This document shows positions 1-64,000 of a stretch of DNA of 64,000 bases, in pieces. The DNA lies in the IMG/VR virus record IMGVR_UViG_3300036670_000209, positions 39,040-103,039 of that record; one strand, written 5' to 3'. The position numbers and the translations under genes are program-made. This DNA comes from a virus. The notes beneath the pieces were generated by a model. The model saw only the letters and a list, made by a program, of their open reading frames with translations. It had not been told where the DNA came from and made no database searches. Numbering within the stretch: position 1 is the stretch's first letter; each line of letters starts with the position of its first letter.

Positions 1-277
1 CCCTGGCCTGATCCAGGGTCATATCAAAATATTTGATAATATCAGGGCTGGAAAACAGGGCCATGATAGCATCCTGTGCTGCTGGAATCAGGGTACATCG
101 CTCGGAGTTCCAGGATGCTAGCTCCTCACTATGACGTATGGGATCCTGTGCTGCCATGGTCTCAAAAAATTCTGTTTTCCACTGATGTTTTGGCAGATCC
201 ACTGTGATCTGCAGATGTTTATACAGTTTGATGGCGGTCTGTATTTCTTTGATTCTGGTGGTATATGTGTGAGTCAT
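1..277 (-). CDS. Divergent member of the WSHLPNA paralog family (runs off window edge)
   Basis: Hand translation from ATG 277: MTHTYTTRIK...AAQDAIMALFSSPDIIKYFDMTLDQAR, matching the family C-terminal motif; promoter at 301-329. Confidence 0.6.
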   Translation of the reverse strand, partial: MTHTYTTRIKEIQTAIKLYKHLQITVDLPKHQWKTEFFETMAAQDPIRHSEELASWNSERCTLIPAAQDAIMALFSSPDIIKYFDMTLDQAR

Positions 278-300
278 GTGGATTATTGTATAATACAAAC

Positions 301-329
301 ACTATAACATCTGACCACCAGCACGTCAA
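301..329 (-). promoter_or_regulatory. sigma70-type promoter TTGACG-N17-TATAGT
   Basis: Read on minus strand upstream of ATG 277. Confidence 0.6.
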
Positions 330-367
330 CTACACCGGTTCCCATGACCGATCGCCACAGATAGTCA

Positions 368-730
368 CTATTCTGGTATCTGGTTCACTGCCAGGTATTG
401 TAACCAAGCCCACAGCAATAATCCCCCAGGATCCTGTTTAAGTGCAATTAACACCAGTGCCTCCCCACTGGGCATGGTCATGTAACTGGCACATGACTCA
501 TGATATACCAGTGCCCACATGGCTGCAATATTAGCTGCGTGACCGTTGGACCGCCTGGAACACTCACTGAATATCAGCAACTGGTCGTTTGATATTGGAT
601 GGGCCACATGGTCCCATGTCTCCATGAGTGTGACAAATACCCCGTCGCAGTTATGCGAGCTAGTTTCCACTGGAAATTGTAGGACTCGATCAATGTGTGC
701 CGAATTGGGCAGGTGACTCCATGCTGTCAT
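368..730 (-). CDS. WSHLPNA-family paralog (array 1, divergent core)
   Basis: MTAWSHLPNSAHIDRVL start after AAGGA RBS; DPGGLLLWAWL end. Confidence 0.8.
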   Translation of the reverse strand: MTAWSHLPNSAHIDRVLQFPVETSSHNCDGVFVTLMETWDHVAHPISNDQLLIFSECSRRSNGHAANIAAMWALVYHESCASYMTMPSGEALVLIALKQDPGGLLLWAWLQYLAVNQIPE

Positions 731-758
731 GATGTTTCCTTGGTTGTTCATGTGACAA

Positions 759-1244
759 TTATAACACCAGATCTGTGGTTATCGTCTGAATTTCTTCTAA
801 AAAAGTCACATATGGCACCAGTAGAATCGCGGCAGGATCGTCACTCAAAGCACTCCAAATTTGCAGTTGATCTGCGGTCATGGTCAGGTAGCGGGCACAG
901 TGATCATAGGCAATCAGAGCCAATACTGCATTCCATGCTGCATCCCGTGCTGCGGACCATACTGCATGCTGTGCCGCCGTGAGGGTGTTACTTATCACAG
1001 GCCATGCGACATCCCATACCTGAGTCTTGGTCACGATCCAAGCAGCTATCCGTGGTGCATCAGGTATCAGGTAGTTAACTGTTCTCAGAGTCATATCCAT
1101 GCGCAACGCCATGCTTTCGCTGGTCTTGTCAAGTGTTTCCCTTGCGTGTTGATAGTTGACACCGGATGCAGAGAAGGATGATGACATATTGGCTATCACT
1201 GCATCAATATGCAGTGCATTGGGCAAGAGAATACATTCAGTCAT
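759..1244 (-). CDS. WSHLPNA-family paralog (array 1)
   Basis: Start moved to MTECILLPNALHID (ATGA overlap with upstream gene); conserved YDHC.RYLTMTADQL...DPAAILL end. Confidence 0.85.
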   Translation of the reverse strand: MTECILLPNALHIDAVIANMSSSFSASGVNYQHARETLDKTSESMALRMDMTLRTVNYLIPDAPRIAAWIVTKTQVWDVAWPVISNTLTAAQHAVWSAARDAAWNAVLALIAYDHCARYLTMTADQLQIWSALSDDPAAILLVPYVTFLEEIQTITTDLVL

Positions 1245-1678
1245 GATGTTTCCTTTGTTTTGATGTGCCCCAAGAAAGTCACATAGGGTAGTAATAGCAC
1301 ACTGGCAGGATCTGTGCTCAGTGCACCCCATATTTTCAGTTGATCTGAGGTCATGGTCAGATATCGGTCACAGTGATCATGGGCAACTAATGCCAATATT
1401 GCATCCCATACCATGTTACTTACTCCGTCACGTGCCACATATCGTGCCACATCCTTGGCTGTATCCTTCGCTGTACCCAATGCCGCATTCCATGCCGCAC
1501 TCAAAGCCACATCCCTTGCCGCATCAAATACCGCACTCAATGCCACATTTCTTGCCGCGGCCCATACCACATCCCTTGTCGCATCGCGTGCTGGCATTGG
1601 TCTAATAGGAAACAATTCCACGTAGGTCAACACCTGATCAATATGTGCCGCATTGGGCAAGTGACTCCATTCAGTCAT
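1241..1678 (-). CDS. WSHLPNA-family paralog (array 1)
   Basis: MTEWSHLPNAAHID; Ala/Trp repeat core; conserved C-terminus. Confidence 0.85.
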   Translation of the reverse strand: MTEWSHLPNAAHIDQVLTYVELFPIRPMPARDATRDVVWAAARNVALSAVFDAARDVALSAAWNAALGTAKDTAKDVARYVARDGVSNMVWDAILALVAHDHCDRYLTMTSDQLKIWGALSTDPASVLLLPYVTFLGHIKTKETS

Positions 1679-1706
1679 GATGTTTCCTTGGTTGTTCATG
1701 TGACAA

Positions 1707-2117
1707 TTATAACACCAGATCTGTGGTTATCGTCTGAATTTCTTCTAAAAAGGTCACATAGGGGACCAGTAGAATTGCTGCAGGATCATCGCTCAATGTG
1801 CCCCATACCCGCAGTTGATCAGCGGTCATGGTCAGGTAGCGGGCACATTGGTCATAGGCCACTAATGTCAGTATGGCCTGTCTTGCTGCATTCCATTGTG
1901 ACCCCCAGACCACATCTCCTGCTGAATTGCGTAGTGCTTCTTTTTTCACTGCATTCCATATATCATCCCTGGATCGCTCATAAATATTATCCCATACTGC
2001 ATCTATTGCTGGATTTACTTTCTCTGGCAGTACACCAATTCTGTCGGGATATGCCAGTAAAGTAGCCAGCACCTGATTGATGTGCACAGCATTGGGCAAG
2101 TGACTCCATGCAGTCAT
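1707..2117 (-). CDS. WSHLPNA-family paralog (array 1)
   Basis: Conserved termini; ATGA coupling. Confidence 0.85.
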   Translation of the reverse strand: MTAWSHLPNAVHINQVLATLLAYPDRIGVLPEKVNPAIDAVWDNIYERSRDDIWNAVKKEALRNSAGDVVWGSQWNAARQAILTLVAYDQCARYLTMTADQLRVWGTLSDDPAAILLVPYVTFLEEIQTITTDLVL

Positions 2118-2551
2118 ACCTGTTCCTTTATTGCAGCATGTTCAAATAGGGTCACATAGGGCAGTAACAGCACGGCTGCAGGATCTGCACCCAACGCACA
2201 CCATACACGCAGTTGATCTGCGGTCATGGTCAGATATCGGTCACTGTGGTCATAGGCAATCAGGGCCAATATTGCATCCTGCCCACTATCCCATCGTTCC
2301 ATGTCAACAGGCATATCACTTACGGTATCCCATGCTGCATCCCGCGCTGCGTTCCATGCCGTATTCTTTGCTGCATCATGGACCACATCCTGCGCCACCT
2401 CCCATGCCGCAAAGCGCGGACTCCATTCCGGCTCACCCTCTGTGCTTCTGGTACGTTGATAGGATGACCCAAATGCATATGAACATACTGCCAAGTCAGA
2501 CAACACCTGATCAATATGTGCCGCATTGGGCAAATAGTTCCAATCGGTCAT
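2114..2551 (-). CDS. WSHLPNA-family paralog (array 1)
   Basis: MTDWNYLPNAAHID; conserved C-terminus. Confidence 0.85.
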   Translation of the reverse strand: MTDWNYLPNAAHIDQVLSDLAVCSYAFGSSYQRTRSTEGEPEWSPRFAAWEVAQDVVHDAAKNTAWNAARDAAWDTVSDMPVDMERWDSGQDAILALIAYDHSDRYLTMTADQLRVWCALGADPAAVLLLPYVTLFEHAAIKEQV

Positions 2552-2991
2552 GATATATTCCTTGTTTGGTCACAACATCCACTGATCGTCATTGCTTCAA
2601 TACTTTCCAATATGGTCACATAGGAAAGTACCAAGGCGCTGGAAGGATAACCGCTTAACTCACTCCACACTTGCAGTTCATCTGCAGTCATGGACAAATA
2701 ATGACCACTATGATCGTATGCAACCAGTGCCAACGTCACATCCCACATGATCCATCTAGCTGACCATGTCCATGTGATCAACTTTGACGGCATCGCTGAT
2801 TCCACTGCCACCAACACTGCATCCCATTCCTTTTCTCTTGATGCTGCTTTGACCGCACGCCACGCAGCGTGCTGTATGTCTGTGCCGCATCCTGTGTGAT
2901 GCACTGCATCAAGATGAGTGGAGAATGCCCCCACTTTAGACATTACCTGATCTATGTGCCGTGCATTGGGCAAGTGACTCCATGCAGTCAT
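2548..2991 (-). CDS. WSHLPNA-family paralog (array 1)
   Basis: Conserved termini; ATGA coupling. Confidence 0.85.
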   Translation of the reverse strand: MTAWSHLPNARHIDQVMSKVGAFSTHLDAVHHTGCGTDIQHAAWRAVKAASREKEWDAVLVAVESAMPSKLITWTWSARWIMWDVTLALVAYDHSGHYLSMTADELQVWSELSGYPSSALVLSYVTILESIEAMTISGCCDQTRNIS

Positions 2992-3428
2992 GCTGTTTCC
3001 TTGTTGATGTTTTCCAAGAAAGTCACATATGGAACCAACAAGATCGCTGCTGGATCTGTGCCCAGGGCGCTCCAGGCGCGTAGCTGATCTGCGGTCATGG
3101 TCAGATATCGGTCACTGTAATCATAGGCAACCAATGCCAATATCGCATCCCGCATCACTATGTCGACGATCACCTGCCGTGGCGCATCCCATGCTGCATC
3201 CCTTGCCGCACGCCATGCCGTACGCCGTGCCGCATCCCTTGCCGCATCCCTTGCCGCATCCCACGCCACATTCTTCGCCGCACGCCATGCCGCGCCCGAT
3301 GGCAGCAAAGCTTGTGCCACCTCTTGTGACACACATGCGGCTGGAATTGGTGTAATATGTAACAACCGTATATTGGCTATCACTGCATCAATATGCAGTG
3401 CATTGGGCAGGTGACTCCATGCAGTCAT
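2988..3428 (-). CDS. WSHLPNA-family paralog (array 1)
   Basis: Conserved termini; DAARDAARDAAR core. Confidence 0.85.
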   Translation of the reverse strand: MTAWSHLPNALHIDAVIANIRLLHITPIPAACVSQEVAQALLPSGAAWRAAKNVAWDAARDAARDAARRTAWRAARDAAWDAPRQVIVDIVMRDAILALVAYDYSDRYLTMTADQLRAWSALGTDPAAILLVPYVTFLENINKETA

Positions 3429-3838
3429 GCCAGTTCCTTTGAGGTATTATGCTCCATGAAAGTCACATAGGGCAGTAACAGTACGGCTGCTGGATCTGTG
3501 CCCAGGGCGCTCCAGGCGCGTAGCTGATCTGCGGTCATGGTCAGATATCGGTCACTGTAATCATAGACAACCAGTGCTAGTATCACAGACTGTGATACAT
3601 CCCATGCTGCACCCCATGACGAATTCCACGCCGCATTCCACGCTGCATCTAATATTGTATCTCTTGATGCTGCTTGGGCCGCAAGCCATGCCACATCTTG
3701 CGCCACATCCTGTACCGCACGCCATGCCGTATGGCCCGCCACACTACATGCTGGCGTCGGTCTAACATGTAATAACTGTATGTTAATCAACGCCTGATCT
3801 ATGTGCCGTGCATTGGGCAAGTGACTCCATGCAGTCAT
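3425..3838 (-). CDS. WSHLPNA-family paralog (array 1)
   Basis: Conserved termini; DAAWNAAW core. Confidence 0.85.
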   Translation of the reverse strand: MTAWSHLPNARHIDQALINIQLLHVRPTPACSVAGHTAWRAVQDVAQDVAWLAAQAASRDTILDAAWNAAWNSSWGAAWDVSQSVILALVVYDYSDRYLTMTADQLRAWSALGTDPAAVLLLPYVTFMEHNTSKELA

Positions 3839-4230
3839 GCCAGTTCCTTTGAGGTATTATGCTCCATGAAAGTCACATAGGACAGTAACAAGATCGCTGC
3901 AGGATCTGCGCTCAGCGCACCCCATACCTGTAGTTGGTCTGAGGTCATGGTCAAATATCGGTCACAATAATCATAGGCAACTAATGCCAATATCGCATAC
4001 TGCGCCGCATCTCTCGCCGTATTCCTTGCCGCACTCCACGATGTAGTCCATGCCGCATCTAGTATTCTATCTCTCGATGCTGCGTTGGCCGCATCTCTTG
4101 CCGCATACCATGCCGCAACCACCGCCGCATCCCGCGCCACACTGTGTACTGGTGTAATGAGCAACGACCGTATATTGGCTATCACTGCATTAATATGCCG
4201 TGCATTGGGCAAGTGACTCCACGCGTTCAT
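3835..4230 (-). CDS. WSHLPNA-family paralog (array 1)
   Basis: MNAWSHLPNARHIN; conserved C-terminus. Confidence 0.85.
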   Translation of the reverse strand: MNAWSHLPNARHINAVIANIRSLLITPVHSVARDAAVVAAWYAARDAANAASRDRILDAAWTTSWSAARNTARDAAQYAILALVAYDYCDRYLTMTSDQLQVWGALSADPAAILLLSYVTFMEHNTSKELA

Positions 4231-4706
4231 ATGTTTTCCTGAGTAGTAGTTGTTATACCAGTTGTGTTGATCGCGTCACGTAGTTGTAACCAAGTGAGTA
4301 TTGTTCTCCAGCCCATGGGTTGCGCCAGTGCCAGTATGACTCCTGCGTGCTCCAATCCCATGAGAGAATAATCAATCAATGAATCATTGGTAACCAGCAG
4401 CATGATCATATCCAGCAACCAGCGGGCTCGCTCCAGGTCAATGTCGTGGTCCCGATCACTATCACTTAGATAATAACCACTATCACCTAGATAATAACCC
4501 AGTGGGCCGTTCATCTGATGGTCCACTGCTTCACAGATCTGAACTTGCTGTATGGTTTTGGCATCTCTGCACTGTAGCCAATCATCATCGCACAAACACT
4601 GCACATCAATCTGAGGTAGGCTATCCCAGATGTTTGATTTGGACTGCATGAGCTGAATCAGCTCATCAATCAGCTGGGCGTTGGCCAGATGTGACCAGAA
4701 TACCAT
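4227..4706 (-). CDS. Divergent WSHLPNA-family paralog
   Basis: Start moved to MVFWSHLANAQLID; weak similarity at the C-terminus. Confidence 0.65.
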   Translation of the reverse strand: MVFWSHLANAQLIDELIQLMQSKSNIWDSLPQIDVQCLCDDDWLQCRDAKTIQQVQICEAVDHQMNGPLGYYLGDSGYYLSDSDRDHDIDLERARWLLDMIMLLVTNDSLIDYSLMGLEHAGVILALAQPMGWRTILTWLQLRDAINTTGITTTTQENI

Positions 4707-4800
4707 TATTGTGCTTCCAGGTGTATGGCATGACGTACATGCAAATAGGGCATCAGCAGCTGGTCCAGGTAAACTGCATTGGGCAGCTGACACCAGGCAT

Positions 4801-5811
4801 TCATGATATACACTGGGAAAATGCCAGGCTGGCAATATTCTTACCCTTGGCCTCGCACTGTATGTCAAAGTCTTGTGAAAATCCTGCTGCCCAGCGATTC
4901 ACCGCGTGATTCCAATAATAGTCAGAATGCGCTCGTAATTTCTGACGATTATGCCCAGTGCCCAGCAGACTGGCCAGATCTGGCCTGACCTCAGGATCAT
5001 GTGCCACCAGATAGTCCTCACGAGATACCGAATAATGACACGCAGGTCTGACACCTCTCCAGCTGTCAATAACTCGCCGGACCTGATCGTCCTGGGGATC
5101 AATATATTCCCCTTCACGAATCCAATTGTGATGGATATCCATCACAATGGGCACAATGTCTGCAATTTGCAAGCAGTCACTGAGCCCCCAACTATTTTCT
5201 TCGTTTTCTATGGTAATACAATTCCTGGCCTCAGGGCTCAGCTGCTGGTATGCACGTCGGATACCATCAGGGCCCTGTTTACCGCTGATGTGCACATTGA
5301 TCTTAAAGTCTTGAAAAGTTTTGCCGTAGCCCATCCAGCGTGCCATGTCAGCATGATACTCAAACTCAGCCAGACTACGCTCCACGATACCAGGATTTTC
5401 ACTGGCCAGTACCACAAACTGTCCTGGATGCATGCTCAGTCTCACATCCAGTGCTCGGGCAGCCTGCCCCACCCTGGCAAACTCCCTGGCGCAGTATTCA
5501 CGAACATCGTCACGTTGCCAGAAATAACTCCAATCTCGCTGTGTATACACGGGCAGCTGATTGCTGCCCAGCCGCACCATGCGCAGATTGTCCGGCAGGC
5601 TGCCCACATACTGCACCAGGTTCAGTGCACTGCCGGTATTATGCACCATGATGTCCCACAGTCTTTGCTCGGCATCTGCACGTGTCTGTCTGTTTAACCA
5701 GGCCACCGTGGTACATTTTTCAGTACGAGCTCGCTGAATTTCTTCCAGTAATTTCACTGGCTGTGTTTGGTCTGGATGTAAATACTTACAGCAAAATCCC
5801 ACTCTACCCAT
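4801..5811 (-). CDS. uvsE: UV-damage endonuclease (UvsE/UvdE family)
   Basis: RLSMHPGQF, INVHI, TIENEE, DIHH, HYS, AHSD, EAKGK motifs of the UVDE TIM barrel; GGAG RBS before ATG 5811. Confidence 0.92.
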   Translation of the reverse strand: MGRVGFCCKYLHPDQTQPVKLLEEIQRARTEKCTTVAWLNRQTRADAEQRLWDIMVHNTGSALNLVQYVGSLPDNLRMVRLGSNQLPVYTQRDWSYFWQRDDVREYCAREFARVGQAARALDVRLSMHPGQFVVLASENPGIVERSLAEFEYHADMARWMGYGKTFQDFKINVHISGKQGPDGIRRAYQQLSPEARNCITIENEENSWGLSDCLQIADIVPIVMDIHHNWIREGEYIDPQDDQVRRVIDSWRGVRPACHYSVSREDYLVAHDPEVRPDLASLLGTGHNRQKLRAHSDYYWNHAVNRWAAGFSQDFDIQCEAKGKNIASLAFSQCIS

Positions 5812-5872
5812 GATCAACTCCAGTAATATAATTAATAATTCGCAATGTGTACATTATACACTATAATGCTGG

Positions 5873-6889
5873 TTAGAAACCAACCAGGTCCTGAATAATT
5901 TCATAGTGATCTTCAAAGCACTCGGCACTGTTTATTTCTGCAAAAGGTACCCAACGTGCTCGTGTGGCATCATCTGAACCTTTTACACGTGGTAAATCAC
6001 CATCAGGCAACCGAATCAGTTGCACATGGGTGATGATTCTACCACGCGCACTGCGATCTATTGCATCATATACCCGGCTGCGTACAATGCTACCACGTAA
6101 CACTGGTTCAGGTACCCTGATCAGGGTTTCTTCTCTGAGTTCTCGGATAGCTGCATCCACTACGGTGTTGTCAGTCTGTGCATTAATGTATCCGCCAGGC
6201 AGCGCCCATAACCCACGGCCCGGCTCAGCGCGTCGTTTGATCATGAGCACATGTCCGCTGCACACCACCACTGCATCAGCAGTGCTGAATATAGGAGGAT
6301 ACCTGAGCCCAGCATATTGCCGATTATGATCCACGATAAATTCACGCTCCCTGATCACCTGAGAGTAGTCATCAGTGCGGGCAAAATTCTCCAACCAGTC
6401 ATGCACTGGCAAGGGTACCACTCCTTTGATGAAATTATAGTTCACCTGGCGTTTGAAATACAGGTCCCTGATGTCCACTGCGCTCAGTGGCTGTATACTT
6501 TCCACATTCTCGTATGCCCACTGTGGAAACATATCCAGATAAAAGGAACTTTCATCTTTTTTATGCCCAATCATGCCCACACGGGCACCGGAATGCGCAT
6601 GTGCGGCCACCAGCTGTTGTACCCTGGTGGCCCAGGCCTGGTTATTGTACAGGCTGTCAGTGGTGGATTCCACGGAAATATTCAAGCTCAATCCGCCAGT
6701 GGCCAGGCGTATCATGTGCGCACGTTCTACAAAAGTAAATGGATTCTTGAATGTTCGGGGAAGATTTGCACTACCCACCACAATCACCAGTTTGTCACAC
6801 ATGGCGGTTGCTCGCTTGATGATCTCCAGGTGAGCATTGTGCAGTGGTTGGAATCTGCCAATAAAAACCAAAACGTCATATTTGTTCAT
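5873..6889 (-). CDS. Bifunctional NMN adenylyltransferase / Nudix ADP-ribose pyrophosphatase (NadM-Nudix)
   Basis: GRFQPLHNAH (HxxH) and KNPF; Nudix box ALPGG...AAIRELREET; GSDDA; FEDH. Confidence 0.92.
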   Translation of the reverse strand: MNKYDVLVFIGRFQPLHNAHLEIIKRATAMCDKLVIVVGSANLPRTFKNPFTFVERAHMIRLATGGLSLNISVESTTDSLYNNQAWATRVQQLVAAHAHSGARVGMIGHKKDESSFYLDMFPQWAYENVESIQPLSAVDIRDLYFKRQVNYNFIKGVVPLPVHDWLENFARTDDYSQVIREREFIVDHNRQYAGLRYPPIFSTADAVVVCSGHVLMIKRRAEPGRGLWALPGGYINAQTDNTVVDAAIRELREETLIRVPEPVLRGSIVRSRVYDAIDRSARGRIITHVQLIRLPDGDLPRVKGSDDATRARWVPFAEINSAECFEDHYEIIQDLVGF

Positions 6890-7218
6890 TTTAGTGACTC
6901 CTTTGCCAGTTTAAACACCTTCAATGCGGTGTCAGCTGCTATACCTTCAGCCTGGCAGGCGTGAGTAAATTTCAGAGCTTTTTGCAAATACTCTCCATGA
7001 GTATGAGCAAGCCAGTCATCCTGTTTGTTTTTCATCTCATAGAACCATCCGCAACCATCCGTGTGATTATGAGTACAAAATATACTGTGCAGTGTTTTGG
7101 CCAGTTGGTAACGGGGTTCAAGTTTAGCTAATGTGAGCTGTTGCTCAAGATCGGCCAATTCTCGGGTACGTTTTTTGATTTCTTCTTCAATTTCGAAGAG
7201 TGTTAGGGCTGTTGACAT
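6886..7218 (-). CDS. Hypothetical protein, paralog of 24687-25097
   Basis: LAKTLHSIFCTHNHTD vs LAKQLYALVCSKNHSD; own promoter upstream. Confidence 0.7.
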   Translation of the reverse strand: MSTALTLFEIEEEIKKRTRELADLEQQLTLAKLEPRYQLAKTLHSIFCTHNHTDGCGWFYEMKNKQDDWLAHTHGEYLQKALKFTHACQAEGIAADTALKVFKLAKESLK

Positions 7219-7283
7219 TGAAAAATCCTTTCAATTAATATCATGTTGCGTTGCGTCTATCGCATTGCTTGCTGTTCCATATC

Positions 7284-7312
7284 AGTATAACACCAAATTA
7301 TATATCTGTCAA
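7284..7312 (-). promoter_or_regulatory. sigma70-type promoter TTGACA-N17-TATACT
   Basis: Read directly. Confidence 0.7.
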
Positions 7313-7339
7313 GTGCTGGCACCCAGTGTGACACTGTGA

Positions 7340-7564
7340 TTATTGGTTAACTCCAAAATGTTTCCTAATCCGTTTTGAACACTCGCTGACTATCGAGCCC
7401 CTTGAATCTGACTCGGATACTATCCAACATTGTGTTACACATTCTTCTACAATCAACTCAGCAAACTTTTTTAACTCTTGTTCGCAATCATCACCTGATT
7501 CACTGAACCAAGAATCCATGAATCCGGCCACATCAGCCAGTTGTTTTATTCGTTCATTTATCAT
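7340..7564 (-). CDS. MNERI/HFG-family small protein
   Basis: NERIKQLA...KFAELIVEEC...RKHFGV. Confidence 0.75.
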   Translation of the reverse strand: MINERIKQLADVAGFMDSWFSESGDDCEQELKKFAELIVEECVTQCWIVSESDSRGSIVSECSKRIRKHFGVNQ

Positions 7565-7761
7565 GTGGGTTTTCTCAAACTATCAGCAAACCATTCATTC
7601 AGATTAGCATTCAGTGCGGGCAAAGTATCCTCATTGAATTCATGCTCGCACTCCGCTCTAATCATTCGAAATAATTCAGTGATTCGTTCTGAATGACTAA
7701 AACCCTGCGTGACTTCGCGTCGAATAATTCTACGCATGAACCATTGTTCAAAAATATTCAT
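7561..7761 (-). CDS. Hypothetical protein
   Basis: ORF track; coupled to neighbour. Confidence 0.6.
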   Translation of the reverse strand: MNIFEQWFMRRIIRREVTQGFSHSERITELFRMIRAECEHEFNEDTLPALNANLNEWFADSLRKPT

Positions 7762-7807
7762 TCCTTACTCCTAAAATGTTGTTTGATTTTTGTTGATCCA
7801 CTGGTGC

Positions 7808-8065
7808 TCATACTAGATCTTTATCTACACTGTCCATCATTTTTACAATATGGTCATCCAATGTAATTTTTCCATCTGTATATTCATATAGATACGCAGT
7901 TGGATCATTAATCGTAACGGCCAAATCCTGGTGTACAAAATCGTATTCTTTGAATGTCCAAGCTGGCAAACTTTTATCATAAACTCGAAAAACATACTTG
8001 TCATGCGACCACATGATAACTCCATTGATACCATCTGCACTAGTGTTTGAAATAAGCTTGCTCAT
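7808..8065 (-). CDS. Hypothetical protein
   Basis: ORF track; ATGA coupling. Confidence 0.6.
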   Translation of the reverse strand: MSKLISNTSADGINGVIMWSHDKYVFRVYDKSLPAWTFKEYDFVHQDLAVTINDPTAYLYEYTDGKITLDDHIVKMMDSVDKDLV

Positions 8066-8259
8066 TTTACAAACCTTGGCATTCTATTATGTATGCCATC
8101 ATAAATGTAGCAGCCCAAACACGGCAACATACCTTCGAGATCATCACTGGAATGACGATCAATGAGAGAATGGTCACCATCAACTAGCATATAATATAAA
8201 CTGGTTGTACCTTCGTCAATCTGCGGTTTAAAAATATGTTCTAGGTCAGTTAGTGTCAT
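8062..8259 (-). CDS. Hypothetical protein
   Basis: ORF track. Confidence 0.55.
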   Translation of the reverse strand: MTLTDLEHIFKPQIDEGTTSLYYMLVDGDHSLIDRHSSDDLEGMLPCLGCYIYDGIHNRMPRFVK

Positions 8260-8261
8260 TA

Positions 8262-8456
8262 TTAATCTCCAAAATGTTGTTTGATTTTCTTATTCACAAA
8301 GGCATAACGCTCAGTATCAATTAATCCCTCTGCCCATTGTGCCCCAACATCAGCACATTCCATCACAATTAACTCGGCGAACTTTGCCAAGTCAATATTG
8401 TGCTGAGAATAACTGTGATGGCATTGTGCAGCAAGCTGTAAAATTCGTTCGTTCAT
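8262..8456 (-). CDS. MNERI/HFG-family small protein
   Basis: MNERILQLA...KFAELIVMEC...KQHFGD. Confidence 0.75.
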   Translation of the reverse strand: MNERILQLAAQCHHSYSQHNIDLAKFAELIVMECADVGAQWAEGLIDTERYAFVNKKIKQHFGD

Positions 8457-8635
8457 TTATGTAACCATGTGTTATATGCAATATTCGTACCAATGAGTAG
8501 CCAAATGATAGCAAGTCCAGCCTGGCTGTGAAACAAGAAATTTAAACCAGCTGCTGTGTTTAGTGCACTGACTGTATATCCGATGGGCCTATGATTATGT
8601 GATAACCAGTCTGCAACAAAGATAATTTTATTCAT
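8453..8635 (-). CDS. Small membrane protein
   Basis: Hydrophobic segments; coupled ORF. Confidence 0.55.
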   Translation of the reverse strand: MNKIIFVADWLSHNHRPIGYTVSALNTAAGLNFLFHSQAGLAIIWLLIGTNIAYNTWLHK

Positions 8636-9113
8636 TTTTAATTCCCAAATGTGTTGCCAGCTGCTGCTCTGGTTTGCTGATATGGTTTAATATCAGCTGT
8701 ATATAATTTGCCAACAGTATTGCCGCAGGGTCATTTTTAAGCAGCCCCCAGGGCAGTAGTTGGTTGGCGTTCGCTTCCAGATAGTCAGATGCATGGTCCC
8801 ATATCAGTATGGCTTGCATGGCATCCACTATGATCACACTGCTGAAGTTCACTATACTATCATGATATGCCTGGAACTCGTTACTGAACATACGTTCCAC
8901 ACGTATTTGACGCAGTTGCCACCAAACTTTGTGCTGGGCGCTAGTTTCCGGCTGCTGGCGTACCAGTGCCACCATCAACTCCCGGGCACCAGCCAACTGA
9001 TGCAGATCCACTGCACCAGGATCAATGGAGGGCACCACCGGTGCATTCTGCATATGTTCCCACATGTTTTCAAGTATTGCACTGTTGGGTTGTTGTGTAA
9101 ATATTGGCTTCAT
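8628..9113 (-). CDS. Divergent solo WSHLPNA-family paralog
   Basis: Start MKPIFTQQPNSAIL; DAMQAILIWDHASDYL...QLLPWGLLKNDPAAILL; promoter TTGACA-N17-TATACT at 9139-9167. Confidence 0.7.
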   Translation of the reverse strand: MKPIFTQQPNSAILENMWEHMQNAPVVPSIDPGAVDLHQLAGARELMVALVRQQPETSAQHKVWWQLRQIRVERMFSNEFQAYHDSIVNFSSVIIVDAMQAILIWDHASDYLEANANQLLPWGLLKNDPAAILLANYIQLILNHISKPEQQLATHLGIKNE

Positions 9114-9422
9114 ATGGTGTGTTTGATGGACTGATACCAGTATACAGTAAAGCGACATACCTGTCAAACTCCAGATCATAGCATGTTAAACAGTGCTGGC
9201 ATGTAGTAAAAATAGGTAAATAACATCCAAATAGCCATCCATCTCTGTTGCCGGCCCTGGCAATATTCACGATAGGTCAATAGCACCAAGGAAATATAAA
9301 TCACATGAGGAATTAATAATTTGATTATCATCTGGGTACTCATAGCAGTGGGCATGGTTATTTAATTGGCAGGCCATGTGCAGGCTGAGCGAACATGGCA
9401 TCTGGTTTCGTAAGTGGAATTT

Positions 9423-9761
9423 TTAAAAGGCAATGCCATCTGTCCACTCGGGAGGTGGTATAAATTGGGGTGTGAGCGGGCCTTGCCAATTGGGGTCGCT
9501 CCAATTGTCAAAAACCTGATTGTATGCCGAGTTTGTGCTGTGTGACGGGCAGCGCAGTCGATCCTGATCTTCACTGAGCTTGCGCATGGTATCAATCATA
9601 CTGTAAGGGTGCCAGGCATCCCAAATGGTAACATGGCCATCACAGTAGGTACCATCCCATGCACCATTGATCACCCAAAAATCAAAATCATCGGGTGATC
9701 GTGATCGGTTCACTATGACCAACAGCAGGGGACGATGTGGCAGTCCCAACATCAGTCTCAT
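9423..9761 (-). CDS. Hypothetical protein
   Basis: ORF track. Confidence 0.6.
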   Translation of the reverse strand: MRLMLGLPHRPLLLVIVNRSRSPDDFDFWVINGAWDGTYCDGHVTIWDAWHPYSMIDTMRKLSEDQDRLRCPSHSTNSAYNQVFDNWSDPNWQGPLTPQFIPPPEWTDGIAF

Positions 9762-9855
9762 GGTTCAATTCCCATGTGTTGGCTGATGCTGTCAATCAAC
9801 CCGCTGTGATCCACATCAGTTTTCAAGTGATCAGCCAGCTGTTGTATTAGATTGC

Positions 9856-9939
9856 TCACTGGTCAAGTGCCAAGTGGTCGATGTTATCTGGTACCTGATT
9901 CAGGTATGCAGCGTTGGTCAAGTGGTTATGATCTGTCAT
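9856..9939 (-). pseudogene. Truncated WSHLPNA-family remnant
   Basis: MTDHNHLTNAAYLNQVPDNIDHLALDQ*, ATGA-coupled to 9936-10394. Confidence 0.55.
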
Positions 9940-10394
9940 GTTGCCTTTGTTTGTATTGATTGTGCTTGCGTCAAGTGTGCTGGTACCCCCAGGGCGTTTG
10001 CAGTTCCCATGAAAGTTACGTAGGGCAGCAATAGCACACTGGCAGGATCTGCGTTTAACTTACTCCAAACAGCCAGGTGATCTGAGGTCATGGTCAGATA
10101 TCGGTCACAGTGATCATAGGCGATCAGGGCCATTATTGCATCTCTTGCTGCATCCCTTGCTACACTCACAGCAGCCACCTCCCAGGTTACATCACGTAGC
10201 GCATTACGCGCCGCGCGCTTTGCTGAAATCCATGCGGCATCCCGTTCCGCATTCCACAACTCACCCCAGGCCGCATTCCAAGCCGTATTCCTTGCCGCAT
10301 CACACGCCGGTATTGGTCTAATAGAGAACGACTGTATGTGGGCCAATACCTGATCAATATGCGCCGCATTGGGTAAATGACTCCATGCAGTCAT
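9936..10394 (-). CDS. WSHLPNA-family paralog (array 2)
   Basis: Conserved termini and repeat core. Confidence 0.85.
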   Translation of the reverse strand: MTAWSHLPNAAHIDQVLAHIQSFSIRPIPACDAARNTAWNAAWGELWNAERDAAWISAKRAARNALRDVTWEVAAVSVARDAARDAIMALIAYDHCDRYLTMTSDHLAVWSKLNADPASVLLLPYVTFMGTANALGVPAHLTQAQSIQTKAT

Positions 10395-10831
10395 GCTGTT
10401 TCCTTTGAGGTAGCAGGTTCCATGAGGGTCACGTAGGGCAACAACAAGATTGCCGCCGGTTCTGTGCTCAACTTACTCCAAACAGCCAGTTCGTCAGCAG
10501 TCATGGTCAGATATTGGGCACTGTGGTCATAGGCAATCAGGGCTATTATCACATCCTGTGCCGCATCCCATGCCACATCCAATGCCGCATTCCATGCCAC
10601 ATCCCCCGTTACGGTCAGCACCAGTGCACTGTATACCGCACGCCGCGCCGCGCACCATGCTGCATCTTGTGACACCTCTTGTACCCCATCCTGTGCCGCA
10701 CGCCAGGCCGCATTTTGTGCCACCTTTTGTACCACATGTTCGGTTGGCATTGATCTAATAGAGAACGACCCCAAGTTGGCTATCACTGCATCAATATGCA
10801 GTGCATTGGGCAAGTGACTCCATGCAGTCAT
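10391..10831 (-). CDS. WSHLPNA-family paralog (array 2)
   Basis: Conserved termini and repeat core. Confidence 0.85.
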   Translation of the reverse strand: MTAWSHLPNALHIDAVIANLGSFSIRSMPTEHVVQKVAQNAAWRAAQDGVQEVSQDAAWCAARRAVYSALVLTVTGDVAWNAALDVAWDAAQDVIIALIAYDHSAQYLTMTADELAVWSKLSTEPAAILLLPYVTLMEPATSKETA

Positions 10832-11241
10832 ACTGGTTGCTCGGTTGTGGAGTGTTCCAATAGGGTCACATAGGGCAGTAGTAGGATTGCCGCTGGATCT
10901 GTGCCCAGGGCGCTCCAGGCGCGTAGTTGATCTGCGGTCATGTTCATGTATCGGTCACTGTGGTCATAGGCAACTAATGCCATTATTGCATCTTGTACCG
11001 ACCGCCATGCCCCATGCCACGCCACATCCCATGCCACATTCCATGCCGCATCCCATGCCGCATCCCATACCACATCTCTTGATGCCGCCTGCGCCGCACC
11101 CCATGCCGCATCACGTGCCACATCCCATGATGCACGCCATGCCGCATCATGTGCCGGCATTGGTCTAATAGAGAACAACTTCATGTTGATCAATGCCTGA
11201 TCTATGTGCCGTGCATTGGGCAAGTGACTCCATTCCGTCAT
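10828..11241 (-). CDS. WSHLPNA-family paralog (array 2)
   Basis: Start moved to MTEWSHLPNA at ATGA overlap. Confidence 0.85.
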   Translation of the reverse strand: MTEWSHLPNARHIDQALINMKLFSIRPMPAHDAAWRASWDVARDAAWGAAQAASRDVVWDAAWDAAWNVAWDVAWHGAWRSVQDAIMALVAYDHSDRYMNMTADQLRAWSALGTDPAAILLLPYVTLLEHSTTEQPV

Positions 11242-11675
11242 GCTGTTTCCTTGGTTGTGATGTGTTCCAATAGGGTCACATAGGGCAGTAACAGCACACA
11301 TGCAGGATCCGCACCCAACGCACTCCATACCTGTAGTTGATCTGCTGTCATGTGCATGTATCGGTCACAGTGGTCATAGGCGATCAGGGCCATTATTGCA
11401 TCTTGTGCCGACCGCCATGCCACATCTTGCACCACATCTATTGCCGCGTTCCACGCCGCATCCCATGCCCCATTCCATGCCACATCTCTTGATGCCACCA
11501 GCGCCGCGTTCCACGCCGCGTTCCACGCCGCGTTCCACGCCGCGTCTCGTGCTGTACGCCATGCCGCACGCCATGCTGCATCATGTGCCGGCATTGGTCT
11601 AATAGAGAACGACTCCAAGTTGGCCAATACCTGATCTATGTGCCGTGCATTGGGCAAATGACTCCATTCCGTCAT
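11238..11675 (-). CDS. WSHLPNA-family paralog (array 2)
   Basis: Start moved to MTEWSHLPNA; AAWNAAWNAAWNAA core. Confidence 0.85.
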   Translation of the reverse strand: MTEWSHLPNARHIDQVLANLESFSIRPMPAHDAAWRAAWRTARDAAWNAAWNAAWNAALVASRDVAWNGAWDAAWNAAIDVVQDVAWRSAQDAIMALIAYDHCDRYMHMTADQLQVWSALGADPACVLLLPYVTLLEHITTKETA

Positions 11676-12085
11676 GCTGTTTCCTTGGTTGTGATGTGTT
11701 CCAATAGGGTCACATAGGGCAGTACTAGGATTGCCGCTGGATCCGTACCCAACGCGCCCCATATTTTCAGTTGATCTGCGGTCATGGTCAGATATTGGGC
11801 ACTGTGGTCATAGGCAACTAATGCCATTATTGCATCTTGTGCCGATCGCCATGCCACATCCCATTCCACATCTCTTGCCGCGTTCCACGCCGCATTCCAT
11901 GCCGCATTCCATGCCACATCTCTTGATGCCGCCTGCGCCGCATCCCATGCCGCATCTCGTGCTGTACGCCGTGCCGCACGCCGTACAGCATCATATGCCG
12001 GCATTGGTCTAATAGAGAACAACTGCGTGTTAATCAATGCCTGATCTATGTGCCGTGCATTGGGCAAATAACTCCATTCCGTCAT
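11672..12085 (-). CDS. WSHLPNA-family paralog (array 2)
   Basis: Start moved to MTEWSYLPNA. Confidence 0.85.
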   Translation of the reverse strand: MTEWSYLPNARHIDQALINTQLFSIRPMPAYDAVRRAARRTARDAAWDAAQAASRDVAWNAAWNAAWNAARDVEWDVAWRSAQDAIMALVAYDHSAQYLTMTADQLKIWGALGTDPAAILVLPYVTLLEHITTKETA

Positions 12086-12507
12086 GCTGTTTCCTTTGAG
12101 GTAGCATGCTCCAAGAAAGTCACATATGGAATCAACAAGATCGCAGCGGGATCCTCGTTCAGAGCACCCCATACCTGTAGTTGGTCTGAGGTCATGGTCA
12201 AATATCGGTCACAATAATCATAGGCAACTAATGCCAATATCGAATACCTTGCCGCAGTCCGTGCCGCATCCAATGCCGCACTCCACGATGTAGTCCATGC
12301 CGCATCCAATTCCGCATACCATGCCGCATCTCTTGCCGCATACCATGCTGCATCTCTTGCCGCAGCTATTGCCGCATCCAATGCCGCAGCTATGATCTCA
12401 GCCTGACACGTTTGATATGCCCTGCTGGCTTCAGTGGGATACGAGTGTAAGTTGGCTATCACTGCATCAATATGCCGTGCATTGCGCAAGTGACTCCATT
12501 TGGTCAT
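12082..12507 (-). CDS. WSHLPNA-family paralog (first gene of array 2)
   Basis: MTKWSHLRNARHID; conserved C-terminus. Confidence 0.85.
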   Translation of the reverse strand: MTKWSHLRNARHIDAVIANLHSYPTEASRAYQTCQAEIIAAALDAAIAAARDAAWYAARDAAWYAELDAAWTTSWSAALDAARTAARYSILALVAYDYCDRYLTMTSDQLQVWGALNEDPAAILLIPYVTFLEHATSKETA

Positions 12508-12533
12508 ATTGTTTCCTTTGAGGCAACGAGTGG

Positions 12534-12899
12534 TTACAGGCCCAGTAGCTGGCGTTCTTCATCAGTGAGTTTGGCCAGCGCACCAGCTTTGAGTTTGAGT
12601 AAACGACTGGCCTCTGCTGCTTTTTGCTCCTTGTACTCCACTGCACGATCCAAGTCAAACAGATCCAGGTCTGACTTCACGCTCCATTTGGAACTGATTA
12701 GAAAAGCATCACCGCACTGATCGTCAAGATCCTCAAGGTAGAAATCCGAGCCTCTGACACTGAGCTCAATGTACACTGCACCTGCACGATCCAACACTCC
12801 CATCATGCGCATGATATAAGTGTCTCGGTCCAGCTGTTCAACCTGAGTGTGCACTGAGTCATTGCGCTGTGCTCTTTGTGCTTGGGTCTCTTTTGTCAT
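12534..12899 (-). CDS. Hypothetical protein (ALAKLT.EE family), paralog of 23241-23609
   Basis: Start moved to MTKETQ after promoter; ends ALAKLTDEERQLLGL. Confidence 0.7.
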   Translation of the reverse strand: MTKETQAQRAQRNDSVHTQVEQLDRDTYIMRMMGVLDRAGAVYIELSVRGSDFYLEDLDDQCGDAFLISSKWSVKSDLDLFDLDRAVEYKEQKAAEASRLLKLKAGALAKLTDEERQLLGL

Positions 12900-12932
12900 C
12901 TTGTGCTTTCTATTGCGGCTGTTTATGTGTTG

Positions 12933-12961
12933 ATTATAGCACAGTTGAATAACCCTGTCAA
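12933..12961 (-). promoter_or_regulatory. Consensus sigma70 promoter TTGACA-N17-TATAAT with shared leader
   Basis: Perfect hexamers followed by CAACACATAAACAGC; probably drives array 2. Confidence 0.85.
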
Positions 12962-12972
12962 CCGGCGGGTCT

Positions 12973-13362
12973 TTAATTTTTATAAAGTGTAACTGATTGT
13001 GGATAGGGCACACTCTCATTGGCCTGTATTATTACCATTTTGCCTTCAACTTCAAAAACCACATACATATAATGTTTATCAGAACGGATTTTTCCACTCT
13101 GTTCACTATACCCCTCTGGCTGAAAACTTACAAACTTACCGACGACACGTTCATTTTTAAAAACTTGTGTTTCTTGATTAGTCAAGTGGTAGCTGACACC
13201 GTAAACAATTAAGCAACAAATGGTTGAAATGAAAAAGTATCCAAAGAACTCAGAAGGTTCATTTGAAAATACAATCACCAAGAAAATAATGCAGAATGCA
13301 AAGACAAACCAAAAGCCTGTATGGTCTGGTGTAATAGTTTGCAGTGGGTTGATGGTATACAC
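12973..13362 (-). CDS. Membrane protein (2 TM plus soluble domain)
   Basis: GTG start; two hydrophobic stretches. Confidence 0.65.
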   Translation of the reverse strand: MYTINPLQTITPDHTGFWFVFAFCIIFLVIVFSNEPSEFFGYFFISTICCLIVYGVSYHLTNQETQVFKNERVVGKFVSFQPEGYSEQSGKIRSDKHYMYVVFEVEGKMVIIQANESVPYPQSVTLYKN

Positions 13363-13397
13363 AGTGTACTTTCTAGTCTGTTGCTGTTTATGTGTTG

Positions 13398-13426
13398 ATT
13401 ATAGCATATTTGGATAATCCTGTCAA
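13398..13426 (-). promoter_or_regulatory. Consensus sigma70 promoter TTGACA-N17-TATAAT with shared leader
   Basis: Read directly. Confidence 0.85.
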
Positions 13427-13680
13427 ACGATCAGCAATGCTTCAATGTCTGCTTCGCCGCCCTGATCAAACCGCACATACTCTTTTCCATTGTAGCCAGC
13501 AGTGACCTTGAGTCCAGGCGCACTGATCACTGTGGTATATCCTTCATCCATTAACTGGATTGTAACCTGTTCACGGCACCAGGTATCCACTGTCCAGCCA
13601 GCGCCTATGGTTTGATAATCACGTGGCTCGTGGAATTCAGGAGTTTTGACCATGTTGATCAACATTTGGATGTTAGTCAT
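13423..13680 (-). CDS. Hypothetical protein
   Basis: ORF track; own promoter. Confidence 0.65.
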   Translation of the reverse strand: MTNIQMLINMVKTPEFHEPRDYQTIGAGWTVDTWCREQVTIQLMDEGYTTVISAPGLKVTAGYNGKEYVRFDQGGEADIEALLIV

Positions 13681-13706
13681 ATCATTTGCTTTATTGCTAT
13701 GTGTTA

Positions 13707-13735
13707 ATTATAACACTTTCAGATAACCCAGTCAA
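13707..13735 (-). promoter_or_regulatory. sigma70 promoter TTGACT-N17-TATAAT
   Basis: Read directly. Confidence 0.8.
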
Positions 13736-13753
13736 TCGTAGGGTCTTTAGTTC

Positions 13754-13972
13754 TTATACTGTATAAGTGGCACCGTAAGCAATGCCAGCTATGATAGTGG
13801 CAACCAAGAAACGTAGTACAAAACTGTCAGCAGGTTTATGGTCTACAATTTCAGCCAACTGTTTGGCTGTAGACGTAAGACCTCGCACAGCTAAATACAC
13901 CACATACACAATACAAATTAATAGTCTCAGATCATCTACTGGAATATGTTCCATTGGATTAATAGTGATCAT
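13754..13972 (-). CDS. Small membrane protein, short relative of 12973-13362
   Basis: MITINPMEHIP vs MYTINPLQTITP; IAYGATY vs IVYGVSY. Confidence 0.6.
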   Translation of the reverse strand: MITINPMEHIPVDDLRLLICIVYVVYLAVRGLTSTAKQLAEIVDHKPADSFVLRFLVATIIAGIAYGATYTV

Positions 13973-14007
13973 GTGTTGCTTTCTACTGTGTTGCTGTTTA
14001 TGTGTTA

Positions 14008-14036
14008 ATTATAACACGTTTTCGGGACCTGGTCAA
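14008..14036 (-). promoter_or_regulatory. sigma70 promoter TTGACC-N17-TATAAT with shared leader
   Basis: Read directly. Confidence 0.8.
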
Positions 14037-14200
14037 TCCAAGGGTTGTTCCTCGACTGCTTCAAACCATTCTGTTTTAAATGGATTGTCATTATTAGCCG
14101 ATTCAGCAAATTGGTCTGCTTCAACTTCTGTGGCAAACTGAGCTACTTCATTTCTGAGTACCTCATCATAATCTCTAACGCAATGTTTTACGATCCACAT
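14033..14200 (-). CDS. 55-aa hypothetical protein (not in ORF track)
   Basis: Hand translation MWIVKHCVRDYDEV...EEQPLD*; fills the gap. Confidence 0.55.
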   Translation of the reverse strand: MWIVKHCVRDYDEVLRNEVAQFATEVEADQFAESANNDNPFKTEWFEAVEEQPLD

Positions 14201-14215
14201 ATAATTTCCCAATTC

Positions 14216-14449
14216 TCAAAATTTACATTCTATATTTTGGCCACACCAAATTCTTTCAACTGCACCTTTAATTCCCGTTTGTTTTACTGTATCTACGTTA
14301 TTATATACAGTTGACCCAATAAAAATATAAAAGCAAACAATTCCAACAAAAATTACTGAGGCAATAATCGCTAGTACCCGAAACAATATATTAAACAAAC
14401 TGAAACCTTGATCAAGTTTATTGCGATTAAATTTTTTTGTGTTAAACAT
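14216..14449 (-). CDS. Small membrane protein
   Basis: Start moved to MFNTKK; one long TM segment. Confidence 0.6.
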   Translation of the reverse strand: MFNTKKFNRNKLDQGFSLFNILFRVLAIIASVIFVGIVCFYIFIGSTVYNNVDTVKQTGIKGAVERIWCGQNIECKF

Positions 14450-14639
14450 TTCCCAGTGCTTTCCAGCCGTAACGACTCGCAAAAATCTCTGCATCACTGC
14501 GCAGTTGATATTCCCGAACACACTTGGTCATATAACATTCAATCTGGCGAATAGTGTCAAACTTGAGTTCACGCACTGTGACCACATATTTTGGATATTC
14601 TTTTGTACCTGGATATATATTTGCTATAAACTTTTTCAT
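14442..14639 (-). CDS. Hypothetical protein
   Basis: ORF track. Confidence 0.55.
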   Translation of the reverse strand: MKKFIANIYPGTKEYPKYVVTVRELKFDTIRQIECYMTKCVREYQLRSDAEIFASRYGWKALGNV

Positions 14640-14648
14640 GATATAAAC

Positions 14649-14711
14649 TTAATAATTATTGAGACCCAGCAGCTGGCGTTCTTCAGGTGTAAGTTTGGTT
14701 TCTTTTGCCAT
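14649..14711 (-). pseudogene. Internal-deletion minigene of the 12534/23241 family
   Basis: MAKETKLTPEERQLLGLNNY* = family N-terminus fused to family C-terminus. Confidence 0.65.
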
Positions 14712-14722
14712 ATTGCACTTGA

Positions 14723-14905
14723 TTAGTCAATTTTTAATTTTGCAGTCATTCTTCGCAAATTTTCTTGAGCCGTCTTGGTTATCGACTCGGACAATGATTG
14801 ATTATGAAAATGTGAATGATTCTTGCGCAACAAATCATAACAACTATTGAGCCTAATTTTTGACTCAATAGATTCAATCTCTTTGTTTAAATTATCTGGT
14901 TTCAT
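14723..14905 (-). CDS. Hypothetical protein
   Basis: ORF track. Confidence 0.45.
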   Translation of the reverse strand: MKPDNLNKEIESIESKIRLNSCYDLLRKNHSHFHNQSLSESITKTAQENLRRMTAKLKID

Positions 14906-14961
14906 AATAAGCCTTTGTTGATAGTTTATTATAACATAGTGATAACAAAAGTAAACTTATT

Positions 14962-15291
14962 TCATAATTTCTTAACAGTGAATTCGTGTCCAAGAACATA
15001 ATACTGGTCATTATCCGAGTCACACCCATAAAGAAATGTTGATGTACCAATATACAGATCTTCACCTATGCTGAATTTTCTCCAATATTCATCATCACCA
15101 CAGCATGCGCGTACTGAGCAATCTTCCAGAGCAAGATTAAATAACTCATTTTCTATGCTTTTGCTTAATTCTTCTAATGCTTCACCAGAGTTGATTACGG
15201 GTTTCTTACTTAATTCATCTAACTTGCGATTCAAAACCCCAAGTTTACACGTTAGTTCAAAAATATTATATTCGAGTTCTTGTTTATTCAC
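14962..15291 (-). CDS. Hypothetical protein, family with 18073 and 18547
   Basis: GTG start at GTGA overlap; C...CG.D.Y..KF.IG..LY.G motif. Confidence 0.65.
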   Translation of the reverse strand: MNKQELEYNIFELTCKLGVLNRKLDELSKKPVINSGEALEELSKSIENELFNLALEDCSVRACCGDDEYWRKFSIGEDLYIGTSTFLYGCDSDNDQYYVLGHEFTVKKL

Positions 15292-15596
15292 TGTGCATCT
15301 GCAATCATAGGACATTGTCCGGTCATGCTGGCTGAGACACTGTTTGGACAAATCCAACCAGATTGTTTTTTAATATCAAAATGTTTTACTATATCACTAT
15401 TCAACCAAGAGGCAGTTTCTTGTGTGTTGCGTCCAAGGTCAATGGATTCACCCATAGTCGCATTTACAACATCTAAACAGTCTTTTATAATTAGCTCTGC
15501 AAAATGTTCTATTGCGGCTCTCTGAACTGGACCGGTTTTAAAGAAGTCTGCAATACGTTCATTGCATTGTGCTATTTCTTGTATTCGTTCGTTCAT
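15288..15596 (-). CDS. MNERI/HFG-family protein with C-terminal extension
   Basis: MNERIQEIA...HFAELIIKDC...VKHFD. Confidence 0.7.
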   Translation of the reverse strand: MNERIQEIAQCNERIADFFKTGPVQRAAIEHFAELIIKDCLDVVNATMGESIDLGRNTQETASWLNSDIVKHFDIKKQSGWICPNSVSASMTGQCPMIADAQ

Positions 15597-15657
15597 GACA
15601 ATATTCCAATTAATATTATGGTTAAACCGATTACTATTAACCATTTACACCAGTTGA

Positions 15658-15864
15658 TTATTCAACTCCAAAATGTTTCTTGATGTGCCAGCATGGGTGA
15701 ATACCATCTTTGGATTCCGGCACAGTATCTGGTAACACATCAGAAACTACATCTAGACATTCCTGAATGATCAATTGGGCGAACCTTTCATACACCGTGT
15801 CGTTAGGCAGTGCGACATAATGCACACCAGCCTGTTCCAATAGGTCTCGAATTTGTTTGTTCAT
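15658..15864 (-). CDS. MNERI/HFG-family small protein
   Basis: MNKQIRDLL...RFAQLIIQEC...KKHFGVE. Confidence 0.75.
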   Translation of the reverse strand: MNKQIRDLLEQAGVHYVALPNDTVYERFAQLIIQECLDVVSDVLPDTVPESKDGIHPCWHIKKHFGVE

Positions 15865-16025
15865 CAGTAGCACTCCTCAAGAATGACATTGTGACCTAGA
15901 TGCTCTAACAGGTTCTTGATACCTTGTGTGCCCAGGTCTTCATCATTGTGATCCCAACTGAAAGTCTTACCATCTACCTTCACTGTCCATCCGTCACAGT
16001 GTTGCTCAATTTCAATATTTTTCAT
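15864..16025 (-). CDS. 53-aa hypothetical protein (not in ORF track)
   Basis: MKNIEIEQHCDGWTVKVDG...EECY*; overlaps both neighbours at start/stop. Confidence 0.6.
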   Translation of the reverse strand: MKNIEIEQHCDGWTVKVDGKTFSWDHNDEDLGTQGIKNLLEHLGHNVILEECY

Positions 16026-16255
16026 TCTTCAACTCCAAAATGTTTCCTGACCACAGCCACACCTTCATCGACATCATTATAGTGCAGTACAATGTTGGTG
16101 CATTCTTTAACAATCAACTCAGCGAATTTTTCCAATCCGACACCTTTAGTATAAACAATCTTTTCAATACCTGTTGCTACTGGAATATACCAATCAGAAT
16201 CATCCAGAAATTTACATCCAGCCTGTTCAGCAAGTTTTTGAATTCGCTCATTCAT
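16022..16255 (-). CDS. MNERI/HFG-family small protein
   Basis: MNERIQKLAEQAG...LEKFAELIVKEC...RKHFGVEE; promoter TTGATA-N17-TATAAT at 16291-16319. Confidence 0.8.
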   Translation of the reverse strand: MNERIQKLAEQAGCKFLDDSDWYIPVATGIEKIVYTKGVGLEKFAELIVKECTNIVLHYNDVDEGVAVVRKHFGVEE

Positions 16256-16330
16256 AATTTAACTCCTATTATATTTCAGTTTATATATTAATTATAACAC
16301 AATTAAACAACTGTATCAAGCCTAAAGTTT

Positions 16331-16678
16331 TTACCAGGTAACCTGAATGTAAGGCAGCATCTTAAGCGTAACTTCTTCATCCATGCTTTTGAATCCTCCG
16401 CCAATCCGTGTCTCTCGATATGAGATTTTAAACTCATACCCCAGCTGTTTCATTTCTTGTTCAATTGATCTTTGCAAGGGAGTAAACTCTGCTGAATAAA
16501 ATGACTCAGTCACAACCCTAAATTCCACATGATATGGAAGGGCTATATCTAACCAAATTTCGGATTTACCTAGACTAGCAGCAATGCTAATTTTTTCTCC
16601 AATCTGCTGTATCCGTTTGGTCATGATGACATGACTGGTTTCAACTGCTGCACGTGCTTGCTGTGCTGTGATCATCAT
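16331..16678 (-). CDS. Hypothetical protein
   Basis: Start moved to MMITAQQA after AAGGA. Confidence 0.65.
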   Translation of the reverse strand: MMITAQQARAAVETSHVIMTKRIQQIGEKISIAASLGKSEIWLDIALPYHVEFRVVTESFYSAEFTPLQRSIEQEMKQLGYEFKISYRETRIGGGFKSMDEEVTLKMLPYIQVTW

Positions 16679-16713
16679 GTGTTCCTTTGTTGTGATTGGC
16701 ATTGGCAGGACAG

Positions 16714-16953
16714 TCAGGGGTAGTAATCAACATCCACTGCATCTACTTCATAATACATATTACGTCCTGCAATAACCATGGCCTCAATCTCTGTGTAACC
16801 CAGTGGTGAACTCATCAGTTGGCGAACATGTTTAGCCTGGCTGGCGCTGCGTAACTGCTCGCACTCAGCGAATGCCCTGGCTTTTGATGTGTAGCCTTTG
16901 ACCACCTCATAGCCCAGGTCAATTATTTCACACACCAACCACACGGTGGTCAT
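16714..16953 (-). CDS. Hypothetical protein
   Basis: ORF track. Confidence 0.6.
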   Translation of the reverse strand: MTTVWLVCEIIDLGYEVVKGYTSKARAFAECEQLRSASQAKHVRQLMSSPLGYTEIEAMVIAGRNMYYEVDAVDVDYYP

Positions 16954-16955
16954 GA

Positions 16956-17219
16956 TTAAACTCCAAAGTGTTCGTTAATATCCATCTCAGCAGTGGCCAT
17001 TGCTTCATCTACATTACATTCATCATCAATGGCTTGATTCTTTCTTTTAGAGACAATACTAACACATTCAGCCACAATCAATTGGGCGAACCGTTCAATA
17101 GATGCCATCCGAATGTCAATAGGAACTCTATACCCATCTGGTGCATTAACTGTATATAAATGTACCATATAACCATGCAAATGACTATCTATACACATTT
17201 TTCTAATTTGTTCGTTCAT
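16956..17219 (-). CDS. MNERI/HFG-family small protein
   Basis: MNEQIRK...ERFAQLIVAEC...NEHFGV. Confidence 0.75.
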   Translation of the reverse strand: MNEQIRKMCIDSHLHGYMVHLYTVNAPDGYRVPIDIRMASIERFAQLIVAECVSIVSKRKNQAIDDECNVDEAMATAEMDINEHFGV

Positions 17220-17434
17220 ACTTCAACTCCAAAGTGTTTCACAATTTTCCAATAGGGATGAGCACCTTCTTTGGATTCTGCCGCATCATCATCATCGGAC
17301 ACATCCTCAGACACAACATCCATACATTCTTGAATGATCAACTGGGCGAATTTTTCTAGTTTAGTGGGAATACCCTCTGGATTGTATGTTGGCAACCCAG
17401 CCTCATGAGCAAGGTCTCGAATTCGTTGGTTCAT
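17216..17434 (-). CDS. MNERI/HFG-family small protein
   Basis: MNQRIRDLAHEAG...LEKFAQLIIQEC...VKHFGVEV. Confidence 0.75.
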   Translation of the reverse strand: MNQRIRDLAHEAGLPTYNPEGIPTKLEKFAQLIIQECMDVVSEDVSDDDDAAESKEGAHPYWKIVKHFGVEV

Positions 17435-17499
17435 GTGTTGCTTTCCGGTGTGTTGCTGTTTATGTGTTAATTATAACAAAGACCCTGTCAACTGATGGG

Positions 17500-17709
17500 T
17501 TATTCCGACTCCCATGAATCTGTTACTAGATCGTATTTGTTTTCGCTGTGATAGCTAGCATACGCGTAATCAGCAGCCTTACCGGGTGTGTCGCCATACC
17601 CGCAAATTTGGTAGACAGTCATGGTTTTACTGTCTTTGAACGTCAGGAACGCTCGATAATCCTCATCCTGAATTTTTTCTTGAACTTCAATACTAATAAA
17701 ATGTATCAT
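17500..17709 (-). CDS. Hypothetical protein
   Basis: ORF track. Confidence 0.55.
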   Translation of the reverse strand: MIHFISIEVQEKIQDEDYRAFLTFKDSKTMTVYQICGYGDTPGKAADYAYASYHSENKYDLVTDSWESE

Positions 17710-17710
17710 T

Positions 17711-17929
17711 TCATTCTCCGTGGATCATTACAAGAACCTTACCAGCCATTTCTGGATATTTACGCTGATGAAGTGGATCACGGTAGTCCAGGGTATAACA
17801 GCATTCAATGTCCACTGACTGCATGGTCATATGGGTTTCATAACCACGTGATACTTGAACACCGCATTCTACTTCAGCATCTTGTGGGAGTGTTTTCATC
17901 CATTCAATCATTTGTGCTACTGTTGTCAT
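17711..17929 (-). CDS. Hypothetical protein
   Basis: ORF track; promoter at 17965-17993. Confidence 0.65.
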   Translation of the reverse strand: MTTVAQMIEWMKTLPQDAEVECGVQVSRGYETHMTMQSVDIECCYTLDYRDPLHQRKYPEMAGKVLVMIHGE

Positions 17930-18550
17930 GCGTTGCTTTCTGGTGTGTTGCTGTTTATGTGTTAATTATAGCATAAAACAAAAACCCAGTCAAGTTTCGG
18001 GTTATTGCGCACCAAGGTATTTCTTGATTTTGGTTACTATGAACATGTCCTGGCCCAGCGGCCAGGACGCTGTTACCTGCCAGGGCCAATGGCTCTGGTG
18101 CATGGAGTGGGCAATTCGTTGGCATCCAGAAACACCAAACTCACGTTAAATTCGTGATCGTCAATGAAGTAGTAGGTTTTATCGTGTCTGTTGTATTCAA
18201 AGCTAGCAACACCTTCATACAAGGTTTCACCCACATAAAATTGTTTTGAATATTGGGCTAGACCACAATTGTATGAGCCTTCACAGGCTTGTTCAGCAAG
18301 TGCATACAGCTCACCGTGTATCTTAAGTGTAGCATCTTCCAAGCTTTGGAACACATTGTTCTTGGGATCCTGATTGAAATTGTTCATCTGAAAATTCCAG
18401 ATCGTCAGCTCAGCTGACACGCGATCAATGTTGTCTTGGATTTCTTGCCTGGATAGTGTGACTTTATTCATCATGCGTTGCTTTCTGGTGTGTTGCTGTT
18501 TATGTGTTAATTATAGCATAAAACAAAAACCCAGTCAAATTTCGGGTTAT
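17926..18550. repeat. 80-bp direct repeat (17926-18005 and 18471-18550) containing promoter TTGACT-N17-TATAAT and leader
   Basis: Aligned by eye, one mismatch. Confidence 0.85.
18073..18474 (-). CDS. Hypothetical protein, paralog of 18547-18912
   Basis: PKNNVF..LE.A...AC.G...CG...YSKQFYVG.TLYEG shared. Confidence 0.75.
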   Translation of the reverse strand: MMNKVTLSRQEIQDNIDRVSAELTIWNFQMNNFNQDPKNNVFQSLEDATLKIHGELYALAEQACEGSYNCGLAQYSKQFYVGETLYEGVASFEYNRHDKTYYFIDDHEFNVSLVFLDANELPTPCTRAIGPGR

Positions 18551-18912
18551 CCAACGCCAGAGTATTTTTTGATTTTGCCCACAGTAGTCACGGGCACCAA
18601 ATTCACCGTGAATTCATGTGCAACAATATAATAATAGGTCGTCTGGTTGTATTTAAATTTTGATATGCCCTCGTACAGAGTACTGCCCACATAAAATTGC
18701 TTGGAATATTCATCCTGACCGCACCCATGAGCCCCACTGCATGCTGCTCCGGCAATTGAATACAACTGGTCTCCGATCAGTGCGCTGGCTATTTCCAGGG
18801 TGTCATAGACATTATTCTTGGGATTTTTTTCAAAATCCACATCATAAGTGGTACAATCCGCCAGCGCACTGCTGTCTGTACAAATGTTATTTTGAATTTT
18901 TTGTTTGCTCAT
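18547..18912 (-). CDS. Hypothetical protein, paralog of 18073-18474
   Basis: Same shared motif. Confidence 0.75.
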   Translation of the reverse strand: MSKQKIQNNICTDSSALADCTTYDVDFEKNPKNNVYDTLEIASALIGDQLYSIAGAACSGAHGCGQDEYSKQFYVGSTLYEGISKFKYNQTTYYYIVAHEFTVNLVPVTTVGKIKKYSGVG

Positions 18913-19090
18913 TTTTTAAAATTATTTTAATCATTTGATATAAGATTGCAGCGTTCCAGGGATTATCCACACAAATCTTTTGCATATTTATTATATCAGC
19001 TTCTGCGATTGTGGGCTCATGTTCTATTAACAGTTCACGGACAATTTCTTCGTTTAGTATTGCGTTCACATCTGGCGTGGTTGGTTTCAT
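18887..19090 (-). CDS. Hypothetical protein
   Basis: ORF track. Confidence 0.55.
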   Translation of the reverse strand: MKPTTPDVNAILNEEIVRELLIEHEPTIAEADIINMQKICVDNPWNAAILYQMIKIILKNEQTKNSK

Positions 19091-19505
19091 ACTGTGGGCT
19101 TTCTCAGACTTGCATTAAACCATTCAGTTAGATTTGAATTCAATGTGGCAATGGTGATCTGATCCACTGGTGGTCTGATAGTTCTATGGTCTCGTGTGAT
19201 TCGAGTGTGGTCAATTTTCATTTTTACTTCCAAATAATCGATAAGTGAACTACCAGTTCCTGAGTAGCAATATCAGCGGCGCACAACATATCAATACCAA
19301 ATATAATATCCAAATCATACGCCGTGCTGCGATTATTTTTTTCTGTGTTTCAAACATCAGCAGCATGTAGGTCACAGCATTTAGTATTAATACCAAAATT
19401 ATTAGTAGTAGTTGTCCGTGGTCCATGAGATCCTCCTGTTAACTGATACGCTGCGGCCGTGGTTGCCCTGTCAGCTGCAACTGAAAAATATTATAAGCCC
19501 AGGTG

Positions 19506-19727
19506 CTACAGGCGATATTTGGCTAGCACACTGACGGCCAAATCCACTGAATCAATCTGATCAGTTATCTCCAGTTGCATCAGCTGGATCAGCAGCTGGC
19601 ATTGCTGCTGATGCTCCGGGAGCAGGCTGGCTATAAATATGTCCACCCGCGTTTTATTTTCCATTTGCCAGATTATCTGGCAAAAAAGTTGCTGCAAGCG
19701 TGTGAGTCCATTCAGTGTGATATCCAT
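19506..19727 (-). CDS. Hypothetical protein
   Basis: ORF track; GGAGA RBS. Confidence 0.6.
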   Translation of the reverse strand: MDITLNGLTRLQQLFCQIIWQMENKTRVDIFIASLLPEHQQQCQLLIQLMQLEITDQIDSVDLAVSVLAKYRL

Positions 19728-19783
19728 GATTTCTCCAGTATATGTTGATTGTAATGCAGTGCAGTTTATAAGTCAAACCAGGT

Positions 19784-20212
19784 TCAGTGTTTTTTGTTCA
19801 GTGCAAGCTGTACACACACCATTGGGTATAGCAGGCTGCCAGCTGGGGTGGGGTTTAGTATATTCCATACCACCAGCTGATCAGGCGTCAGGTTCAGGTA
19901 CTGCCCACAATTATCATATATAATCAGTGCCAATAGTATGCCCTGTATCGCAGCCCAGGTATAATTATTAACCCGTATCCCATGTTTTTCCAGCATGTTC
20001 ACGTGATTTTGAATTTTGACCATCATGGTGATCCAAACGTGATTACGCCGTCCATCCCAGAGTACACTGTGTGCAGCCGACCACGACACGTCCCATTCAC
20101 TTCCCAGGTGGCTAAAACTCCAAACTGAGTCCCATGCCGGTGTCTCTGGGTCCAAACTGTTCAGCAGCTGGTTAATATGGGCTGCGTTGGGCAGGTGACT
20201 CCATGCTGTCAT
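19784..20212 (-). CDS. WSHLPNA-family paralog (array 3)
   Basis: Start moved to MTAWSHLPNAAHIN; promoter TTGACT-N17-TATAAT at 20239-20267. Confidence 0.8.
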   Translation of the reverse strand: MTAWSHLPNAAHINQLLNSLDPETPAWDSVWSFSHLGSEWDVSWSAAHSVLWDGRRNHVWITMMVKIQNHVNMLEKHGIRVNNYTWAAIQGILLALIIYDNCGQYLNLTPDQLVVWNILNPTPAGSLLYPMVCVQLALNKKH

Positions 20213-20228
20213 GCTGTTTCCTTGGTTG

Positions 20229-20693
20229 CTATGCGTCAATTATAGCAGAATTCATTAACCCAGTCAACTGTGGGGGCTTTACCGTTTCCAATAGAGTCAC
20301 ATATGGAATCAATAAGATCGCAGCGGGATCGTCGCTCAAAGCACCCCATACAGCCAGATGATCTGCGGTCATGGTCAGATATCGGTCACTGTGATCATAG
20401 GCAACCAATGCCAATATCGCATTTAATGTCGCATCCCACAGCACGATGTCAACGGTCACCTGCTGTGACGCATCCCATGCCGGCCCCGATACCACATCTC
20501 TCACCACACCCCATGCCGCACCCAATGCCTCAGCTCTCGCTGCGACACATGCCACATCCCTGGCCACATCCCAGTAGGCCGTCGCCAGCCCAACCAAAGA
20601 CTTTTTGGCATCTGATCTATCTGGAAACGATCGCAAGTGGGCCAGCACCTGATCAATGTGCCGTGCATTGGCCAAGTGACTCCATTCAGTCAT
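20229..20693 (-). CDS. WSHLPNA-family paralog (array 3)
   Basis: Conserved termini and repeat core. Confidence 0.85.
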   Translation of the reverse strand: MTEWSHLANARHIDQVLAHLRSFPDRSDAKKSLVGLATAYWDVARDVACVAARAEALGAAWGVVRDVVSGPAWDASQQVTVDIVLWDATLNAILALVAYDHSDRYLTMTADHLAVWGALSDDPAAILLIPYVTLLETVKPPQLTGLMNSAIIDA

Positions 20694-21121
20694 GATGTTT
20701 CCTTTGAGGTGGCATTTTCCAAGAAAGTCACATAGGGCAGTAATAGGATCGCTGCGGGATCATAGTTCAATGCACACCATACGCGCAGTTGATCTGCGGT
20801 CATGGTCAAATATTGGGCACAATGGTCATACACAACCAATGCCAATATCGCATTCAATATCGCATCCCGCATCACTATGTTGACGGTCACCTGCTGCGGC
20901 GCATCCCATGTCACATCCCATGCCGCATCCAACGCCACATCCCTGGTCTCGGTCAGCACCAGTGCGCCGTACACCTCACACCGCGCCGCGCGCGATGCTG
21001 CATCTTGTGCCACCTCTTGTGACACACATGCGGCTGGTATTGGTCTAATAGAGAACGATCTTATGTTGGTCAATACCCAATCTATATGTGCTGCATTGGG
21101 CAGGTGACTCCATGCAGTCAT
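20690..21121 (-). CDS. WSHLPNA-family paralog (array 3, mosaic core)
   Basis: Start moved to MTAWSHLPNA at ATGA overlap. Confidence 0.85.
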   Translation of the reverse strand: MTAWSHLPNAAHIDWVLTNIRSFSIRPIPAACVSQEVAQDAASRAARCEVYGALVLTETRDVALDAAWDVTWDAPQQVTVNIVMRDAILNAILALVVYDHCAQYLTMTADQLRVWCALNYDPAAILLLPYVTFLENATSKETS

Positions 21122-21519
21122 ACTGGTTCCTTGTTTGTGGAGTGTTCCAAGAAAGTCACGTAGGGCAGCAATAGAATTGCCGCTGGGTCGTTGCTCAATG
21201 CACCCCATACCCGCAGTTGATCAGCGGTCATTGAAAGACAAGGGGCACAGTGATCGTAAACAATCAGGGCCAGCAGTGCATCCCGCCACGTGCTATTAGC
21301 GGTACATGATGATGTGTATAATGTGGCGTCCCATATCAGGTGTCTTTTTGTATCCAATATTGCCCTCCTTGCTGAAACTCTGGCTGCGTCCGTTGCCTCT
21401 TGTCTTTCTGCACTCCAGCGCGTATTGCTGGACTCATGGTGAGTACTGGGATATGCTGTTAGGTTGGATCGCACCAAGTCAATATGTGCTGCATTGGGCA
21501 AGTGATTCCATCTATTCAT
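21118..21519 (-). CDS. WSHLPNA-family paralog (array 3)
   Basis: Start moved to MNRWNHLPNAAHID. Confidence 0.85.
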   Translation of the reverse strand: MNRWNHLPNAAHIDLVRSNLTAYPSTHHESSNTRWSAERQEATDAARVSARRAILDTKRHLIWDATLYTSSCTANSTWRDALLALIVYDHCAPCLSMTADQLRVWGALSNDPAAILLLPYVTFLEHSTNKEPV

Positions 21520-22009
21520 ATGTGTCTCTTGGTTGTTCATGTGTTGATTGCAACATCGGATCAATTGGCTGTGTCTTGATGTTTTCTAATAAAGACACAT
21601 AGGGCAGTAACAGCACACATGCTGGATCATCACTCAAGGCACTCCACACTCGTAGTTGATCTGCGGTCATGGTCAAATATCGGACACTGTGGTCATAGGC
21701 AATCAGTGCCAATATTGCATCCTGTACACTGTCCCATACACTATCCCAAATCGCCCTGCGTGCATCATAACGAGTCATTGTGGCACGAGAGACCAATTGG
21801 CACTGGGCGATTACCGCTGCTCTTGCACCATGCCGCAATGCGTCCCGTACTGCTTGCTGAGCCACTGACCATGCTGACTCCCGTGCCAACCAATTCCACT
21901 CCTGTTGCTTTGAAAAGAGTGGCGGGATAGATGCAATAGTAAACGATCGCAAGTAGGATATCACCTGATCTATATGTGCCGCATTGGGCAAGTGATCCCA
22001 TGCCGTCAT
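21512..22009 (-). CDS. WSHLPNA-family paralog (array 3)
   Basis: MTAWDHLPNAAHID; conserved C-terminus. Confidence 0.85.
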   Translation of the reverse strand: MTAWDHLPNAAHIDQVISYLRSFTIASIPPLFSKQQEWNWLARESAWSVAQQAVRDALRHGARAAVIAQCQLVSRATMTRYDARRAIWDSVWDSVQDAILALIAYDHSVRYLTMTADQLRVWSALSDDPACVLLLPYVSLLENIKTQPIDPMLQSTHEQPRDTYE

Positions 22010-22461
22010 GCCAGTCGCCCGGGGGTAGCATGTTCCAAGAAAGTCACATAGGGCAGTAACAGCACACCGGCTGAATCATCACTTAGGGCAGCCCACACTT
22101 GAAGTTCATCTGCGGTTACGGTCATGTATCGGTCACTGTGGTCATAGGCAATCAGGGCCATTATTGCACCCACGGCTGCTCTCCAAGCTTCTCTTGGCGT
22201 ATCTCTTGCCACATCCCGTGCCACATCCAATGCCGCATCCAATGCTATAATCCTTCCCATGGACCATATCGTATTAAATGCTGTATTAAATGCTGTATTC
22301 AATGCTGTATTCAATTCCGCAAGCTCTAAAAGTACAGCTGGCGCAACCACCTGTTTTTTGCCATGCACGGGTGACATAATGAATTCAGAGCAACACAACG
22401 GTATACCGGTCAGCACCTGGTCAATGTGTGTAGCGTTGGGCAAGTGACTCCATTCCGTCAT
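22006..22461 (-). CDS. WSHLPNA-family paralog (array 3)
   Basis: Conserved termini; 12-bp NTAL/NTAF repeats in core. Confidence 0.85.
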   Translation of the reverse strand: MTEWSHLPNATHIDQVLTGIPLCCSEFIMSPVHGKKQVVAPAVLLELAELNTALNTAFNTAFNTIWSMGRIIALDAALDVARDVARDTPREAWRAAVGAIMALIAYDHSDRYMTVTADELQVWAALSDDSAGVLLLPYVTFLEHATPGRLA

Positions 22462-22808
22462 ATTGATGTTGCCCCTATCATTGGCCCGTACGATTTTAGC
22501 CAGGGCAGCAGCAGGCGCCCGGCTGCGCAGTCGCTTAGCTCAATTATGATGGTTGCGCGGTCAATGGTCATGGAGTGGTATTTCTGACAGGTCGGGTCCA
22601 TGATCAGTGCAACCAGTGCACACTGAATGATCACATTCTTTTCAATGTTGGGCACTGTGTCCCACATGCTGTTGAATCGTTTTTGCTGCGGCCAATCAAG
22701 TTCATCACGAGCATCCAGATACACGTGGTATGTGTCTGAGCAATACCATCGTGAATTGCATGTGTTGCTTGACATTATCACTTGTTCTATGAGTTCTTGA
22801 TTGTTCAC
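22458..22808 (-). CDS. Divergent WSHLPNA-family paralog
   Basis: ALVALIMD..C.KY.SMT.D...LSD.AAG.LLLPWL matches family C-terminus. Confidence 0.6.
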   Translation of the reverse strand: MNNQELIEQVIMSSNTCNSRWYCSDTYHVYLDARDELDWPQQKRFNSMWDTVPNIEKNVIIQCALVALIMDPTCQKYHSMTIDRATIIIELSDCAAGRLLLPWLKSYGPMIGATSI

Positions 22809-22977
22809 AATAAGCCTACTGTTGATTTACTTGTTTGACTTGTATTTTAGCACAGGGTGTGAGCTAGGGCAGCAGAGATTTTCCCACTGAGTATGATCAA
22901 ACAGCATCTGGCCTGCGCCACAATTGATCCATGGTATTCAATCAAATTGGAATACATTACCAGCAGTACCACCGTGG

Positions 22978-23202
22978 TCATGCTAAATTCTTCTTCATTC
23001 TGCGTAATTCTTCAGCTAGTACCGTAAAATTAGAGCTCATGTAAGAATATGCCTCTGCCCGTTTTGCACATTCTTCTACAATCAATGCAGCGAACTCTTC
23101 CAATTCAAATTCAGTAAATAATATTGCATTGCGGCGCCCCAGGCCCATTACGCCACTTGCTGCACCCACTTGTTGCGTCAGTTGCTCAACCAGTTTATTC
23201 AT
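22978..23202 (-). CDS. MNERI-family small protein
   Basis: MNKLVEQL...LEEFAALIVEEC. Confidence 0.65.
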   Translation of the reverse strand: MNKLVEQLTQQVGAASGVMGLGRRNAILFTEFELEEFAALIVEECAKRAEAYSYMSSNFTVLAEELRRMKKNLA

Positions 23203-23240
23203 TATTTTAATCCAAAATGTTGATTATTTTAATATGGTGG

Positions 23241-23609
23241 TTACAAGTTTAAACTCTTGCATTCTTCAGATGTAAGTTTGGACAGTGCAGTGGCTTTTAG
23301 TCTTATTTTATCCAGATAACATTTTTCTGCATATTCTTCTTCCTTGTATGTTACATGTGTTTCCAACTTGGCCAAATCCAAATCTGCCGGTTGGCTCCAC
23401 TCCGCATACAGTGTAAAAACTCTGTTACGATCTTTATTATCATGGAGACGAAACACACCATTTTTAACAGTCAAAACAAAATTAAAATTATCAGCCCTTT
23501 CAAATACCGCCATCATGCGCTTGACATATGTATGTTGGGCAACTGACAATTTATCCAGTCTATCTGTTTCTTCATGCACTGCGCTGTGCACCTTGGATTC
23601 TTTAACCAT
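23241..23609 (-). CDS. Hypothetical protein, paralog of 12534-12899
   Basis: TY..RMM.V..RA and ALSKLTSEE shared; promoter TTGACA-N17-TATAAT at 23644-23672. Confidence 0.7.
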   Translation of the reverse strand: MVKESKVHSAVHEETDRLDKLSVAQHTYVKRMMAVFERADNFNFVLTVKNGVFRLHDNKDRNRVFTLYAEWSQPADLDLAKLETHVTYKEEEYAEKCYLDKIRLKATALSKLTSEECKSLNL

Positions 23610-23703
23610 GACGTGCTCCTGATATAATGCTGCTTATGTGTTAATTATAGCATTATCTGAATAAACTGTCAATTTCCAAAGTTAAAGTGGCTGCACTGAT
23701 CAA

Positions 23704-24120
23704 TCATTTACCAATGGATGTCCGCAGATCCACATAGGGTAGAATCGCTTCTGGCTTAAAGGTTACCCGATAGTTATACACCCCCACTTGAAGTGCATCC
23801 TGTTGTTCCACAAAATAGGTCACATTATCTGATAGACCCAGGAAATGTTTTTTGTAGCTATCTGCTGACGTTTTGCAAGTAATAGTGATCTGCCGTGGCT
23901 TGTCCTGGTTTCCCAGACTACACAGTCCTTCAATGGTAAGCATATAACCACCAGTGATACCATTGTAGAATACCACACGGCGGTTGACTTCAAAGTTGTC
24001 AGCGGCCTTGCTGAGATTAGCACTGGCCATGTCGGCATCAGTGCATGCTGGTAACAGCAACAGGCTGGATGTAGCCAGTAAAAGAGCAACTGATGTTTTG
24101 AGCATGTTGGATGTTTTCAT
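23704..24120 (-). CDS. Putative lipoprotein
   Basis: Basic N-terminus, hydrophobic signal and LPA-C lipobox-like site. Confidence 0.7.
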   Translation of the reverse strand: MKTSNMLKTSVALLLATSSLLLLPACTDADMASANLSKAADNFEVNRRVVFYNGITGGYMLTIEGLCSLGNQDKPRQITITCKTSADSYKKHFLGLSDNVTYFVEQQDALQVGVYNYRVTFKPEAILPYVDLRTSIGK

Positions 24121-24140
24121 AGTTTTTTCTTGGAAGTAAT

Positions 24141-24623
24141 TTAGGTATTATCGCGGGTATACGGGAATGACAGGGTGGCAGCCCAGTGCATGGCATGACG
24201 TACTGCCAGACTGGCCAGTTGCTCAAAGGTCAAATTTTGTGTGTTGTGTTCCATGCCATGCATAAGAAAGTTGCTGGCAATTTCCTTTTCCTGGTCAGTT
24301 AGGTAGCTAACCACTGGCGGCGCAGGTACAGGGGGCGGTACACTGGCGCCACACTGAGCAGCAATTTCATCCATGGTACTTAACTTGAGCCGGGTGGGTC
24401 GTATACCCTCCAGGGAAGTGGTTGCATTGCAGCCATCACTGAATTCTATCTGCACCCAATCACCAGCCTCAGTGACACCCTGTGCGATCACTGAGCCAAT
24501 CAGTCCCACGTATTCTTCAAAATAGGTGGCGTCGTCAGCCCAATCCGAGCCGTCCTCCAGTGATAGGCTTTCCAGGACTCGCAGGTCCACATGCAGTAGT
24601 TCGGCTTTATATTTTTTGGTCAT
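24141..24623 (-). CDS. Hypothetical protein
   Basis: Start moved to MTKKYK after AAGGA. Confidence 0.6.
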   Translation of the reverse strand: MTKKYKAELLHVDLRVLESLSLEDGSDWADDATYFEEYVGLIGSVIAQGVTEAGDWVQIEFSDGCNATTSLEGIRPTRLKLSTMDEIAAQCGASVPPPVPAPPVVSYLTDQEKEIASNFLMHGMEHNTQNLTFEQLASLAVRHAMHWAATLSFPYTRDNT

Positions 24624-24686
24624 GTGTTTCCTTGTTGGTTGTGATGATTGTACACTGATACACCCTGGTGGGTCAATCACTAACTA

Positions 24687-25097
24687 TCAACGGTTAAGAA
24701 ACATAACCAGCAGGCAGCCCAGTGCCACCACAGTGACAAAGGTGATCACCACCAGTGCGCTGCTCATGCGCTGTCGAATTTTTTCTGGTCCATGGTTCAT
24801 ATTATGTGTGCCCTGTTGAATTAGTTTGAATATGGAAAGTGCGTCCCCTACTGCTACCTGGTGTTCGGTGCAGTGGGCGTGCAGTTTTTGTGCACTTATC
24901 AGGTATTGTCCCTGAATGGCCGGTGACCAGTCACTGTGATTTTTGCTACATACCAGTGCATACAATTGTTTGGCCAACTGTTGATTTGGTACGCCAACTT
25001 TTGTCTGACCAGGACCACCAGTGGTGTTTTTCATTTGTTGGGATGCTTCCAACTGTCGTTGTGTTTCGTATAGGCTGATGCGGTGTGTATGTATCAT
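24687..25097 (-). CDS. Paralog of 6886-7218 fused to a C-terminal TM segment
   Basis: Shared motifs; start uncertain. Confidence 0.55.
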   Translation of the reverse strand: MIHTHRISLYETQRQLEASQQMKNTTGGPGQTKVGVPNQQLAKQLYALVCSKNHSDWSPAIQGQYLISAQKLHAHCTEHQVAVGDALSIFKLIQQGTHNMNHGPEKIRQRMSSALVVITFVTVVALGCLLVMFLNR

Positions 25098-25196
25098 GAT
25101 GTTTTCAATTGGTTTCTGATGCATGACAGTTAACCATTGCACCAGTTGCCAATTAACCATCCCAAGCCACTAGTATACATTAAACCTATTATACGG

Positions 25197-25562
25197 TCAA
25201 CTCACTGGATGCACACGGCGGCGCGGTTTGACTGTATCACCATCGCAGGGCCAGTGTGAACGCAACACCTGTAATATCAGTGTGGATGCTGGCGCAGCCA
25301 GCTGCTGATCAGTGAGTGCAGCTATCCCATACCCTGCTACCTTGATCACCTGAATACCACTGGTACCGCTGGCGGTACAATGGTTGGTGCCCATACCTGC
25401 ATCATGCACCCCGATTATATATCCCATGCCCACCAGCTGATTGTTGGGTACTTCTAGATTCAGCTCTGCTAGTAGCGACGTGCCGGATTTAAATTCTGCA
25501 TGCACTGGTGCCATGCAGGTCAGTGCCAGCATGGCACCAATGATTTTGATGTTAAATTTCAT
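25197..25562 (-). CDS. Secreted Rap1a/Tai-like protein
   Basis: Signal peptide ending VHA; SG..L, GYIIGVHD, two Cys, WPC near the end. Confidence 0.55.
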   Translation of the reverse strand: MKFNIKIIGAMLALTCMAPVHAEFKSGTSLLAELNLEVPNNQLVGMGYIIGVHDAGMGTNHCTASGTSGIQVIKVAGYGIAALTDQQLAAPASTLILQVLRSHWPCDGDTVKPRRRVHPVS

Positions 25563-25738
25563 AATTAATCCCTAATACTGTGGTTTAATAAGTTTCACAT
25601 GCACACAGAGCACATTGATGCCTGCCAGCCCATTGGTGGTACTGATGTCACTTTACTTCCATACAATCTGCTCCAACATTATCCCATAACCACTCCACAC
25701 ACTTGGCAGGCACTCCTTGAGTGAAATCTATTTGCATT

Positions 25739-25975
25739 TTATGACCACTTCAAGGAAAACAAGGTAGCGTCTGAAGCCTGCTTGAAATAGAAATCAGTTC
25801 TGTTATGCTGATAGACCATATTCCATTGATCTTTAAATATTCCCAATCTTTCACCTACCCATTTTTCAACAGTGTACATCGAAACATCAGTTTCAATTTG
25901 ATGTAACGTAACACGGTGAGGCCACAGATCTCGTTTAAGTTCTCTCATAAGCCACTCCATTGTAGTGTAAACCAT
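25739..25975 (-). CDS. F.L[RK]W-family small protein
   Basis: Ends FYFKQASDATLFSLKWS. Confidence 0.7.
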   Translation of the reverse strand: MVYTTMEWLMRELKRDLWPHRVTLHQIETDVSMYTVEKWVGERLGIFKDQWNMVYQHNRTDFYFKQASDATLFSLKWS

Positions 25976-25988
25976 AAGTAATCTAATC

Positions 25989-26372
25989 TCATGACCATTG
26001 TATTGCTGCTATTGTAGCATAATTGGCATACTTTTTTCTAATCTTTATTGTTAAACGGTTGTCAGTAGCATCACGATCAGCCATGCCCCAGTTCCAATCC
26101 CACCCCTGTCGACCAACATGTTGTTCCATCCAAGGGCGATAGTGATCGTTCGGGTCTGCTGATTCATAAGTTATGTAAGCAGCACCGCCCCAATCATGCC
26201 ATCTAGGATCTTCTGGGCCAGGACCTGCCACAATCATACCGCTAGGCCAGCGAACATTGATCACTACACCGGGCATGAATCGCCACCAGAGTTTTTGTTT
26301 GATGTTTAATCCGGTGGGCAAATACAAGTTCGGTCCTATCTTAAATAAACTGTTGATTTCAATTTTACTCAT
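25989..26372 (-). CDS. F.L[RK]W-family-like protein
   Basis: WMEQHVG.QGWDW; ends ATIAAIQWS. Confidence 0.65.
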   Translation of the reverse strand: MSKIEINSLFKIGPNLYLPTGLNIKQKLWWRFMPGVVINVRWPSGMIVAGPGPEDPRWHDWGGAAYITYESADPNDHYRPWMEQHVGRQGWDWNWGMADRDATDNRLTIKIRKKYANYATIAAIQWS

Positions 26373-26422
26373 TGCTCACTCCATCGTAGCTGGTGTATGC
26401 TAGCCCATTGGTGGTACTGATG

Positions 26423-26602
26423 TCACTTTACTTCCACACATGCTGTCAGTATATTTTTAGTAGTACCTTGATCCAGTCGTTTAATAGGAAGAGCTGCTGC
26501 CACACATGCAGCTTCAGTTTTAAACCCTGTGATATTGGTCAGAGCCACACTATCACCAGTTCCCATGGCGCCCACATATGCAAATATCAGTAAAGTCCAC
26601 AT
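26423..26602 (-). CDS. 59-aa putative exported peptide with 2 Cys (not in ORF track)
   Basis: MWTLLIFAYVGAMG...GFKTEAAC...TACVEVK*. Confidence 0.65.
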   Translation of the reverse strand: MWTLLIFAYVGAMGTGDSVALTNITGFKTEAACVAAALPIKRLDQGTTKNILTACVEVK

Positions 26603-26781
26603 TATTTTTTCTCCAAGCAGGTTAATATCAAGTCTTTGGTATAGCCATTATCATTGATAATATATTTGTTAGCAAATTTTTCACATTCAATTTTACTATC
26701 AAATGCACGAGCGTTACCAATTACCATACTGTTATTGGGACTCACAGCACTGGTATATACAAAAATTAAAAGTATCCACAT
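26602..26781 (-). CDS. 59-aa tandem paralog of 26423-26602 (not in ORF track)
   Basis: MWILLIFVYTSAVS...AFDSKIEC...LTCLEKK*. Confidence 0.65.
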   Translation of the reverse strand: MWILLIFVYTSAVSPNNSMVIGNARAFDSKIECEKFANKYIINDNGYTKDLILTCLEKK

Positions 26782-26783
26782 TA

Positions 26784-27047
26784 TTAAAAACTTATTTGTT
26801 CGGTGAACTTCACGACTTTATCTGAATTGGCATGACAAAGTGTGCATTGCGTCCATGAAGTTGTTGTGGCTGGATAATCATATCCTGACTCTGAATACTT
26901 AGTTTTTTCAACAAGATTACTATGTATGCATTTACTTTTTAATAGGTCAAGTTCAACCCACAATTTATCAATTATCTTATAGTGTTTGATTTTAAGCAGT
27001 TCGATCTTTTTTTCAACTGCTTTAAACTCGATTTCAAAATTTGTCAT
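26784..27047 (-). CDS. Hypothetical protein, possible Zn ribbon
   Basis: CxH and CxxC. Confidence 0.55.
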   Translation of the reverse strand: MTNFEIEFKAVEKKIELLKIKHYKIIDKLWVELDLLKSKCIHSNLVEKTKYSESGYDYPATTTSWTQCTLCHANSDKVVKFTEQISF

Positions 27048-27071
27048 GATTTACCACTTAAAAATTATATT

Positions 27072-28007
27072 TCACATCAGCGCACACACTGGTACCGGAT
27101 TTTCCAAGTGCAAAAACTTTCTCACATAACACAGCCTTTCCTGTTCTGATAGAGTGGTATAGTGTGTAATATTGGCCCTGAGATGATCCAGTAGATCATA
27201 ATACTCCTCATCAATCTGCTGGCGAAATTCCTTAGTCATGAGTTTATCAGTACGCGGATTTCGTGCCACCCATTTGCTGGTTAGATAGTAGGGGGTTTTA
27301 ATTTTAAATGCCTGATGGTCCATGGTGTATGCAACAAATCCCTCATGCTGAGCCTCCCGGCTCAACTGGATCAGTTGAGCCAGTGTCAGCTGCTGGTGTT
27401 CCGCGACATGACACCCTAGTACATCTCGTGCAAACTGGTCCCACATGAAAAAGCTGGAACCTAGCACCACACTATCCCAGCTGTTCTCACGGCATCCCAG
27501 GAAGTACATGCCAGGTGTTTCAGTGACTATGTGTGGATCATTTGGGTGCACACATTCAAACATAAAGGTGTAGCTGCTGTGAAACTCAGTGGCATCCTGC
27601 CACTGAGTCAGTGGGTTATGTGTGGCCATCATTTCCCTGGCCATGCGTGTGTAATCGTTGTCAGTGCTACCGGCAGTGGAAACCAGCATTTTACCCTGAT
27701 AGGTGGTTACTGCCACCATGAAACCATTAACCTTGCGGTATACACTCAGAGGAGTATCCAGTGCAAGTACTGGGGCCTGTTTCTCCACTCCATAATTATA
27801 TATTTTGGTGAATGGCCTGGCCACCACATTGAAATTTGCATCCACTATGGTGCCACGGCACTGTTCCAAAAAGTTATTCCACAGTGAGTCATAGAATACT
27901 CTTTTGGTATACTTGAGAACAAACAGCCCAGGATGGGAAGCAGATTCCCTCATTGTGACTAGACGTGGATTTTCTGTGACAAATTTCTTTATTTCTTCTT
28001 GTATCAT
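27072..28007 (-). CDS. RNA ligase (T4 Rnl1-like)
   Basis: CRG, KVNG (motif I), TFMFE..HP.DPHIV, EGFV, KIK..YY. Confidence 0.8.
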   Translation of the reverse strand: MIQEEIKKFVTENPRLVTMRESASHPGLFVLKYTKRVFYDSLWNNFLEQCRGTIVDANFNVVARPFTKIYNYGVEKQAPVLALDTPLSVYRKVNGFMVAVTTYQGKMLVSTAGSTDNDYTRMAREMMATHNPLTQWQDATEFHSSYTFMFECVHPNDPHIVTETPGMYFLGCRENSWDSVVLGSSFFMWDQFARDVLGCHVAEHQQLTLAQLIQLSREAQHEGFVAYTMDHQAFKIKTPYYLTSKWVARNPRTDKLMTKEFRQQIDEEYYDLLDHLRANITHYTTLSEQERLCYVRKFLHLENPVPVCALM

Positions 28008-28008
28008 G

Positions 28009-28215
28009 TTAAACCTTTACCAGCTGATTTGATGTTTGTAGTAACTGGTATACATATGTGTTCTCATGGTATTGCACCCGAACTTTTTGTGTAGTAAATG
28101 CCAGTATGATACCCTTTTTCAGACACCGATATCTGGGAAGTATAAAAAGTACTTGGTCGCCCACTTGCAATGGTGTCTGATTAAAATCCAAAAAGTCAGT
28201 GACTGCTGTATCCAT
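28009..28215 (-). CDS. Hypothetical SH3-like small protein
   Basis: L.VGD.V...G.I..FT..KV.V pattern. Confidence 0.5.
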   Translation of the reverse strand: MDTAVTDFLDFNQTPLQVGDQVLFILPRYRCLKKGIILAFTTQKVRVQYHENTYVYQLLQTSNQLVKV

Positions 28216-28221
28216 GATATT

Positions 28222-28653
28222 CTATTCCTGCAGTGGGGTCGCGTCTGCCGTTGGGTATAAAAACTCAGTGATATTCCAGTGAAATCTGCGGCGCATGCGT
28301 TCCAGTGAGGTGTCAGGTACTGCATGTATATTTTGAAACTGGCTCTGCATGAGAATCAACACTGGCTCCACTCCCAGTGCACGACTTAGTTCCACATATG
28401 GCCGCAGTTCTCTCCAGGTGGAGAAAGTATTGGAAACCACCACATCTTCACCAGTTTGCAAGAGCTCACGTGTGGTATTCAGGCACCAGGCATGTGCATG
28501 TTGTAGCCTATCTGCATCAAATTCATAGGTACCAGATTTCATAAAATACTGATCTGCTTCCAGATGATTACCTGATCGTTGAGTAATTTTTTTGGCCAGT
28601 GAACTTTTACCAGATCCCGGTAATCCGCGAATCAGCGTAAGATTGCCCATCAT
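28222..28653 (-). CDS. P-loop kinase (AAA_33 / polynucleotide-kinase-like)
   Basis: RGLPGSGKS, EADQYF, VVSNT, H.VP; promoter TTGACA-N17-TAGAAT at 28721-28749. Confidence 0.8.
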   Translation of the reverse strand: MMGNLTLIRGLPGSGKSSLAKKITQRSGNHLEADQYFMKSGTYEFDADRLQHAHAWCLNTTRELLQTGEDVVVSNTFSTWRELRPYVELSRALGVEPVLILMQSQFQNIHAVPDTSLERMRRRFHWNITEFLYPTADATPLQE

Positions 28654-28775
28654 ACCGAACTCCAGGTTTTTCCATGCATTGATAACCTCATTTGTTAATT
28701 TCCGTGTGTTTAGTTAATGTATTCTATATTAAATCAATTTATCTGTCAATTCACCAACTCATACATGCCAAAATT

Positions 28776-29315
28776 TCAGTGATGCTCTTTGATCTTACCT
28801 TGCAATACTTGCTCAATAGCCTGATCCAATGGTACCACAATCTTGCCCGTTGCATCCATGCCCACATCCATTACCCTGTACTGCTCCAGCCCACTGACTG
28901 CACCATGCAGATGACCATGAAAGTGTATGGCGCCCCTGTGCTGCTGGTCAAATTCCGCTATGGGGTAGTGAAACATGACCATGAACACCCCATGATCCCG
29001 AAAACTCAAATAGTCATGTATCTCAGTAAAACAACTGCGAAATACATCATGCTGAAGATTTTTGCGATCATGATTGCCGGCAATAAGTATTTTTTTACCC
29101 TTGAGCCTTCGCATGATAGCGGCAGCATCCACTGCACTACAAAATGCCACGTCTCCAAGTATATACACCAGATCGTCATGTGACACCTGACTATTCCAAT
29201 CCAGGATCATCTGATCATCCATGGCAGATACTGACTCATATGGGCGCGTGCCCGCACAAAATTTCATAATATTGCTGTGCCCAAAGTGTAAGTCACTGGT
29301 GATAAATTTTTTCAT
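28776..29315 (-). CDS. Calcineurin-like metallophosphoesterase
   Basis: SDLHFGH, LGD, GNHD, HYP, HGHLH. Confidence 0.88.
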   Translation of the reverse strand: MKKFITSDLHFGHSNIMKFCAGTRPYESVSAMDDQMILDWNSQVSHDDLVYILGDVAFCSAVDAAAIMRRLKGKKILIAGNHDRKNLQHDVFRSCFTEIHDYLSFRDHGVFMVMFHYPIAEFDQQHRGAIHFHGHLHGAVSGLEQYRVMDVGMDATGKIVVPLDQAIEQVLQGKIKEHH

Positions 29316-29337
29316 ATACCAGTGTACATTAAACTGA

Positions 29338-30447
29338 TTAAGCAGTCAACTCTGGTGATGTATCACATAGATAGTATTTCTTAGTAAGAATGCCTGGTAA
29401 AAACTCATCGCGCAGAAACAATTCCCTGCTAATAGCCTGATTGGTATTTAAAAAGTCCTGAAAATTAACCCAGGAGGAAAGATTCTGATTCTTACTTTCC
29501 TGCACATGAGTATAACTTTTGTTAAAATCGCTAGGCTTGCTAGTGAGTGAAAATATGTTTTGATAGTAATTACTAGTTCTACCCAGTAGAGTACACCACA
29601 AATGATAATTTTTAGTATTGTTTTGTATTTGTTGTACAAATCTTCCCAGGTCATGTTGGTGATGAATCATACCATATTTTAACACTGCCCACATCTGTGC
29701 AGCCACTAGGTCAGTGGTATGGTCGTTCAGATAAAACCACTCCATATGTGATGTTTGATTATCAACACCAGTCATGATGGTTTTATCCACCATGGTAAAA
29801 TATACTTTTCCCTGTTCCACTATCATGCGTGGTTTTTCTAATCCACACACAGTAGCATAACTGATACCCTGTGGAACAGGGAATCGTGACACAACCTTGG
29901 TCAATTGATTATAGTTAAATGTTCCCTGCCCCAAATAGCCAGCGCCGGTTAAGTAATATTTTTTTGAAAAATGCGACTGTGCGTCAGATAATTCAGGTTT
30001 AAAAAACGATACTAATGGTAGATCAACATTGAATTTTTTAAAAACTTTATTGAGTATTTCTAATTTTTCTGATACCCATACTTCATTTGCCTCATTACTC
30101 ACTGATACAGTGGGATTCACCCACATGATTATCTCATCAATCTTTTGTCCGGCCCGTAGAAAGGATTCAACAATACTAAAACTATCAGATCCCCCAGAAT
30201 ATGATACTCTTACATAATCATATTTCTCCCTAATGTACCTGGCATGCTGCTCTTCATAATACTGTACTGAGTGGGCTGGGGCTATGTCCCATGCCTGCTG
30301 ATCGTACGCAGTTTCATTTAACCAGAGCCTGTATCCGCGCAGCGTTTTATTCTTGGTTGAATGCAGTATCTCAGTCCAGGCTGTCATTGAGTTATCAGTG
30401 ATATATGGACTGGAAATACTACTATCAATCTGATAGTAGGCTTGCAT
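29338..30447 (-). CDS. PP-loop (adenine nucleotide alpha-hydrolase-like) protein
   Basis: YSGGSDS PP-loop; G.EKP. Confidence 0.6.
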   Translation of the reverse strand: MQAYYQIDSSISSPYITDNSMTAWTEILHSTKNKTLRGYRLWLNETAYDQQAWDIAPAHSVQYYEEQHARYIREKYDYVRVSYSGGSDSFSIVESFLRAGQKIDEIIMWVNPTVSVSNEANEVWVSEKLEILNKVFKKFNVDLPLVSFFKPELSDAQSHFSKKYYLTGAGYLGQGTFNYNQLTKVVSRFPVPQGISYATVCGLEKPRMIVEQGKVYFTMVDKTIMTGVDNQTSHMEWFYLNDHTTDLVAAQMWAVLKYGMIHHQHDLGRFVQQIQNNTKNYHLWCTLLGRTSNYYQNIFSLTSKPSDFNKSYTHVQESKNQNLSSWVNFQDFLNTNQAISRELFLRDEFLPGILTKKYYLCDTSPELTA

Positions 30448-30451
30448 ATAC

Positions 30452-31363
30452 TTATTTGAGAATAGAGGTCACAGCTGCCACGGCATGTTCCATCTCAGCC
30501 AGCTGGGCTGCATCTGACTGGCCAGAAAATACACCCTTGAGTATAGTATGATCAGTAACCTTGGCCATGAGTGACTGCGGGTCTTTGAGTGCACGGGCTA
30601 GTATTCCCTGCACTTCAGCCCGATTAATATTACTGCCCAGCACACCCACATACACACCATAGTCCTTGAATGAGATATCTTGTTTGATTGTTTGTGTACT
30701 AATTCTCGGAGTAGTGGATACCATCTTTTTCACAGTATCCGGCGAGCCAGTGGTCAGGAAGCATTGTGCCTTGACCTGTGTAGCTGATGACTCGTTCACA
30801 ATGGCCAGGTAGTCAGTATCACCGGCAACAAATGCACGGAAAAGATCCTTGCCAGTGGCAAATCTCACAATTTTTACATTGGTCATGCCCAGGTCAGTGA
30901 GCTGCTGCTGCATGGGAACCACGTACAGCGGCTGACCGTTCATGGCCACAGTGGTAGGCACGCCTGATGACAGGTGACGCAGATTGAATCTATCCATATC
31001 ACGTGAGCATACCATCAGATAGGATTTGGTGACTAGCGTTACCAGGGTCTCCTTGTTAATTTTAATGTCACATCCAGCTGGATGTGACGGCTGTGCCATA
31101 CTAGTCATAAAGGGCACCAGGGTGGTGGTCAGGATATACGGGACAGTGGGGTTGTTTGCTACCCATGACACAACTTCGCGGCAGTTATTAAATGCCAGAG
31201 AATTTACACGATACCCACTCTTCTCCAGAGCCTCGGTTGTAGCTTCGGACCATGCAGAATCGTTCCCACCTGCTGGTGATGGACGAATCACAGTGATTTC
31301 CTTGGCAGCCCAGCTAGCTGTACATACCATGATGGCGGCGGAGATAATAATTTTCTTGAACAT
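30452..31363 (-). CDS. TctC/Bug-like periplasmic binding protein
   Basis: Signal peptide MFKKIII...SWA; P.PAGG.D motif; adjacent to TctA-like gene. Confidence 0.6.
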   Translation of the reverse strand: MFKKIIISAAIMVCTASWAAKEITVIRPSPAGGNDSAWSEATTEALEKSGYRVNSLAFNNCREVVSWVANNPTVPYILTTTLVPFMTSMAQPSHPAGCDIKINKETLVTLVTKSYLMVCSRDMDRFNLRHLSSGVPTTVAMNGQPLYVVPMQQQLTDLGMTNVKIVRFATGKDLFRAFVAGDTDYLAIVNESSATQVKAQCFLTTGSPDTVKKMVSTTPRISTQTIKQDISFKDYGVYVGVLGSNINRAEVQGILARALKDPQSLMAKVTDHTILKGVFSGQSDAAQLAEMEHAVAAVTSILK

Positions 31364-31371
31364 AATGACCC

Positions 31372-32691
31372 TTAAAAGTAAAGTTGAAATACAGTATAAC
31401 ATGTGGATTTGAACATGTCAAATACCAATACGCTGAATATAAAAGGCAGTGGATCCAACCGGAACCTGGCAAACACCAGTGCAGCCAGACCAAAGCTGGC
31501 AAAATTCAATATATTATTATTCAAAATCCAATTGTAATCCACAATGGAGGCCAGAATCAGTAGTAGTAAACTGGTTATGTACACCTGCTTGGGAACCCGT
31601 AATATGTACATTAAATATTTGCTGAACTTCAATGCCACAATCAGCGATATGAGGTTGGCCACCAGTATAATGGACAGCAACAACCATAGGTTATCACTGA
31701 AAATTGTGAGTATGGGAGTGGCTGCACCTTTGCCAAAAGTAAGTATGTTCAGGAATACTGCCTCGCTCATGGTTATGGGAATTCCCAGGGCCAACAGCGG
31801 CAACAGCATGCCCATGATACCCGAACAATGGCCGGCATCACTGCTCATCAGACTGTTCAAAGTTCTGTCACGCTCGGTATCGCAGGCCACTCGTTGCTCG
31901 GCCTGATAGGATACGCTGGCACTTAGTATATAACTCAAACCTGGCACCATGCCCACAAAATATCCTATGAATGTGCCACGTAGCATGGGTGCATGTTTGT
32001 CCCTGAGCTCAGGTATACTTTTTCTTAAACTCAGTGGGCGGGCTACCTGGAATTCAGTGAACTTGGACCCAATCAGTGCTGGAATGGAGGTGCCCACGGT
32101 GGCACCCAGTATCAGTGGTATCCAGGGGATACCGTTATCCAAAATATGCATACCAAAGGTCATATGATACTGGTAGGTCAGGCCATCATATCCCACATTC
32201 ATCAGTACACTGCCAATGAGTATGCCCAGAATAGCATGAATCTTATTGCTGGACATGAGTATCAGTGCCAGTACTGTGACAATAATCACCACAAATTGCA
32301 CACCGTTTCCAAAAAACTTGTATGCATAGCTAACCAGTGGAATACTGATCATCAGCATGCACAGTCCCAGTATGCTGCCCACAAATGCTGACACAGCATT
32401 TTGTAGGATGGCCACCTGGGTCAGGTTATTGCTGATCAAATACCCACTTTTTATTGCACTGGGAAAGGCACTTTCGGCACCAGGTACCCCAGTGTATATG
32501 GCTGATATGCTACTCATGTACTGACTACTCACCATCATCACAATGAAAAATGCCAGCAAGGAAACTGCATCCATGTTAATGAGTACACTGAATAACAATA
32601 TCATGGAGGTGGCTGGCCCAATACCTGGAAGTAGTCCCTCCAGCAGCCCCACGATCAATCCCATCATAGATGCGCTAATAACATCAGTCAT
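31372..32691 (-). CDS. TctA-family tripartite tricarboxylate transporter permease
   Basis: Polytopic; repeated GLLPGIG / GMVPGL, GVPG, LPLLALGIP. Confidence 0.78.
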   Translation of the reverse strand: MTDVISASMMGLIVGLLEGLLPGIGPATSMILLFSVLINMDAVSLLAFFIVMMVSSQYMSSISAIYTGVPGAESAFPSAIKSGYLISNNLTQVAILQNAVSAFVGSILGLCMLMISIPLVSYAYKFFGNGVQFVVIIVTVLALILMSSNKIHAILGILIGSVLMNVGYDGLTYQYHMTFGMHILDNGIPWIPLILGATVGTSIPALIGSKFTEFQVARPLSLRKSIPELRDKHAPMLRGTFIGYFVGMVPGLSYILSASVSYQAEQRVACDTERDRTLNSLMSSDAGHCSGIMGMLLPLLALGIPITMSEAVFLNILTFGKGAATPILTIFSDNLWLLLSIILVANLISLIVALKFSKYLMYILRVPKQVYITSLLLLILASIVDYNWILNNNILNFASFGLAALVFARFRLDPLPFIFSVLVFDMFKSTCYTVFQLYF

Positions 32692-32745
32692 AATCTCTTT
32701 CTAAAAAATAAAATATTTTACCACCAGTGCCCGGCTCAGTGGCCG

Positions 32746-33438
32746 TCAAATACCAACCCAGGTTATTGGTGCACAATGAATGCCCGAGTCATGTGACTCG
32801 ACCTCGGAAGTCAATCTGCGCCGACGATATTCTGCATGAATAAACGGCTCAGTGATTTGTTTGAATTTTTTCATTTGATTGCTCACCCGTGCCCTGTGCC
32901 AGCTGTGTATCAATGCAGTGGCCTGTGCCATGTAAACCACCAGTCCCATTAATTCAGATAATCTGCGATACTCATGCTCCCAGGTACTGAGATCTAAAAA
33001 GTTATCAATGGATATAATTTCATGAGCATATTTGGTACGCATGCTGTGCTCCTTGAGTAGTTCACCTGCACGCTGTCTGGGAAAGTTATTCCAATTTATT
33101 TTTGTATCCACCAACCAATAATTAGAAAAATCATCATATGACAGATCACAAAAATAATGCTCACCATTGGTATGGCTGTATTCATGTGGATGTATACATT
33201 TTACCAGTATAGCATAATTTGAATTATCATCCTGTGATGCTCTGGTAATATTGTCATGGAATTCTTGCCAGGAGGTGTAATCAGTGGCGTGATCAAAAGA
33301 ATAGGCCGCTGATCGGTTGGCCAGGGTATCCTCAATGAGGTCCACTGCTGGTACAGTTCCGGGCCCAAATGAAAATAACCGTTGTAAAAAATTACCCCCA
33401 TACCCTGGCTGGTATGCAATTATTATGGTTCGCATCAT
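32746..33438 (-). CDS. Hypothetical protein with sulfotransferase-like P-loop start
   Basis: Y.PG.GGNFL motif; weak. Confidence 0.45.
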   Translation of the reverse strand: MMRTIIIAYQPGYGGNFLQRLFSFGPGTVPAVDLIEDTLANRSAAYSFDHATDYTSWQEFHDNITRASQDDNSNYAILVKCIHPHEYSHTNGEHYFCDLSYDDFSNYWLVDTKINWNNFPRQRAGELLKEHSMRTKYAHEIISIDNFLDLSTWEHEYRRLSELMGLVVYMAQATALIHSWHRARVSNQMKKFKQITEPFIHAEYRRRRLTSEVESHDSGIHCAPITWVGI

Positions 33439-33597
33439 GCTAGTATTTAGTTAAGCGGTGCCAGGCAAATAAATGGAAATCTTGCATCATAGTTGGCAAC
33501 AGTATATCCCAAGCTGTAAAATCATCAGGATCACTCCTGACTCATGGTAATTGATATCATGCCATAATTTATGGCATCATAGCATCAGTTGTAAAAA

Positions 33598-33837
33598 TCA
33601 CTGCTTCTTTGGCTGCACTGGTTTGGATATTTTACTGGATACCAGGGCATATTTGATTACCCCGGAAATATTCCAGTGTTCCATGAGTTTATTTGCCATG
33701 ACTGATTCCAATCCATCACTGGTCAGGGTGGTGGGACCAGTGCCCAGCAGCTCATCAGCCTGGTGTGCCTGAAACTGATGGAATGGTATCAGCTGAACTT
33801 TGTCACCGTAGCTGGCTGTATACTGTTTATATTTCAT
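33598..33837 (-). CDS. Hypothetical protein
   Basis: ORF track. Confidence 0.5.
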   Translation of the reverse strand: MKYKQYTASYGDKVQLIPFHQFQAHQADELLGTGPTTLTSDGLESVMANKLMEHWNISGVIKYALVSSKISKPVQPKKQ

Positions 33838-33939
33838 TTAATTTTCCCTGAGGATAAATGGTTGATATCTCAACCGTTGTGCCATGTTTATTTAATTGAT
33901 CAGGGTACCAGTATATATTAAAATAATTTTTCAGTCAAA

Positions 33940-34215
33940 CTAGTATTGCCTGGGAGATTTATCAGATTTTTTAACCATGGTGGCCGAAATCTGTCCAATT
34001 ATTTGTGTCTGATAGCGTATTTTGGACTCCGCGGTTTCCAGTCGTTGTTGCAACTGTACAACCAGTCTGGCAAGATCATCAAACTTGCTGCGATCCTGCC
34101 GCATCTGTTTATCATGCCCCAATAGTGTGGGCCTGGGTGGGGCCAGTGGATCCACTGCTCGAGTTTTTTTAGCTCGCATTAGTTTGAGCATGGCTGGATG
34201 CATAGCAGGGGGCAT
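33940..34215 (-). CDS. Hypothetical coiled-coil protein
   Basis: ORF track; TAAATA at 34241-34246. Confidence 0.6.
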   Translation of the reverse strand: MPPAMHPAMLKLMRAKKTRAVDPLAPPRPTLLGHDKQMRQDRSKFDDLARLVVQLQQRLETAESKIRYQTQIIGQISATMVKKSDKSPRQY

Positions 34216-34246
34216 GATATATTCTTTCTGGTAACTAGAGTATTTA

Positions 34247-34648
34247 TTAATTCGCAGGTTGATCTGCAGGTTCCAGTGTCAATTGTGACTGTGCTTTATC
34301 AGCTAGCATCTCAGCCTCCAACTCCCCCAGTACTTCCAGCAGAAACTCTGGGTCCAGACGCTGCATGATCTGCAGAATATACTGATTATAACCAGCAAAG
34401 AAATATTTGAACATTTCTTTAAAATCCTGTTGATTACCAAAGCCATCTCGTACTACCATTTTTTTGCTCAGGTTCAGTACAATTCTAGGAGGTATGCTAC
34501 GTGTTTTATCACCACGCTGAATTTCCACTTGTTCGTCGTATTGAATGTTAGCTGTGTCATTCATCCATCCAGCCACGCTGGTGTTTACTCCTGCACGTGG
34601 AGTGGTACTGTAGTAGGCGTTAAGGAAAATATCTCGTTGTTTTTTCAT
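34247..34648 (-). CDS. Hypothetical protein
   Basis: ORF track. Confidence 0.65.
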   Translation of the reverse strand: MKKQRDIFLNAYYSTTPRAGVNTSVAGWMNDTANIQYDEQVEIQRGDKTRSIPPRIVLNLSKKMVVRDGFGNQQDFKEMFKYFFAGYNQYILQIMQRLDPEFLLEVLGELEAEMLADKAQSQLTLEPADQPAN

Positions 34649-34654
34649 ATGTGT

Positions 34655-35590
34655 TTACTCAGTGGGGCGAATTTGTATTAACTCAGTGATAGTGGCTGAG
34701 AGATTGATTTCAGAGTCACTGCATACTGCATGATTTACCAGGCCCTTGCGTATGGCTAAAATTGCATCATCCTGTTGTTCCGGAGTATCACCCCAAAGAT
34801 TTAAATTGTCATACATCCACCTAAAAACTCCATCAATATCATCACTGCTGGCACCGTTGCACACTGCATTGCGCCCCTCGCGTATCTTGCCCTGTTTGAA
34901 CAGGTCCACTGCTGCCAGGCGCCAGTCCTGCACTGAGGCATCTCCCTCACCAGGTGCAGCCAATTCACCACTGGTGCTGTTGGCCTGCAGACTGTTCAGG
35001 CATTTGCGCAGATCTGGGTAGGTGGCTGATACATAAGTGGCCAGAGTGCCCTCATCATACTTGATCTTCTCCTTGTCCAGCACTGTGGCAGCGCGGCTGA
35101 AGAATTCCACCATATCAGTTTTATCTATATGAATGCCCGAACATCTGGAGTGTATGGCATCCATGATCTTATGCGGCTTGTTGCATGTGAATATAAACCT
35201 GGCCTGACTAGCATATGTTTCCATGAGCCCACGCATGATGGCCTGTGCATTATGAGTCAGATAATCTGCCTCATCCATGAGCACAATCTTGAAGCTACCA
35301 AAGGGCATGGTAGAAACAAATCCCTCAACTTTACCCTTGAGAAACTCCACACCGTTGTCCCTGGAGGCATTCACATGCAAAAAGTCGTAACCCTCAATAC
35401 CCAATTCATTTACTAATATTTTGGCCAGTGTGGTCTTGCCAGTTCCTGGGCTGCCGCTGAGTAGTATATGTGGTATACTCTTGCTGGCGATCCAACTTTG
35501 GATTTGTTTGCGTTGCTGGTCATCAGTGAAAACATAGCCCTCAGTGGTGGTTGGGCGATATTCCTCTACCCATAATTGTTTTGCTGCCAT
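34655..35590 (-). CDS. Sliding-clamp loader AAA+ subunit (RFC small / T4 gp44-like)
   Basis: LWVEEYRP, GSPGTGKT, NAS, DEAD, SRC, DLRK.LN. Confidence 0.92.
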   Translation of the reverse strand: MAAKQLWVEEYRPTTTEGYVFTDDQQRKQIQSWIASKSIPHILLSGSPGTGKTTLAKILVNELGIEGYDFLHVNASRDNGVEFLKGKVEGFVSTMPFGSFKIVLMDEADYLTHNAQAIMRGLMETYASQARFIFTCNKPHKIMDAIHSRCSGIHIDKTDMVEFFSRAATVLDKEKIKYDEGTLATYVSATYPDLRKCLNSLQANSTSGELAAPGEGDASVQDWRLAAVDLFKQGKIREGRNAVCNGASSDDIDGVFRWMYDNLNLWGDTPEQQDDAILAIRKGLVNHAVCSDSEINLSATITELIQIRPTE

Positions 35591-35591
35591 G

Positions 35592-36056
35592 TTATTCCTT
35601 GTTTTCAGTACTGGTTGAAGAGTTGAGTGTGTGGGCAGTTTGCTGCGCCCTGGCGGTCTGTACATCGCTCAATGCTGATTCTAGCACAGATATATAGTTC
35701 ATGGTTTGTTGTTTACTCATAACCAGACTGGCTTCATAGTTAATAGTACCCGACCACCAAATGTCCTTGGTTAGCTTCACACGAGTAATTATCCCATCCA
35801 ACCAGTTTTCCGCAGTCCATAATATGGATTGTAGCCACTCGGTGGTAATATTGGGGAATCTGCTGTGACCAGTGTAGCGTCGAGTGTACATGGTCAGATA
35901 TGTAGTCACATCCACAGTCATATCATCAGCGGAACATGCAATCCATACCTGATGATCATGTGTTGCATCAGTACAAGTACAGTTCACACGATAGCTTTTG
36001 AGCGTGCCATAATCAGTGCCAGCACTGATGCCCTGTGCAGGAGTTTGTGGAGTCAT
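35592..36056 (-). CDS. Hypothetical protein
   Basis: ORF track; CxC..H. Confidence 0.6.
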   Translation of the reverse strand: MTPQTPAQGISAGTDYGTLKSYRVNCTCTDATHDHQVWIACSADDMTVDVTTYLTMYTRRYTGHSRFPNITTEWLQSILWTAENWLDGIITRVKLTKDIWWSGTINYEASLVMSKQQTMNYISVLESALSDVQTARAQQTAHTLNSSTSTENKE

Positions 36057-36223
36057 TATACCAGTTCTTCCACAATGCCCAGGAATTCTGCTGCAATCAA
36101 CAGACAGCCTGCTACCAGAAAATTGCCATACATCAGTGATAGACCAGCCAGGATGCGTACCGTACTTTTAACCAGGCTCACGTAAAAATGATTGCGGCCC
36201 GGATCTTTTGTTTGAATGCTCAT
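36056..36223 (-). CDS. 55-aa membrane protein (not in ORF track)
   Basis: MSIQTKDPGRNHFYVSLVKS...AEFLGIVEELV*; AAGGA RBS. Confidence 0.6.
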   Translation of the reverse strand: MSIQTKDPGRNHFYVSLVKSTVRILAGLSLMYGNFLVAGCLLIAAEFLGIVEELV

Positions 36224-36308
36224 GATATTTTTCCTTGAAGTATTAATAACCTATAAGCTATTATACATGGAAAACTGGCGGAACGCAATCAATCGTTCCG
36301 CCATTTGG

Positions 36309-37043
36309 TTACTGTCGTGTGATATCATCCTCGTCACATCTGGCGCCAAACTGAATTTCCACAATCTTCAGTGGATGGTCAGTGTTATTGCATAACTGGT
36401 GCCAATCACCCACTGGTATATCCAGTGCCTGATGCTTAACCAGTGTCCTGGCCCCACCAGTGCCCAGCACAGTGGCCACTCCCTCAGTTACAAACCAGTA
36501 TTCTGATCTGAAATCGTGGCGTTGCATACTCAACAACTTGCCAGGGTCCACCACCAGTTCTTTGACCTTGCAGTTGGGCACATCATGTAGAACTCGATAG
36601 TAACCCCAGGTACGTTTGGTCTGTGGACTTTTCCACTCTTCCAAAATCCAGCTGCTGCTGTTGGCTTTGTCGCTCCCACCAACCCCAAATACAAATTCCA
36701 CATCTGGTACCTGCATCTCAGGAATATTTTCCTGAGTACGGTCGCCACCATTGGCAAATATAACCTGTGCATCAGGATAGCACTGTTTTACTTTGTTCAA
36801 TAAATCACAGGCTGTGCCGTCAGAGTCATCAAATGCCAGGACACGATCAACTGCTTTGATATTAGATATTATGGACCAGCGCTCGTACCAGGGCATAAAT
36901 GCGCGACCTTTTTTTCGAATCAGCCAGCTGTCACTGTTTAGTCCCACTATCAACATATCACCCAGCGCCCTGGCGGCGTTGCACATGAAAATGTGACCTG
37001 AATGACACGGATCCATGCCACCTGAAACAACAACTACTTTCAT
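36309..37043 (-). CDS. Cytidylyltransferase-like (RfaE/TagD) domain fused to type II mannose-6-P isomerase cupin
   Basis: SGG.DP.HSGH, GLNSD..L.RKKG, NGGDR; WG.Y, LS.QRH..RSE.W, EIQ.G..C.EDDI.R. Confidence 0.85.
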   Translation of the reverse strand: MKVVVVSGGMDPCHSGHIFMCNAARALGDMLIVGLNSDSWLIRKKGRAFMPWYERWSIISNIKAVDRVLAFDDSDGTACDLLNKVKQCYPDAQVIFANGGDRTQENIPEMQVPDVEFVFGVGGSDKANSSSWILEEWKSPQTKRTWGYYRVLHDVPNCKVKELVVDPGKLLSMQRHDFRSEYWFVTEGVATVLGTGGARTLVKHQALDIPVGDWHQLCNNTDHPLKIVEIQFGARCDEDDITRQ

Positions 37044-37046
37044 AAA

Positions 37047-37463
37047 TTATCGCTCCTTCTTGACCACTGATACTGCTGTGCTGATAGTTTCATCCAGGTC
37101 CGGCGCCTCATCCTGCACCCCAATGATACTGGCTGGGTCCACACGGCGTAGTGTCATTTCTTCGCCAGTATCAGTGAACTCCACTTTGAGACCACGAGTC
37201 CAGCGCCCGTGTTCCACATATACCCACTGGCCGGGCTTAACATCAGTTTGTTGGGGGCCTACCCGTAGCACACGGGCCCAGCGAGGCCGGATACCCTCAC
37301 TTTTACCGTCATCGCCCAGCAGCACAATGCCACTGGCCAGCTGACGTGCAGCAAATGTCATGTCACTGACAATCACATGGTCCAGTATAGCACTGATATC
37401 TCGTACCTGGCTAGTGGACTGAAGCTTGCCTGTTCGCTCAAATAGTTTTTCTGGTTGTGGCAT
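37047..37463 (-). CDS. GroES-like co-chaperonin
   Basis: D.VIV, SGIVL, VL.VGP, VKPGQ.V. Confidence 0.72.
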   Translation of the reverse strand: MPQPEKLFERTGKLQSTSQVRDISAILDHVIVSDMTFAARQLASGIVLLGDDGKSEGIRPRWARVLRVGPQQTDVKPGQWVYVEHGRWTRGLKVEFTDTGEEMTLRRVDPASIIGVQDEAPDLDETISTAVSVVKKER

Positions 37464-37465
37464 GA

Positions 37466-37870
37466 TTAAAACCTTTGTGGACCGCGGTCTTTGACTTGTT
37501 GTTTGGCTGTACGCATGAGTTTCTGCTCTACCTTTGCCTCCGGCGCAGCAGCACCGCTCATGCTACCACGAGGATCAGCATTCACTGGAGTAGTAACTAT
37601 ACGTCTACTATACTCCATGTCTGCTGCCGGAGCATCATCTCTGGGTGTCAGTGCTGGCTGTGTTTCCGCTCCCACGGTGGGAGTATGCAGGTTATAGTAT
37701 TCATTTACCATTTCCTGTCTGGTGGCTTCCACCACGCCGCCAGGGCCCAGTGAGTCACCGCGAGCATTGATTTTCATGTTACCCACTGCAATTACATCCT
37801 CATTTTCCAGCCGGATGCTTTCAATGGAAACTTCCTTGCCCTGTGCTGTTGTATACATTCGTTTTGACAT
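37466..37870 (-). CDS. Hypothetical protein
   Basis: GGAGA RBS; TAAATA at 37894-37899. Confidence 0.65.
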   Translation of the reverse strand: MSKRMYTTAQGKEVSIESIRLENEDVIAVGNMKINARGDSLGPGGVVEATRQEMVNEYYNLHTPTVGAETQPALTPRDDAPAADMEYSRRIVTTPVNADPRGSMSGAAAPEAKVEQKLMRTAKQQVKDRGPQRF

Positions 37871-37944
37871 CTATCTCTCCTTGATTTATATAATATTTAC
37901 CCTGTGATTCACACCGCAGAGGGATTTCCCTGCCAGCGTTTTAA

Positions 37945-38463
37945 TTACCTTAGGAACTCGGCTATGTCCAGATCATAGTACATGCTATCTATACGATGAA
38001 CCCCTAATAGGTATAACACATATGAACTCACGCTACTACCACGACCCACTCCCCAGACAATATCCTGTTTGATAAAGGTATCCACCATGTATTTCATGTA
38101 ACGCAGCAGGTTGAACAGATCACGTTCCTGAAATAATAGCAGTTCCTCCCCCACTCTCTGTAATTGTGCATCTGTGGTACATAACTGTAATATATGCCTG
38201 GCAATATCCAGTTCCAGATATTCATCAGGCATATGCCAGCGGCTTTGCATCACTGAATCAAAGGATGCTATGTCGTACCCTGCTGGCAGTGGACGATACT
38301 GTTTGACCTGGGGGAATGGTGCATAGTTACTGGTCACGTGATGGTTGTATGCATCCGCGTCAGTAACTGCAAACAGGGAAATATCCAGACTGGGATTTTG
38401 GTACAGCATGTCCACTAGGTCGTGTGTGGTAGTATGTGGCTGACCGTAATCATCGTAATTCAT
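37945..38463 (-). CDS. Short DnaE (DNA pol III alpha)-like fragment
   Basis: R..EEL, GVGRGSSVSSYVLYLLGVHRID...DL...EFL of the DnaE palm. Confidence 0.78.
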   Translation of the reverse strand: MNYDDYGQPHTTTHDLVDMLYQNPSLDISLFAVTDADAYNHHVTSNYAPFPQVKQYRPLPAGYDIASFDSVMQSRWHMPDEYLELDIARHILQLCTTDAQLQRVGEELLLFQERDLFNLLRYMKYMVDTFIKQDIVWGVGRGSSVSSYVLYLLGVHRIDSMYYDLDIAEFLR

Positions 38464-38499
38464 TGTGGCTCCGTTGGAATATCAGTATACACTGAATAA

Positions 38500-38745
38500 T
38501 TATGAAATGTCAATGATTCCCTGATAGCCTTTACCGCTGTCCATTTTTTCTTCCATTTCAGCCATGAGTTTATCGTTACGCCGGCCCAGTTCAGCATGAT
38601 ATACCTGCATCATCAGCTGTATCTGAGGTATAATACTCTGTGGCCCCATGCGCTGTGACTGATTCAATCTCTTACTCAGTTGCGTATATTTTGCAGTTAG
38701 CTCGTCAGTGGAGAGCGCGCTCACATCAGGTGCTAGTGGGTGCAT
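38500..38745 (-). CDS. Hypothetical protein
   Basis: Start moved to MHPLAPD after AAGGA. Confidence 0.6.
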   Translation of the reverse strand: MHPLAPDVSALSTDELTAKYTQLSKRLNQSQRMGPQSIIPQIQLMMQVYHAELGRRNDKLMAEMEEKMDSGKGYQGIIDIS

Positions 38746-38776
38746 GTTAGTTCCTTGTTGAAGTTCATACAGTGAC

Positions 38777-39184
38777 CTAGAGATCGCCCTGCTGACGATT
38801 TTCTGAATAATGTGCGTCAAAAGAACCACCAGGATATCGCGCCTGTAGTTTGGCCACATTTTCAGCAATAACCTCGTTTGGGTCCAGGCCCAGGCTGCGA
38901 CAAGCATTGGTCCAATACCAGATTACATCGCCTAGTTCCCGCTTCATATGAAAAATATTCTCATCGTTGAGCGGCTTGCCCTGAAACATTATTTTTTTAA
39001 TAATTTCATTGAACTCGCCACCCTCACTGCTGAGACCTATACCTGAATTTAGTAACATGGGTATGTTCACCTGCGGATTCTGAGCTTGCATATCAGTGGC
39101 ATGCTGCATGAACTTGGAAAAAACCTTGGTCTGCTCACTGGTTACACTCTCCACAAACTCAGAATATTTGTTTAAATCAATCAT
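38777..39184 (-). CDS. mazG: MazG-like nucleotide pyrophosphohydrolase
   Basis: GL.SE.GE..EI.KK, ELGDVIWY, N..KL..RYP. Confidence 0.88.
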   Translation of the reverse strand: MIDLNKYSEFVESVTSEQTKVFSKFMQHATDMQAQNPQVNIPMLLNSGIGLSSEGGEFNEIIKKIMFQGKPLNDENIFHMKRELGDVIWYWTNACRSLGLDPNEVIAENVAKLQARYPGGSFDAHYSENRQQGDL

Positions 39185-39242
39185 TTTAACTCCTGTAATC
39201 GTTCAGTATAACATACATCAGATACAGGATCAAAGTAATTGA

Positions 39243-40562
39243 TTAAACTACCACATTTCCAGTGGTGACATCAATCCATCTGGTATCCACTCCCGCTGCA
39301 TCAGAAAAACACAGACTACCAGTACCGCCGCCCAGGCGTACTGCATTACTCACATAGATTACGTCACCAGCAGTAATACTCACTGGCAATGCTGCCTTGA
39401 GGTAAGGGCCCACACTGGTAATACCTGTGACCCGGACTCCGGTCAAATTGCCCACACTGGTGATTACTGGTTGGGCCGCGCTGGTTACTGTTGCAGCAGT
39501 GGATGCACGTCCAGTGATGTTTCCCGAAATATTACCAGTAACAGTGAGTGTACTCAGTGTGCCCACACTGGTGATTACTGGTTGGGCTGCACTGGTTACG
39601 GTTGCAGAACTACCAGCAATATTCCCAGCGATAGTAGCAGTAACCGTGAGTGCACTCAGTGTGCCCACACTAGTGATGGTGGGCTGTGCTGCGGTGGTTA
39701 CTCTACCAGCAGTAGTGGCAGTGGTGGCCGTGTTTGCGCTACCAGTGACTGATCCCTGAATGGGAGCTGTCACAGTGAGTGCACTCAGTGTGCCCACACT
39801 AGTGATGGTGGGTTGTGCAGATTTGGTCACAGTGTTGGCAGTGGCCACATTATTAATTAGTGCATTTATCCACTGACCATCGGCAGTGCTGTATACCAGG
39901 CTATCACCGTCAGTGGGCCCCACTATGGTTACATCGCTGGCACCATCCAGAGTAAAGCCTTCACTGATCTTGTGGTTACGTGATAGATCCTCTACCCAGA
40001 TAGTTGATCCAGCATTCACAGTGGAAATTTCAAACAAATAATCGCCAGTGCTGGCAAAAGTAGTAACGTAGTTGGTGCCATTGTAGACAGTACCTTCAAA
40101 GGCACTCAGATTACCCACTGAGTTAGCCACTGTGGGCCAGGTAACCGAGTAACTGACATCAGTGATTTTAATCCATAATCTTAGTACACCAGCCACCCCA
40201 GCAGCGGGCCATCCACCAAACACCACATTAATCGGTGCAGCCAGTGTCATACGCTGATAGTTTCCAGAACTGAACAACACCGTGGGTGCCACCCCTGGAG
40301 TAAGAATGTCCACAAATGAAATCTGATATGCTTTAAGCTGTGGGCGCTCCAGTACCACTCCATTCATATCATTTGATACTGAGGAGTTGGCCAAACTGGA
40401 TTTCAATACTACTTTTAATTGTAGGTCCTCAACTTCGCTTTTGATAAAAGCGAAGTTATTACGGGTATTGGTAAAGTTATCACGGAAACCCTGGCTGTTG
40501 TTGTCCTGCCCAGCCACTGGAAATGTACCGTCGATTGAATAGGGATTGACTTGAGATGTCAT
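39243..40562 (-). CDS. Virion structural / tail-associated protein with AQP.ITSVG.L repeats
   Basis: FPVAGQDNNSQGFRDNF start; four repeats; TAAATA at 40591-40596. Confidence 0.7.
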   Translation of the reverse strand: MTSQVNPYSIDGTFPVAGQDNNSQGFRDNFTNTRNNFAFIKSEVEDLQLKVVLKSSLANSSVSNDMNGVVLERPQLKAYQISFVDILTPGVAPTVLFSSGNYQRMTLAAPINVVFGGWPAAGVAGVLRLWIKITDVSYSVTWPTVANSVGNLSAFEGTVYNGTNYVTTFASTGDYLFEISTVNAGSTIWVEDLSRNHKISEGFTLDGASDVTIVGPTDGDSLVYSTADGQWINALINNVATANTVTKSAQPTITSVGTLSALTVTAPIQGSVTGSANTATTATTAGRVTTAAQPTITSVGTLSALTVTATIAGNIAGSSATVTSAAQPVITSVGTLSTLTVTGNISGNITGRASTAATVTSAAQPVITSVGNLTGVRVTGITSVGPYLKAALPVSITAGDVIYVSNAVRLGGGTGSLCFSDAAGVDTRWIDVTTGNVVV

Positions 40563-40623
40563 GAATTGTCCTTTGTTATGTGTATAGTGTTATTTAGCGT
40601 GATCCTGTGCTAGTGAAAAACTG

Positions 40624-43600
40624 TCAGACATACACATTGGTCTTACCCCATTTAATATATCGATCACCAGCCTCAGGAACAGCATATATATCCTTGTTGC
40701 TAAAATATCTTGTTCCATTATTGTCAAATGTGGTATGTAGTTTGCTGGTATTCTGTACCACTACCTGAGGAGTATATTTGTAGGTATTAGCGCCCTCGTA
40801 TAGTACTGGATCATATAATAGAAAGGATCCTGGAAAACTGGTTCCGCCAATAACTCGCACTGTTTGTCCCAGCATCACTTCTTGCACAAACACCAGTTTT
40901 ATAATACCGGATAGATCCACTGTGATTCGCCAGATGCCGGCACGCTGATTTATTTCACCAGGATTATTTTCCTTTTCCGTGTACCCGGGTACCTGCGTGT
41001 AGTAGGGTGCAGCGATGGTCAGTGGATTATTATCATTGGGGCCAGTGATAGCCAACAGCCCACTGATCTCCACCCATTCCACCTGGTTCCATCCATCATT
41101 ACTGGTACCGGCCCGCGATTCCTGTATGGTGAATAATATAGTATCACCCACTGAGTAGGAACTAATGCGATCAATATCCAGCACTCTGCTCATGTATTGC
41201 CCATCAATTGAATCAAACTGTGTACTGGTGGCATAAGTCACAGCAGCGGCACCATCTATTACAATAGAATCACCAGCTCTGAGGCTAACTGCTTGATTTA
41301 ATATCAGTAGATTACCCACTACTGCCCCAGTGATGGTAACTGAGTCTGATACCTGGCTACGGTTGCTTACTTTGAATTTTCTAACTCTCCAACCATAACC
41401 CACATTACGACTCAGCGTCACTGGCACTGGACTTGCAGGATCATATTTTACAGACTGTGGATCCAGAGTCACCAGGTTGGTGTCGGTATCTTCCAGTACC
41501 GTGGCATATACCAAATCTGAGATCACACGAGCAGCGCCGTCAAATATGGTCTCTCTACCCTGATCAAAGGTATTAGTGGACAGATTAAAATTGTCGCTCA
41601 TTGAATTATCCAGCTGATATCGATCAGCCACGAAATCTATGTTGTTAAAGTTAATGTTATTGTTGGCGATGCGATAGGCTATCAGCTTGCTGGCGCCAGG
41701 TACGGTGTATGCTAGCACCACTCCACGGGTTAGCCCCAGCACACGACCATTCTCCTGCTGGCTGGTCATCCATCTGGGTAACGCACCCTTGTTGGTGAAA
41801 CCCACACCACTGGCCAATCTGTATTCCATGTTACCGAAACTATTGGGGTAAAGAGTATAATATGATTCGCCGTTGTAAGTGTAAAAATTTGAAATAACTG
41901 GGTCCAAACTTAGTGCTACGCCAGACTGTGGATCTTCCACCTGAATATACACCACCTCATATATGGTATTGGAGTTGTTGTCCAGTGCCCTGGCAGTGCG
42001 AACATTACCAAAGTTGATTCTCTTGTTGTAATGGTTGTTATTTACTGCACTGGCCAGTGTTTCCAGGCTGGCACTGGTAAGCCCAGGTAGGAATAGCATG
42101 CGCATGTCCTTGCTGCGTCCAAACCAGGGATCGGTGGCACGATATATTAACTCCGGCGGGAATATCTCCTGGTTGTTTACTATACTGAGGAATAACTGTC
42201 GTTGCTCCACCAGTGGCAAGGCTTTAAGATACACATTCTCATAGGGTGCCCTGTTATAGTTGTCCACAAAAATCGTGAATTCCTTCACTGCGCTTACACT
42301 CTGATCAGTTGCCTGTACACTGGCGGTAAAAGTATATGTGCTATCAAACGTGGTTGTATCGTTGTCTATACTGGTTGATGAACTCAATGATGTCACCGTG
42401 GTGACAATATTATTTGTGGTTAACAGGTCAATAAACGTGATCTGATTTCCCTCACTCACATATATTGCTGGAGTTACCTGTATCTGATTCTGCGAAACCA
42501 CACTCAGCACCTTGCTGCCACTGGCTACTCCGGACCCCTCCACTGTCATTCCTACTTCCACACCAGTGGTGCTATCCACTGTGATATTACTACTGTTACC
42601 ATCCAGCCTAAAAAACTGGAAACTGGCTCTGCCGGATATGTTACCATCTGGCATGAGGCGGAGTCCCTGGGGTAATTTGGATGATGGTAAATTCAATTTG
42701 GTGTATACCAGCTGTTTGTTCGCATTACTAACCGCCACCACTGCCAGATCACTGACTGTTCCATTTATAATGGTACCCAATTTTGCAGCAGATGACCAGG
42801 TCACGTAATTGTTTGCGTCCTTGAGAACTGTAACCTGTACGGACAGTATCCCACTGAGATATCTGGGATCATCTCTTTTGAATGCCTGAATACCAAAGGA
42901 ATAAATCTTGGATACCTCAGTTTGTGCTGGCATGACCCCAGTCAACCAACCAGTTACTGGATTCAGTGAGAGATTACCTGGCAGCGACACCCCGGACCAA
43001 CTGATGGCATCGTTGGATGGATCAATGGCCAGAAACTTGAAACTAAAATTATTACCAGCTTGTAACACTGGTATGGTGGTTAAATCAGTGATAATAACCG
43101 GTACATATTTGTTGTCTGAATCAGTGGTCAGCAGACTGTTGTCTGCACTGTATTGCAAGCTGTCAGCAGTGTAGGAAGATCTGCTGATCACATTGATATA
43201 ACAGGTCACGATATCATATGCAACACCGTCGGATACCTGAATTTGAAATGCATATACCTTGTTGGTGCTGGTCGGAGCAAAATCATATGGAAATCGCTCA
43301 TCTGGCTCCACATCATATCCCGGAGTACCACGACTGGCATCAATTAGTCGTGCAATATTTCCACTGAGCAGCCCGTCTTTACTCAGCGTAATGGGCACAC
43401 CTGTTCTGATATCCAAGGGTAATTCACCAGATACTATACTCCAGCGTAATTGTGTACCTGGTCTCTCAGGCAGTGTGGTAAACTGACGGGAAAAGTATTT
43501 TCCATCATCGAAAATACCCAGACTGGTCACGCGTGGGAAAATACTCAGTGTGGTCTGATTTGTAATGGCCATACTAAAAGTTCGATCAGCAATAACCCCC

Positions 43601-43851
43601 TGCGGAGTAGTGGCCCTGACTGTGAAAGTAGAAGTGGCAGTACCACTGGAGTTCGCGCCCAGTATTTGAGGAATTCCCTGAAATATTCCTGTACTGGTTA
43701 CACGCATCCCTGGTGGGACGCTTCCAGATATTACCCTAAATTCCAGTGGATTTTGGTCGCTATCCTGTGCCAGTAACAGTATATCAGCAAATTCCTGCTC
43801 CTTGATGGTACCCAGTTTTCCTGCTTTGGTTTTCCATGTAATGTAACTCAT
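40624..43851 (-). CDS. Large baseplate/tail structural protein with Ig-like repeats
   Basis: Repeated SG.LP.G..L...G.LSG beta-sandwich motifs; between tail genes. Confidence 0.7.
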   Translation of the reverse strand: MSYITWKTKAGKLGTIKEQEFADILLLAQDSDQNPLEFRVISGSVPPGMRVTSTGIFQGIPQILGANSSGTATSTFTVRATTPQGVIADRTFSMAITNQTTLSIFPRVTSLGIFDDGKYFSRQFTTLPERPGTQLRWSIVSGELPLDIRTGVPITLSKDGLLSGNIARLIDASRGTPGYDVEPDERFPYDFAPTSTNKVYAFQIQVSDGVAYDIVTCYINVISRSSYTADSLQYSADNSLLTTDSDNKYVPVIITDLTTIPVLQAGNNFSFKFLAIDPSNDAISWSGVSLPGNLSLNPVTGWLTGVMPAQTEVSKIYSFGIQAFKRDDPRYLSGILSVQVTVLKDANNYVTWSSAAKLGTIINGTVSDLAVVAVSNANKQLVYTKLNLPSSKLPQGLRLMPDGNISGRASFQFFRLDGNSSNITVDSTTGVEVGMTVEGSGVASGSKVLSVVSQNQIQVTPAIYVSEGNQITFIDLLTTNNIVTTVTSLSSSTSIDNDTTTFDSTYTFTASVQATDQSVSAVKEFTIFVDNYNRAPYENVYLKALPLVEQRQLFLSIVNNQEIFPPELIYRATDPWFGRSKDMRMLFLPGLTSASLETLASAVNNNHYNKRINFGNVRTARALDNNSNTIYEVVYIQVEDPQSGVALSLDPVISNFYTYNGESYYTLYPNSFGNMEYRLASGVGFTNKGALPRWMTSQQENGRVLGLTRGVVLAYTVPGASKLIAYRIANNNINFNNIDFVADRYQLDNSMSDNFNLSTNTFDQGRETIFDGAARVISDLVYATVLEDTDTNLVTLDPQSVKYDPASPVPVTLSRNVGYGWRVRKFKVSNRSQVSDSVTITGAVVGNLLILNQAVSLRAGDSIVIDGAAAVTYATSTQFDSIDGQYMSRVLDIDRISSYSVGDTILFTIQESRAGTSNDGWNQVEWVEISGLLAITGPNDNNPLTIAAPYYTQVPGYTEKENNPGEINQRAGIWRITVDLSGIIKLVFVQEVMLGQTVRVIGGTSFPGSFLLYDPVLYEGANTYKYTPQVVVQNTSKLHTTFDNNGTRYFSNKDIYAVPEAGDRYIKWGKTNVYV

Positions 43852-46800
43852 TATAGTATCACCACTTCAATAATATTTGTTCCAGGACCTGAACAGTGTG
43901 TCAACGCTTTGGCAAATACTGCTGCACCATGTGATCGATCCTGCCCCACACTCTCTGCATATCCTGCTAGGGCGCTGGTCACCAATAAATCACCCTGCTG
44001 CACTGATCCCAGCACCTGGCAGGGAACTCGTCCACGCAGTGCAATGGCCACTCCATCCTGCGCACTGTTCATCAAGTATGCTGGTAATGTGGAAACTACC
44101 CCAGCTACCCTGGTGTCGCTGGCCAGACTGGTTTGTGTGACCTCTGCCGTGCCACCAAATATTAACACTGTGCCCGGGGGATATACAGCGTCAGCCACAT
44201 AATTTTCAGCCAAGTCGGCATATTTGGCACTACTGGCCACACCGTTAAAATTTGCTGCTGTCACGTTACCAGTGACTGATAAACTGGTCAGAGTGCCCAC
44301 ACTGGTAATATTGGGTTGATTGGATCCAGACACAGTGCTGGCGGTACCTGCTGATGCAGCACTACCACCTATGCTCAGACCACTGGCTGTACCTGATAAT
44401 CCTGCACCAGACCCATTAAATGTACCAGCCGATACTCCACCAGTAACTGATAAACTGGTCAGTGTGCCCACACTGGTTATTGCTGGTTGGGCTGCACTTG
44501 TAACTGAACTTGCAGTAGTGGCAGAATTTACTGTGCCAGATACTGTGCTGGCAGCCACACTACCTCCAGTGATCTGCACATTAGCACTGCTAAAATTTGT
44601 GGCCTGCAAGGTGACCCAGTTGTTATTCACGTTTACGGTGACCATGCCAGTCCCAGCTGCTGGATTCACTGTGGTGTTAGTACCTGCTATGATCTGGCTC
44701 ACACCATAATTACCCAGGCTAGCTGATGTGATAACCCTGCTACCATTATCATACACTGCCCCGCCCAGTATGTTACCAGTGACCGTGAGGTTTGCCAGAG
44801 TACCCACTGAGGTAAGTGAGCTGGACAGAACGCCAGCTGCCAGTATAGTCCCAGTGAGGGCGCTGGCCGCTGCTCCTACATTTACTGCCCCACCCAGAGC
44901 CACTGGAGTACCGTTTATAGTCAATGAACTGTTAACCAGTGCAGTATTAGGAATTCCAGTGAGTGCGCTGCCACTGCCATTGAATCCACCAGCCGTGATG
45001 CTTCCGCCCACAGTGAGTGAGCTGAGTGTCCCCAAGCTGGTGATGTTGGGCTGAGCTGAATTTGTTACTGTGGCTGCACTGCCAGCGGTGCCTGCGGATG
45101 CGGCACTGCCACCTATGCTCAGGCCACTGGCCGTGCCAGTGAGACCAGTACCAGCCCCGTTGTGTGTACCGGTAAAGCTGGCTGCCGTGATTCCTTCGGT
45201 AACTGCCAGACTGCTCAGTGTGCCCACACTGGTGATAGTGGGTTGTGCTGCGCTGGTCACAGTTCCAGCAGTACCCGCGGATGCAGCACTGCCACCTATG
45301 CTCAGGCCACTGGCCGTGCCAGTGAGACCAGTACCAGCCCCGTTGTGTATACCAGTAAATCTGGCTGCTGAAATATTACCTGTGACATTCAGTGCACTCA
45401 GTGTACCCACACTGGTTATGGCAGGCTGTGCGGCTGTGGTCACTATTCCTGCGCTACTGGCATTATTCACTGTTCCTGTTATGATTACTCCAGGTATACT
45501 ACCTCCAGTGATCTGCACATTAGCACTGCTGAAGTTAGTGGCCTGCAGAGTATCCCAGTTGTTGTTTACATTGATAGTCACACTGCCAGTACCGTCGGTG
45601 GGATTAATATTGCTGTTGGTACCTGCTATTATCTGGCTCACCCCATAATTGCCCAGGCTGGCTGCGGTAATAACTCTGCTACCACTGTCATACACTGTGC
45701 TGGCAGATACATTTCCCGCCACCACCAGGCCACTGAGTGTGCCCACGCTGGTGATTGCAGGTTGTGCCGCTGAGGTCACTACCGATGCACTTCCACCCAC
45801 ACTCAGTCCAGTGGCCAGTCCAGTGAGCCCAGTGCCTGCACCTGTAAATCTGTTGCCAGTGACCGCGCCGCCCACGTTTAACGCACCGGATACTCCCACA
45901 CCCCCAGCTACTACCAGTGCACCAGTGGAAACACTGCTGCTGATGGTTTGATTATTTGCGTATAGATTTCCACGTGTTTCCACCAAGTTGGAGAATTGTG
46001 TGTAATCTGGCACCACGCCACCGCGAAAGTTTTGTGAGGCAGTGATTACTGGATCGCCATTGATGTAAACTCTGTCTGCACCATTCAGAAACAAACTACC
46101 CTGCACGCTATCAGTGACAGTAAGTGTACCTACCCTGGCGGCACTGCCTTGTAAGTTTCCCAACAAATACCCAGTGGTGCTGATATTGCCCTGTGACACA
46201 ATACTCTGGGCATTTGTGGTGAATAAACTACCAATTTTTAGATTTCCATAGGTACCAGAAAATGTATTTGCAGCAGATTCCACCCCAGCGGCATAGAATT
46301 CAAATGCCTGAGAGTCATTGGCCCATACCAGTGCAGCAGTTCGGCTGGCTCCCTGATAATAATGAAATACTACCCCAATATCCTTGCCATCATCCACTGA
46401 TAGTGGCGTTTGGTTAGCAGTATTATGTAATCTAATTACTGAATCAGTTATGGACAGGTCGGCACTGTTGATACTCACTGAGTTTCCCAGCACAGTGAGA
46501 TTACCAACCACCACTAGGTTTTTACCAATCAATGCAGACTGGCTTACAGTGAGACCAGCACTGGAGATATTGCCCTGTGTGCTGAATGCAGGAGTGATAA
46601 TGCTACCCACAGTTAGATCACTGTTGATGCTGGCCGTCTCAAATCTGGCGGCACCGGAAAAGTTAGATACCCCAGCCACAGTGAGAACCTGAGTACTGGT
46701 TACTCCCAGGCTGATAAGATTTACATTGGCCTGTATTGTGTTGGCCGTAACTGCGCTATATACTCCAGCGTTGACTATACTAACCACATTGCTGAAATTT

Positions 46801-46892
46801 TCATTGACCAGCTGGAATGCGCTGCGTATGCCATCTCCAGTACCATCATTTGCACTGGAGCCTACGTTAATCTCTGTTGTTTTTAAACTCAT
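43851..46892 (-). CDS. Tail fibre-like protein with C-terminal intramolecular chaperone-like domain
   Basis: INVGSSANDGTGD..R.AF...N.NF start; G/S/T-rich repeats; YADLAENY...AL.GRVPC.V end. Confidence 0.78.
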   Translation of the reverse strand: MSLKTTEINVGSSANDGTGDGIRSAFQLVNENFSNVVSIVNAGVYSAVTANTIQANVNLISLGVTSTQVLTVAGVSNFSGAARFETASINSDLTVGSIITPAFSTQGNISSAGLTVSQSALIGKNLVVVGNLTVLGNSVSINSADLSITDSVIRLHNTANQTPLSVDDGKDIGVVFHYYQGASRTAALVWANDSQAFEFYAAGVESAANTFSGTYGNLKIGSLFTTNAQSIVSQGNISTTGYLLGNLQGSAARVGTLTVTDSVQGSLFLNGADRVYINGDPVITASQNFRGGVVPDYTQFSNLVETRGNLYANNQTISSSVSTGALVVAGGVGVSGALNVGGAVTGNRFTGAGTGLTGLATGLSVGGSASVVTSAAQPAITSVGTLSGLVVAGNVSASTVYDSGSRVITAASLGNYGVSQIIAGTNSNINPTDGTGSVTINVNNNWDTLQATNFSSANVQITGGSIPGVIITGTVNNASSAGIVTTAAQPAITSVGTLSALNVTGNISAARFTGIHNGAGTGLTGTASGLSIGGSAASAGTAGTVTSAAQPTITSVGTLSSLAVTEGITAASFTGTHNGAGTGLTGTASGLSIGGSAASAGTAGSAATVTNSAQPNITSLGTLSSLTVGGSITAGGFNGSGSALTGIPNTALVNSSLTINGTPVALGGAVNVGAAASALTGTILAAGVLSSSLTSVGTLANLTVTGNILGGAVYDNGSRVITSASLGNYGVSQIIAGTNTTVNPAAGTGMVTVNVNNNWVTLQATNFSSANVQITGGSVAASTVSGTVNSATTASSVTSAAQPAITSVGTLTSLSVTGGVSAGTFNGSGAGLSGTASGLSIGGSAASAGTASTVSGSNQPNITSVGTLTSLSVTGNVTAANFNGVASSAKYADLAENYVADAVYPPGTVLIFGGTAEVTQTSLASDTRVAGVVSTLPAYLMNSAQDGVAIALRGRVPCQVLGSVQQGDLLVTSALAGYAESVGQDRSHGAAVFAKALTHCSGPGTNIIEVVIL

Positions 46893-46916
46893 TTTGGGTA
46901 TCCATACTATTAGTAG

Positions 46917-46922
46917 TATTTA
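46917..46922 (-). promoter_or_regulatory. TAAATA late-promoter-like box (also at 33444, 34241, 37894, 40591, 47854, 48117)
   Basis: Recurs just upstream of starts, including structural genes; resembles T4 late TATAAATA. Confidence 0.55.
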
Positions 46923-46940
46923 CCCAAACCAAATGATTAA

Positions 46941-47267
46941 CTAGTTGGGCGCGAAACTACTACCACAACCGCAGGATGAACTAGCATTGGGATTGTCAAT
47001 GGCAAAGTGGCTGCCCATGGCTGTTTCCTTGTAATCCACTGTGGCATTTTGTAGATATTGGAAACTCATTGCGTCCACTAGTATAGTGGTGCCAGATGAC
47101 TCCTGCACAAAGTCATCCTCATTTTGTTCATCATCAAATGTAAAACCATAGCTCATTCCGCTACAGCCGCCACCCTCTACGAATATTCTTAACTTGATCT
47201 TGGGATCGTTTTCCTGTTCCAATAGTGTGTTGATCTGTGTGCTTGCTGCGTTTGTTAATGTTAACAT
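46941..47267 (-). CDS. erpA: A-type Fe-S cluster carrier (ErpA/IscA)
   Basis: LRIFV.GGGCSG..Y, NPNA..SCGCGSSF. Confidence 0.9.
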   Translation of the reverse strand: MLTLTNAASTQINTLLEQENDPKIKLRIFVEGGGCSGMSYGFTFDDEQNEDDFVQESSGTTILVDAMSFQYLQNATVDYKETAMGSHFAIDNPNASSSCGCGSSFAPN

Positions 47268-47269
47268 TG

Positions 47270-47812
47270 TTATAACCTATGGTTGATTTTATCCCAGTCC
47301 ATGATACGCCAGATTGCGTCCATGTACTTGTCCTTGCTGCCATGATCATTCTGGTATGCATGCTCCCAGAGATCAATCAGCAGCGCTATGTCAGTCCTAT
47401 GTGCATGATTTTGTATGGTCCTGATCTGTCCAGATTTGCTCAGATACAACCAACCGCTGCCATGGAAATTGTTTGCTTGCTCCTTCATGGCTTTCTTAAA
47501 AGTAAGAAAGTCACTATAGTGACGGTGTATGATATCAGCTATTTTACCACGTGGCTGGATACTGCTGCCAGGTCGTTTGAATTGTGAAAAATATATACTG
47601 TGCAGCTCAGCACCAGCAGCATTAAAACTATCAGCATGGTTTTTATTATATGTTTCCACATATTTTTTGTATAACTTACCATAGTGATTGTCCATGGTGG
47701 ATCGGCTGATCACTGGGCTTAATGCGCCCATGCCATAGTCCAGTTTAACTTGTGTGATGTCGCTGCCACTGGCGGCTTCCACCAGTGTGATTATTTCTCG
47801 GATATTTTGCAT
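47270..47812 (-). CDS. Fe/Mn superoxide dismutase
   Basis: L.P.IS..T...HY.K, H..YF, GSGW, DLWEHAY; four metal ligands present. Confidence 0.85.
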   Translation of the reverse strand: MQNIREIITLVEAASGSDITQVKLDYGMGALSPVISRSTMDNHYGKLYKKYVETYNKNHADSFNAAGAELHSIYFSQFKRPGSSIQPRGKIADIIHRHYSDFLTFKKAMKEQANNFHGSGWLYLSKSGQIRTIQNHAHRTDIALLIDLWEHAYQNDHGSKDKYMDAIWRIMDWDKINHRL

Positions 47813-47866
47813 TTGATATGTTCCTCACTGCACTGTGCTACACAGTGGTCAGGTATTTATGCCCTG

Positions 47867-48088
47867 CTATTTGTTACGATACACTATGCGTCCGCGGGTA
47901 AGATCATATGGGGATATTTCCACTTCCACTGTATCCCCCAATAGTATGCGTATGTTGTGTTTACGCAATTTTCCGCCCAGTGTGGCAGTGATGTGATGCG
48001 TATTTTCCAATTGTATCCTGAACATGGCAGCTGGAAGTACTTCGTGTACTTTGCCGGACATGCGAATTAGGTCGTCTGATTTGGCCAT
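47867..48088 (-). CDS. infA: Translation initiation factor IF-1
   Basis: MAK.D.I...G.V.E.LP.A.F...L.N...[21 protein letters not shown]. Confidence 0.95.
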
Positions 48089-48133
48089 TCTTGTGTGTTA
48101 TTGTTCCAGTAACTGGTATTTATCATAATAAAA

Positions 48134-48517
48134 TTATCGGCGCATGCTGCTGATATCACGAGCCTGCTCATTGCTGAACACTGGCACGGCATTGCTTTTG
48201 TGCATGGTGGCTACGCCCACAATTTTATCGCCAGTGTATACCTTATCTGGTGCTCTGGTACACGCCACCCATCCAGTGTCTCTGCTGCTCAATTGCACTG
48301 CATCCCGTCCTGGCGGTGTGGTTAATTTATACACCAGTGGTTCTGCTGCCAGACCCCGTGAGCGATGTTTTTCCTCCAGTACCACGCCATGCTGTTTCTT
48401 CAGTGCTAGCCACTGCTGTTCCAACTGCTGTGATTGCGCCTTGGCTGCTGCACTGGCAAATTTTTGTTTTCCACGTTTTTTACCTGTTGTGTTCAGTGCT
48501 GGATGTGATAGGCTCAT
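48134..48517 (-). CDS. Basic hypothetical protein
   Basis: ORF track; ends HKSNAVPVF...ISSMRR. Confidence 0.65.
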   Translation of the reverse strand: MSLSHPALNTTGKKRGKQKFASAAAKAQSQQLEQQWLALKKQHGVVLEEKHRSRGLAAEPLVYKLTTPPGRDAVQLSSRDTGWVACTRAPDKVYTGDKIVGVATMHKSNAVPVFSNEQARDISSMRR

Positions 48518-48547
48518 GTGTTATTCTATGTTGAAATTTATGGGAGG

Positions 48548-48925
48548 TCAAGTATTAGGTTTGGTGATGGGTTCCTTATCAAACACATATCCAATGGGTA
48601 TCATGGTATAGTCCGGCGCGGCCATCACATGAAATCCATCCAGCTCTATAATAAACATATGCTTGGTATGCGTTATGGATAATTTAGTGGTGATATGATC
48701 TATTGAATATCCTTGTGCAAGAAATTCTCCAGTGATCTTATCGTACCAGAATAATTGCTGATCATGCTGTTCCTCCCGTACCTGGTGCAACCAGCTACGG
48801 ATTGGCAGTTGATCTGAGGTAAGTTTCGTACCAGGTGTAACTACAGGGCGTACTATCCATCGTACTACTTGATACAGTAACACCAGTGACACCGCTAATA
48901 CCACATAATCCCAATTCAAATTCAT
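48548..48925 (-). CDS. Hypothetical protein with N-terminal TM
   Basis: ORF track. Confidence 0.6.
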   Translation of the reverse strand: MNLNWDYVVLAVSLVLLYQVVRWIVRPVVTPGTKLTSDQLPIRSWLHQVREEQHDQQLFWYDKITGEFLAQGYSIDHITTKLSITHTKHMFIIELDGFHVMAAPDYTMIPIGYVFDKEPITKPNT

Positions 48926-48940
48926 ATTGATTTCCTAATG

Positions 48941-49132
48941 TTAATTAACCGTTGTATTGCTCCACCGGAGTAAAAAAATTGACACACTGTTGCCATCACG
49001 CAGACTCCAACAGTTAAAACTTAATCGATACCCCAGTTCCAATTGATTAACCCAGTGATCTATTTCCAGTGCCTGGGCATCACTGAGTCCAAATAAATCG
49101 TCACCATGGGCTGTGACCCGCGCAGGCATCAC
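48941..49132 (-). CDS. F.L[RK]W-family small protein
   Basis: Ends IFLLRWS. Confidence 0.65.
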   Translation of the reverse strand: MMPARVTAHGDDLFGLSDAQALEIDHWVNQLELGYRLSFNCWSLRDGNSVSIFLLRWSNTTVN

Positions 49133-49362
49133 ATGCCTGCCCAGCGTAGGTTATACAGCATGGCATCTCTTGAGTTACGAAAACATATATTATATTCACC
49201 AGCATGCCAGCTGGCCCAGGGATTCAGACTATCACCCAGTGGAGAGATATTCAGAATACACCACTGTCGCCGTTCTGAGCGTTGCCAGGGGGTTAACCCA
49301 CTGACATCCACTTCCAGGTTAGCTGGCCAGTTTGCAGAGAATGCTAGTTTTTGTTTGCTCAT
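49129..49362 (-). CDS. F.L[RK]W-family small protein
   Basis: Start moved to MSKQK; ends DAMLYNLRWAG. Confidence 0.65.
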   Translation of the reverse strand: MSKQKLAFSANWPANLEVDVSGLTPWQRSERRQWCILNISPLGDSLNPWASWHAGEYNICFRNSRDAMLYNLRWAGM

Positions 49363-49393
49363 GCATGTATTATACATTAAACTGAATAAGTGA

Positions 49394-49645
49394 TCAAACT
49401 GATGTCTGTCCCCACCGGAGCAAAAAGGCTGTGACCTGGGACTCATGACGCAGCCAAATACCGCCCTGATCATAGTAAAAATTCATACCATAACTACTGC
49501 GCCCCTGCTCATATGAAAAATTATTATCCAGCCACTGCGCTATTTCTGTGCTGGCCTCCTGCTGTAGTCTGTACATGAAAATCACTGGCAATTCCTCACC
49601 AGCCCATACTTCCATCCACTGATCTCTATTTTGTAGTATGTGCAT
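49394..49645 (-). CDS. F.L[RK]W-family small protein
   Basis: Ends AFLLRWG. Confidence 0.65.
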   Translation of the reverse strand: MHILQNRDQWMEVWAGEELPVIFMYRLQQEASTEIAQWLDNNFSYEQGRSSYGMNFYYDQGGIWLRHESQVTAFLLRWGQTSV

Positions 49646-49702
49646 TGACTAGTTGTATTATCATGATCCAGTGTAACATGTCAGTGTGCCACTGTCAATA
49701 CA

Positions 49703-49915
49703 TCACATGTACTGCATGATAAAGAATGTTTCCAGTGCATCATCATAGAAATCCAAATGTATATTCTGCAAGTAGGACGTTGGTGCATACTGTGTACGTG
49801 TGGTAAACCCTAATTCTCTGCGACATTTATCACGTATCAGTAGTATACTGGGCGGATTCCGCGCTAATATTTTAACACGGACAGTCGACCATTGGGCCGG
49901 AGTTAGAATTATCAT
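49703..49915 (-). CDS. F.L[RK]W-family-like small protein
   Basis: Ends LDFYDDALETFFIMQYM. Confidence 0.6.
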   Translation of the reverse strand: MIILTPAQWSTVRVKILARNPPSILLIRDKCRRELGFTTRTQYAPTSYLQNIHLDFYDDALETFFIMQYM

Positions 49916-50193
49916 TGGCTAAATTTTAATAAAAATATCACATACTGAGCAGGGTCAACTATATGATATTCTGGAGTATAATATCCATCATCGCGCATCA
50001 GTGGTTTGAATCCATGTGTTAGAATACAGTATTCTATCAGACCCTCATTATCAGGCTCACCAGTTCCCAGCAGCTGACACTGATGCTGCCAGGCTGTTCT
50101 AATCAGAGTCAAATTTTTCCAGTATGCATGTCTAGCCCATAGTTGTTCTGGTCCACTAAGATCCACACGCTCAGCTGTCTGACCATTACTCAT
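49912..50193 (-). CDS. F.L[RK]W-family-like small protein
   Basis: Start moved to MSNGQ after GGGGAG; ends IFLLKFS. Confidence 0.6.
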   Translation of the reverse strand: MSNGQTAERVDLSGPEQLWARHAYWKNLTLIRTAWQHQCQLLGTGEPDNEGLIEYCILTHGFKPLMRDDGYYTPEYHIVDPAQYVIFLLKFSQ

Positions 50194-50419
50194 AGTATTC
50201 TCCCCAGCGTAGTCTAAAAACAAGTTCGTCTGACGGCAGGTCAAACTTAAAATAATGTTGTCTGTATCCATGTATGAATCCATTGGATAGTATGATTTGG
50301 GTATCCAAGGTGCCGTGGTCATAGGCCAATTTCAAACGATCACAAAAGTCAATCATTGGTTGCTGCTGCCCACTGACTACTATCCTAATGGGCATGACTG
50401 GTGTGCACCCTGAGTTCAT
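50186..50419 (-). CDS. F.L[RK]W-family small protein
   Basis: Ends FKFDLPSDELVFRLRWG. Confidence 0.65.
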   Translation of the reverse strand: MNSGCTPVMPIRIVVSGQQQPMIDFCDRLKLAYDHGTLDTQIILSNGFIHGYRQHYFKFDLPSDELVFRLRWGEYYE

Positions 50420-50640
50420 GATAGTTTTAATAGAAATATGGACTGATCATTTGGATTCTTAAATTCTAATTCGCAGTTGGTGGCCAGTTGATGAGTTGTT
50501 GTTCTGGTGGCACCAAACTCCAGTTCCAACCATTCCCAAAATAACACAGCAGGTACAGTGTCTTTGAGCACTGACTGCTGATAATATCTGCCCAGTAGCC
50601 TGGGCCAATATGGTGCCAGTGCAATTGTTGTGGGTTTCAT
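50416..50640 (-). CDS. F.L[RK]W-family-like small protein
   Basis: Ends LEFKNPNDQSIFLLKLS. Confidence 0.65.
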   Translation of the reverse strand: MKPTTIALAPYWPRLLGRYYQQSVLKDTVPAVLFWEWLELEFGATRTTTHQLATNCELEFKNPNDQSIFLLKLS

Positions 50641-50654
50641 GGATAACGTACCTG

Positions 50655-50930
50655 TTAATTAGTGAATCTTAAAAAATACTCAGTGGCTAGATCAGCAGGT
50701 AGTGATATCACCAGATGCATGTGCTGCATGTATGTAGTAGTATCCAGGTGTGTGCGTTTGACCAATTTGCCGCCCTGCTCCAGCGCCCACTTTGCAGAAG
50801 TATCATCAGTGAACCATTTTTCACTCTCTTTGCACTTGTGCCACCAATCATGTTTTTGTATGGCTGAAGACATATCGTCAGCCATCATCATGTGTAACTC
50901 ACACACTACAATCAGTTTATCCGGCGGCAT
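50655..50930 (-). CDS. F.L[RK]W-family-like small protein
   Basis: Ends ATEYFLRFTN. Confidence 0.6.
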   Translation of the reverse strand: MPPDKLIVVCELHMMMADDMSSAIQKHDWWHKCKESEKWFTDDTSAKWALEQGGKLVKRTHLDTTTYMQHMHLVISLPADLATEYFLRFTN

Positions 50931-51126
50931 GTCCTGCCCATTTTAACGCAAAAAATGCAGCTTGCTCTGAATTTTTAAAACTGAACAGATACTCTGAGCT
51001 GAATATCATCTGAGTCATACGCAGTGAGTAATCCTGAGTGGGGATTTTATGATCAGTACACCAGGCCACTGCATCAGTGGCCTGATTGGCTCCCTGTACC
51101 TTTACATGATGAGAAAGAGCTGGCAT
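50917..51126 (-). CDS. F.L[RK]W-family small protein
   Basis: Ends FSFKNSEQAAFFALKWAG; start uncertain. Confidence 0.6.
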   Translation of the reverse strand: MPALSHHVKVQGANQATDAVAWCTDHKIPTQDYSLRMTQMIFSSEYLFSFKNSEQAAFFALKWAGHAAG

Positions 51127-51145
51127 CACTGACTCGCACATCTGA

Positions 51146-51502
51146 TTATTTTGCATGCAGTAATTTCCAGGTTCGACTTTTAGCCAAGCACTTTTGTTCC
51201 ATGGCACGATACTGGTTGCCCAAATCTGCCAGTTGACTCCACTCTTCCTCCAAATCTGGGTTGGGTATGACCAGCGCCAGCCTCTCAGTGATTTGTCCTA
51301 GTAGGTCAGTCAATGATCCGTTGGTTACCCTGACGCCGCCGCCAACCACCAGGTCACCATTCACCGACATGGGTGAAGATTGAGTGGTGCTATTACCTAT
51401 ATTTACACTACCAGTAATAATTGATGATGAACTGGTTAATAAGTGACCAGTTTGTGTTCCGGTACTAATCATACCCTGAGATACTGAACTAGTTGCTATC
51501 AT
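51146..51502 (-). CDS. Hypothetical protein
   Basis: ORF track; ATGA coupling. Confidence 0.6.
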   Translation of the reverse strand: MIATSSVSQGMISTGTQTGHLLTSSSSIITGSVNIGNSTTQSSPMSVNGDLVVGGGVRVTNGSLTDLLGQITERLALVIPNPDLEEEWSQLADLGNQYRAMEQKCLAKSRTWKLLHAK

Positions 51503-52335
51503 GCGTTTACCTCAAATGTTATGGGTTGATAGTTATTGGCCCTGGCCTCATATTTCAAGTAACCACGTGGGCTGCACAAAACTCGAGTATCACCCAGAGT
51601 ATAATCAAAATCATCATGCACATGCCCATGACACCACACTTGAATCTCTGGATTGTCCAAAATAAATTCACTGAGGTCACTGTGATAGGCACCGTTCATT
51701 ATGATGTCATCACTGTATTTCATATCCTGGCTCAGGTGGCTTGGGGTATGATGTGTGATTACCACAAACTTTTTATTCTGACCAGTGGCACGATTTTCTT
51801 CCAGCATCAGTTTAAAATACTGCAATGTTGCATGATGCTCTGACACTGTCCATTCAGGAGTAAGTCGTTGTGTTCCTGAGGCAGCATGCATGTCAATGAA
51901 TTCATAATCCTTCATCACGCTGCGCATGTGGAACAGTGTGAGTGCGTCCTCACGATTCATATCAGTCCACATGGTGGCACCCATGAATATGACTCCGTCA
52001 ATTTCCAGTGTCTGTTTTTCCAGCAGCTGAACATTGGCTGGAAGATTATCTCGCAGCAATTGTGCAGTTTTATCCACGCTGCTGCGCCAGTGTTCGTGAT
52101 TTCCCATGACATACACTACCTGACGGTACTTGCTGCATTCTTCATGGAAAAATCTGGCATACCTGTCACTGCGCATAATATCACCAGGCGCATTCATTAA
52201 ATGGTTTACGTCATACTTGTGACGGTCCAGTCTCCCAGCCTCACATGCATCACCCGCGATGATTAATACATCACCACCAGCCAGAGTTAAATCTCCATGT
52301 TCCAGGTGTAGGTCACTGACAAGAGTACATTTCAT
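51499..52335 (-). CDS. Calcineurin-like metallophosphoesterase
   Basis: SDLHLE, AGD, GNHE, THH.P, HGHVH. Confidence 0.88.
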   Translation of the reverse strand: MKCTLVSDLHLEHGDLTLAGGDVLIIAGDACEAGRLDRHKYDVNHLMNAPGDIMRSDRYARFFHEECSKYRQVVYVMGNHEHWRSSVDKTAQLLRDNLPANVQLLEKQTLEIDGVIFMGATMWTDMNREDALTLFHMRSVMKDYEFIDMHAASGTQRLTPEWTVSEHHATLQYFKLMLEENRATGQNKKFVVITHHTPSHLSQDMKYSDDIIMNGAYHSDLSEFILDNPEIQVWCHGHVHDDFDYTLGDTRVLCSPRGYLKYEARANNYQPITFEVNA

Positions 52336-52345
52336 AATATGATCC

Positions 52346-52376
52346 AAATAAAAAGGCACCAGGTGCCTTTTTATTT
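52346..52376. terminator. Bidirectional intrinsic terminator
   Basis: AAATAAAAAGGCACC-A-GGTGCCTTTTTATTT palindrome. Confidence 0.8.
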
Positions 52377-52391
52377 ATTATAGGCGTAAAA

Positions 52392-52661
52392 TTAAATTCC
52401 GGCAGCTAGTGCCCGATAACCGGCAGCAATTAGTGCCTTGCTGGGCTTACCGTGGCGATAGGTGGTCACAGCTACTCCGTTACCGGCCACTGTGCGATCA
52501 GCGTATACTGCAAAACCAGTATGACGGATACGAGAAACTTCGGCACGGAGATTCTTCACACCCATTTTACGGGCCTGAGCTTCAGTGAGAGTATCACCCT
52601 GCATGACTAATTTGGTAAATACTTTGCCTGTTTTGGTTTCTGGATTGATATGTTTTGTCAT
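52392..52661 (-). CDS. Small basic protein, possible winged HTH
   Basis: T..QA...GV.NLRA.VS.IR..G pattern; own promoter and terminator. Confidence 0.55.
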   Translation of the reverse strand: MTKHINPETKTGKVFTKLVMQGDTLTEAQARKMGVKNLRAEVSRIRHTGFAVYADRTVAGNGVAVTTYRHGKPSKALIAAGYRALAAGI

Positions 52662-52748
52662 TTGAGTTCCTTAAAAATATATTACTAACGGCTAATCACT
52701 ATTATATGCTAAAAACACAGGCCACGCAAGCCTGTGTTTCACCATAAT

Positions 52749-53276
52749 TTACTGGTCTCCTGCTACACTACTACGGGTAAGTACAAACGATCCTGGGCAA
52801 GAGTTAGCATCCCAGTGCAGAGTGTCACCCAGATTCCATCCCATGCTGAGCATCAGTGTATCAGGAAAGGGCATAACCAACTCACCAGTCACTGGATCTT
52901 CACCCAGGGTAACAGTCCAACTGGTACCACTGGTCTGCTCCACTGACCCAGCACCAGTATCTGGCTCAATCTGACTCTGTGTGAGTATAATCACTTCAGT
53001 GACTCTCATGGTTTTAAAGGATCGCCAGGCCTGCTGTGTCAGATCATAGGCACTGATGGTGCCAGGATCCACAGCTCGGATTCGATGATTTTCCTTCACA
53101 GGAGCAGCGGGTGGCAGTGTACTGGGCATGAGTGTGCAGGTCATCACCCGCTGCTCACCATCCAATTTGGTAAAAGTTACCTCGCATACATGGTTGCGTA
53201 ACATATCCTGGATTTGATCATGTTGTTGCTGCACCTGCTCAGCGCTGGGAGTTTCAGTAACAGTTTGAATTATCAT
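52749..53276 (-). CDS. WYL-like SH3-fold domain fused to AbrB/SpoVT-like domain
   Basis: VTFTK.DGE.R.M.CTL...YD....WRSF; L.MPFPD......GW..GDTL.W. Confidence 0.6.
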   Translation of the reverse strand: MIIQTVTETPSAEQVQQQHDQIQDMLRNHVCEVTFTKLDGEQRVMTCTLMPSTLPPAAPVKENHRIRAVDPGTISAYDLTQQAWRSFKTMRVTEVIILTQSQIEPDTGAGSVEQTSGTSWTVTLGEDPVTGELVMPFPDTLMLSMGWNLGDTLHWDANSCPGSFVLTRSSVAGDQ

Positions 53277-53302
53277 TTATTTTTCCTTGATGTTTGATTA
53301 AT

Positions 53303-54667
53303 TTATCTACCAGGCCGACTGGCCATTATCATGCCCTGCTGATTCCCACACCGCACCACTATGTCATAGAACTCATGATCGTTGATGTCCTGATCAGTTA
53401 GGCTGGGCGTACACTGCACTGCCTCGATACCGCGCCCCTGATATCTGCTGCTAACGCCGTGGCCCAGGGGTTTATCGTAACGAAATTCCATGTTACTGCC
53501 CATCAGATGCACCTGATACAAGTTTAGTGCATGTTTGTACAGATGAAAGTTAATCATCAGTTCTGATATATAATCCAGTCCCTGATACTTGACTAGATAC
53601 TGGCGGTCACGGTATCTGAACTGAGGCCAATGCGCTGTATCCAATTCAGGATAGCTGCGTTTAAGCTCCAGGGTCACTGCACTGATGTCCACTGCCGTGG
53701 GACTGATCATGCATATGTTGGGGAATTCTATAGCCAGTGATTTCCACCGGTTGTTGATCAGCAGGTCAGAAAAAATATCATTGGCAGCTGTCACTGCATT
53801 CAGTGCAATGGGTAATTTGTTTACAATACTGGATACACGTGGATTCAGCAGTGAATAGTATTCACCAGTGGCTACACTTTTCACCAGATAAATCATGCGT
53901 TCAGCATGCATACTGTATGCATGGATATTGTTTAACTTACCACCAACCAGTGCATCCTTGATGGTGCGCACGTGACTGAGTATGTGCATTTTTCCATAAA
54001 ATATAAACTCTCGCTCTAATCTGGGCAGCTGGCTATTTATAAGTTCCACTGTATCGCCACATTGTACCTGACTCAAAGGTATTTTGGTATTTTCTTTGAT
54101 GGTTTGACGGGTAGCTTCCAAAAAAGGTGTACTACTCACTGGCAACAAAATATTCCTAGCGCCATCACGGCCCCACGCACACTTACCCTGGATTAGTCCT
54201 TTGGTCAGATCAGCACAGTCCACCAAGCTGGCAAAATTTTCACTGGATATTTCCAAATCAAATCCACGAGGATCAGTAATACGCCATTTTACATTTCCGC
54301 CGCCGCTCCAACCACTGCGCCGTACTGTTTTACCAATTTCAAATCCCTCCAGTGGAACATTATCAATAATCCTTGGGTAGCAATTGCTGATAAACAGCAT
54401 GCCAGCATCCCAGTATTTGGAGTTACTACCACTGGCGTAGGTCTGTTGCTGCACTACATCCGAGGTAACCAGTGTTATATCCTGATTCTCATGTATGGTC
54501 ACCTGAGTTGCGCGACCATATGCCCAGGTATCCTGGGTGACTTTGCGTTTAGCAAACCCAGCATCCTGTGTGTATGGACCTGCGAAACCCAGCTGACTGG
54601 TTTTAGAGGTGGTCTGATCATCATACTGTATGGTGACATATAGTTGTGTGGGTATGGTGGTTGCCAT
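53303..54667 (-). CDS. Hypothetical protein (454 aa)
   Basis: Long ORF. Confidence 0.75.
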   Translation of the reverse strand: MATTIPTQLYVTIQYDDQTTSKTSQLGFAGPYTQDAGFAKRKVTQDTWAYGRATQVTIHENQDITLVTSDVVQQQTYASGSNSKYWDAGMLFISNCYPRIIDNVPLEGFEIGKTVRRSGWSGGGNVKWRITDPRGFDLEISSENFASLVDCADLTKGLIQGKCAWGRDGARNILLPVSSTPFLEATRQTIKENTKIPLSQVQCGDTVELINSQLPRLEREFIFYGKMHILSHVRTIKDALVGGKLNNIHAYSMHAERMIYLVKSVATGEYYSLLNPRVSSIVNKLPIALNAVTAANDIFSDLLINNRWKSLAIEFPNICMISPTAVDISAVTLELKRSYPELDTAHWPQFRYRDRQYLVKYQGLDYISELMINFHLYKHALNLYQVHLMGSNMEFRYDKPLGHGVSSRYQGRGIEAVQCTPSLTDQDINDHEFYDIVVRCGNQQGMIMASRPGR

Positions 54668-54682
54668 GCTATTATTTTCCTA

Positions 54683-55315
54683 TTATACCAATAGTGCCAG
54701 TGACACATGTGCACGTATTATTTTTTCCATGTGTGCTGACATGCTAAATGTTACTCTCTGGTAAAATGCCTGCTCACTCAAACTACTGACCACTGTCGGG
54801 GCCAGTAATCCAGCGAAAAAACAATTACCCATGACATGGATGTCCTTGGGTATCAGTAATACCAATGCGGTGTTGATCTGATCAGCGTGATCCAAACATA
54901 ATTGTTCACGTATGGCTGTCCCAAATCTATACCCAATCAGTGGTCTGTCAGAGTATTCTGATAGATTAATCATCAGTGGCACTGCCCTGGGTTGCGCTGG
55001 TATGCATGCATATAGTGTGGTCAAATGAGCATAATAATCTTGCTCTGGCCAGCAATGCAAGGTGTCCACTCCCAGTGACCGGTAGTTATCACAACTGGTC
55101 ACCAGTGCTTGCACTTCCTGTGCATTTGCATACCCTACTGCACGAAATTTGGATAGCTGCGCCCTGAGGCTGATAATCTCAGCCGCAGCCAGTTCACAGG
55201 TTATAGCAATGCGATCCTCCTGACCGTCAGCCTTGCGGCCTATGGCGCGGCGAATGCTGGCTCGGTGCAATAATTTATCCAATATCTCCTGCTGATCAAA
55301 GGGTGTATCAATCAT
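54683..55315 (-). CDS. Hypothetical protein with C-terminal STAS-like (DUF4325-like) domain
   Basis: L.G...G..IR......D....IP.DI.....FF.GL; weak. Confidence 0.45.
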   Translation of the reverse strand: MIDTPFDQQEILDKLLHRASIRRAIGRKADGQEDRIAITCELAAAEIISLRAQLSKFRAVGYANAQEVQALVTSCDNYRSLGVDTLHCWPEQDYYAHLTTLYACIPAQPRAVPLMINLSEYSDRPLIGYRFGTAIREQLCLDHADQINTALVLLIPKDIHVMGNCFFAGLLAPTVVSSLSEQAFYQRVTFSMSAHMEKIIRAHVSLALLV

Positions 55316-55391
55316 TGTACACTCACAGTCATTGAGCTAACAGCTGGTAGTTGCATGGGGTAGTACTTGTATTCAAATATGCCAGAGGTTT

Positions 55392-56798
55392 TTATAATTT
55401 TTCTCCCAGTGCAGTACCACGGAATGTTTTAAAACGCGGAAATCGCATGCTCCAGCTGTCACCATCCTGTGACTTGGTCAGTGCGTCAGCACGTACTTCA
55501 GCCAGTAAACCCACTGGGTTTGTTTGTGGATACTCAGTGTGGGTTACCCATTTGCCAGCTGTTTTTTTCTTCCATTCCACTGGCTGACCCGTGTAGCTGG
55601 CCCACAGCTGGGCCCTCAACTGGATACTGTATCCTCCACCGCAATTCACTCGCACCAGACGATCGCCAACCATGCCTTCGCACACCAGTGCACCCAGTGT
55701 ACCCACGAATTTGGAATCTGCTTTACCCTCCTCGCATGCCACCACAGTGAGAGTTTCCTCAATGAATGGTTTCATTTTTAACCAGGCCGTGCTGCGTTTG
55801 CATTCATACAGGGCCAGCGGATCCTTGATCATGATACCCTCAGCTTGCACTGACAATGCCAGGGCATTGATTGCATATAGTCTATCTCGGCCAGCTGCGG
55901 TGTCCAGATTCACCAGCTCATTACCCAGCACTGTGACATTGGGCATGTGGTCAGCAATTAACGCATACCAGCGCTTTAACTCCAGTGTACGCTCCAGTTG
56001 ATTTTTACTGCTGACGCCATCCTGGAACTCGCTCAGTGGTAATATGTCAAACAGGTTTAATACTGCATCATTGGTTTGCACATCAGTCTTGCGACGCGCC
56101 TGTTTCATCAGATCCTGGAAGCTCTTGGACATGACTTCACCATCCAGCACCATGGGCACTGAGAAAAATACCGCATGCTTGCTCAGCTGTGTACGTATCA
56201 GCTCAAAATTAACCAGCTCCTTGCCATTGCGTGAATATTGACGTACTGTACCATCAGGGTACACAATACTCATGCATCGCATACCATCTAGTTTGGTGTC
56301 AACGAATCGCTGACCTCTGAGGAATTTTGCATCCACATCTCCAGTCTCTTCATCCACTGAATCAGTGGCCAGCTGTACTGCAAACACTGGGATCTGGTAT
56401 TCACTGTGTGATGCCGAAACAGCCTTGTTTACGGTGGTTTCACTGAAGCCAGCTTTGAGATCCTTGATCAGTATCAGACGATACCAGCCGTTCCATTCTG
56501 ACATGGTGGCACGATTTCGCAAATAGGAAATAGCAATTAGTGCAGCATTGCCAGTGAGTAGTCGCTGCGATAGCTGTTCAGCCAGAATCCAAAAAGCGTC
56601 TGGTGGTATACCTGGGCCATCCACTGTGGCCACTGGCACTTGTTGAACCCCATATGTAATCATTGGGTCCAGTGCAGCTTTGAGCCCGCGGAAGAACTGC
56701 TGATTACCCGCCACTGCCTGCTCCTGAATCAGTGACTGTTTGAGATTTTTACTATCAGTGGCTGCGATACTGGCTAAAATGTCCTGGGGCATGATCAT
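55392..56798 (-). CDS. ATP-dependent DNA ligase
   Basis: KLDGMR, SRNGK, LDGE, FD, EGIMIK, WLKMK, RFPRF; promoter TTGACT-N17-TATAAT at 56823-56851. Confidence 0.93.
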   Translation of the reverse strand: MIMPQDILASIAATDSKNLKQSLIQEQAVAGNQQFFRGLKAALDPMITYGVQQVPVATVDGPGIPPDAFWILAEQLSQRLLTGNAALIAISYLRNRATMSEWNGWYRLILIKDLKAGFSETTVNKAVSASHSEYQIPVFAVQLATDSVDEETGDVDAKFLRGQRFVDTKLDGMRCMSIVYPDGTVRQYSRNGKELVNFELIRTQLSKHAVFFSVPMVLDGEVMSKSFQDLMKQARRKTDVQTNDAVLNLFDILPLSEFQDGVSSKNQLERTLELKRWYALIADHMPNVTVLGNELVNLDTAAGRDRLYAINALALSVQAEGIMIKDPLALYECKRSTAWLKMKPFIEETLTVVACEEGKADSKFVGTLGALVCEGMVGDRLVRVNCGGGYSIQLRAQLWASYTGQPVEWKKKTAGKWVTHTEYPQTNPVGLLAEVRADALTKSQDGDSWSMRFPRFKTFRGTALGEKL

Positions 56799-56864
56799 AT
56801 TGTTCCTTGGTGTCTAGTCATTATTATATATTAAACCCATTAAACAGTCAACTCACTCAGGCAA

Positions 56865-57185
56865 TCACTGATCAGTGGAGGGTAGCCCATCTGCACTGAT
56901 GGAGTCATCGGACCCTGGCGCATATACCCTGGTGCGCTGGCTCAGTGCATCTGTTTTGGTATAGGAATAAATCTCACCATCAGGAGTGAGCCCCTGCTCC
57001 ACCCCATCAGCTCCGGCTGCACCCACCAGCTGAGCATGCTCACTGACCAGAGTTACAAAACGATGTCCTTGTTTTCTAGTGGACTCGATCATGGCCAGGG
57101 CCTGAGATAGGGTGTTGGCTATTTGGCCAGATACCTGACCTGTGGAAATATTGGTATGATAAATCATGTATTCAATTTGTTGCAT
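56865..57185 (-). CDS. Hypothetical protein
   Basis: Start moved to MQQIEY. Confidence 0.6.
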   Translation of the reverse strand: MQQIEYMIYHTNISTGQVSGQIANTLSQALAMIESTRKQGHRFVTLVSEHAQLVGAAGADGVEQGLTPDGEIYSYTKTDALSQRTRVYAPGSDDSISADGLPSTDQ

Positions 57186-57205
57186 GTATGTTCCCTGAGT
57201 TAATT

Positions 57206-57610
57206 TTATGGTGCAACTGCGCCAAGAGTTTCCCAGGTTTTTTGCTTTTCCCAGGAAATAATCACAGCATCTGACCAATTGCTACGAATATTATGAGTGT
57301 TTTGGCACCACTGCTGCACCAGGAGCTTGCTGCCATAACTACCCATTGGGGCTGATTCCACTACCCACTTGGCCATGCCCCAGATGGATTTACGTGATGC
57401 AATATCTGCGCAATACACTGCCGAAAATAAATCATTACATAGCATGGTGTAAACGAAACTACCTGGCTCCAATCCATATAAGAAATAGTTTTGCATACTG
57501 ATTTTCACATCCTCACTCACATGTGCATGTGCATCATCAGATATCAATCCAGCAAAATTTAATATGTATTCGGCCTGTCCTGCTGCATTGTATCCAAAAT
57601 ATTTTTTCAT
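57206..57610 (-). CDS. Hypothetical protein
   Basis: ORF track. Confidence 0.65.
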   Translation of the reverse strand: MKKYFGYNAAGQAEYILNFAGLISDDAHAHVSEDVKISMQNYFLYGLEPGSFVYTMLCNDLFSAVYCADIASRKSIWGMAKWVVESAPMGSYGSKLLVQQWCQNTHNIRSNWSDAVIISWEKQKTWETLGAVAP

Positions 57611-57936
57611 TGCGTTGCCTGTTCATAGGGAATTATATGCACACTGACCCCAGGCATATGACTGATTTTTTCTTGTATGTTGTGATAGATTCCGCTGGTA
57701 AATCCCGACATACCATAGTATTCTGGGCCCACTGGGCAATGATATATACTACCACTGATTTGCGGCAGGATCCAGTGATTGCTCTCCAGGGTAATACCCT
57801 GCATGCCACTGCTCAGTTTCCAGCTATCCCCACTGGAAAATCCACCATGCCAACTGGCTAAAATTTTACGGGTACGGCCGTGATCATCACTGTTGAATTC
57901 CAGCACCATCCACAGATCAGGGATATATATACTCAT
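57607..57936 (-). CDS. Hypothetical protein
   Basis: ORF track; ATGA coupling. Confidence 0.65.
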   Translation of the reverse strand: MSIYIPDLWMVLEFNSDDHGRTRKILASWHGGFSSGDSWKLSSGMQGITLESNHWILPQISGSIYHCPVGPEYYGMSGFTSGIYHNIQEKISHMPGVSVHIIPYEQATQ

Positions 57937-58319
57937 TTTGGTACACTTTCTAGATGTTTACATTTTCCACGGAAACTGAATCCACTACAGGTGCAGGTCC
58001 AGGATTTTCCCTGCTCAGTGAGGGTGTATGATTTACCAGTACTACCCTGAACCATTATGGTACGAGCAGTACTGGTGGCCGCCAGGGCAGTGCTATCAGT
58101 TGTTTTTGCGATACTGGGCATCACATACCCAAAGCTGTTGTCAATCTTTTGAAATTTGCGGCCACGAGTGCTGAATTTAATTGGAGTTTTAAATGTAAAA
58201 ACCTGTGTCTTGCCCAGGGGAATATATGCTACCATTCTGCTTTTATCATCAGTGAGTAAATAGGTATGATTAGGTATCGCTGCATTATCCCACAGTGTGG
58301 TCTCAAGGAAAAAATTCAT
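57933..58319 (-). CDS. SWIM zinc-finger protein
   Basis: CTC.GF..RG.CKH. Confidence 0.75.
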   Translation of the reverse strand: MNFFLETTLWDNAAIPNHTYLLTDDKSRMVAYIPLGKTQVFTFKTPIKFSTRGRKFQKIDNSFGYVMPSIAKTTDSTALAATSTARTIMVQGSTGKSYTLTEQGKSWTCTCSGFSFRGKCKHLESVPK

Positions 58320-58406
58320 GTTACACCTTCTGTGGCAAGTTAATTCAATAGTTTACATTAAACCAATTACACAGTCAAACCGTTTTTGACTTGTATAATT
58401 ATGTGG

Positions 58407-58856
58407 TTACCAGGCCAACAGTTTGGCCTTTATCTCAGTGTAAAACAAATGGTACCTGGCCATGCGAGCAATATCTTTTTCAGTGACTTTCTTGAGTCTG
58501 CGTAGATCAGTGTTGTGGCGCAGGTCACAAATCTTAACCTTCATTGCATCCATGTTGGAGAACACTGCTTCTTTATATTCCTCCAATGTTTTCCCAGGAA
58601 TTTTGGTCAGTGCACGTATGCCCGTAATCACCCGATCGCTAAAACCAGCACTGTTCAGGTCTTCATAGGTTATACTGGTATCCTCAATTAAATCATGCAT
58701 CACTGCAATCATCTTTAATTCTTCATCATCATCCTCAAGAAAACTCATCACCTGCAGGGGATGCAAGATATAGGGATGGCCGCCACGATCAGTCTGCCCA
58801 GTGTGACCCTTGGTGGCCAGCATAATGGCCAGTGATATTCCCTCACCTTTTTTCAT
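58407..58856 (-). CDS. HD-domain small alarmone hydrolase-like protein (Mesh1/SpoT HD)
   Basis: H.GQ.D..G.PYI.HP, HD.IEDT, LTK, VK..D..HN. Confidence 0.85.
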   Translation of the reverse strand: MKKGEGISLAIMLATKGHTGQTDRGGHPYILHPLQVMSFLEDDDEELKMIAVMHDLIEDTSITYEDLNSAGFSDRVITGIRALTKIPGKTLEEYKEAVFSNMDAMKVKICDLRHNTDLRRLKKVTEKDIARMARYHLFYTEIKAKLLAW

Positions 58857-58927
58857 ATATTTCCTCTGTTAAATACAGTATATATTAAGTGAATTAAATA
58901 GTCAACTTTAGGTAAAATAATTGTATT

Positions 58928-59326
58928 TTATACGTATAAATGTGGTTTTTGCTGTCGACGCTGTGTGATTCTATGCAAAATTATGTCTCGTGCTGCTGGG
59001 GTTTCCTGCCAATCACCATAAAATATAGTGGGAAATCCATCAAAGGTTAAGACTCTGCTGGGGTCAGTTTTATACCCCCTGCTGGTCATTTCATCCATGA
59101 TCCTCACCAGTCGCTGCCGTACATAGTGCAGTTTGTTATAGAAAAATGTTACATGCCCTGCATTGAGTGTGAATAATTGCGGAACCCCTGCCAGAACTGC
59201 TGCCTGATCTCGTGCTTTGAGTGAACGACGTAAAGCTGCTGGTATCATGGTTATTTCACGATATTCAGCTATTAAATGCAGACGATGTAACTCAGATGGG
59301 CTCATGCCAGCGTTTATTCTTGTCAT
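58928..59326 (-). CDS. denV: Pyrimidine-dimer DNA glycosylase / endonuclease V
   Basis: MTRIN, HL.AEYREI, F.L..GHV.FFYNKL, EM..RG; promoter TTGACA-N17-TACAAT at 59332-59360. Confidence 0.9.
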   Translation of the reverse strand: MTRINAGMSPSELHRLHLIAEYREITMIPAALRRSLKARDQAAVLAGVPQLFTLNAGHVTFFYNKLHYVRQRLVRIMDEMTSRGYKTDPSRVLTFDGFPTIFYGDWQETPAARDIILHRITQRRQQKPHLYV

Positions 59327-59409
59327 GCGTAATTGTACAATAACTAAATTTTATTGTCAAACCACTTGTAAATGCGCATTGACTGTGTAACAATACACTG
59401 GTAGATAGA

Positions 59410-59870
59410 TTATTACTTACCCACTTGTTTGATTAGCGCTGGCTAATTCCCATTGAGTCTGCGTTGAAAGTTACACGCCGTCAGAACTTGGGTGGGGTAC
59501 GTGAGTGACCAACGTCAGGTCACAAAAGATAGCAGCTCTGTGAAAAAGATACAACTGCTGACTCAGACGATTTCGCCATTCAGGGATCGTATGGGTACCG
59601 CTAGTAGACAATGCTAGAGTAGGGGGTACCGGCTAACCGCCTCCGTCGTTTGTAAACGAATCTCTTTTGGAATGGTATGTAAAAGAACTCAGATGAGGGA
59701 AAATCATATTTTTGCCTGACCCAGGCAAATTATGACTGAATCTAGATGAATAGCTATGTTCAATACATGTTTAAGTCCGTGAAGTTTATATTGATCATGT
59801 TGTATAGGATCGGATTAAAAATGCTTCGAAGCGCAGCTGAAGAAGCAGATGAGTTTATCTCATCTCAGTG
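59410..59870 (+). ncRNA. Candidate large structured non-coding RNA
   Basis: No credible ORF; about 10 nested stems and a complementary loop pair; strand and ends are inferred. Confidence 0.45.
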
Positions 59871-59971
59871 TATATACTAAGCTGATATAAAATCGTTGTT
59901 ATAAATGCCATGCCACGATCGTGAGATTCAGAATTATTATTGGTTTGGTAACTGGTTAGCATAAGTAAGGT

Positions 59972-60283
59972 ATGACTAATTTTTTCATATGGATGCAACG
60001 GGATCAGGGATGGAAATCCATGCTGGCACTGGTGTATGCAATGATATGTATATTTGATTTTGTGGTGGTTCCTATTTGGATAGGCGCTAGCCACACGAGG
60101 TTGGATCTGGCACTGATTAGGGATTCGACTATACCATTACAAATACAATTGGAGCTGATACGTGTGGTTTATCAGCAGCACCAGCCCTTCACTCTTCAGG
60201 GTGGTGGGTTGTTTCATCTAGCATTTGGTGCTTTGCTCACTGGCAGCGCTCTGAGTAAATCCAAAGATAAATCCACTGATTAA
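59972..60283 (+). CDS. Holin-like membrane protein
   Basis: Two hydrophobic segments, basic C-terminus; AAGG RBS. Confidence 0.55.
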   Translation: MTNFFIWMQRDQGWKSMLALVYAMICIFDFVVVPIWIGASHTRLDLALIRDSTIPLQIQLELIRVVYQQHQPFTLQGGGLFHLAFGALLTGSALSKSKDKSTD

Positions 60284-60304
60284 AACATAACCAGGAAACA
60301 AATC

Positions 60305-61072
60305 ATGAAAATTAAAATGCCCAAAATAAAAATAAAAAACCCAATCAAAGTGATCACCCACGAAGTTAATCATACCATTGATAAAGTGGAACACATTGTG
60401 AGTCCAGTGGTAGACCCTGTGATCCACGTCATTGATGATCATATCCAGGATCCAGTGTCCAAATGGGGACAAACACTGGCGCAGGACACACAACTGGCAG
60501 TGTCCCACACCAAATCAGTGTGTGAGAGTCAGACAGCTGACTATGCCAAATTGGGACTGGATGTGACCTCTGATATTTGGATTCAGGGCAGCACAGAGAC
60601 AGTCAGACTGAGCTCACAGGGTGTTGATGTGGTGGTTGACGCCACTGAACAAGCTATCAAATATTTAGAGGAAAATGCATGTTACATGGGGTTGAACATG
60701 GCACTGACCCTGGGATGCGTGGAATACTTCACCCCCAAACCAGCACCTGCCGATCCTGGTACTGTGGCAAGTGTGGCCATGTCGGGCACGTACCTAAGCT
60801 GGGCTGCTACCAAAGGATCACAAATGGTCCTGGCCACCACACTGGGTGCGCTGGTTACACAGGGACTCATGCTGATTCCAGGAGTTAGTGGTGCAGTGGA
60901 TCGTAAATTACTTCAACGAGTGCTAACCAATGTGATTGGTACTATGAATCCCACAGTGCTCGCAGTCAGTCTGGCCACGCCAGCAGGTGCCGGGCTGTTT
61001 GTGGCGTCAGTGGTATCGCCGATTGTGGCTCAGATGGTGTGCAGTCACGTGGTTCCACGAGGCTGTAACTAG
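60305..61072 (+). CDS. Hypothetical protein with hydrophobic C-terminal half
   Basis: AGGA RBS; followed by terminator. Confidence 0.7.
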   Translation: MKIKMPKIKIKNPIKVITHEVNHTIDKVEHIVSPVVDPVIHVIDDHIQDPVSKWGQTLAQDTQLAVSHTKSVCESQTADYAKLGLDVTSDIWIQGSTETVRLSSQGVDVVVDATEQAIKYLEENACYMGLNMALTLGCVEYFTPKPAPADPGTVASVAMSGTYLSWAATKGSQMVLATTLGALVTQGLMLIPGVSGAVDRKLLQRVLTNVIGTMNPTVLAVSLATPAGAGLFVASVVSPIVAQMVCSHVVPRGCN

Positions 61073-61076
61073 TCAC

Positions 61077-61102
61077 AAAATGGGGACCTGGGTCCCCATT
61101 TT
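61077..61102. terminator. Bidirectional intrinsic terminator between convergent genes
   Basis: AAAATGGGGACC-TG-GGTCCCCATTTT. Confidence 0.85.
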
Positions 61103-61111
61103 CTCAACACG

Positions 61112-61606
61112 TCAGTGAGCTGGTGGTCTCAGAGCAGCCAATATATCATTGACCATGGAATTTTCAATGATATGCTGCACCAGGATACCCAGTTTAGTAC
61201 TCATGCATGTACCAGGGAAGTCCATATCCGGTAATCCCAGGTGAAAGTCACACTCATCAGGTGCAGAGAACACCTGGTTGGTATCAGCATAGGTACTGTG
61301 TGCGATGGTATCCATCCATACTACATAATCAGCTTTCAATAACTCACGCTGTAGCAGCAGTGGTGCCACCATGTCCACCAGCACCAGGTCTGCCACAGAC
61401 TGGTCAGCCAGTGATCTCATTCTACTGGCTTGACGCAGGCGTCCCTGCACACTAAAATCCCAGTCATTAAACTGTTCACGAATTTTATCTGCGTTGAACC
61501 ATTCCACTGTCAGTGCATGGTCAGTGGTCAGCTGTGTGTACATACTCTGTGCGCAGGTGGTTTTGCCAGAGCCAGGCAGTCCCATGATTAATATCAGCTG
61601 ACTCAT
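61112..61606 (-). CDS. Adenylylsulfate-kinase-like P-loop protein
   Basis: MGLPGSGKTT, NAD.IR....DWDFS..GR.RQ..RM, VAP....R. Confidence 0.7.
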   Translation of the reverse strand: MSQLILIMGLPGSGKTTCAQSMYTQLTTDHALTVEWFNADKIREQFNDWDFSVQGRLRQASRMRSLADQSVADLVLVDMVAPLLLQRELLKADYVVWMDTIAHSTYADTNQVFSAPDECDFHLGLPDMDFPGTCMSTKLGILVQHIIENSMVNDILAALRPPAH

Positions 61607-61612
61607 AATATA

Positions 61613-62077
61613 TTAAACTGCTTCAGACTCGGACAGTGTGGCCACGATCTTGTCCATGACAGCCTGTGCCGATCGAGCTCGAATTTCTTCCAGGTTTGCC
61701 TGAGTAACTGGGGCCAGCACTGGGCCGCGTGGCAACTTGTTACTGAGTACTGGACCAGCCAGTACCTGTTTGGAAACTTTTGCCACACGTACCTTGGCCA
61801 CACGGGCGACTTTTACCTGATCAGTAACTGGATCATACATCTCAGCGCGGCCGTCAATGGCTTCACGGTATTCAGCGCGGTTGTACAACTCAGTGGTCTT
61901 GAGAAAAGCAACCATTTCGGTCTTGGTCATCTCGTGTGGAGCTTCAATCAATTCAATTTCGGTGTTGCCTGCTTTGGTCAGACCCTTTACGTACATCAAA
62001 TCATGTGTAAAACGGACCTTGAACTGACCATTAATTTTGGAAACGCCACCGACTTTGAACAATTTAGAATTTGACAT
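61613..62077 (-). CDS. Hypothetical protein
   Basis: Start moved to MSNSK; promoter TTGACA-N17-TATAAT at 62139-62167. Confidence 0.65.
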   Translation of the reverse strand: MSNSKLFKVGGVSKINGQFKVRFTHDLMYVKGLTKAGNTEIELIEAPHEMTKTEMVAFLKTTELYNRAEYREAIDGRAEMYDPVTDQVKVARVAKVRVAKVSKQVLAGPVLSNKLPRGPVLAPVTQANLEEIRARSAQAVMDKIVATLSESEAV

Positions 62078-62191
62078 ATTTGATATTTTCATTAGTAATT
62101 GAGTTAAAACACCATGCCCACACAAGGAGCATGTTCGAATTATAGTTTAAATTAAATTAATTGTCAACCATAATTCTGCAGGGTGCACCAG

Positions 62192-62320
62192 TTATTTGGT
62201 GGCATCCTTCATTATGGTCTGAGTCTGGCTCACGCCCCGGTCAGCCAATTTTGCCAGTCCGCTGAATCCCACTGTGGAAACAGCGATACCAATAACGATG
62301 CCGATAAAAATTTTAATCAT
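62192..62320 (-). CDS. 42-aa membrane peptide (not in ORF track)
   Basis: MIKIFIGIVIGIAVSTVGFSGLAK...DATK*. Confidence 0.5.
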   Translation of the reverse strand: MIKIFIGIVIGIAVSTVGFSGLAKLADRGVSQTQTIMKDATK

Positions 62321-62334
62321 TTGATATCCAGGGG

Positions 62335-62610
62335 TTAAACCAGTGTGAGCATGTGTGCTGGGATTCTCCAGCTGCCGTGCAGTGGAGTATTCACTGATAC
62401 AAATTTAACAGCAACCTTGGTTACATTTCCAGTGAGGGTTTGGTTGTTGCGGCTATTTGTCCAGCGCACCTGGCTGCCCACATGCAGCGTATTTTTCACA
62501 TCTCTGACCATGAGGACACGTGCAAACTTGATGCTGGTGATAATATCATTCAGCTGAGTATTGGACAGATTACCGGCAATAATGGTACGTACAATGTCTT
62601 CTGATGTCAT
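62335..62610 (-). CDS. Hypothetical protein with SH3-like C-terminus
   Basis: GGAG RBS; own promoter. Confidence 0.65.
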   Translation of the reverse strand: MTSEDIVRTIIAGNLSNTQLNDIITSIKFARVLMVRDVKNTLHVGSQVRWTNSRNNQTLTGNVTKVAVKFVSVNTPLHGSWRIPAHMLTLV

Positions 62611-62702
62611 AAACAACTCCGTTTTATTTAACTTATGATCTAATTCTACATTAAACCAATTAATGGGTCAACTGATGATATGTTGTTTCAGTACAACAGG
62701 AT

Positions 62703-62945
62703 CTACTCCTGTGCCACTGGCGATGAGTTCACATTGAATGATTGCTCCCAGATTTGATCTATGTTATTTTCTAAATCGCCAATCACCACTTGCAGTGGGT
62801 TGACCAATTCTAGATAATTTTGATATAAATCAGTTGGATCAAATGCCAGTTGTATTTGCACAATGGCAGATTTCAGTTGCATGATGGCCTGTGCTGCATG
62901 ATGTACCAACATCTTATCAGGATTAGAGAGTTTATTTGTGTGCAT
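62703..62945 (-). CDS. Hypothetical protein
   Basis: ORF track; own promoter. Confidence 0.55.
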   Translation of the reverse strand: MHTNKLSNPDKMLVHHAAQAIMQLKSAIVQIQLAFDPTDLYQNYLELVNPLQVVIGDLENNIDQIWEQSFNVNSSPVAQE

Positions 62946-62999
62946 TTATAATTCCCTGGGGTTTGGATGATATTATTCTACATTAACACATATTACGGG

Positions 63000-63197
63000 T
63001 CAATCGTGTGCAGCTGATATATACTCTCTAACCCATTCAATCCTGGTACTGGCGGGTATCCATTTTACACGTAGGCTGTTGGCTTTGCCTGGCTCAGCAC
63101 ATATCATAATCCACTCAGTGGCATCACTGAATCCCACCGTGTGCGCATGCCGAACAATTTCTACAATCTTATCGTCTATCTTGGCTATGGTGATCAT
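63000..63197 (-). CDS. Hypothetical protein
   Basis: ORF track; own promoter. Confidence 0.55.
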   Translation of the reverse strand: MITIAKIDDKIVEIVRHAHTVGFSDATEWIMICAEPGKANSLRVKWIPASTRIEWVREYISAAHD

Positions 63198-63250
63198 ATG
63201 TTGCCCGTTGTTGACATGATAATACAGTATATATTAAATGAATTTATCAG

Positions 63251-64000
63251 TCAATCAGTGGATCGAGGGCAGGCTAATTTCTTTGCACGGGCCAGTGCAG
63301 CAAAGTCCAAAGGCCATTCTTTGCCCACTGCCAACTCATGTGCACCCAGGGGCAGGGGAACGGATACATGCGACAAAGCAATCAGCGACGTGAGTAAAAT
63401 CCTGCGTTGGGTTAGATCGTTACCCAGTGCGCCCTGGTTGGGAAATATCCATGCAGCATATTCCATGGTGCTCATGTTTATGGCCACCTTCCACAGGCTG
63501 TGCGGTACGATCACGCCCGATCCAATGTGGCGGTCAGTTTCAGAATAGATGTTGCCTGCAATGATATCAAAATCCTGCGACAACTGATAACTCCAGGCAC
63601 CAGTGCTGGTTTCCAACAGTTTCCAGGCGCCGCGATTCACTGCTGGAGTTTGTGGGCTCATGTTGGTCATGATGAAACTTTCGTGTTCTACACTGGGACT
63701 CCAACTCTGGTGATTGTTATTGGCCAGGTGTCCCTGATCATAGCCTGATCCTGCATAGTCTGCGGGGGTGCTACTGTTGGGTACACTCTGATCAGTGCTA
63801 AACGCATTACTGCGTGGCTCACAGCCCAGTATATGTTTGGGAGTCAATCGCCAGGCTACCCAAGCTGGAATTTTTGCATGGGTATCAAACATGCTGTAGT
63901 AGCCCTCACGACAAATGCCCGTGGTCATTGGATTTGCAGCCACTGGTGTACCATATGGTACGTGTACTGCACAACTGGCCACTGGCAGTGGCTGGGCTTG
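63251..64000 (-). CDS. DNA/RNA non-specific endonuclease (NucA/EndA family), 5' end outside window
   Basis: P.WVA, Y.GSGYD.GHLA, ESF.MTNMSPQ...NRG.WK.LE; frame stays open to the edge. Confidence 0.88.
   Translation of the reverse strand, partial: QAQPLPVASCAVHVPYGTPVAANPMTTGICREGYYSMFDTHAKIPAWVAWRLTPKHILGCEPRSNAFSTDQSVPNSSTPADYAGSGYDQGHLANNNHQSWSPSVEHESFIMTNMSPQTPAVNRGAWKLLETSTGAWSYQLSQDFDIIAGNIYSETDRHIGSGVIVPHSLWKVAINMSTMEYAAWIFPNQGALGNDLTQRRILLTSLIALSHVSVPLPLGAHELAVGKEWPLDFAALARAKKLACPRSTD

Follow-up and report, generated by a model that had tools for sequence, protein, structure and literature searches.

A large family of paralogous genes in a jumbo phage

Why would a phage carry some 25 copies of one small gene, each different from the rest? 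The question is raised by a 64,000-nt stretch (hereafter the window; positions 39,040-103,039 of IMGVR_UViG_3300036670_000209) of a partial jumbo-phage genome, whose record spans 103 kb. A preliminary description had listed 21 close copies, four divergent copies and a remnant within positions 1-22808, and searches of the window's own record, with an HMM built from the family and with tblastn, reproduced that inventory almost to the base. Neither method found a further member outside this interval in the 103-kb record. All members lie on the minus strand, in three arrays and one solo gene, and all 25 keep open frames, with one truncated N-terminal remnant besides. No two copies share an exact match longer than 81 nt, which rules out a collapsed or inflated repeat assembly as the source of the arrays. 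The family is real, and it is unusually large for a phage. Its members are listed below; all except the remnant are HMM matches, and E values are HMM E values.

2-298, minus: divergent copy, start upstream of the window (E 1.4e-5 for the part in the window; whole ORF, G000 38948-39340, E 8.3e-12)
368-730, minus: close copy, 120 aa, most divergent of the close set (E 1.2e-31); TGTTATAAT extended -10-like box about 30 nt upstream
759-1244, minus: close copy, 161 aa
1241-1678, minus: close copy, 145 aa; TGTTATAAT box upstream
1707-2117, minus: close copy, 136 aa
2114-2551, minus: close copy, 145 aa, ATGA-coupled
2548-2991, minus: close copy, 147 aa, ATGA-coupled
2988-3428, minus: close copy, 146 aa, ATGA-coupled; first AF2 model; 12-bp repeat at 3183-3293
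3425-3838, minus: close copy, 137 aa, ATGA-coupled
3835-4230, minus: close copy, 131 aa, ATGA-coupled
4227-4706, minus: divergent copy (MVFWSHLANAQLID...), head of array 1 (E 2.1e-5; profile match confined to the N-terminal half, profile positions 1-51)
8628-9113, minus: solo divergent copy (E 8.4e-14)
9836-9936 (approximate limits), minus: N-terminus remnant, 3' of array 2; translation MTDHNHLTNAAYLNQV..., stop after about 33 codons
9936-10394, minus: close copy, 152 aa, last gene of array 2
10391-10831, minus: close copy, 146 aa, ATGA-coupled
10828-11241, minus: close copy, 137 aa; recent tandem duplicate of the next two genes (11238-11675, 11672-12085); 12-bp repeat at 11005-11148
11238-11675, minus: close copy, 145 aa
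11672-12085, minus: close copy, 137 aa; second AF2 model; 12-bp repeat at 11840-11956
12082-12507, minus: close copy, 141 aa, first gene of array 2; 12-bp repeat at 12250-12388
19784-20212, minus: close copy, 142 aa, last gene of array 3, own promoter
20229-20693, minus: close copy, 154 aa
20690-21121, minus: close copy, 143 aa; core nearest to that of 2988-3428
21118-21519, minus: close copy, 133 aa
21512-22009, minus: close copy, 165 aa
22006-22461, minus: close copy, 151 aa, NTAL/NTAF units
22458-22808, minus: divergent copy, head of array 3 (E 3.1e-10)

Conserved caps and a tetrad-repeat core

The family proteins are about 140 residues long, soluble and mildly acidic (pI ~5). Alignment of the copies bears out the two shared segments described earlier, an N-terminal motif of about 15 residues (M-T-x-W-S-H-L-P-N-A-x-H-I-D-x-V) and a conserved C-terminal block of about 46 residues, and the constant-variable-constant layout holds, with blockwise identity higher in both blocks than in the core. 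The middle had been called hypervariable; it is indeed variable, but it is not free-form, being a strict four-residue [W/R/..][D/N/..]AA repeat in 12-bp units. Each core consists of 14-19 uninterrupted x1-x2-A-A tetrads in which x1 is mostly W or R and x2 mostly D or N (W.51/R.49, D.70/N.30, A.58, A.65). Trp-Trp spacings at lags of 4, 8, 12 and 16 number 27, 24, 21 and 19 against 5-7 expected, and the register is kept over 60-70 residues. The underlying DNA is a degenerate 12-bp minisatellite, with 12-bp arrays reported by TRF and a consensus of W-D-A-A on the coding strand.

The AF2 model (mean pLDDT 81, pTM 0.79) has seven helices with confident caps; the N-terminus is modelled at pLDDT ~90 and the core is least confident, at pLDDT 59-87 per 10-residue block. 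An all-helical protein is predicted, with a two-part cap made of the N-terminal W-S-H-L-P-N-A-x-H-I-D helix and three C-terminal helices. Because a four-residue period drifts by 40 degrees per unit on an alpha-helix, the x1/x2 residues cannot all be exposed at the surface.

A Foldseek search returned nothing at E below 1. The best structural row, 8ows_A (Z 5.7, rmsd 3.6 A, 107 aligned residues, 8% identity; the next row has Z 4.6), lies below the noise level for helical models; it is either the toxin or the immunity protein chain of the PT1-PIM1 complex. Immunity proteins of polymorphic toxins often occur as tandem arrays of diversified copies, each blocking a cognate nuclease, and language-model leads (score 0.81-0.85) pointed to such proteins and to Imm5_like and DUF6197. 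All are small, all-helical, Ala-rich and often found as tandem diversified copies, like the present family, which differs in having a structural score within noise, no HMM match at E below 10 and no presence in cellular genomes. None of 32 members matched Imm5_like (PF21805) at E up to 10, and translating the window's own record in all six frames gave no match to it at E up to 1; DUF6197 (PF19698) had no HMM match among the 32 members or in a single-genome search.

Divergence and variation among copies

Between-copy identity is 0.75 nt/0.68 aa in the N block, 0.56 nt/0.32 aa in the core and 0.71 nt/0.66 aa in the C block. The constant blocks, credited earlier with high DNA identity, are shared, but their identity is only moderate (0.71-0.75 nt), as judged from these blockwise values and from synonymous differences that already reach about 0.5 per site. 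Their pN/pS of 0.34 (N block) and 0.29 (C block), with pS of about 0.5-0.6, places the caps under purifying selection in every copy. The core, at 0.74, is far less constrained; no dN/dS above 1 was observed. Because the core value is below 1, it does not demonstrate positive selection, and relaxed constraint on a spacer would yield the same figure.

Near-identical genes of related contigs differ by indels of 12, 24, 36 or 60 nt, the larger of which (36 and 60 nt) fall entirely within the core. The nearest paralogue of a copy changes block by block, in a mosaic with identical runs of up to 81 nt. The core varies largely through gain and loss of units and exchange of blocks between paralogues, and these processes, together with tandem gene duplication, have produced about 25 mutually different intact copies. 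A recent dosage "gene accordion" was rejected, as the copies are not near-identical. A target of a diversity-generating retroelement was also rejected: the 103-kb record, itself partial, holds no RVT_1 match, and between-copy differences are spread across all blocks and not limited to a VR.

Distribution and relatives

Among 1.84 billion representative proteins, 1,194 clusters (50% identity) match, and the family occurs in 66 viral contigs. No member was found in 185,579 prokaryote genomes or, by tblastn, in GenBank phages; on these searches the family is phage-only. The earlier remark that so many paralogues are unusual for a phage agrees with the related contigs, most of which carry 1-6 copies each against ~25 here. 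A second jumbo-phage contig, record G004, carries ~27 after an independent expansion, and copies cluster by genome in the tree.

The family had not been recognised, and no family or solved fold in Pfam, NCBIfam, PADLOC or the PDB was matched by its members. The only HMM matches were phrog_8332, phrog_18326 and phrog_15773 (28 of 32 and 17 of 32 members, best E 5e-14), which are PHROGs families of unknown function. They have the Ala-rich W/R-D/N tetrad repeat in common with our family, and the alignment covers this repeat core only (about residues 20-100; profile positions 124-224 of 248). At 203-288 positions the profiles are longer than the family proteins, and they leave the family's C-terminal cap uncovered.

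Expression signals

Genes within the arrays are chained by ATGA stop/start overlaps, with AAGGAA inside the last codons of the preceding gene, so the coupling described earlier is real. The earlier placement of the family among sigma70-type promoters is likewise sustained: TTGACW-N14-TGnTATAAT has 11 matches where 0.14 would be expected. Every one is on the minus strand and 10 of them fall within 7284-23672, although these are consensus matches only. Promoters (all consensus matches) and leader genes are as follows.

7284-7312, minus: sigma70-type promoter upstream of the NMNAT-NUDIX and UvdE genes and array 1
12534-12902, minus: leader gene of array 2, 122 aa, homologous to 23241-23609 (38% identity, E 6e-23)
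12933-12961, minus: sigma70-type promoter, 12/12, TG-extended, head of array 2
20239-20267, minus: sigma70-type promoter, 11/12, TG-extended, before 19784-20212
23241-23609, minus: leader gene of array 3, 122 aa, paralogue of 12534-12902
23644-23672, minus: sigma70-type promoter, 12/12, TG-extended, head of the array 3 unit

T4-type late TATAAATA boxes number 2 in the whole window against 2.9 expected, and the single one in the region lies on the opposite strand (19632-19639, plus). Given the translational chaining and the promoters of host-sigma70 type, the family genes are probably expressed early in infection.

Possible functions of the family

We tentatively propose, at a probability of roughly 0.4, that the tetrad proteins are an early-made repertoire of binders serving counter-defence or host takeover. 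The cap would be the common scaffold or docking part, and specificity would be set by the surface of the tetrad array, in which the order of Trp/Arg and Asp/Asn is particular to each paralogue; the set of paralogues would act against host factors. Circumstantial support comes from the early-type promoters and from RNA ligase, NAD-salvage and repair genes nearby. Some family copies stand beside the NAD-salvage genes NAMPT and NMNAT-NUDIX, which supply the two activities by which NARP2 restores NAD+ from nicotinamide through NMN (PMC13464706; 10.1101/2024.02.11.579819), and further neighbours include UvdE and a DNA ligase. A repertoire of this kind would fit a region with RNA-repair (Rnl1, Rnl2-like) and NAD-reconstitution genes, although the argument from counter-defence neighbours is guilt by association inside a single phage clade. 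Also weighing against the proposal are the core pN/pS, which stays below 1, the helical drift that keeps some x1/x2 residues off the surface, and the low confidence with which the core is modelled.

The RNA ligase itself offers another reading, which we consider unlikely: the family may be partners or adaptors of Rnl1, acting in RNA (tRNA) repair or inhibiting host anticodon or other RNA nucleases, with paralogues tuned to different RNAs or nucleases.

27072-28007, minus: T4 Rnl1-type RNA ligase (phrog_562, E 1.9e-50; PF09511)

An ATGA overlap joins the Rnl1 stop to the start of the first family gene in 19 loci, which represent five Rnl1 lineages only 51-80% identical to one another, and the two genes are adjacent in every locus whose fetched flank holds an Rnl1 homologue. 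The window retains Rnl1 4.2 kb upstream of array 3, and immediately upstream of the window the record has an Rnl2-like ligase; the nuclease-toxin/immunity chain 8ows_A is a weak structural lead in the same direction. Against this, Rnl1 is missing from the neighbourhood of 33 loci whose upstream flank measures 3 kb or more, the start/stop coupling is lost in the window, a pI of ~5 is atypical of RNA binders, and the Z of 8ows_A is under the noise bar for helical models.

It is improbable, in our judgement, that the expansion is largely redundant, reflecting dosage or the by-product of an unstable repeat-bearing gene whose core is a tolerant helical spacer without specificity. A core pN/pS not above 1 would suit this, as would the dominance of unit indels typical of minisatellite slippage, the sufficiency of 1-6 copies in most related phages and the gene death recorded by the remnant. 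Yet ~25 frames stay open despite pS ~0.5, with their caps under purifying selection and the tetrad register preserved; a second phage has independently reached a similar number, and the copies are too old for a transient accordion.

A further possibility, to which we give little credence, is that these proteins are packaged in the virion or injected, as counterparts of the T4 internal proteins in which a conserved N-terminal segment would do the targeting and the rest would be variable cargo. The phage carries T4-like replication genes and its arrays lie in a plastic genome region, and small variable proteins whose N-terminal segment is conserved recall the T4 internal proteins and the hyperplastic accessory regions of T4-like phages. 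In T4, however, the N-terminal capsid-targeting sequence ends in a prohead-protease (Glu) cleavage site. A conserved Glu-type cleavage motif is missing from the family's N-terminus, which belongs to the modelled fold and is conserved together with the C-terminal block, so we rejected such a targeting sequence; sequence similarity to the internal proteins is lacking, the promoters are of sigma70, early type, the region's one late box is on the other strand, and no structural genes are adjacent.

A long shot is that the tetrad array is a modular recognition device in which unit order spells specificity for a linear ligand. Each four-residue unit (6 A of helix) would present one of a few x1/x2 pairs (WD, WN, RD, RN, ...) to an extended RNA (such as a tRNA loop or end), peptide or glycan. 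The roughly 25 paralogues would form a hard-wired library that acts together with Rnl1, to which the founding copy is translationally coupled. TALE, PPR and PUF proteins are modular repeat recognisers in which two positions per unit vary while the remainder is constant. The tetrad array shares this tandem layout, with two positions varying among few residues, but its unit has just four residues, its pI is acidic, and nothing found here points to nucleic-acid binding. Least probable of all is a small enzyme or a metal- or ligand-binding site in the cap, with the repeat as a variable insertion: N9, H12, D14 and D93 are near-invariant polar residues across 126 sequences, but no catalytic family was matched in Pfam, NCBIfam, PADLOC or the PDB, the earlier statement that no catalytic motif is visible stands, and these residues sit at predicted helix starts or ends, where they are probably capping residues.

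The proposed repertoire has parallels in the multigene families of large DNA viruses, such as the ankyrin/BTB/FNIP expansions of poxviruses and giant viruses and the K3L "gene accordions" of poxviruses. In both cases tandem amplification in particular lineages has multiplied an accessory protein that carries repeats and joins a constant frame to a variable part for binding, and the expansion recurs in different lineages. The fold and repeat are unrelated (four residues here against 33), the host here is bacterial, and the phage copies are old (pS ~0.5), whereas accordion copies are recent. For the phage family, the start/stop coupling to Rnl1 provides a new lead.

Array Organization and Copy Number

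The family's open reading frames are visible directly in the minus-strand translation, and a family profile located 25 members within positions 1-22808 of the window and none in the rest of the record. ORF translation and profile search together agreed with the earlier tally of 21 close copies, 4 divergent copies and 1 remnant. About 11 kb of the 103-kb contig is given over to this one family. In the compact genomes of phages, paralogue families this large are rare. The divergent copies were assigned by profile and are listed with the remnant.

2-298, minus strand, divergent copy
4227-4706, minus strand, divergent copy
8628-9113, minus strand, divergent copy
22458-22808, minus strand, divergent copy
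Directly downstream of 9936, truncated N-terminal remnant

Genes within arrays 1, 2 and 3 (1-4706, 9856-12507 and 19784-22808) are joined by a stop/start overlap, ATGA, with the Shine-Dalgarno sequence AAGGAA embedded in the final codons (K-E-T-A) of the upstream gene. Mean pairwise nucleotide identity is 0.75 in the N-terminal block, 0.56 in the core and 0.71 in the C-terminal block, and the corresponding amino acid identities are 0.68, 0.32 and 0.66. Because the longest exact match between any two copies is 81 nt, assemblers would be expected neither to collapse nor to invent copies. Copies of the three arrays interleave in a tree of conserved columns.

A Tetrad Core Between Conserved Caps

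The protein architecture is unusual, with an uninterrupted tetrapeptide repeat placed between conserved caps. The core had been described as hypervariable; its variability holds (amino acid identity 0.32), but it is not free sequence, being built of x1-x2-A-A tetrads in register. Trp-Trp spacings peak solely at 4, 8, 12 and 16 residues (27, 24, 21 and 19 pairs, versus 5-7 in shuffles), and Asp/Asn and Trp/Arg spacings follow the same 4-residue periodicity. A simple dynamic-programming parse resolved most cores into 14-19 uninterrupted tetrads, running from about residue 22 up to the C-terminal block. Among [W/R][D/N]xx units, W (.51) and R (.49) share the x1 position, D (.70) and N (.30) share x2, and Ala or Val mostly fills positions 3 and 4; metagenome homologues have the same unit composition as the window copies. 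Tandem Repeats Finder detected 12-bp arrays inside the cores, whose coding-strand consensus encodes W-D-A-A, with the following examples.

3183-3293, 12-bp array in core
11005-11148, 12-bp array in core
11840-11956, 12-bp array in core
12250-12388, 12-bp array in core

The G+C content of the gene arrays is raised (0.51-0.54) owing to the Ala, Trp, Arg and Asp codons.

The structure prediction and Foldseek search put forward in the preliminary description yielded a model and no solved fold. AlphaFold2, run with a 126-sequence alignment, gave a mean pLDDT of 81 and a pTM of 0.79, with seven helices (10-25, 33-52, 56-70, 76-91, 93-100, 103-112 and 116-136). The caps are confident in this model (pLDDT 85-92), and the core folds into three helices, with 4-5 tetrads in each. 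Since every 4-residue unit turns 40 degrees further around an alpha-helix, short core helices would be expected if the Ala-Ala stripe is to remain packed. Foldseek against the PDB with two models found no match at E <=0.001, and matches in BFVD were to uncharacterized proteins of uncultured phages only. A wide VIA-align search gave best Z scores of 5.5 and 5.7, inside the stated noise for helical models. Its top row was 8ows_A, a chain of a nuclease-toxin/immunity complex (10.1101/2021.10.19.465003); at that score the likeness is at most a lead.

Distribution Among Jumbo Phages

Scans of 32 members against Pfam, NCBIfam and PADLOC returned nothing meaningful, and a PDB sequence profile search gave no match below E 0.26. 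The ESM Atlas offered viral hypothetical clusters only, with the named leads DUF2203, DUF6197, Imm5_like and DUF7666 all at <0.9. Identity with Imm5_like or DUF6197 was rejected, as both HMMs were without a match on the window's own record. The pI of ~5, with D+E just moderately exceeding K+R, does not support the idea of a DNA mimic of strongly acidic character. Family-level matches were confined to PHROGs of unknown function, the common part being just the repeat. Within the literature library searched, no paper contained the motifs, and nothing relevant turned up on paralogue families of jumbo phages.

The proposed profile search for copy number was productive, recovering 1,194 clusters (50% identity), 692 of them at E <=1e-10, among 1.84 billion representatives. 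A word-indexed search found 783 proteins, all annotated as hypothetical and free of Pfam domains. Longer fused forms are essentially absent (4 weak or partial matches only), and 185,579 genomes of bacteria and archaea, scanned with the N-terminal motif, yielded no relative. IMG/VR held 66 family loci, usually with 1-6 copies each. The larger carrier contigs measure 154-239 kb at 45-68% completeness, which puts all of these genomes at ~350 kb, and their flanks hold many further genes in common with the window's phage. The family is widespread among uncultured jumbo phages. A different partial jumbo-phage contig, G004 (77.7 kb, 20% complete), carries ~27 copies in several arrays. Copies cluster by genome in the tree of conserved columns, so the big expansions are lineage-specific and represent at least two events, unless concerted evolution has acted. 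The copies on G004 span ~4.2-74.2 kb in at least 8 clusters, and one match contains an internal TAA.

The window covers bases 39040-103039 of its IMG/VR source record, which is 103 kb long with a CheckV completeness of 29%, so the full genome would measure roughly 350 kb. Nearly all window genes lie on the minus strand, and they include a T4-type clamp loader, a DNA ligase and an Rnl1-type RNA ligase. Judged on the clamp loader, PA5oct, a jumbo phage of Pseudomonas, comes closest among cultured phages (52% identity), and megablast and tblastn searches of 50,697 GenBank phage records found no match to the region or to two family members. The window also encodes a TctA tripartite tricarboxylate transporter subunit (31372-32691; Pfam E 3e-51).

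Promoters and Leader Modules

The motif TTGACW-N14-TGnTATAAT occurs at 11 sites against 0.14 expected, all on the minus strand, and 10 of these fall within 7284-23672. Among the ten are sites heading array 2 (12933-12961) and array 3 (23644-23672) and one in front of array 3's last gene (20239-20267). T4-type late boxes showed no enrichment. Judged by consensus alone, this supports early transcription by the host polymerase. Two arrays are headed by a promoter with a leader gene.

12534-12961, minus strand, promoter and 122-aa leader gene module, 12-of-12 sigma70-type consensus, heads array 2
23241-23672, minus strand, promoter and 122-aa leader gene module, 12-of-12 sigma70-type consensus, heads array 3

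The two leader genes are homologous (38% identity, E 6e-23), and together with the shared 12-of-12 promoter this indicates that the entire promoter-leader-array module was duplicated. No homologue of the leader gene was found in other family loci. On the minus strand, 17965-17993 and 18510-18538 carry one and the same 29-nt promoter-like sequence, TTGACTGGGTTTTTGTTTTATGCTATAAT, at a distance of 545 nt, which hints at another small duplication within the early region.

RNA Ligase, NAD and Repair Neighbors

At 19 loci, the gene for a T4 Rnl1-type RNA ligase ends in an ATGA overlap with the start of a family gene, which is either single or the leading gene of a small array. The ligases represent five lineages with a mutual identity of only 51-80%, so the coupling has been kept across substantial divergence. 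In the window, a 4.2-kb stretch with other small genes separates array 3 from Rnl1 upstream of it (27072-28007). The foremost alternative account of the family, an unlikely one, ties its role to Rnl1, as a partner, an adaptor or a nuclease inhibitor. T4 Rnl1 mends tRNA cleaved by host anticodon nucleases. Elsewhere, family genes are found near DNA ligase, NMNAT-NUDIX and UvdE genes, and at one locus (L053) a family gene begins 38 nt past a NAMPT gene. The window's phage encodes the following, with G000 denoting its whole record and L072 a family locus from it.

G000 30434-31921 (L072:10434-11921), NAMPT
G000 36514-37596 (L072:16514-17596), just upstream of the window, Rnl2/PHA02142-type RNA ligase (PF09414, PF21189)
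Window 4801-5817, UvdE UV endonuclease
Window 5873-6889, NMNAT-NUDIX

With the Rnl2/PHA02142-type enzyme, the phage holds two RNA ligases and one DNA ligase. NMNAT-NUDIX and NAMPT make up a NARP2-like NAD+ reconstitution pair. Homologues of NMNAT-NUDIX, NAMPT and UvdE adjoin family genes in several related contigs. The family thus sits among repair and counter-defense genes, a setting that is suggestive rather than conclusive.

Just downstream of Rnl1 are two adjacent 59-aa ORFs (26423-26602 and 26602-26781) with similar hydrophobic N-termini (MWTLLIFAYVG... and MWILLIFVYTS...), suggesting that a gene for a small membrane or secreted protein was duplicated in tandem. ORFs 23704-24120 and 25197-25562, located between Rnl1 and array 3, have signal-peptide/lipobox-like N-termini (e.g., ...LLLLPAC...) and are possible secreted proteins or lipoproteins.

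Selection and the Source of Variation

Nei-Gojobori proportions over 171 pairs gave a pN/pS of 0.34 in the N-terminal block, 0.29 in the C-terminal block and 0.74 in the core. With a pS of ~0.5-0.6 the copies are old, and the low ratios in the caps indicate purifying selection on cap protein sequence. The core is much freer than the caps; its ratio stays below 1, so the core-to-flank comparison does not demonstrate positive selection. A further alternative, also doubtful and placed after the Rnl1 role, is that the expansion is largely redundant or serves dosage, with the core as a tolerant spacer.

Near-identical genes from closely related contigs often differ by in-frame core indels of 12, 24, 36 or 60 nt; in one pair of loci (L031 versus L023), a 36-nt gap and all 5 mismatches lie in the core. 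For nearly every window gene, the nearest paralogue changes between the N-terminal block, core and C-terminal block, and some pairs share identical runs of 79-81 nt despite 72-76% overall identity. This mosaicism and the long runs, which constrained blocks inflate, would fit gene conversion or partial duplication. Diversification of the DGR type is not supported, as no reverse transcriptase was found in the partial 103-kb record and differences between copies are spread everywhere. At the DNA level the route to variation is simple, combining a 12-bp minisatellite with block exchange.

Interpretation

We tentatively favor, at a probability of roughly 40%, an early-expressed repertoire of binding proteins. 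The caps would act as a shared scaffold and the tetrad array would provide the surface that sets specificity, in proteins made early in infection. Packaged internal proteins are an improbable alternative, and a small enzyme is the least probable of all.

Large eukaryotic viruses likewise carry diversified multigene families with a repeat-based variable part. New here are the protein fold and its tetrad repeat, the coupling to Rnl1, and a family of such size in a phage. A second jumbo phage appears to have made a large investment in this family independently. If the copies of such a binding repertoire represent specificities against host defenses or RNA nucleases, phages would have an equivalent of the diversified effector and immunity repertoires found in cells and in large eukaryotic viruses.

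Follow-up and report, generated by a model that had tools for sequence, protein, structure and literature searches.

The mtd gene of Bordetella phage BPP-1 represents the diversity-generating retroelements of phages. In large DNA viruses, families also grow as gene 'accordions' or multigene families, as in the amplification of poxvirus K3L and the MGF families of ASFV. In the T4 superfamily, work by Comeau et al. published in Virology in 2007 is said to describe plastic and hyperplastic regions as small early genes of unknown function lying between conserved core modules. In bacteria, interlocus gene conversion and unequal crossing-over act on the outer-membrane paralogs babA/babB and hom of Helicobacter pylori and on PE_PGRS pairs of mycobacteria (PMC1762029), and gene conversion in tandem multigene families has been reviewed in general terms (PMC3924818, PMC3924837).

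The locus considered here lies in a window of 64,000 nucleotides, the whole stretch of DNA analysed, which belongs to a 103-kb metagenome-assembled fragment representing ~29% of one genome. It carries ~25 intact copies of one gene family in three arrays that occupy ~10 kb of genome. With a probability of roughly 0.8, duplication, unequal crossing-over and short-patch gene conversion by general homologous recombination would have made this mosaic family. Such a mechanism is ordinary, textbook recombination between paralogs, whereas the gene family is new. As in the bacterial gene-converting families, short identical tracts occur in diverged paralogs, segment trees differ, hybrid genes and copy-number changes are found and no dedicated enzyme is needed. 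Unlike the bacterial cases, the genome is that of a phage, the genes are many and very small, a 12-bp in-frame repeat sits in mid-gene and homogenisation is weak overall. The likeness to the hyperplastic regions of the T4 superfamily lies in runs of small, lineage-specific and fast-changing genes behind sigma-70-like early promoters, here placed between replication and repair genes (UvdE, NMNAT-Nudix, ligases, clamp loader). Those regions usually hold unrelated orphan genes, whereas a single family fills the three arrays. Recombination-driven expansion of a viral family, a probable interaction with the host and diversification after copy gain are shared with K3L and the MGF families. In contrast with the K3L accordion, the copies are old and diverged rather than recently amplified. 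The constant scaffold with a hypervariable part recalls mtd of BPP-1, although here the variation lies between paralogs and not within one targeted gene.

Gene arrays and their genomic setting

Judged by its sequence, the source of the window is an uncultured T4-like jumbo phage. PHROG matches in the window include T4-type replication and repair genes, i.e. an RNA ligase / tail-fibre attachment catalyst, a clamp loader and a DNA ligase. In the relative L001, a long ORF resembles a B-family polymerase, as judged from its translation alone.

Array 1 (1..4706, minus strand) was delimited by ORFs, start motifs and HMM matches. Its 11 family genes, mostly joined by ATGA stop/start overlaps, are <1-298 (running off the left edge), 368-730, 759-1244, 1241-1678, 1707-2117, 2114-2551, 2548-2991, 2988-3428, 3425-3838, 3835-4230 and the divergent 4227-4706. 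A solitary divergent member, recognised by HMM matches, is found at 8628-9179 on the minus strand; its real start is probably internal, beyond a promoter-like site at 9167-9139. The six genes of array 2 (9936..12507, minus strand) are 9936-10394, 10391-10831, 10828-11241, 11238-11675, 11672-12085 and 12082-12507. Recent tandem duplication produced the middle three, which have 79-86% nucleotide identity and a period of ~410-434 bp. Ahead of this array, a leader gene (12534-12899, within 12534..12961, minus strand) follows a perfect sigma-70-type promoter with an extended -10 element (12961-12933). Array 3 (19784..22808, minus strand) contains seven genes: 19784-20212, 20229-20693, 20690-21121, 21118-21519, 21512-22009, 22006-22461 and the divergent 22458-22808. 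It is likewise preceded by a leader gene (23241-23609, within 23241..23672, minus strand), whose perfect promoter (23672-23644) is near-identical to that of array 2. The two leader genes share 38% amino acid identity, and this gene was not found adjoining the arrays of other phages. All 21 core genes are full, intact in-frame ORFs with their own ATG and an AAGGA-like ribosome-binding site. The three arrays constitute translationally coupled operons behind early-type promoters and would be transcribed early.

A family with constant caps and a repetitive core

The encoded proteins are ~130-165 residues long. Their core consists of 12-bp (4-residue) AAW/AAR units, the number and order of which vary, and it is enclosed by two constant parts, the N cap (MTAWSHLPNAxHID..) and the C cap (ILALVAYD..YLTMTADQL..LLLPYVTFLE). 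The caps retain 70-90% nucleotide identity among copies, with exact matches of 20-81 nt, and their dN/dS of ~0.22 indicates purifying selection. In the core, where the alignment is uncertain, dN/dS reaches 0.6-0.9 versus 0.2-0.5 in the C block and never rises above 1, which falls short of demonstrating diversifying selection there. With a typical dS of ~1 between copies, the bulk of the family is old and has escaped homogenisation, and only a few events look recent.

The family was found on at least 74 IMG/VR loci, all uncultured phage contigs, where other arrays reach 11 copies; the 103-kb record itself gives 24 matches. No match was obtained in bacterial and archaeal genomes (185,579 species, one genome each), nor in GenBank phage records by megablast or tblastn, and in these sequence searches the family is phage-only. 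No family of Pfam, NCBIfam or PADLOC was matched. PHROGs gave weak matches only, all to families of unknown function (phrog_8332, best E 2.7e-9, phrog_3416 and phrog_18326). A sequence-profile search of the PDB returned chance-level matches only, the ESM Atlas returned unnamed viral clusters only, and no description of the family was found in the literature searched by motif and topic. Relatives in IMG/VR have at most 43% amino acid identity. A clade-specific DNA pattern had 0 viral matches and 4 metagenome matches at chance level.

Two AlphaFold models were obtained (pLDDT 68 and 76), confident in the caps (pLDDT 80-92) and not in the core. No fold match was found for either (Foldseek E>1), and generic helical bundles (VIA-align Z<=6) were discarded as below the level meaningful for helical proteins. 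Longer fused forms, in which the AAW/AAR repeat is joined to DUF7666, DUF6745 or DUF6197, gave no functional lead. As a guess, the two caps would fold as one small helical bundle presenting the variable helical core, and the protein might be expressed early and act as a binding protein in the cytoplasm.

With its hypervariable core set in constant frames, the family bears a superficial likeness to dedicated systems such as a diversity-generating retroelement, a site-specific shufflon or silent-cassette antigenic variation. The earlier note had proposed that the variants arise without a reverse transcriptase. This agrees with the lack of any RVT_1 match in the 103-kb record and with mismatches between closest pairs that spread over all four bases with no adenine bias, but it holds for a record of only ~29% of the genome. 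In the same record no Phage_integrase or Resolvase match, i.e. no tyrosine or serine recombinase, was found. Unlike in BPP-1, no template/variable repeat pair differing at adenines was detected among the closest pairs. All copies lie on one strand in direct orientation, and no inverted copies or relevant inverted repeats were found among them. The 21 core copies are not organised as a single expression site with start-less donor cassettes of the pilE/pilS or vlsE type, since a start codon and a ribosome-binding site are present in every one of them. The variation moreover reaches into the caps. Judged from this ~29% of the genome, a dedicated system is given next to no credence.

Mosaic genes, identical tracts and conflicting phylogenies

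The family has a mosaic structure, carries recent identical tracts and gives conflicting phylogenies for its N and C blocks. Peptide blocks had been cited in the earlier note as shuffled between distant paralogs; a six-frame motif scan and alignment located them solely in the genes named there, all on the minus strand. FSIRP/S is present in 20690-21121 and five genes of array 2, IPAACVSQEVAQ in 2988-3428 and 20690-21121, and VY.ALVLT.T.DVA in 10391-10831 and 20690-21121. WDA[PS].QV.V.IV occurs in 2988-3428, 20690-21121 and 20229-20693, AAWTTSWSAA in 3835-4230 and 12082-12507, and RAWSALGTDP in 2988-3428, 3425-3838 and 10828-11241, where its DNA forms an exact 35-nt tract common to the three genes.

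The segments of gene 20690-21121 (minus strand) differ in their closest relative. Compared with 2988-3428, located 17.7 kb away, three consecutive segments show 0/30, 20/54 and 0/34 differences. Nucleotides 1-30 and 85-118 of the gene are identical to 2988-3428, whereas nucleotides 31-84 are 37% different from it and closest to 9936-10394 and 1241-1678. Nucleotides 102-222 are 86% identical to 10391-10831 and nucleotides 195-267 are 89% identical to 2988-3428. The exact tract of IPAACVSQEVAQ covers 34 nt (3311-3344 = 21004-21037). Between 20690-21121 and 10391-10831 the VY.ALVLT block reaches an identity of only 80-86% and, taken alone, could be an ancestral block that was later lost differentially. 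Such loss, or slippage of the repeats, can also account for the presence or absence of a block in the core.

Two longer exact tracts, both on the minus strand, were identified. The first, of 79 nt, joins 3917..3995 (gene 3835-4230) to 12164..12242 (gene 12082-12507), 8.2 kb apart; the same genes share an exact 33-nt core tract coding for AAWTTSWSAA (4027..4059 = 12274..12306). A 3' block of ~75 identical bp had been claimed for this pair: the identity is exact over 79 nt, but it falls within the C block's first half and not at the 3' end. The second, of 81 nt, is a putative conversion tract between the adjacent genes 2988-3428 (3046..3126) and 3425-3838 (3486..3566). The partner genes differ at 28/140 sites outside the 79-nt tract and 0/79 inside, and at 42/138 sites outside the 81-nt tract and 0/81 inside. 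Among other gene pairs, the median number of differing sites is 18 (minimum 5) in the former and 21 (minimum 6) in the latter, the range over both tracts being 5-34. A GENECONV-like permutation gives global significance to both tracts (p<=0.001), and the longest tract in 100 recombination-free simulations measured 64 nt, below either of them.

The recombination tests suggested along with the shuffling were significant, whether PHI, tract tests or incongruence of segment trees. PHI gave p<=0.0005; restricted to third codon positions it gave p<=0.001, and without the four tract-bearing genes p<=0.007. The incompatibility signal was spread over at least 15 genes. The PHI z was -9.4, compared with 0.23 +/- 1.06 (minimum -2.3) in 100 recombination-free AliSim replicates simulated on the best tree with fitted rates. 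With 22 sequences including very divergent copies and HMM-defined columns, third-position PHI gave p=0.87, and array 2 alone had no third-position PHI signal. In AU tests the C block rejected the N-block clade of genes 759, 2988, 3835, 10391 and 12082 (p=0.032), the N block rejected 2988+3425 (p=0.005) and 759+1707 (p=0.024), and triplet mosaics went down to p=5e-5, for clades picked post hoc from the trees and with p uncorrected for multiple tests. Within one pair, dS differed up to 7-fold between N and C blocks. PHI was significant in a second phage array, L064 (p=0.001), and not in most other phages' arrays.

Vertical divergence after duplication, with retained ancestral blocks, differential loss and tracts kept by local constraint, would need no recombination. 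It is in line with the collinear cross-array best matches, the operons with a common leader gene and promoter, the modest identity of the VY.ALVLT block and the purifying selection on the caps. However, constraint fails to account for 0/79 and 0/81 differences where other pairs vary; the third-position signal, simulations that never matched the real one and the conflict between N and C trees count against it as well. This reading is already disfavoured and has a very low probability. An assembly artefact, i.e. a contig chimeric between strain variants or paralogs joined at shared k-mers, is quite improbable. The fragment is an incomplete metagenome assembly in which some junctions could be chimeric, and exact repeats of 30-81 nt among paralogs could mislead a short-read assembler. 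Nevertheless, none of the 21 core genes is broken or out of frame, their ATGA junctions are regular and their ribosome-binding sites are in place, the incompatibility persists beyond the tract-bearing genes, and the independent contig L064 gives the same signal. A misjoin, moreover, swaps flanks and does not make identical tracts inside otherwise divergent genes.

Exchange between distant copies, as the earlier note had it, is borne out by the globally significant tract spanning 8.2 kb and by the mosaic spanning 17.7 kb, but part of the long-range sharing reflects common descent. Arrays 1 and 2 have a collinear three-gene block in common, seen as collinear best matches, and arrays 2 and 3 share promoter and leader gene. 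Divergence is flat with distance (0.280 within arrays vs 0.284 between). In the family tree paralogs group by genome, 20/22 window copies forming one clade apart from the copies of other phages. T4-like phages recombine freely during mixed infections, and exchange might have occurred mainly between co-infecting related phages, allelic or misaligned, rather than ectopically within one genome. The independence of divergence from distance and the wide spread of the family among related uncultured phages are consistent with this. Against it, the single clade points to donors that were paralogs of the phage's own lineage or very close relatives, and the two longest tracts have both partners within the window genome. 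As the main source of exchange, co-infection is rather unlikely; it overlaps with the main explanation and does not exclude it. No close relative was found and positional orthologs are not comparable, so gene conversion is inseparable from recombination with co-infecting relatives.

Proposed course of exchange and its meaning

Under the preferred reading, paralog recombination in the phage genome, tandem duplication by unequal crossing-over and the copying of whole operon segments would have enlarged the family. The constant caps would supply 30-80 nt of homology to general homologous recombination, which would use it for short-patch gene conversion and crossovers, whether inside one array or from one array to another. 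Because its 12-bp repeats are in frame, the core could gain or lose units and recombine out of register, and mosaic genes would be the outcome. The enzymes would belong to a phage UvsX-type system as in T4, a machinery that is assumed since no UvsX/RecA gene was found in the 103-kb fragment (~29% of the genome). The direction and rate of events, and any benefit, are likewise inferred. The exchange may simply follow from the presence of DNA repeats in a phage that is highly recombinogenic, and not be an evolved way of making combinatorial variants.

The family is worth recording as a phage-only one, without a name or a recognisable fold, that has been repeatedly expanded into arrays. Families kept as many diverged phage copies are good candidates for host interaction or counter-defence. 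The mosaic structure marks interchangeable modules and thereby helps the design of expression and binding experiments. More speculatively, and we consider it unlikely, the arrays might form a phage-encoded repertoire of binding proteins, in which a fixed helical base of caps would carry a Trp/Arg core of 4-residue period as variable binding surface. The architecture, homologous caps around in-frame 12-bp repeats, would be kept because recombination between copies keeps yielding proteins that recognise different host factors, defence systems for example, as these vary. If true, the repertoire would achieve by recombination, and without a reverse transcriptase, what retroelements achieve in diversification.

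The gene family and its operons

The window (bases 39040-103039 of a 103-kb IMG/VR record with a CheckV completeness of ~29%) encodes several T4-type functions, namely an RNA ligase/tail-fibre attachment catalyst, a clamp loader, a DNA ligase, a UvdE endonuclease and an NMN-adenylyltransferase-Nudix fusion. This gene content marks the window as part of the genome of an uncultured, T4-like jumbo phage. No near match to the window was found among GenBank phage records. The minus strand of positions 1-22808 carries ~25 small genes of one family: array 1 (<1-4706, 11 genes, the last being a divergent copy that crosses the left window edge), a solitary divergent copy (8628-9179), array 2 (9936-12507, six genes) and array 3 (19784-22808, seven genes). 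Each gene is preceded by an AAGGA-like ribosome-binding site and most junctions between adjacent family genes are ATGA overlaps.

Arrays 2 and 3 are headed by leader genes of ~121 residues on the minus strand (12534-12899 and 23241-23609, respectively). These are paralogs (38% amino acid identity, E 5e-23), were not found beside the family in the loci of other phages, and are preceded by near-identical perfect sigma-70-type promoters with an extended -10. Such 12/12 sites lie at 12933-12961, 13398-13426 and 23644-23672 (minus strand) and share a longer consensus reaching into the 5' UTR, TTGACAG..TGCTATAATCAACACATAA[A/G]CAGC; many 11/12 sites are spread over the minus strand across 7-20 kb. 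The perfect sites probably represent the early promoter class of the phage. Given these promoters and paralogous leader genes, the family arrays seem to be early operons. Arrays 2 and 3 are related through duplication of an entire operon head.

Directly upstream of array 1, the UvdE UV-endonuclease and NMNAT-Nudix (NadM-type) genes (4801-7218, minus strand) apparently form one transcription unit with it, behind a promoter-like site at 7312-7284. Beyond the edge-crossing copy, the record stretch immediately left of the window (L079, G000:C1:36000-39400) contains a macro-domain-like gene, an RNA-ligase-like gene and a Cys-rich repeat ORF, as judged by eye from translations. Other small families are also present on the minus strand. 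One has two members (15288-15644 and 16956-17219; MNE[RQ]I... / ..FA[EQ]LI..C.. / ..HF..) and another has three paralogs (14962-15357, 18073-18474 and 18547-18912) with a common near-C-terminal motif, ..Y[SW][KR][QK]F[YS][VI]G..LY.G...F.Y..

The proteins of the array family begin with a constant N block (22 residues, MTAWSHLPNAxHID..). After a short variable linker comes the core, built of 12-bp/4-residue units (AAWD, AARD, AAWN ...) that vary in number and order, and then a constant C block spanning ~55 residues. AlphaFold models are helical throughout and confident for these two constant caps (pLDDT 80-92), not for the core. Purifying selection acts on the caps (dN/dS ~0.22); the core is far less constrained (0.6-0.9, never >1). 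Fold and sequence comparisons gave no match pointing to a function, and the suggestion that the proteins are early cytoplasmic binders whose helical core varies is no more than a working guess. The AAW[D/N]/AAR[D] repeat is also found fused to other domains in proteins P0128, P0132 (DUF7666), P0136 (DUF6745), P0127 (DUF6197), P0125 and P0129, from other metagenome contigs and from at least one contig of 3.9 Mb. The flanking domains differ widely on both the N- and C-terminal sides, and the repeat may serve generally as a helical spacer or binding element of variable length.

Evidence for homologous exchange between copies

The earlier note had proposed that core blocks are shuffled between distant paralogs. 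In a six-frame motif scan, every peptide that it cited proved restricted to the genes it named (genes are designated here by their first coordinate). The sharing extends to the DNA, with exact minus-strand tracts of 79 nt (3917-3995 = 12164-12242), 33 nt (4027-4059 = 12274-12306), 81 nt (3046-3126 = 3486-3566) and 34 nt (3311-3344 = 21004-21037). The array 3 gene 20690-21121 is a mosaic: consecutive segments differ from 2988-3428 at 0/30, 20/54 and 0/34 sites, the divergent middle segment being nearest to 9936-10394 and 1241-1678. Its nucleotides 102-222 are 86% identical to 10391-10831 and nucleotides 195-267 are 89% identical to 2988-3428.

Formal tests of the kind called for in the note, performed on 19 core genes over two gap-free constant blocks (22 + 51 codons), support homologous exchange between family copies, within and across arrays. 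Such exchange may still be under way and might act as an adaptive combinatorial device. The 81-nt and 79-nt tracts are globally significant (p<=0.001, GENECONV-like permutation of polymorphic sites). Other gene pairs differ within them at a median of 21 (minimum 6) and 18 (minimum 5) sites, respectively, and outside them the tract-sharing pairs show 42/138 and 28/140 differences. PHI was significant for all sites (p<=0.0005), for third codon positions alone (p<=0.001), without the four genes holding long tracts (p<=0.007), and also when array 1 or array 3 was analysed by itself; of the two third-position runs on array 3, that with k=5 gave p=0.065. It was not significant for third positions within array 2, nor for third positions when very divergent copies were added over HMM-defined columns (p=0.87). 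In 100 recombination-free alignments simulated from the maximum-likelihood tree and fitted GTR+G model (IQ-TREE AliSim mimic mode), the PHI z was 0.23 +/- 1.06 and never fell below -2.3, whereas the real data gave -9.4. Among pairs differing at 25 or more sites, the longest simulated identical tract was <=64 nt against 81 nt.

Segment trees conflict as well, for groups picked after the trees were seen: the N-block clade {759, 2988, 3835, 10391, 12082} (support 95/95) is rejected by the C block (AU p=0.032), and the C-block pairings 2988+3425 and 759+1707 are rejected by the N block (p=0.005 and p=0.024). Triplet tests found clustered parental runs, as in 759-1244, whose 5' end resembles 10391/2988 and whose 3' end resembles 1707 (p=5e-5, uncorrected). 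For one and the same gene pair, synonymous divergence can differ up to seven-fold from the N block to the C block.

Duplication, shared descent and machinery

The array 1 genes 2988, 3425 and 3835 find their whole-gene best matches in collinear order in array 2 (10391; 10828, with its tandem duplicates 11238 and 11672; 12082). The resemblance of 'distant' paralogs is therefore partly descent from a duplicated three-gene block, overlaid by subsequent patches, among them the 79-nt tract. The middle genes of array 2 arose by recent tandem duplication and repeat every 410-434 bp, the footprint of unequal crossing-over, a process that also generates hybrid genes. Cap divergence is the same within arrays (0.280) as between them (0.284), and median dS is ~1.0 in every comparison of family copies (~2.6 for the leader-gene pair). 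These values fit inter-array exchange but also show that the bulk of the family is old and has not been homogenised.

No reverse transcriptase, tyrosine or serine recombinase or RecA/UvsX homolog was found in the 103-kb record, which lacks ~70% of the genome. The recombination enzymes of T4-like phages are the basis for assuming such enzymes in this phage. Mismatches of family copies show no adenine bias, and no inverted copies were found in the record.

The family in other genomes

Protein searches recovered 783 metagenome homologs, none of them named, and 74 IMG/VR loci carry the family; it was not found in GenBank phages or in 185,579 bacterial and archaeal species (one genome each). The family often occurs in arrays, the largest of which hold 11, 9 and 8 copies within 20 kb. 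Paralogs cluster by genome in the family tree (20/22 window copies; 8/8 copies of L057, a locus of another uncultured phage), as would be expected from lineage-specific expansion, concerted evolution or both. Among the other phages' arrays tested, PHI was significant for that of locus L064 (p=0.001) and for no other. Recombination among paralogs is an already known kind of process; the novelty lies in the gene family itself, which is undescribed and unusually expanded in the window.

What the first reader, a model, noticed from the sequence alone, without database searches (positions are those of the whole stretch)
59410..59870. Candidate large structured ncRNA with a kissing-loop or pseudoknot
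Seen in the only long ORF-free gap, at the strand switch: stems ATTAGC/GCTAAT (59432-59447), CCCAT/ATGGG (59449/59591) enclosing TGAGTC/GACTCA (59454/59560), GTGACC/GGTCAC (59505-59523), AGCAG/CTGCT (59531-59559), ACGATTTC/GGGATCGT (59567-59590), TCGTTT/AAACGA (59646-59659), TCTTTT/AAAAGA (59663-59686), TCATA..TTTGCCTG/CAGGCAAA.TATGA (59704-59735) and AGATGAG/CTCATCT (59847-59865). The loop GCCATTC (59575-59581) is complementary to the loop GAATGGT (59670-59676). G-U pairs favour the plus strand; a TTGACT at 59379 has only a weak -10. I could not match it to tRNA, tmRNA, RNase P or group I/II intron cores. A replication origin is the alternative.
Basis: partly seen in the sequence, partly recalled or inferred. 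Interest (0 to 1): 0.75.

Follow-up and report, generated by a model that had tools for sequence, protein, structure and literature searches.

The report
Knotted twin-box phage RNA, relocated variant
The gene-free gap encodes a real, roughly 450-base, pseudoknotted non-coding RNA of a large family found in uncultured giant T4-like phages; the family is only partly catalogued, its function is unknown, and this copy is a divergent variant sitting at an unusual genome position behind its own promoter.

Summary

- **Covariation:** on 44 diverse homologs, 73 modelled pairs are 88.8% paired (shuffles 75.6%). 53 pairs show compensatory changes; covariation score 0.36 against 0.16, reached by 0 of 500 shuffles.
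- **Strand:** G-U pairs outnumber A-C 302 to 43, which fixes the + strand.
seven of ten stems and the loop-loop contact (59576-81 with 59670-75) are supported. CCCAT/ATGGG is replaced by a local CCCA/TGGG. TGAGTC/GACTCA, TCTTTT/AAAAGA and the outer TCATA/TATGA are not established.
- **New here:** a second pseudoknot, and a 7-nt word present twice (59691-97, 59744-50) that changes in step across the family, with no partner found.
- **Rfam:** no hit for this window. In the largest sister class the 5' third is Polynucleobacter-1 (RF01718, an orphan motif from 2010).
- **This copy:** it belongs to a three-member subclass, lies between denV and a small membrane-protein gene rather than behind the usual GIY-YIG gene, and has a sigma-70-like promoter.

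This scan has met the family before on other DNA. Function is unknown; I favour a trans-acting RNA that presents two identical pairing words.

The parts
59379..59407 (+). Sigma-70-like promoter of the RNA (inferred): TTGACT (59379-84), 17-nt spacer, TAGATA (59402-07). It predicts a start near 59412-59415, 5-8 nt before the first helix.
   Evidence: Sequence reading. The two other subclass members have equivalents at the same distance: TTGACT-N16-TATAAT in L221 and ATGACT-N17-CATACT in L115. The consensus scanner did not list it because its -10 is weak. No transcript data.
59412..59866 (+). The whole non-coding RNA, about 450 nt. Both ends are inferred.
   Evidence: nhmmer alignment to relatives spans 59434-59881 with L115 and 59420-59759 with L116/L117/L120. 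Alignments A1 and A2. Strand set by G-U 302 against A-C 43.
59420..59496 (+). 5' domain. P2 is 59420-23 with 59493-96. P3 is the hairpin 59431-37 with 59442-48. P4 is 59449-52 with 59489-92. P5 is the hairpin 59461-64 with 59475-78.
   Evidence: helices 1-4. Every pair of P2, P3 and P4 shows changes on both sides; P2 and P4 are each 96% paired. Rfam RF01718 does not recognise this domain.
59505..59523 (+). P6 hairpin GTGACC/GGTCAC with the conserved 7-nt loop AACNUNA.
   Evidence: helix 5: 4 of 5 pairs with double changes, 86% paired.
59531..59559 (+). P7 long hairpin (59531-35 with 59555-59, and 59539-41 with 59551-53) holding the conserved A-rich loop GAAAAAGA.
   Evidence: helices 6 and 7: 6 of 7 pairs with double changes.
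59567..59590 (+). P8 hairpin ACGATTTC/GGGATCGT. Its loop (59575-82) carries the 5' strand of the kissing interaction.
   Evidence: helix 8: 93% paired, 6 pairs with double changes. Two conserved U-G pairs.
59576..59581 (+). Pseudoknot 1, 5' strand (CCATTC). It pairs with 59670-59675 (GAATGG).
   Evidence: helix 9: 89.6% paired, 5 of 6 pairs with double changes. The three subclass members carry three different complementary words.
59670..59675 (+). Pseudoknot 1, 3' strand (GAATGG).
   Evidence: As for the 5' strand.
59600..59604 (+). Pseudoknot 2, 5' strand (GCTAG). It pairs with 59633-59637 (CTAAC) inside the invariant loop; 4 of 5 pairs form in the window.
   Evidence: helix 10: 94% paired. 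GUUGA/UCAAC in the main class, GUCGU/ACGAC in the Polynucleobacter-1 class, and AG/CU swapped for GA/UC between the window and L115.
59625..59643 (+). Invariant block GGTACCGG-NN-R-ACCGCCTC, the most conserved part of the family. Helix H7 (59622-26 with 59640-44) closes it.
   Evidence: Invariant columns in A2. Used as a pattern, it found 120 IMG/VR stretches, of which 119 match the RNA profile. In cellular genomes, 0 of 120 pattern hits match. The outermost H7 pair covaries, G-C 27 and A-U 11.
59616..59665 (+). P10, AGAG (59616-19) with CTCT (59662-65). It closes a three-way junction that holds H7 and the P11 hairpin (59647-50 with 59655-58).
   Evidence: helices 11 and 13. The outer P10 pair is U-A 18, A-U 17, G-C 3. 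All four P11 pairs covary. The P11 loop is a GNRA tetraloop (GAAA, GUAA, GCAA) in most relatives but UGUA in the window.
59691..59697 (+). Twin box 1 (AGATGAG), preceded by ACTC.
   Evidence: The highest mutual information in the alignment is between equivalent positions of the two boxes, and the letters are the same rather than complementary: A/A 53 with G/G 50, and A/A 59 with G/G 45. The words are identical in 103 of 108 sequences, with at least 14 different words.
59704..59735 (+). P13 hairpin between the boxes: TTTGCCTG/CAGGCAAA (59711-18 with 59722-29), plus the outer TCATA/TATGA.
   Evidence: helix 14: 97.7% paired, 3 pairs with double changes. The outer part is paired in only 49.5% of cells.
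59744..59750 (+). Twin box 2 (AGATGAA), preceded by ATCT. It matches box 1 at 6 of 7 positions, the only such mismatch in a well-aligned member.
59823..59865 (+). 3' extension. P14 is GCTTC/GAAGC (59823-27 with 59842-46), with a conserved loop (GAGC..AAGCGAA in relatives). The terminal hairpin P15 is AGATGAG/CTCATCT (59847-53 with 59859-65). P15 may be a terminator, but no U run follows it in the window.
   Evidence: Compensatory versions in relatives, read by eye from A1. P14 is GCTC/GAGC (L115), GTGAT/ATCAC (L117) and TTGAT/ATCAA (L116). P15 is GTTGAGC/GCTCAAC (L115) and AGATTAGC/GCTAATCT (L116, L117).
58928..59326 (-). Flanking gene denV (pyrimidine-dimer DNA glycosylase), divergent from the RNA. 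Not part of the element.
   Evidence: Pfam PF03013, E 4.8e-16.
59972..60283 (+). Flanking gene for a 103-aa protein of unknown function, read by eye as a small membrane protein. Downstream on the same strand. Not part of the element.
   Evidence: No Pfam or PHROG family. 234 homologs in metagenomes.

Best explanation
Window 59412-59866 (+) is a gene for a stable, highly folded non-coding RNA of about 450 nt. It is a divergent member of a large family carried by uncultured giant T4-like phages.

**Shown**
- An invariant 19-nt block (59625-43) lies at the centre.
- Two copies of one 7-nt word (59691-97 and 59744-50) flank a conserved hairpin. They stay identical to each other while differing between phages.
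- No complementary partner for the word exists inside the RNA.

**Inferred**
- In this subclass the RNA is its own transcription unit, read by host RNA polymerase from a sigma-70-like, early-type promoter.

**Proposed mechanism (inference, about 0.3)**
- The knotted core is a rigid scaffold or a protein-binding or catalytic platform.
- It displays the two single-stranded words so that both base-pair with the same kind of external nucleic acid: two identical sites, or the two strands of a palindrome.
- A phage-specific partner that co-evolves with the RNA would explain why the two copies must change together.

The confidence of 0.85 refers to identity: a real structured RNA gene of this family on the + strand.
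For: **Homology**
- Nucleotide matches in relatives whose DNA ligase is only 39-63% identical.
- 119 of 120 IMG/VR pattern hits match the profile at E 1e-10 to 1e-95.

**Structure**
- 88.8% of cells paired, 53 of 73 pairs with double changes, covariation score 0.360 against 0.157 (0 of 500 shuffles), and slid controls at or below 0.10.

**Strand**
- G-U 302 against A-C 43.

**Not coding**
- 9-18 stop codons of all three kinds in every frame.
- No paralog elsewhere in the genome fragment.

**Twin boxes**
- Identical words in 103 of 108 sequences, with at least 14 different words.
- The highest mutual information in the alignment is box to box, and no Watson-Crick-type partner column exists from -225 to +275 nt around the invariant block.

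**Own promoter**
- -35/-10 pairs sit at the same distance in all three subclass members.

**Independence from the GIY-YIG gene**
- The gene is directly upstream at most other loci (88 copies among 127 contexts).
- It is absent from the 103-kb fragment here.
Against: - No transcript evidence of any kind.
- Folding energy alone is only z about -2.5 and is equal on both strands.
- The window's -10 box is weak (3 of 6), and no U run follows the terminal hairpin.
- The external-partner idea has no positive evidence.
  - The complement of the word is not enriched in the genome fragment.
  - No site with conserved flanks changes in step across G000, G001 and G067.
  - No site pairs well with both extended boxes.
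  - Those records are only 29%, 29% and 12% complete.
- In the window the two words differ at their seventh base.
Confidence: 0.85

Rival explanations
1. The RNA works mainly through protein, as a scaffold, sponge or decoy. The invariant block and the two words would be binding sites for a conserved phage or host protein, possibly a dimer, rather than pairing sites for nucleic acid.
For: - A 19-nt block that is invariant across subclasses is typical of a protein or tertiary contact site.
- Two identical sites flanking a hairpin would suit a dimeric binder.
- No nucleic-acid partner was found.
Against: - A protein that tolerates at least 14 different words, including ATGGGAA and ACGAAAT, would not force the two copies to stay identical. 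Independent drift would then be expected, yet 103 of 108 are identical.
- No protein gene is linked to the RNA across all subclasses.
Confidence: 0.2
2. The RNA is a ribozyme or a self-processing RNA. The knotted core would be a catalytic centre, and the twin boxes two equivalent substrate sites, cut or joined so that the roughly 53-nt hairpin segment is released or circularised.
For: - Its size, two pseudoknots, GNRA tetraloops in most members, an A-rich conserved loop and an invariant core resemble large ribozymes.
- Two identical sites would be read by one active site.
Against: - No match to any ribozyme or intron family of Rfam 15, even at E<=10.
- No internal guide sequence complementary to the boxes.
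- No biochemical data.
Confidence: 0.12
3. The twin boxes are realignment sites for a polymerase that copies the segment between them repeatedly. This would resemble the repeated template ends of telomerase RNA or of the ncRNAs of defence reverse transcriptases.
For: - Identity of two direct repeats bounding a template is exactly what template jumping needs. It would explain change in step without any complementary partner.
- A tandem-repeat mechanism called analogous to telomerase is described for the DRT10 ncRNA in the abstract of bioRxiv 10.64898/2026.06.29.735271, as listed.
Against: - No reverse transcriptase stood out among the gene families flanking the RNA, only part of which were annotated.
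- The unit varies from 43 to 74 nt and is not a multiple of three. Only 30 of 108 units have a stop-free frame when concatenated, so no repeat ORF is encoded.
- The unit is mostly a stable hairpin, a poor template.
Confidence: 0.08
4. It is not a free-standing RNA but a cis-acting element. It could be a 5' leader regulating the downstream 103-aa gene, a 3' UTR or stabiliser, or a DNA-level element such as a replication origin at the strand switch.
For: - It lies between divergent genes at a change of GC skew.
- The 103-aa gene follows on the same strand.
- In most relatives the element directly follows the GIY-YIG gene. Weinberg et al. 2010 scored Polynucleobacter-1 as possibly cis-regulatory (PMC2864571).
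Against: - Downstream genes are convergent at most loci, and the neighbours differ in the window, L115 and L221. No gene is therefore consistently downstream.
- A T4-late-like TATAAAT (59900-06) lies between the RNA and the 103-aa gene.
- Compensatory changes with a strong G-U excess on one strand are selection on RNA, not DNA.
- No iterons were found, and the box word clusters nowhere outside the RNA.
Confidence: 0.05

Closest known systems
Polynucleobacter-1 RNA motif (Rfam RF01718; Weinberg et al. 2010, Genome Biol 11:R31, PMC2864571)
   Same: - In the largest sister class the 141-nt Rfam model matches at 64-120 bits, just upstream of the same invariant block and twin boxes (L131, L153, L130, L118, L178).
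- The 2010 supplement already noted that the motif lies downstream of one gene family with a cyanophage homolog, and that no purified phage carried it. That agrees with the GIY-YIG neighbour and with the absence from GenBank phages here.
   Different: - RF01718 covers only the first third of the RNA, and only in one class.
- The window and the other classes give no hit even at E<=10.
- Their 5' domain has a different helix layout (P2-P6).
- The shared part (kissing loop, second pseudoknot, invariant block, twin boxes, 3' hairpins) is not in Rfam.
- The window copy is not next to the usual gene.
GOLLD and ROOL: large ornate RNAs, often phage-borne, function unknown
   Same: Large, multi-domain, pseudoknotted, found mostly in metagenomes, and without a known job. 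GOLLD and ROOL were shown by cryo-EM to form RNA-only assemblies (abstract of bioRxiv 10.1101/2024.12.08.627333). The phage association of GOLLD and ROOL is from my own knowledge.
   Different: - No sequence or structure match: Rfam holds both families and nothing scored.
- This RNA is smaller (about 450 nt) and has the twin-box feature.
- Multimer formation is untested here.
HEARO / omega RNA of IscB: an RNA encoded beside the nuclease it guides
   Same: At most loci of the family a compact nuclease gene (GIY-YIG, Pfam PF19835, 142 aa) sits directly upstream on the same strand.
   Different: - Here, and in L115 and L221, no such gene is adjacent, and none is in the 103-kb fragment.
- The variable words are 7 nt and duplicated, not one long guide.
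- No target was found.
- The link elsewhere may be no more than conserved gene order (gp46-like, GIY-YIG, RNA, baseplate genes).
Telomerase RNA and the ncRNAs of defence reverse transcriptases (DRT10)
   Same: A short word repeated in direct orientation on either side of a segment, kept identical. In those systems this lets the product realign on the template (DRT10 abstract; telomerase from general knowledge).
   Different: No reverse transcriptase is linked, the segment is a conserved hairpin, and no repeat product is known. This is an analogy of form only.

Membership tests
Polynucleobacter-1 (Rfam RF01718) | Scores at or above the family's gathering threshold (37 bits) against the 141-position covariance model. 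| tested here: not met
   No match in the window at gathering score or at E<=10 over 59200-60100. Its closest relative L115 and class representatives L116, L117, L120 and L133 also give none at E<=10. Sister-class loci score 64-120 bits.
Polynucleobacter-1 (Rfam RF01718) | Lies downstream of the gene family noted in 2010, which is probably the GIY-YIG gene seen here. | tested here: not met
   The upstream neighbour is divergent denV. No homolog of the GIY-YIG protein is in the 103-kb record, but the record is only about 29% complete.
Extended twin-box phage RNA family (uncatalogued; defined by the shared 3' two-thirds) | Invariant block GGTACCGG-NN-R-ACCGCCTC closed by helix GGGGG/CCTCC. | tested here: met
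   Present at 59625-43, with H7 at 59622-26 and 59640-44.
Extended twin-box phage RNA family (uncatalogued; defined by the shared 3' two-thirds) | Kissing-loop pseudoknot between the P8 loop and the loop that follows P10. | tested here: met
   CCATTC (59576-81) with GAATGG (59670-75). It covaries across the family (helix 9).
Extended twin-box phage RNA family (uncatalogued; defined by the shared 3' two-thirds) | Second pseudoknot between the variable bases of the invariant loop and the strand upstream of H7. | tested here: met
   59600-04 with 59633-37; 4 of 5 pairs form, with compensatory differences from L115 and the main class (helix 10).
Extended twin-box phage RNA family (uncatalogued; defined by the shared 3' two-thirds) | The same 7-nt word twice, after ACTC and after ATCT, flanking a conserved hairpin. 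| tested here: met
   AGATGAG at 59691-97 and AGATGAA at 59744-50, 53 nt apart around hairpin 59704-35. Six of seven letters are identical, where the family norm is seven of seven.
Extended twin-box phage RNA family (uncatalogued; defined by the shared 3' two-thirds) | Profile match over the whole core. | tested here: met
   nhmmer profile of the core: window copy scores 275 bits, E 2e-83, over profile positions 4-347 of 349. The window is one of the six sequences the profile was built from, so this is partly circular. The independent evidence is the pairwise nhmmer matches.
Known large RNAs (RNase P, tmRNA, group I and II introns, 6S, GOLLD, ROOL, HEARO, OLE, raiA) | Match to the family's covariance model. 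| tested here: not met
   No Rfam 15 match at gathering score or at E<=10 apart from one chance snoRNA hit. No tRNA or tmRNA by ARAGORN.
Phage replication origin | Iterons, an AT-rich unwinding region, or DNA-level (strand-symmetric) conservation. | tested here: not met
   No repeat family beyond short two-copy matches. Conservation is of base pairs, with G-U on one strand only. Origin activity itself cannot be tested with these tools.

The most novel reading that the evidence does not exclude
The twin-box RNA is a new kind of phage riboregulator or ribonucleoprotein core. Its two identical, fast-evolving 7-nt words would act as paired guides, or as polymerase realignment sites, recognising a phage-specific nucleic acid. 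That is a programmable recognition principle not described for any known RNA class. The relocated copy here, with its own promoter, would show that the principle works without the neighbouring GIY-YIG nuclease.
Probability: 0.2. Interest if true: 0.9.

Novelty: new variant of a known kind. Interest (0 to 1): 0.62.

Why it matters
Large, intricately folded RNAs conserved across many genomes have almost always turned out to do something fundamental, and few remain unexplained. This family occurs in well over a hundred uncultured giant T4-like phages, yet only a third of it, in one subclass, is catalogued.

The window adds three things.
- **Wider family.** A subclass that the Rfam model cannot see, so the family is wider than the database suggests.
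- **Independence from the nuclease gene.** This copy is detached from the GIY-YIG gene and appears to have its own promoter. That argues the RNA does not need to be co-transcribed with, or encoded next to, that gene.
- **A tighter constraint on function.** Two subclass relatives carry very different twin-box words (ATGGGAA, ACGAAAT). Whatever reads the boxes must read sequence, and must read both copies alike.

Tried and rejected
**Hidden gene or recoded gene in the gap.** Rejected: 9-18 stops of all three kinds in every frame.

**Decayed paralog.** A weak tblastx match to a 99-aa ORF at G000:3085-3384 rests on one 17-nt near-identity, and one of its two segments is out of frame. I treat it as chance.

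**Known RNA families.** No Rfam match at gathering score or at E<=10, and nothing from ARAGORN.

**Homologs next to orthologs of the flanking genes.**
- Loci around denV, the 103-aa gene and the ligase gene showed no similarity to the gap. The element sits elsewhere in those genomes.
- Searching the whole records found it.

**Closer relatives by protein search.** The nearest are only 64-65% identical.

**Cultured phages.** No blastn match in GenBank phages for three different queries.

**Cellular genomes.** These are chance hits in GC-rich genomes.

**Partner of the twin boxes.**
- No complementary column inside the RNA.
- No enrichment or clustering of the complement in G000.
- No site with conserved flanks that changes in step among G000, G001 and G067.
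- No site that pairs with both extended boxes.
- All of this is limited by records that are 12-29% complete.

**Repeat-encoded ORF, as in DRT2-type systems.** Rejected: the unit is 43-74 nt, not in threes, and mostly closed by stops.

The complementarity is conserved, but shuffles do as well. Left open.

**A three-way-junction helix TGAGT/ACTCA (59502-06 with 59561-65).** Rejected: 43% paired.

**Canonical locus genes** (gp46-like, GIY-YIG, baseplate) in G000, G001 and G067: none present. Whether these phages also hold the usual locus elsewhere cannot be told.

Full report
**Setting**

The window is the last 64 kb of a 103-kb IMG/VR virus record that CheckV rates about 29% complete. Relatives found through its DNA ligase are phage genomes of 320-357 kb. 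The gene content is T4-like:
- clamp loader;
- ATP-dependent DNA ligase and denV.

The finding lies in a 645-nt gap (59327-59971). On one side is denV (58928-59326, minus strand, Pfam PF03013). On the other is a 103-aa ORF of no known family (59972-60283, plus strand).

**Checking the observation**

I re-indexed the sequence base by base.

On this sequence alone the case is weak:
- The 461-nt stretch folds with z = -2.47 on the plus strand and -2.62 on the minus strand.
- 150-nt windows give only -0.4 to -2.6.

The gap is not a hidden gene. All six frames carry 9-18 stops of all three kinds, and a faint tblastx match elsewhere in the genome is chance. No Rfam family matches at gathering score or at E<=10, and there is no tRNA or tmRNA.

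**Finding relatives**

Loci around orthologs of the flanking genes showed no similarity. That is because the element lies elsewhere in those genomes.

Searching the whole records of relatives with the gap sequence gave clear matches:
- G001: E 1.8e-25
- G009: E 2.4e-8
- G018: E 4.4e-8

nhmmer extended these to 320-450 nt.

The alignment exposed an invariant block, GGTACCGG-NN-R-ACCGCCTC, at window 59625-43. Of these, 119 match a profile of the core at E 1e-10 to 1e-95.

The same pattern in 596 Gb of bacterial and archaeal genomes gave 120 hits, and none matches the profile. GenBank phages hold no blastn match. As far as sampled, the element belongs to uncultured phages.

**Structure**

I placed 73 pairs in 14 helices on 44 sequences that are less than 95% identical to one another (A2). 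The counting tool gave:

| Measure | Observed | Control |
|---|---|---|
| Cells paired | 88.8% | 75.6% in shuffles |
| Pairs with changes on both sides | 53 of 73 | 36.9 in shuffles |
| Covariation score | 0.360 | 0.157 in shuffles (0 of 500 reach it) |
| Covariation score, partner slid 1-3 columns | - | 0.04-0.10 |

G-U pairs number 302 against 43 A-C, so the plus strand is the RNA.

In window coordinates the fold is:

| Element | 5' strand | 3' strand |
|---|---|---|
| P2 | 59420-23 | 59493-96 |
| P3 | 59431-37 | 59442-48 |
| P4 | 59449-52 | 59489-92 |
| P5 | 59461-64 | 59475-78 |
| P6 | 59505-10 | 59518-23 |
| P7 | 59531-35 and 59539-41 | 59555-59 and 59551-53 |
| P8 | 59567-74 | 59583-90 |
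| P10 | 59616-19 | 59662-65 |
| H7 | 59622-26 | 59640-44 |
| P11 | 59647-50 | 59655-58 |
| P13 | 59711-18 | 59722-29 |
| P14 | 59823-27 | 59842-46 |
| P15 | 59847-53 | 59859-65 |

P10 closes a junction that holds H7 and P11. P14 and P15 rest on compensatory versions read by eye in relatives.

There are two pseudoknots.
It is 89.6% paired, and five of six pairs change on both sides. The three members of the window's subclass carry three different complementary words: CCATTC/GAATGG, CTGTA/TACAG and CCGTAT/ATACGG.
- **A contact that is new here**, 59600-04 with the variable bases 59633-37 of the invariant loop. It is 94% paired. It reads GUUGA/UCAAC in the main class and GUCGU/ACGAC in the other large class, and AG/CU is swapped for GA/UC between the window and L115.

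- **CCCAT/ATGGG** is 54% paired and does not follow changes in CCCA. CCCA pairs locally with TGGG at 96%.
- **TCTTTT/AAAAGA** is 46% paired, and its 5' arm overlaps the covarying P10.
- **TGAGTC/GACTCA** has a conserved complementary core (79.5% paired), but 213 of 500 shuffles do as well. It stays open as a possible third pseudoknot.
- **The outer TCATA/TATGA of the hairpin at 59704-35** is paired in only 49.5% of alignment cells.

**Twin boxes**

The strongest mutual information in the alignment is not between complementary columns. It is between equivalent positions of two direct copies of a word, 53 nt apart in the window. The counts are A/A 53 with G/G 50 at one position and A/A 59 with G/G 45 at another.

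- The 7-nt words are identical in 103 of 108 distinct sequences.
- They take at least 14 forms, among them AGATAAT, GGATAAT, AGATGAT, GGATGAA, GCATAAT, ATGGGAA and ACGAAAT.
- Box 1 always follows ACTC and box 2 follows ATCT. Two or three bases further upstream also agree between the copies.
- The window has AGATGAG (59691-97) and AGATGAA (59744-50).
- No column from -225 to +275 around the invariant block covaries with them in a Watson-Crick sense. The boxes therefore have no partner inside the RNA.

**Relation to what is known**

A lead from earlier notes of this scan pointed to Rfam Polynucleobacter-1, and I tested it.
- In the largest class the model RF01718 matches at 64-120 bits, just upstream of the shared core (L131, L153, L130, L118, L178).
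- The window, its relative L115 and representatives of two other classes give nothing, even at E<=10.

Weinberg et al. 2010 described the motif from 16 examples. They placed it downstream of one gene family with a cyanophage homolog, and found it in no purified phage (PMC2864571). No other paper in the library names it.

So the catalogued motif is the 5' third of one class of a larger RNA. The shared two-thirds is uncatalogued, and the window's 5' domain is a different version.

**Context**

- Among 127 contexts of the element, 88 copies of a 142-aa GIY-YIG gene (PF19835) lie upstream on the same strand, in most cases as the nearest gene.
- That gene is preceded by a Rad50/gp46-like gene and followed by convergent genes, including a T4-baseplate-like one.
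- The window, L115 and L221 form a small subclass with other neighbours.
- None of the canonical locus genes is present in their records, which are 103, 115 and 47 kb and 12-29% complete. Each record holds one copy of the RNA.
- All three have a -35/-10 pair just upstream of P2: TTGACT-N17-TAGATA in the window, TTGACT-N16-TATAAT in L221 and ATGACT-N17-CATACT in L115.

In this subclass the RNA therefore looks like a separate transcription unit read by host polymerase. This is inference. No expression data could be obtained.

**How it may work**

What is shown is a conserved, rigid, doubly knotted fold with an invariant centre. Two single-stranded copies of one word must stay alike while differing between phages.

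Selection for identity between two sites that drift freely in sequence is hard to explain by a protein. It is easy to explain if both are read by base pairing with the same kind of partner. It is also explained if they serve as realignment points for a polymerase.

I favour display of two pairing words to an external nucleic acid (about 0.3). Behind it I rank a protein scaffold or sponge (0.2), a ribozyme with two equivalent substrate sites (0.12) and a template with repeated ends (0.08).

Tests for a partner were negative, but in very incomplete genomes. The repeat unit encodes no endless reading frame. A cis-regulatory or origin role is unlikely, because neighbours differ and selection is on RNA pairs.

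**Verdict**

- It is not a wholly new family. It is a divergent, relocated variant of a phage RNA family that is partly catalogued as Polynucleobacter-1.
- This scan has met the family many times on other DNA.
- Its function remains open.

Noticed in passing
window 59332-59360 (-): A near-consensus sigma-70 promoter, TTGACA-N17-TACAAT (11 of 12), ends 5 nt before the denV start codon at 59326. The denV mRNA would therefore be leaderless or nearly so, unless the match is chance.
   Followed up: no
window 59900-59907 (+): TATAAATG, one base from the T4 late-promoter consensus TATAAATA, lies 65 nt upstream of the 103-aa gene. That gene probably has its own late promoter, separate from the RNA.
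   Followed up: no
window 59846-59865 (+): A third copy of CAGATGAG forms the 5' arm of the terminal hairpin. Its 3' arm CTCATCT is complementary to both twin boxes, so alternative pairings are possible in this phage. The match is not kept in relatives: L115 and L221 have unrelated hairpin arms.
   Followed up: partly
window 59746-59880 (+): A 44-aa ORF starts at the ATG inside twin box 2 and runs through the 3' hairpins. Much of the family has words without ATG (such as AGATAAT and GGATAAT), so it is not conserved and is probably not a gene.
   Followed up: partly
L178:3911-5240: One phage contig that carries the RNA also encodes a permuted tmRNA (92.5 bits) and a tRNA about 3-4 kb upstream of it.
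   Followed up: no
window 59972-60283 (+): The 103-aa protein has 234 homologs of 45-67% identity in aquatic metagenomes but no Pfam or PHROG family. I read it by eye as a small membrane protein. Its relatives sit in quite different gene neighbourhoods.
   Followed up: partly
family-wide; window 59686-59690 and 59739-59743: The likeness of the two boxes extends upstream. Two or three variable bases plus an A agree between the copies. Then comes a fixed pyrimidine triplet that always differs, CUC before box 1 and UCU before box 2. A GGG in a partner could pair with both by wobble; no such site was found.
   Followed up: partly
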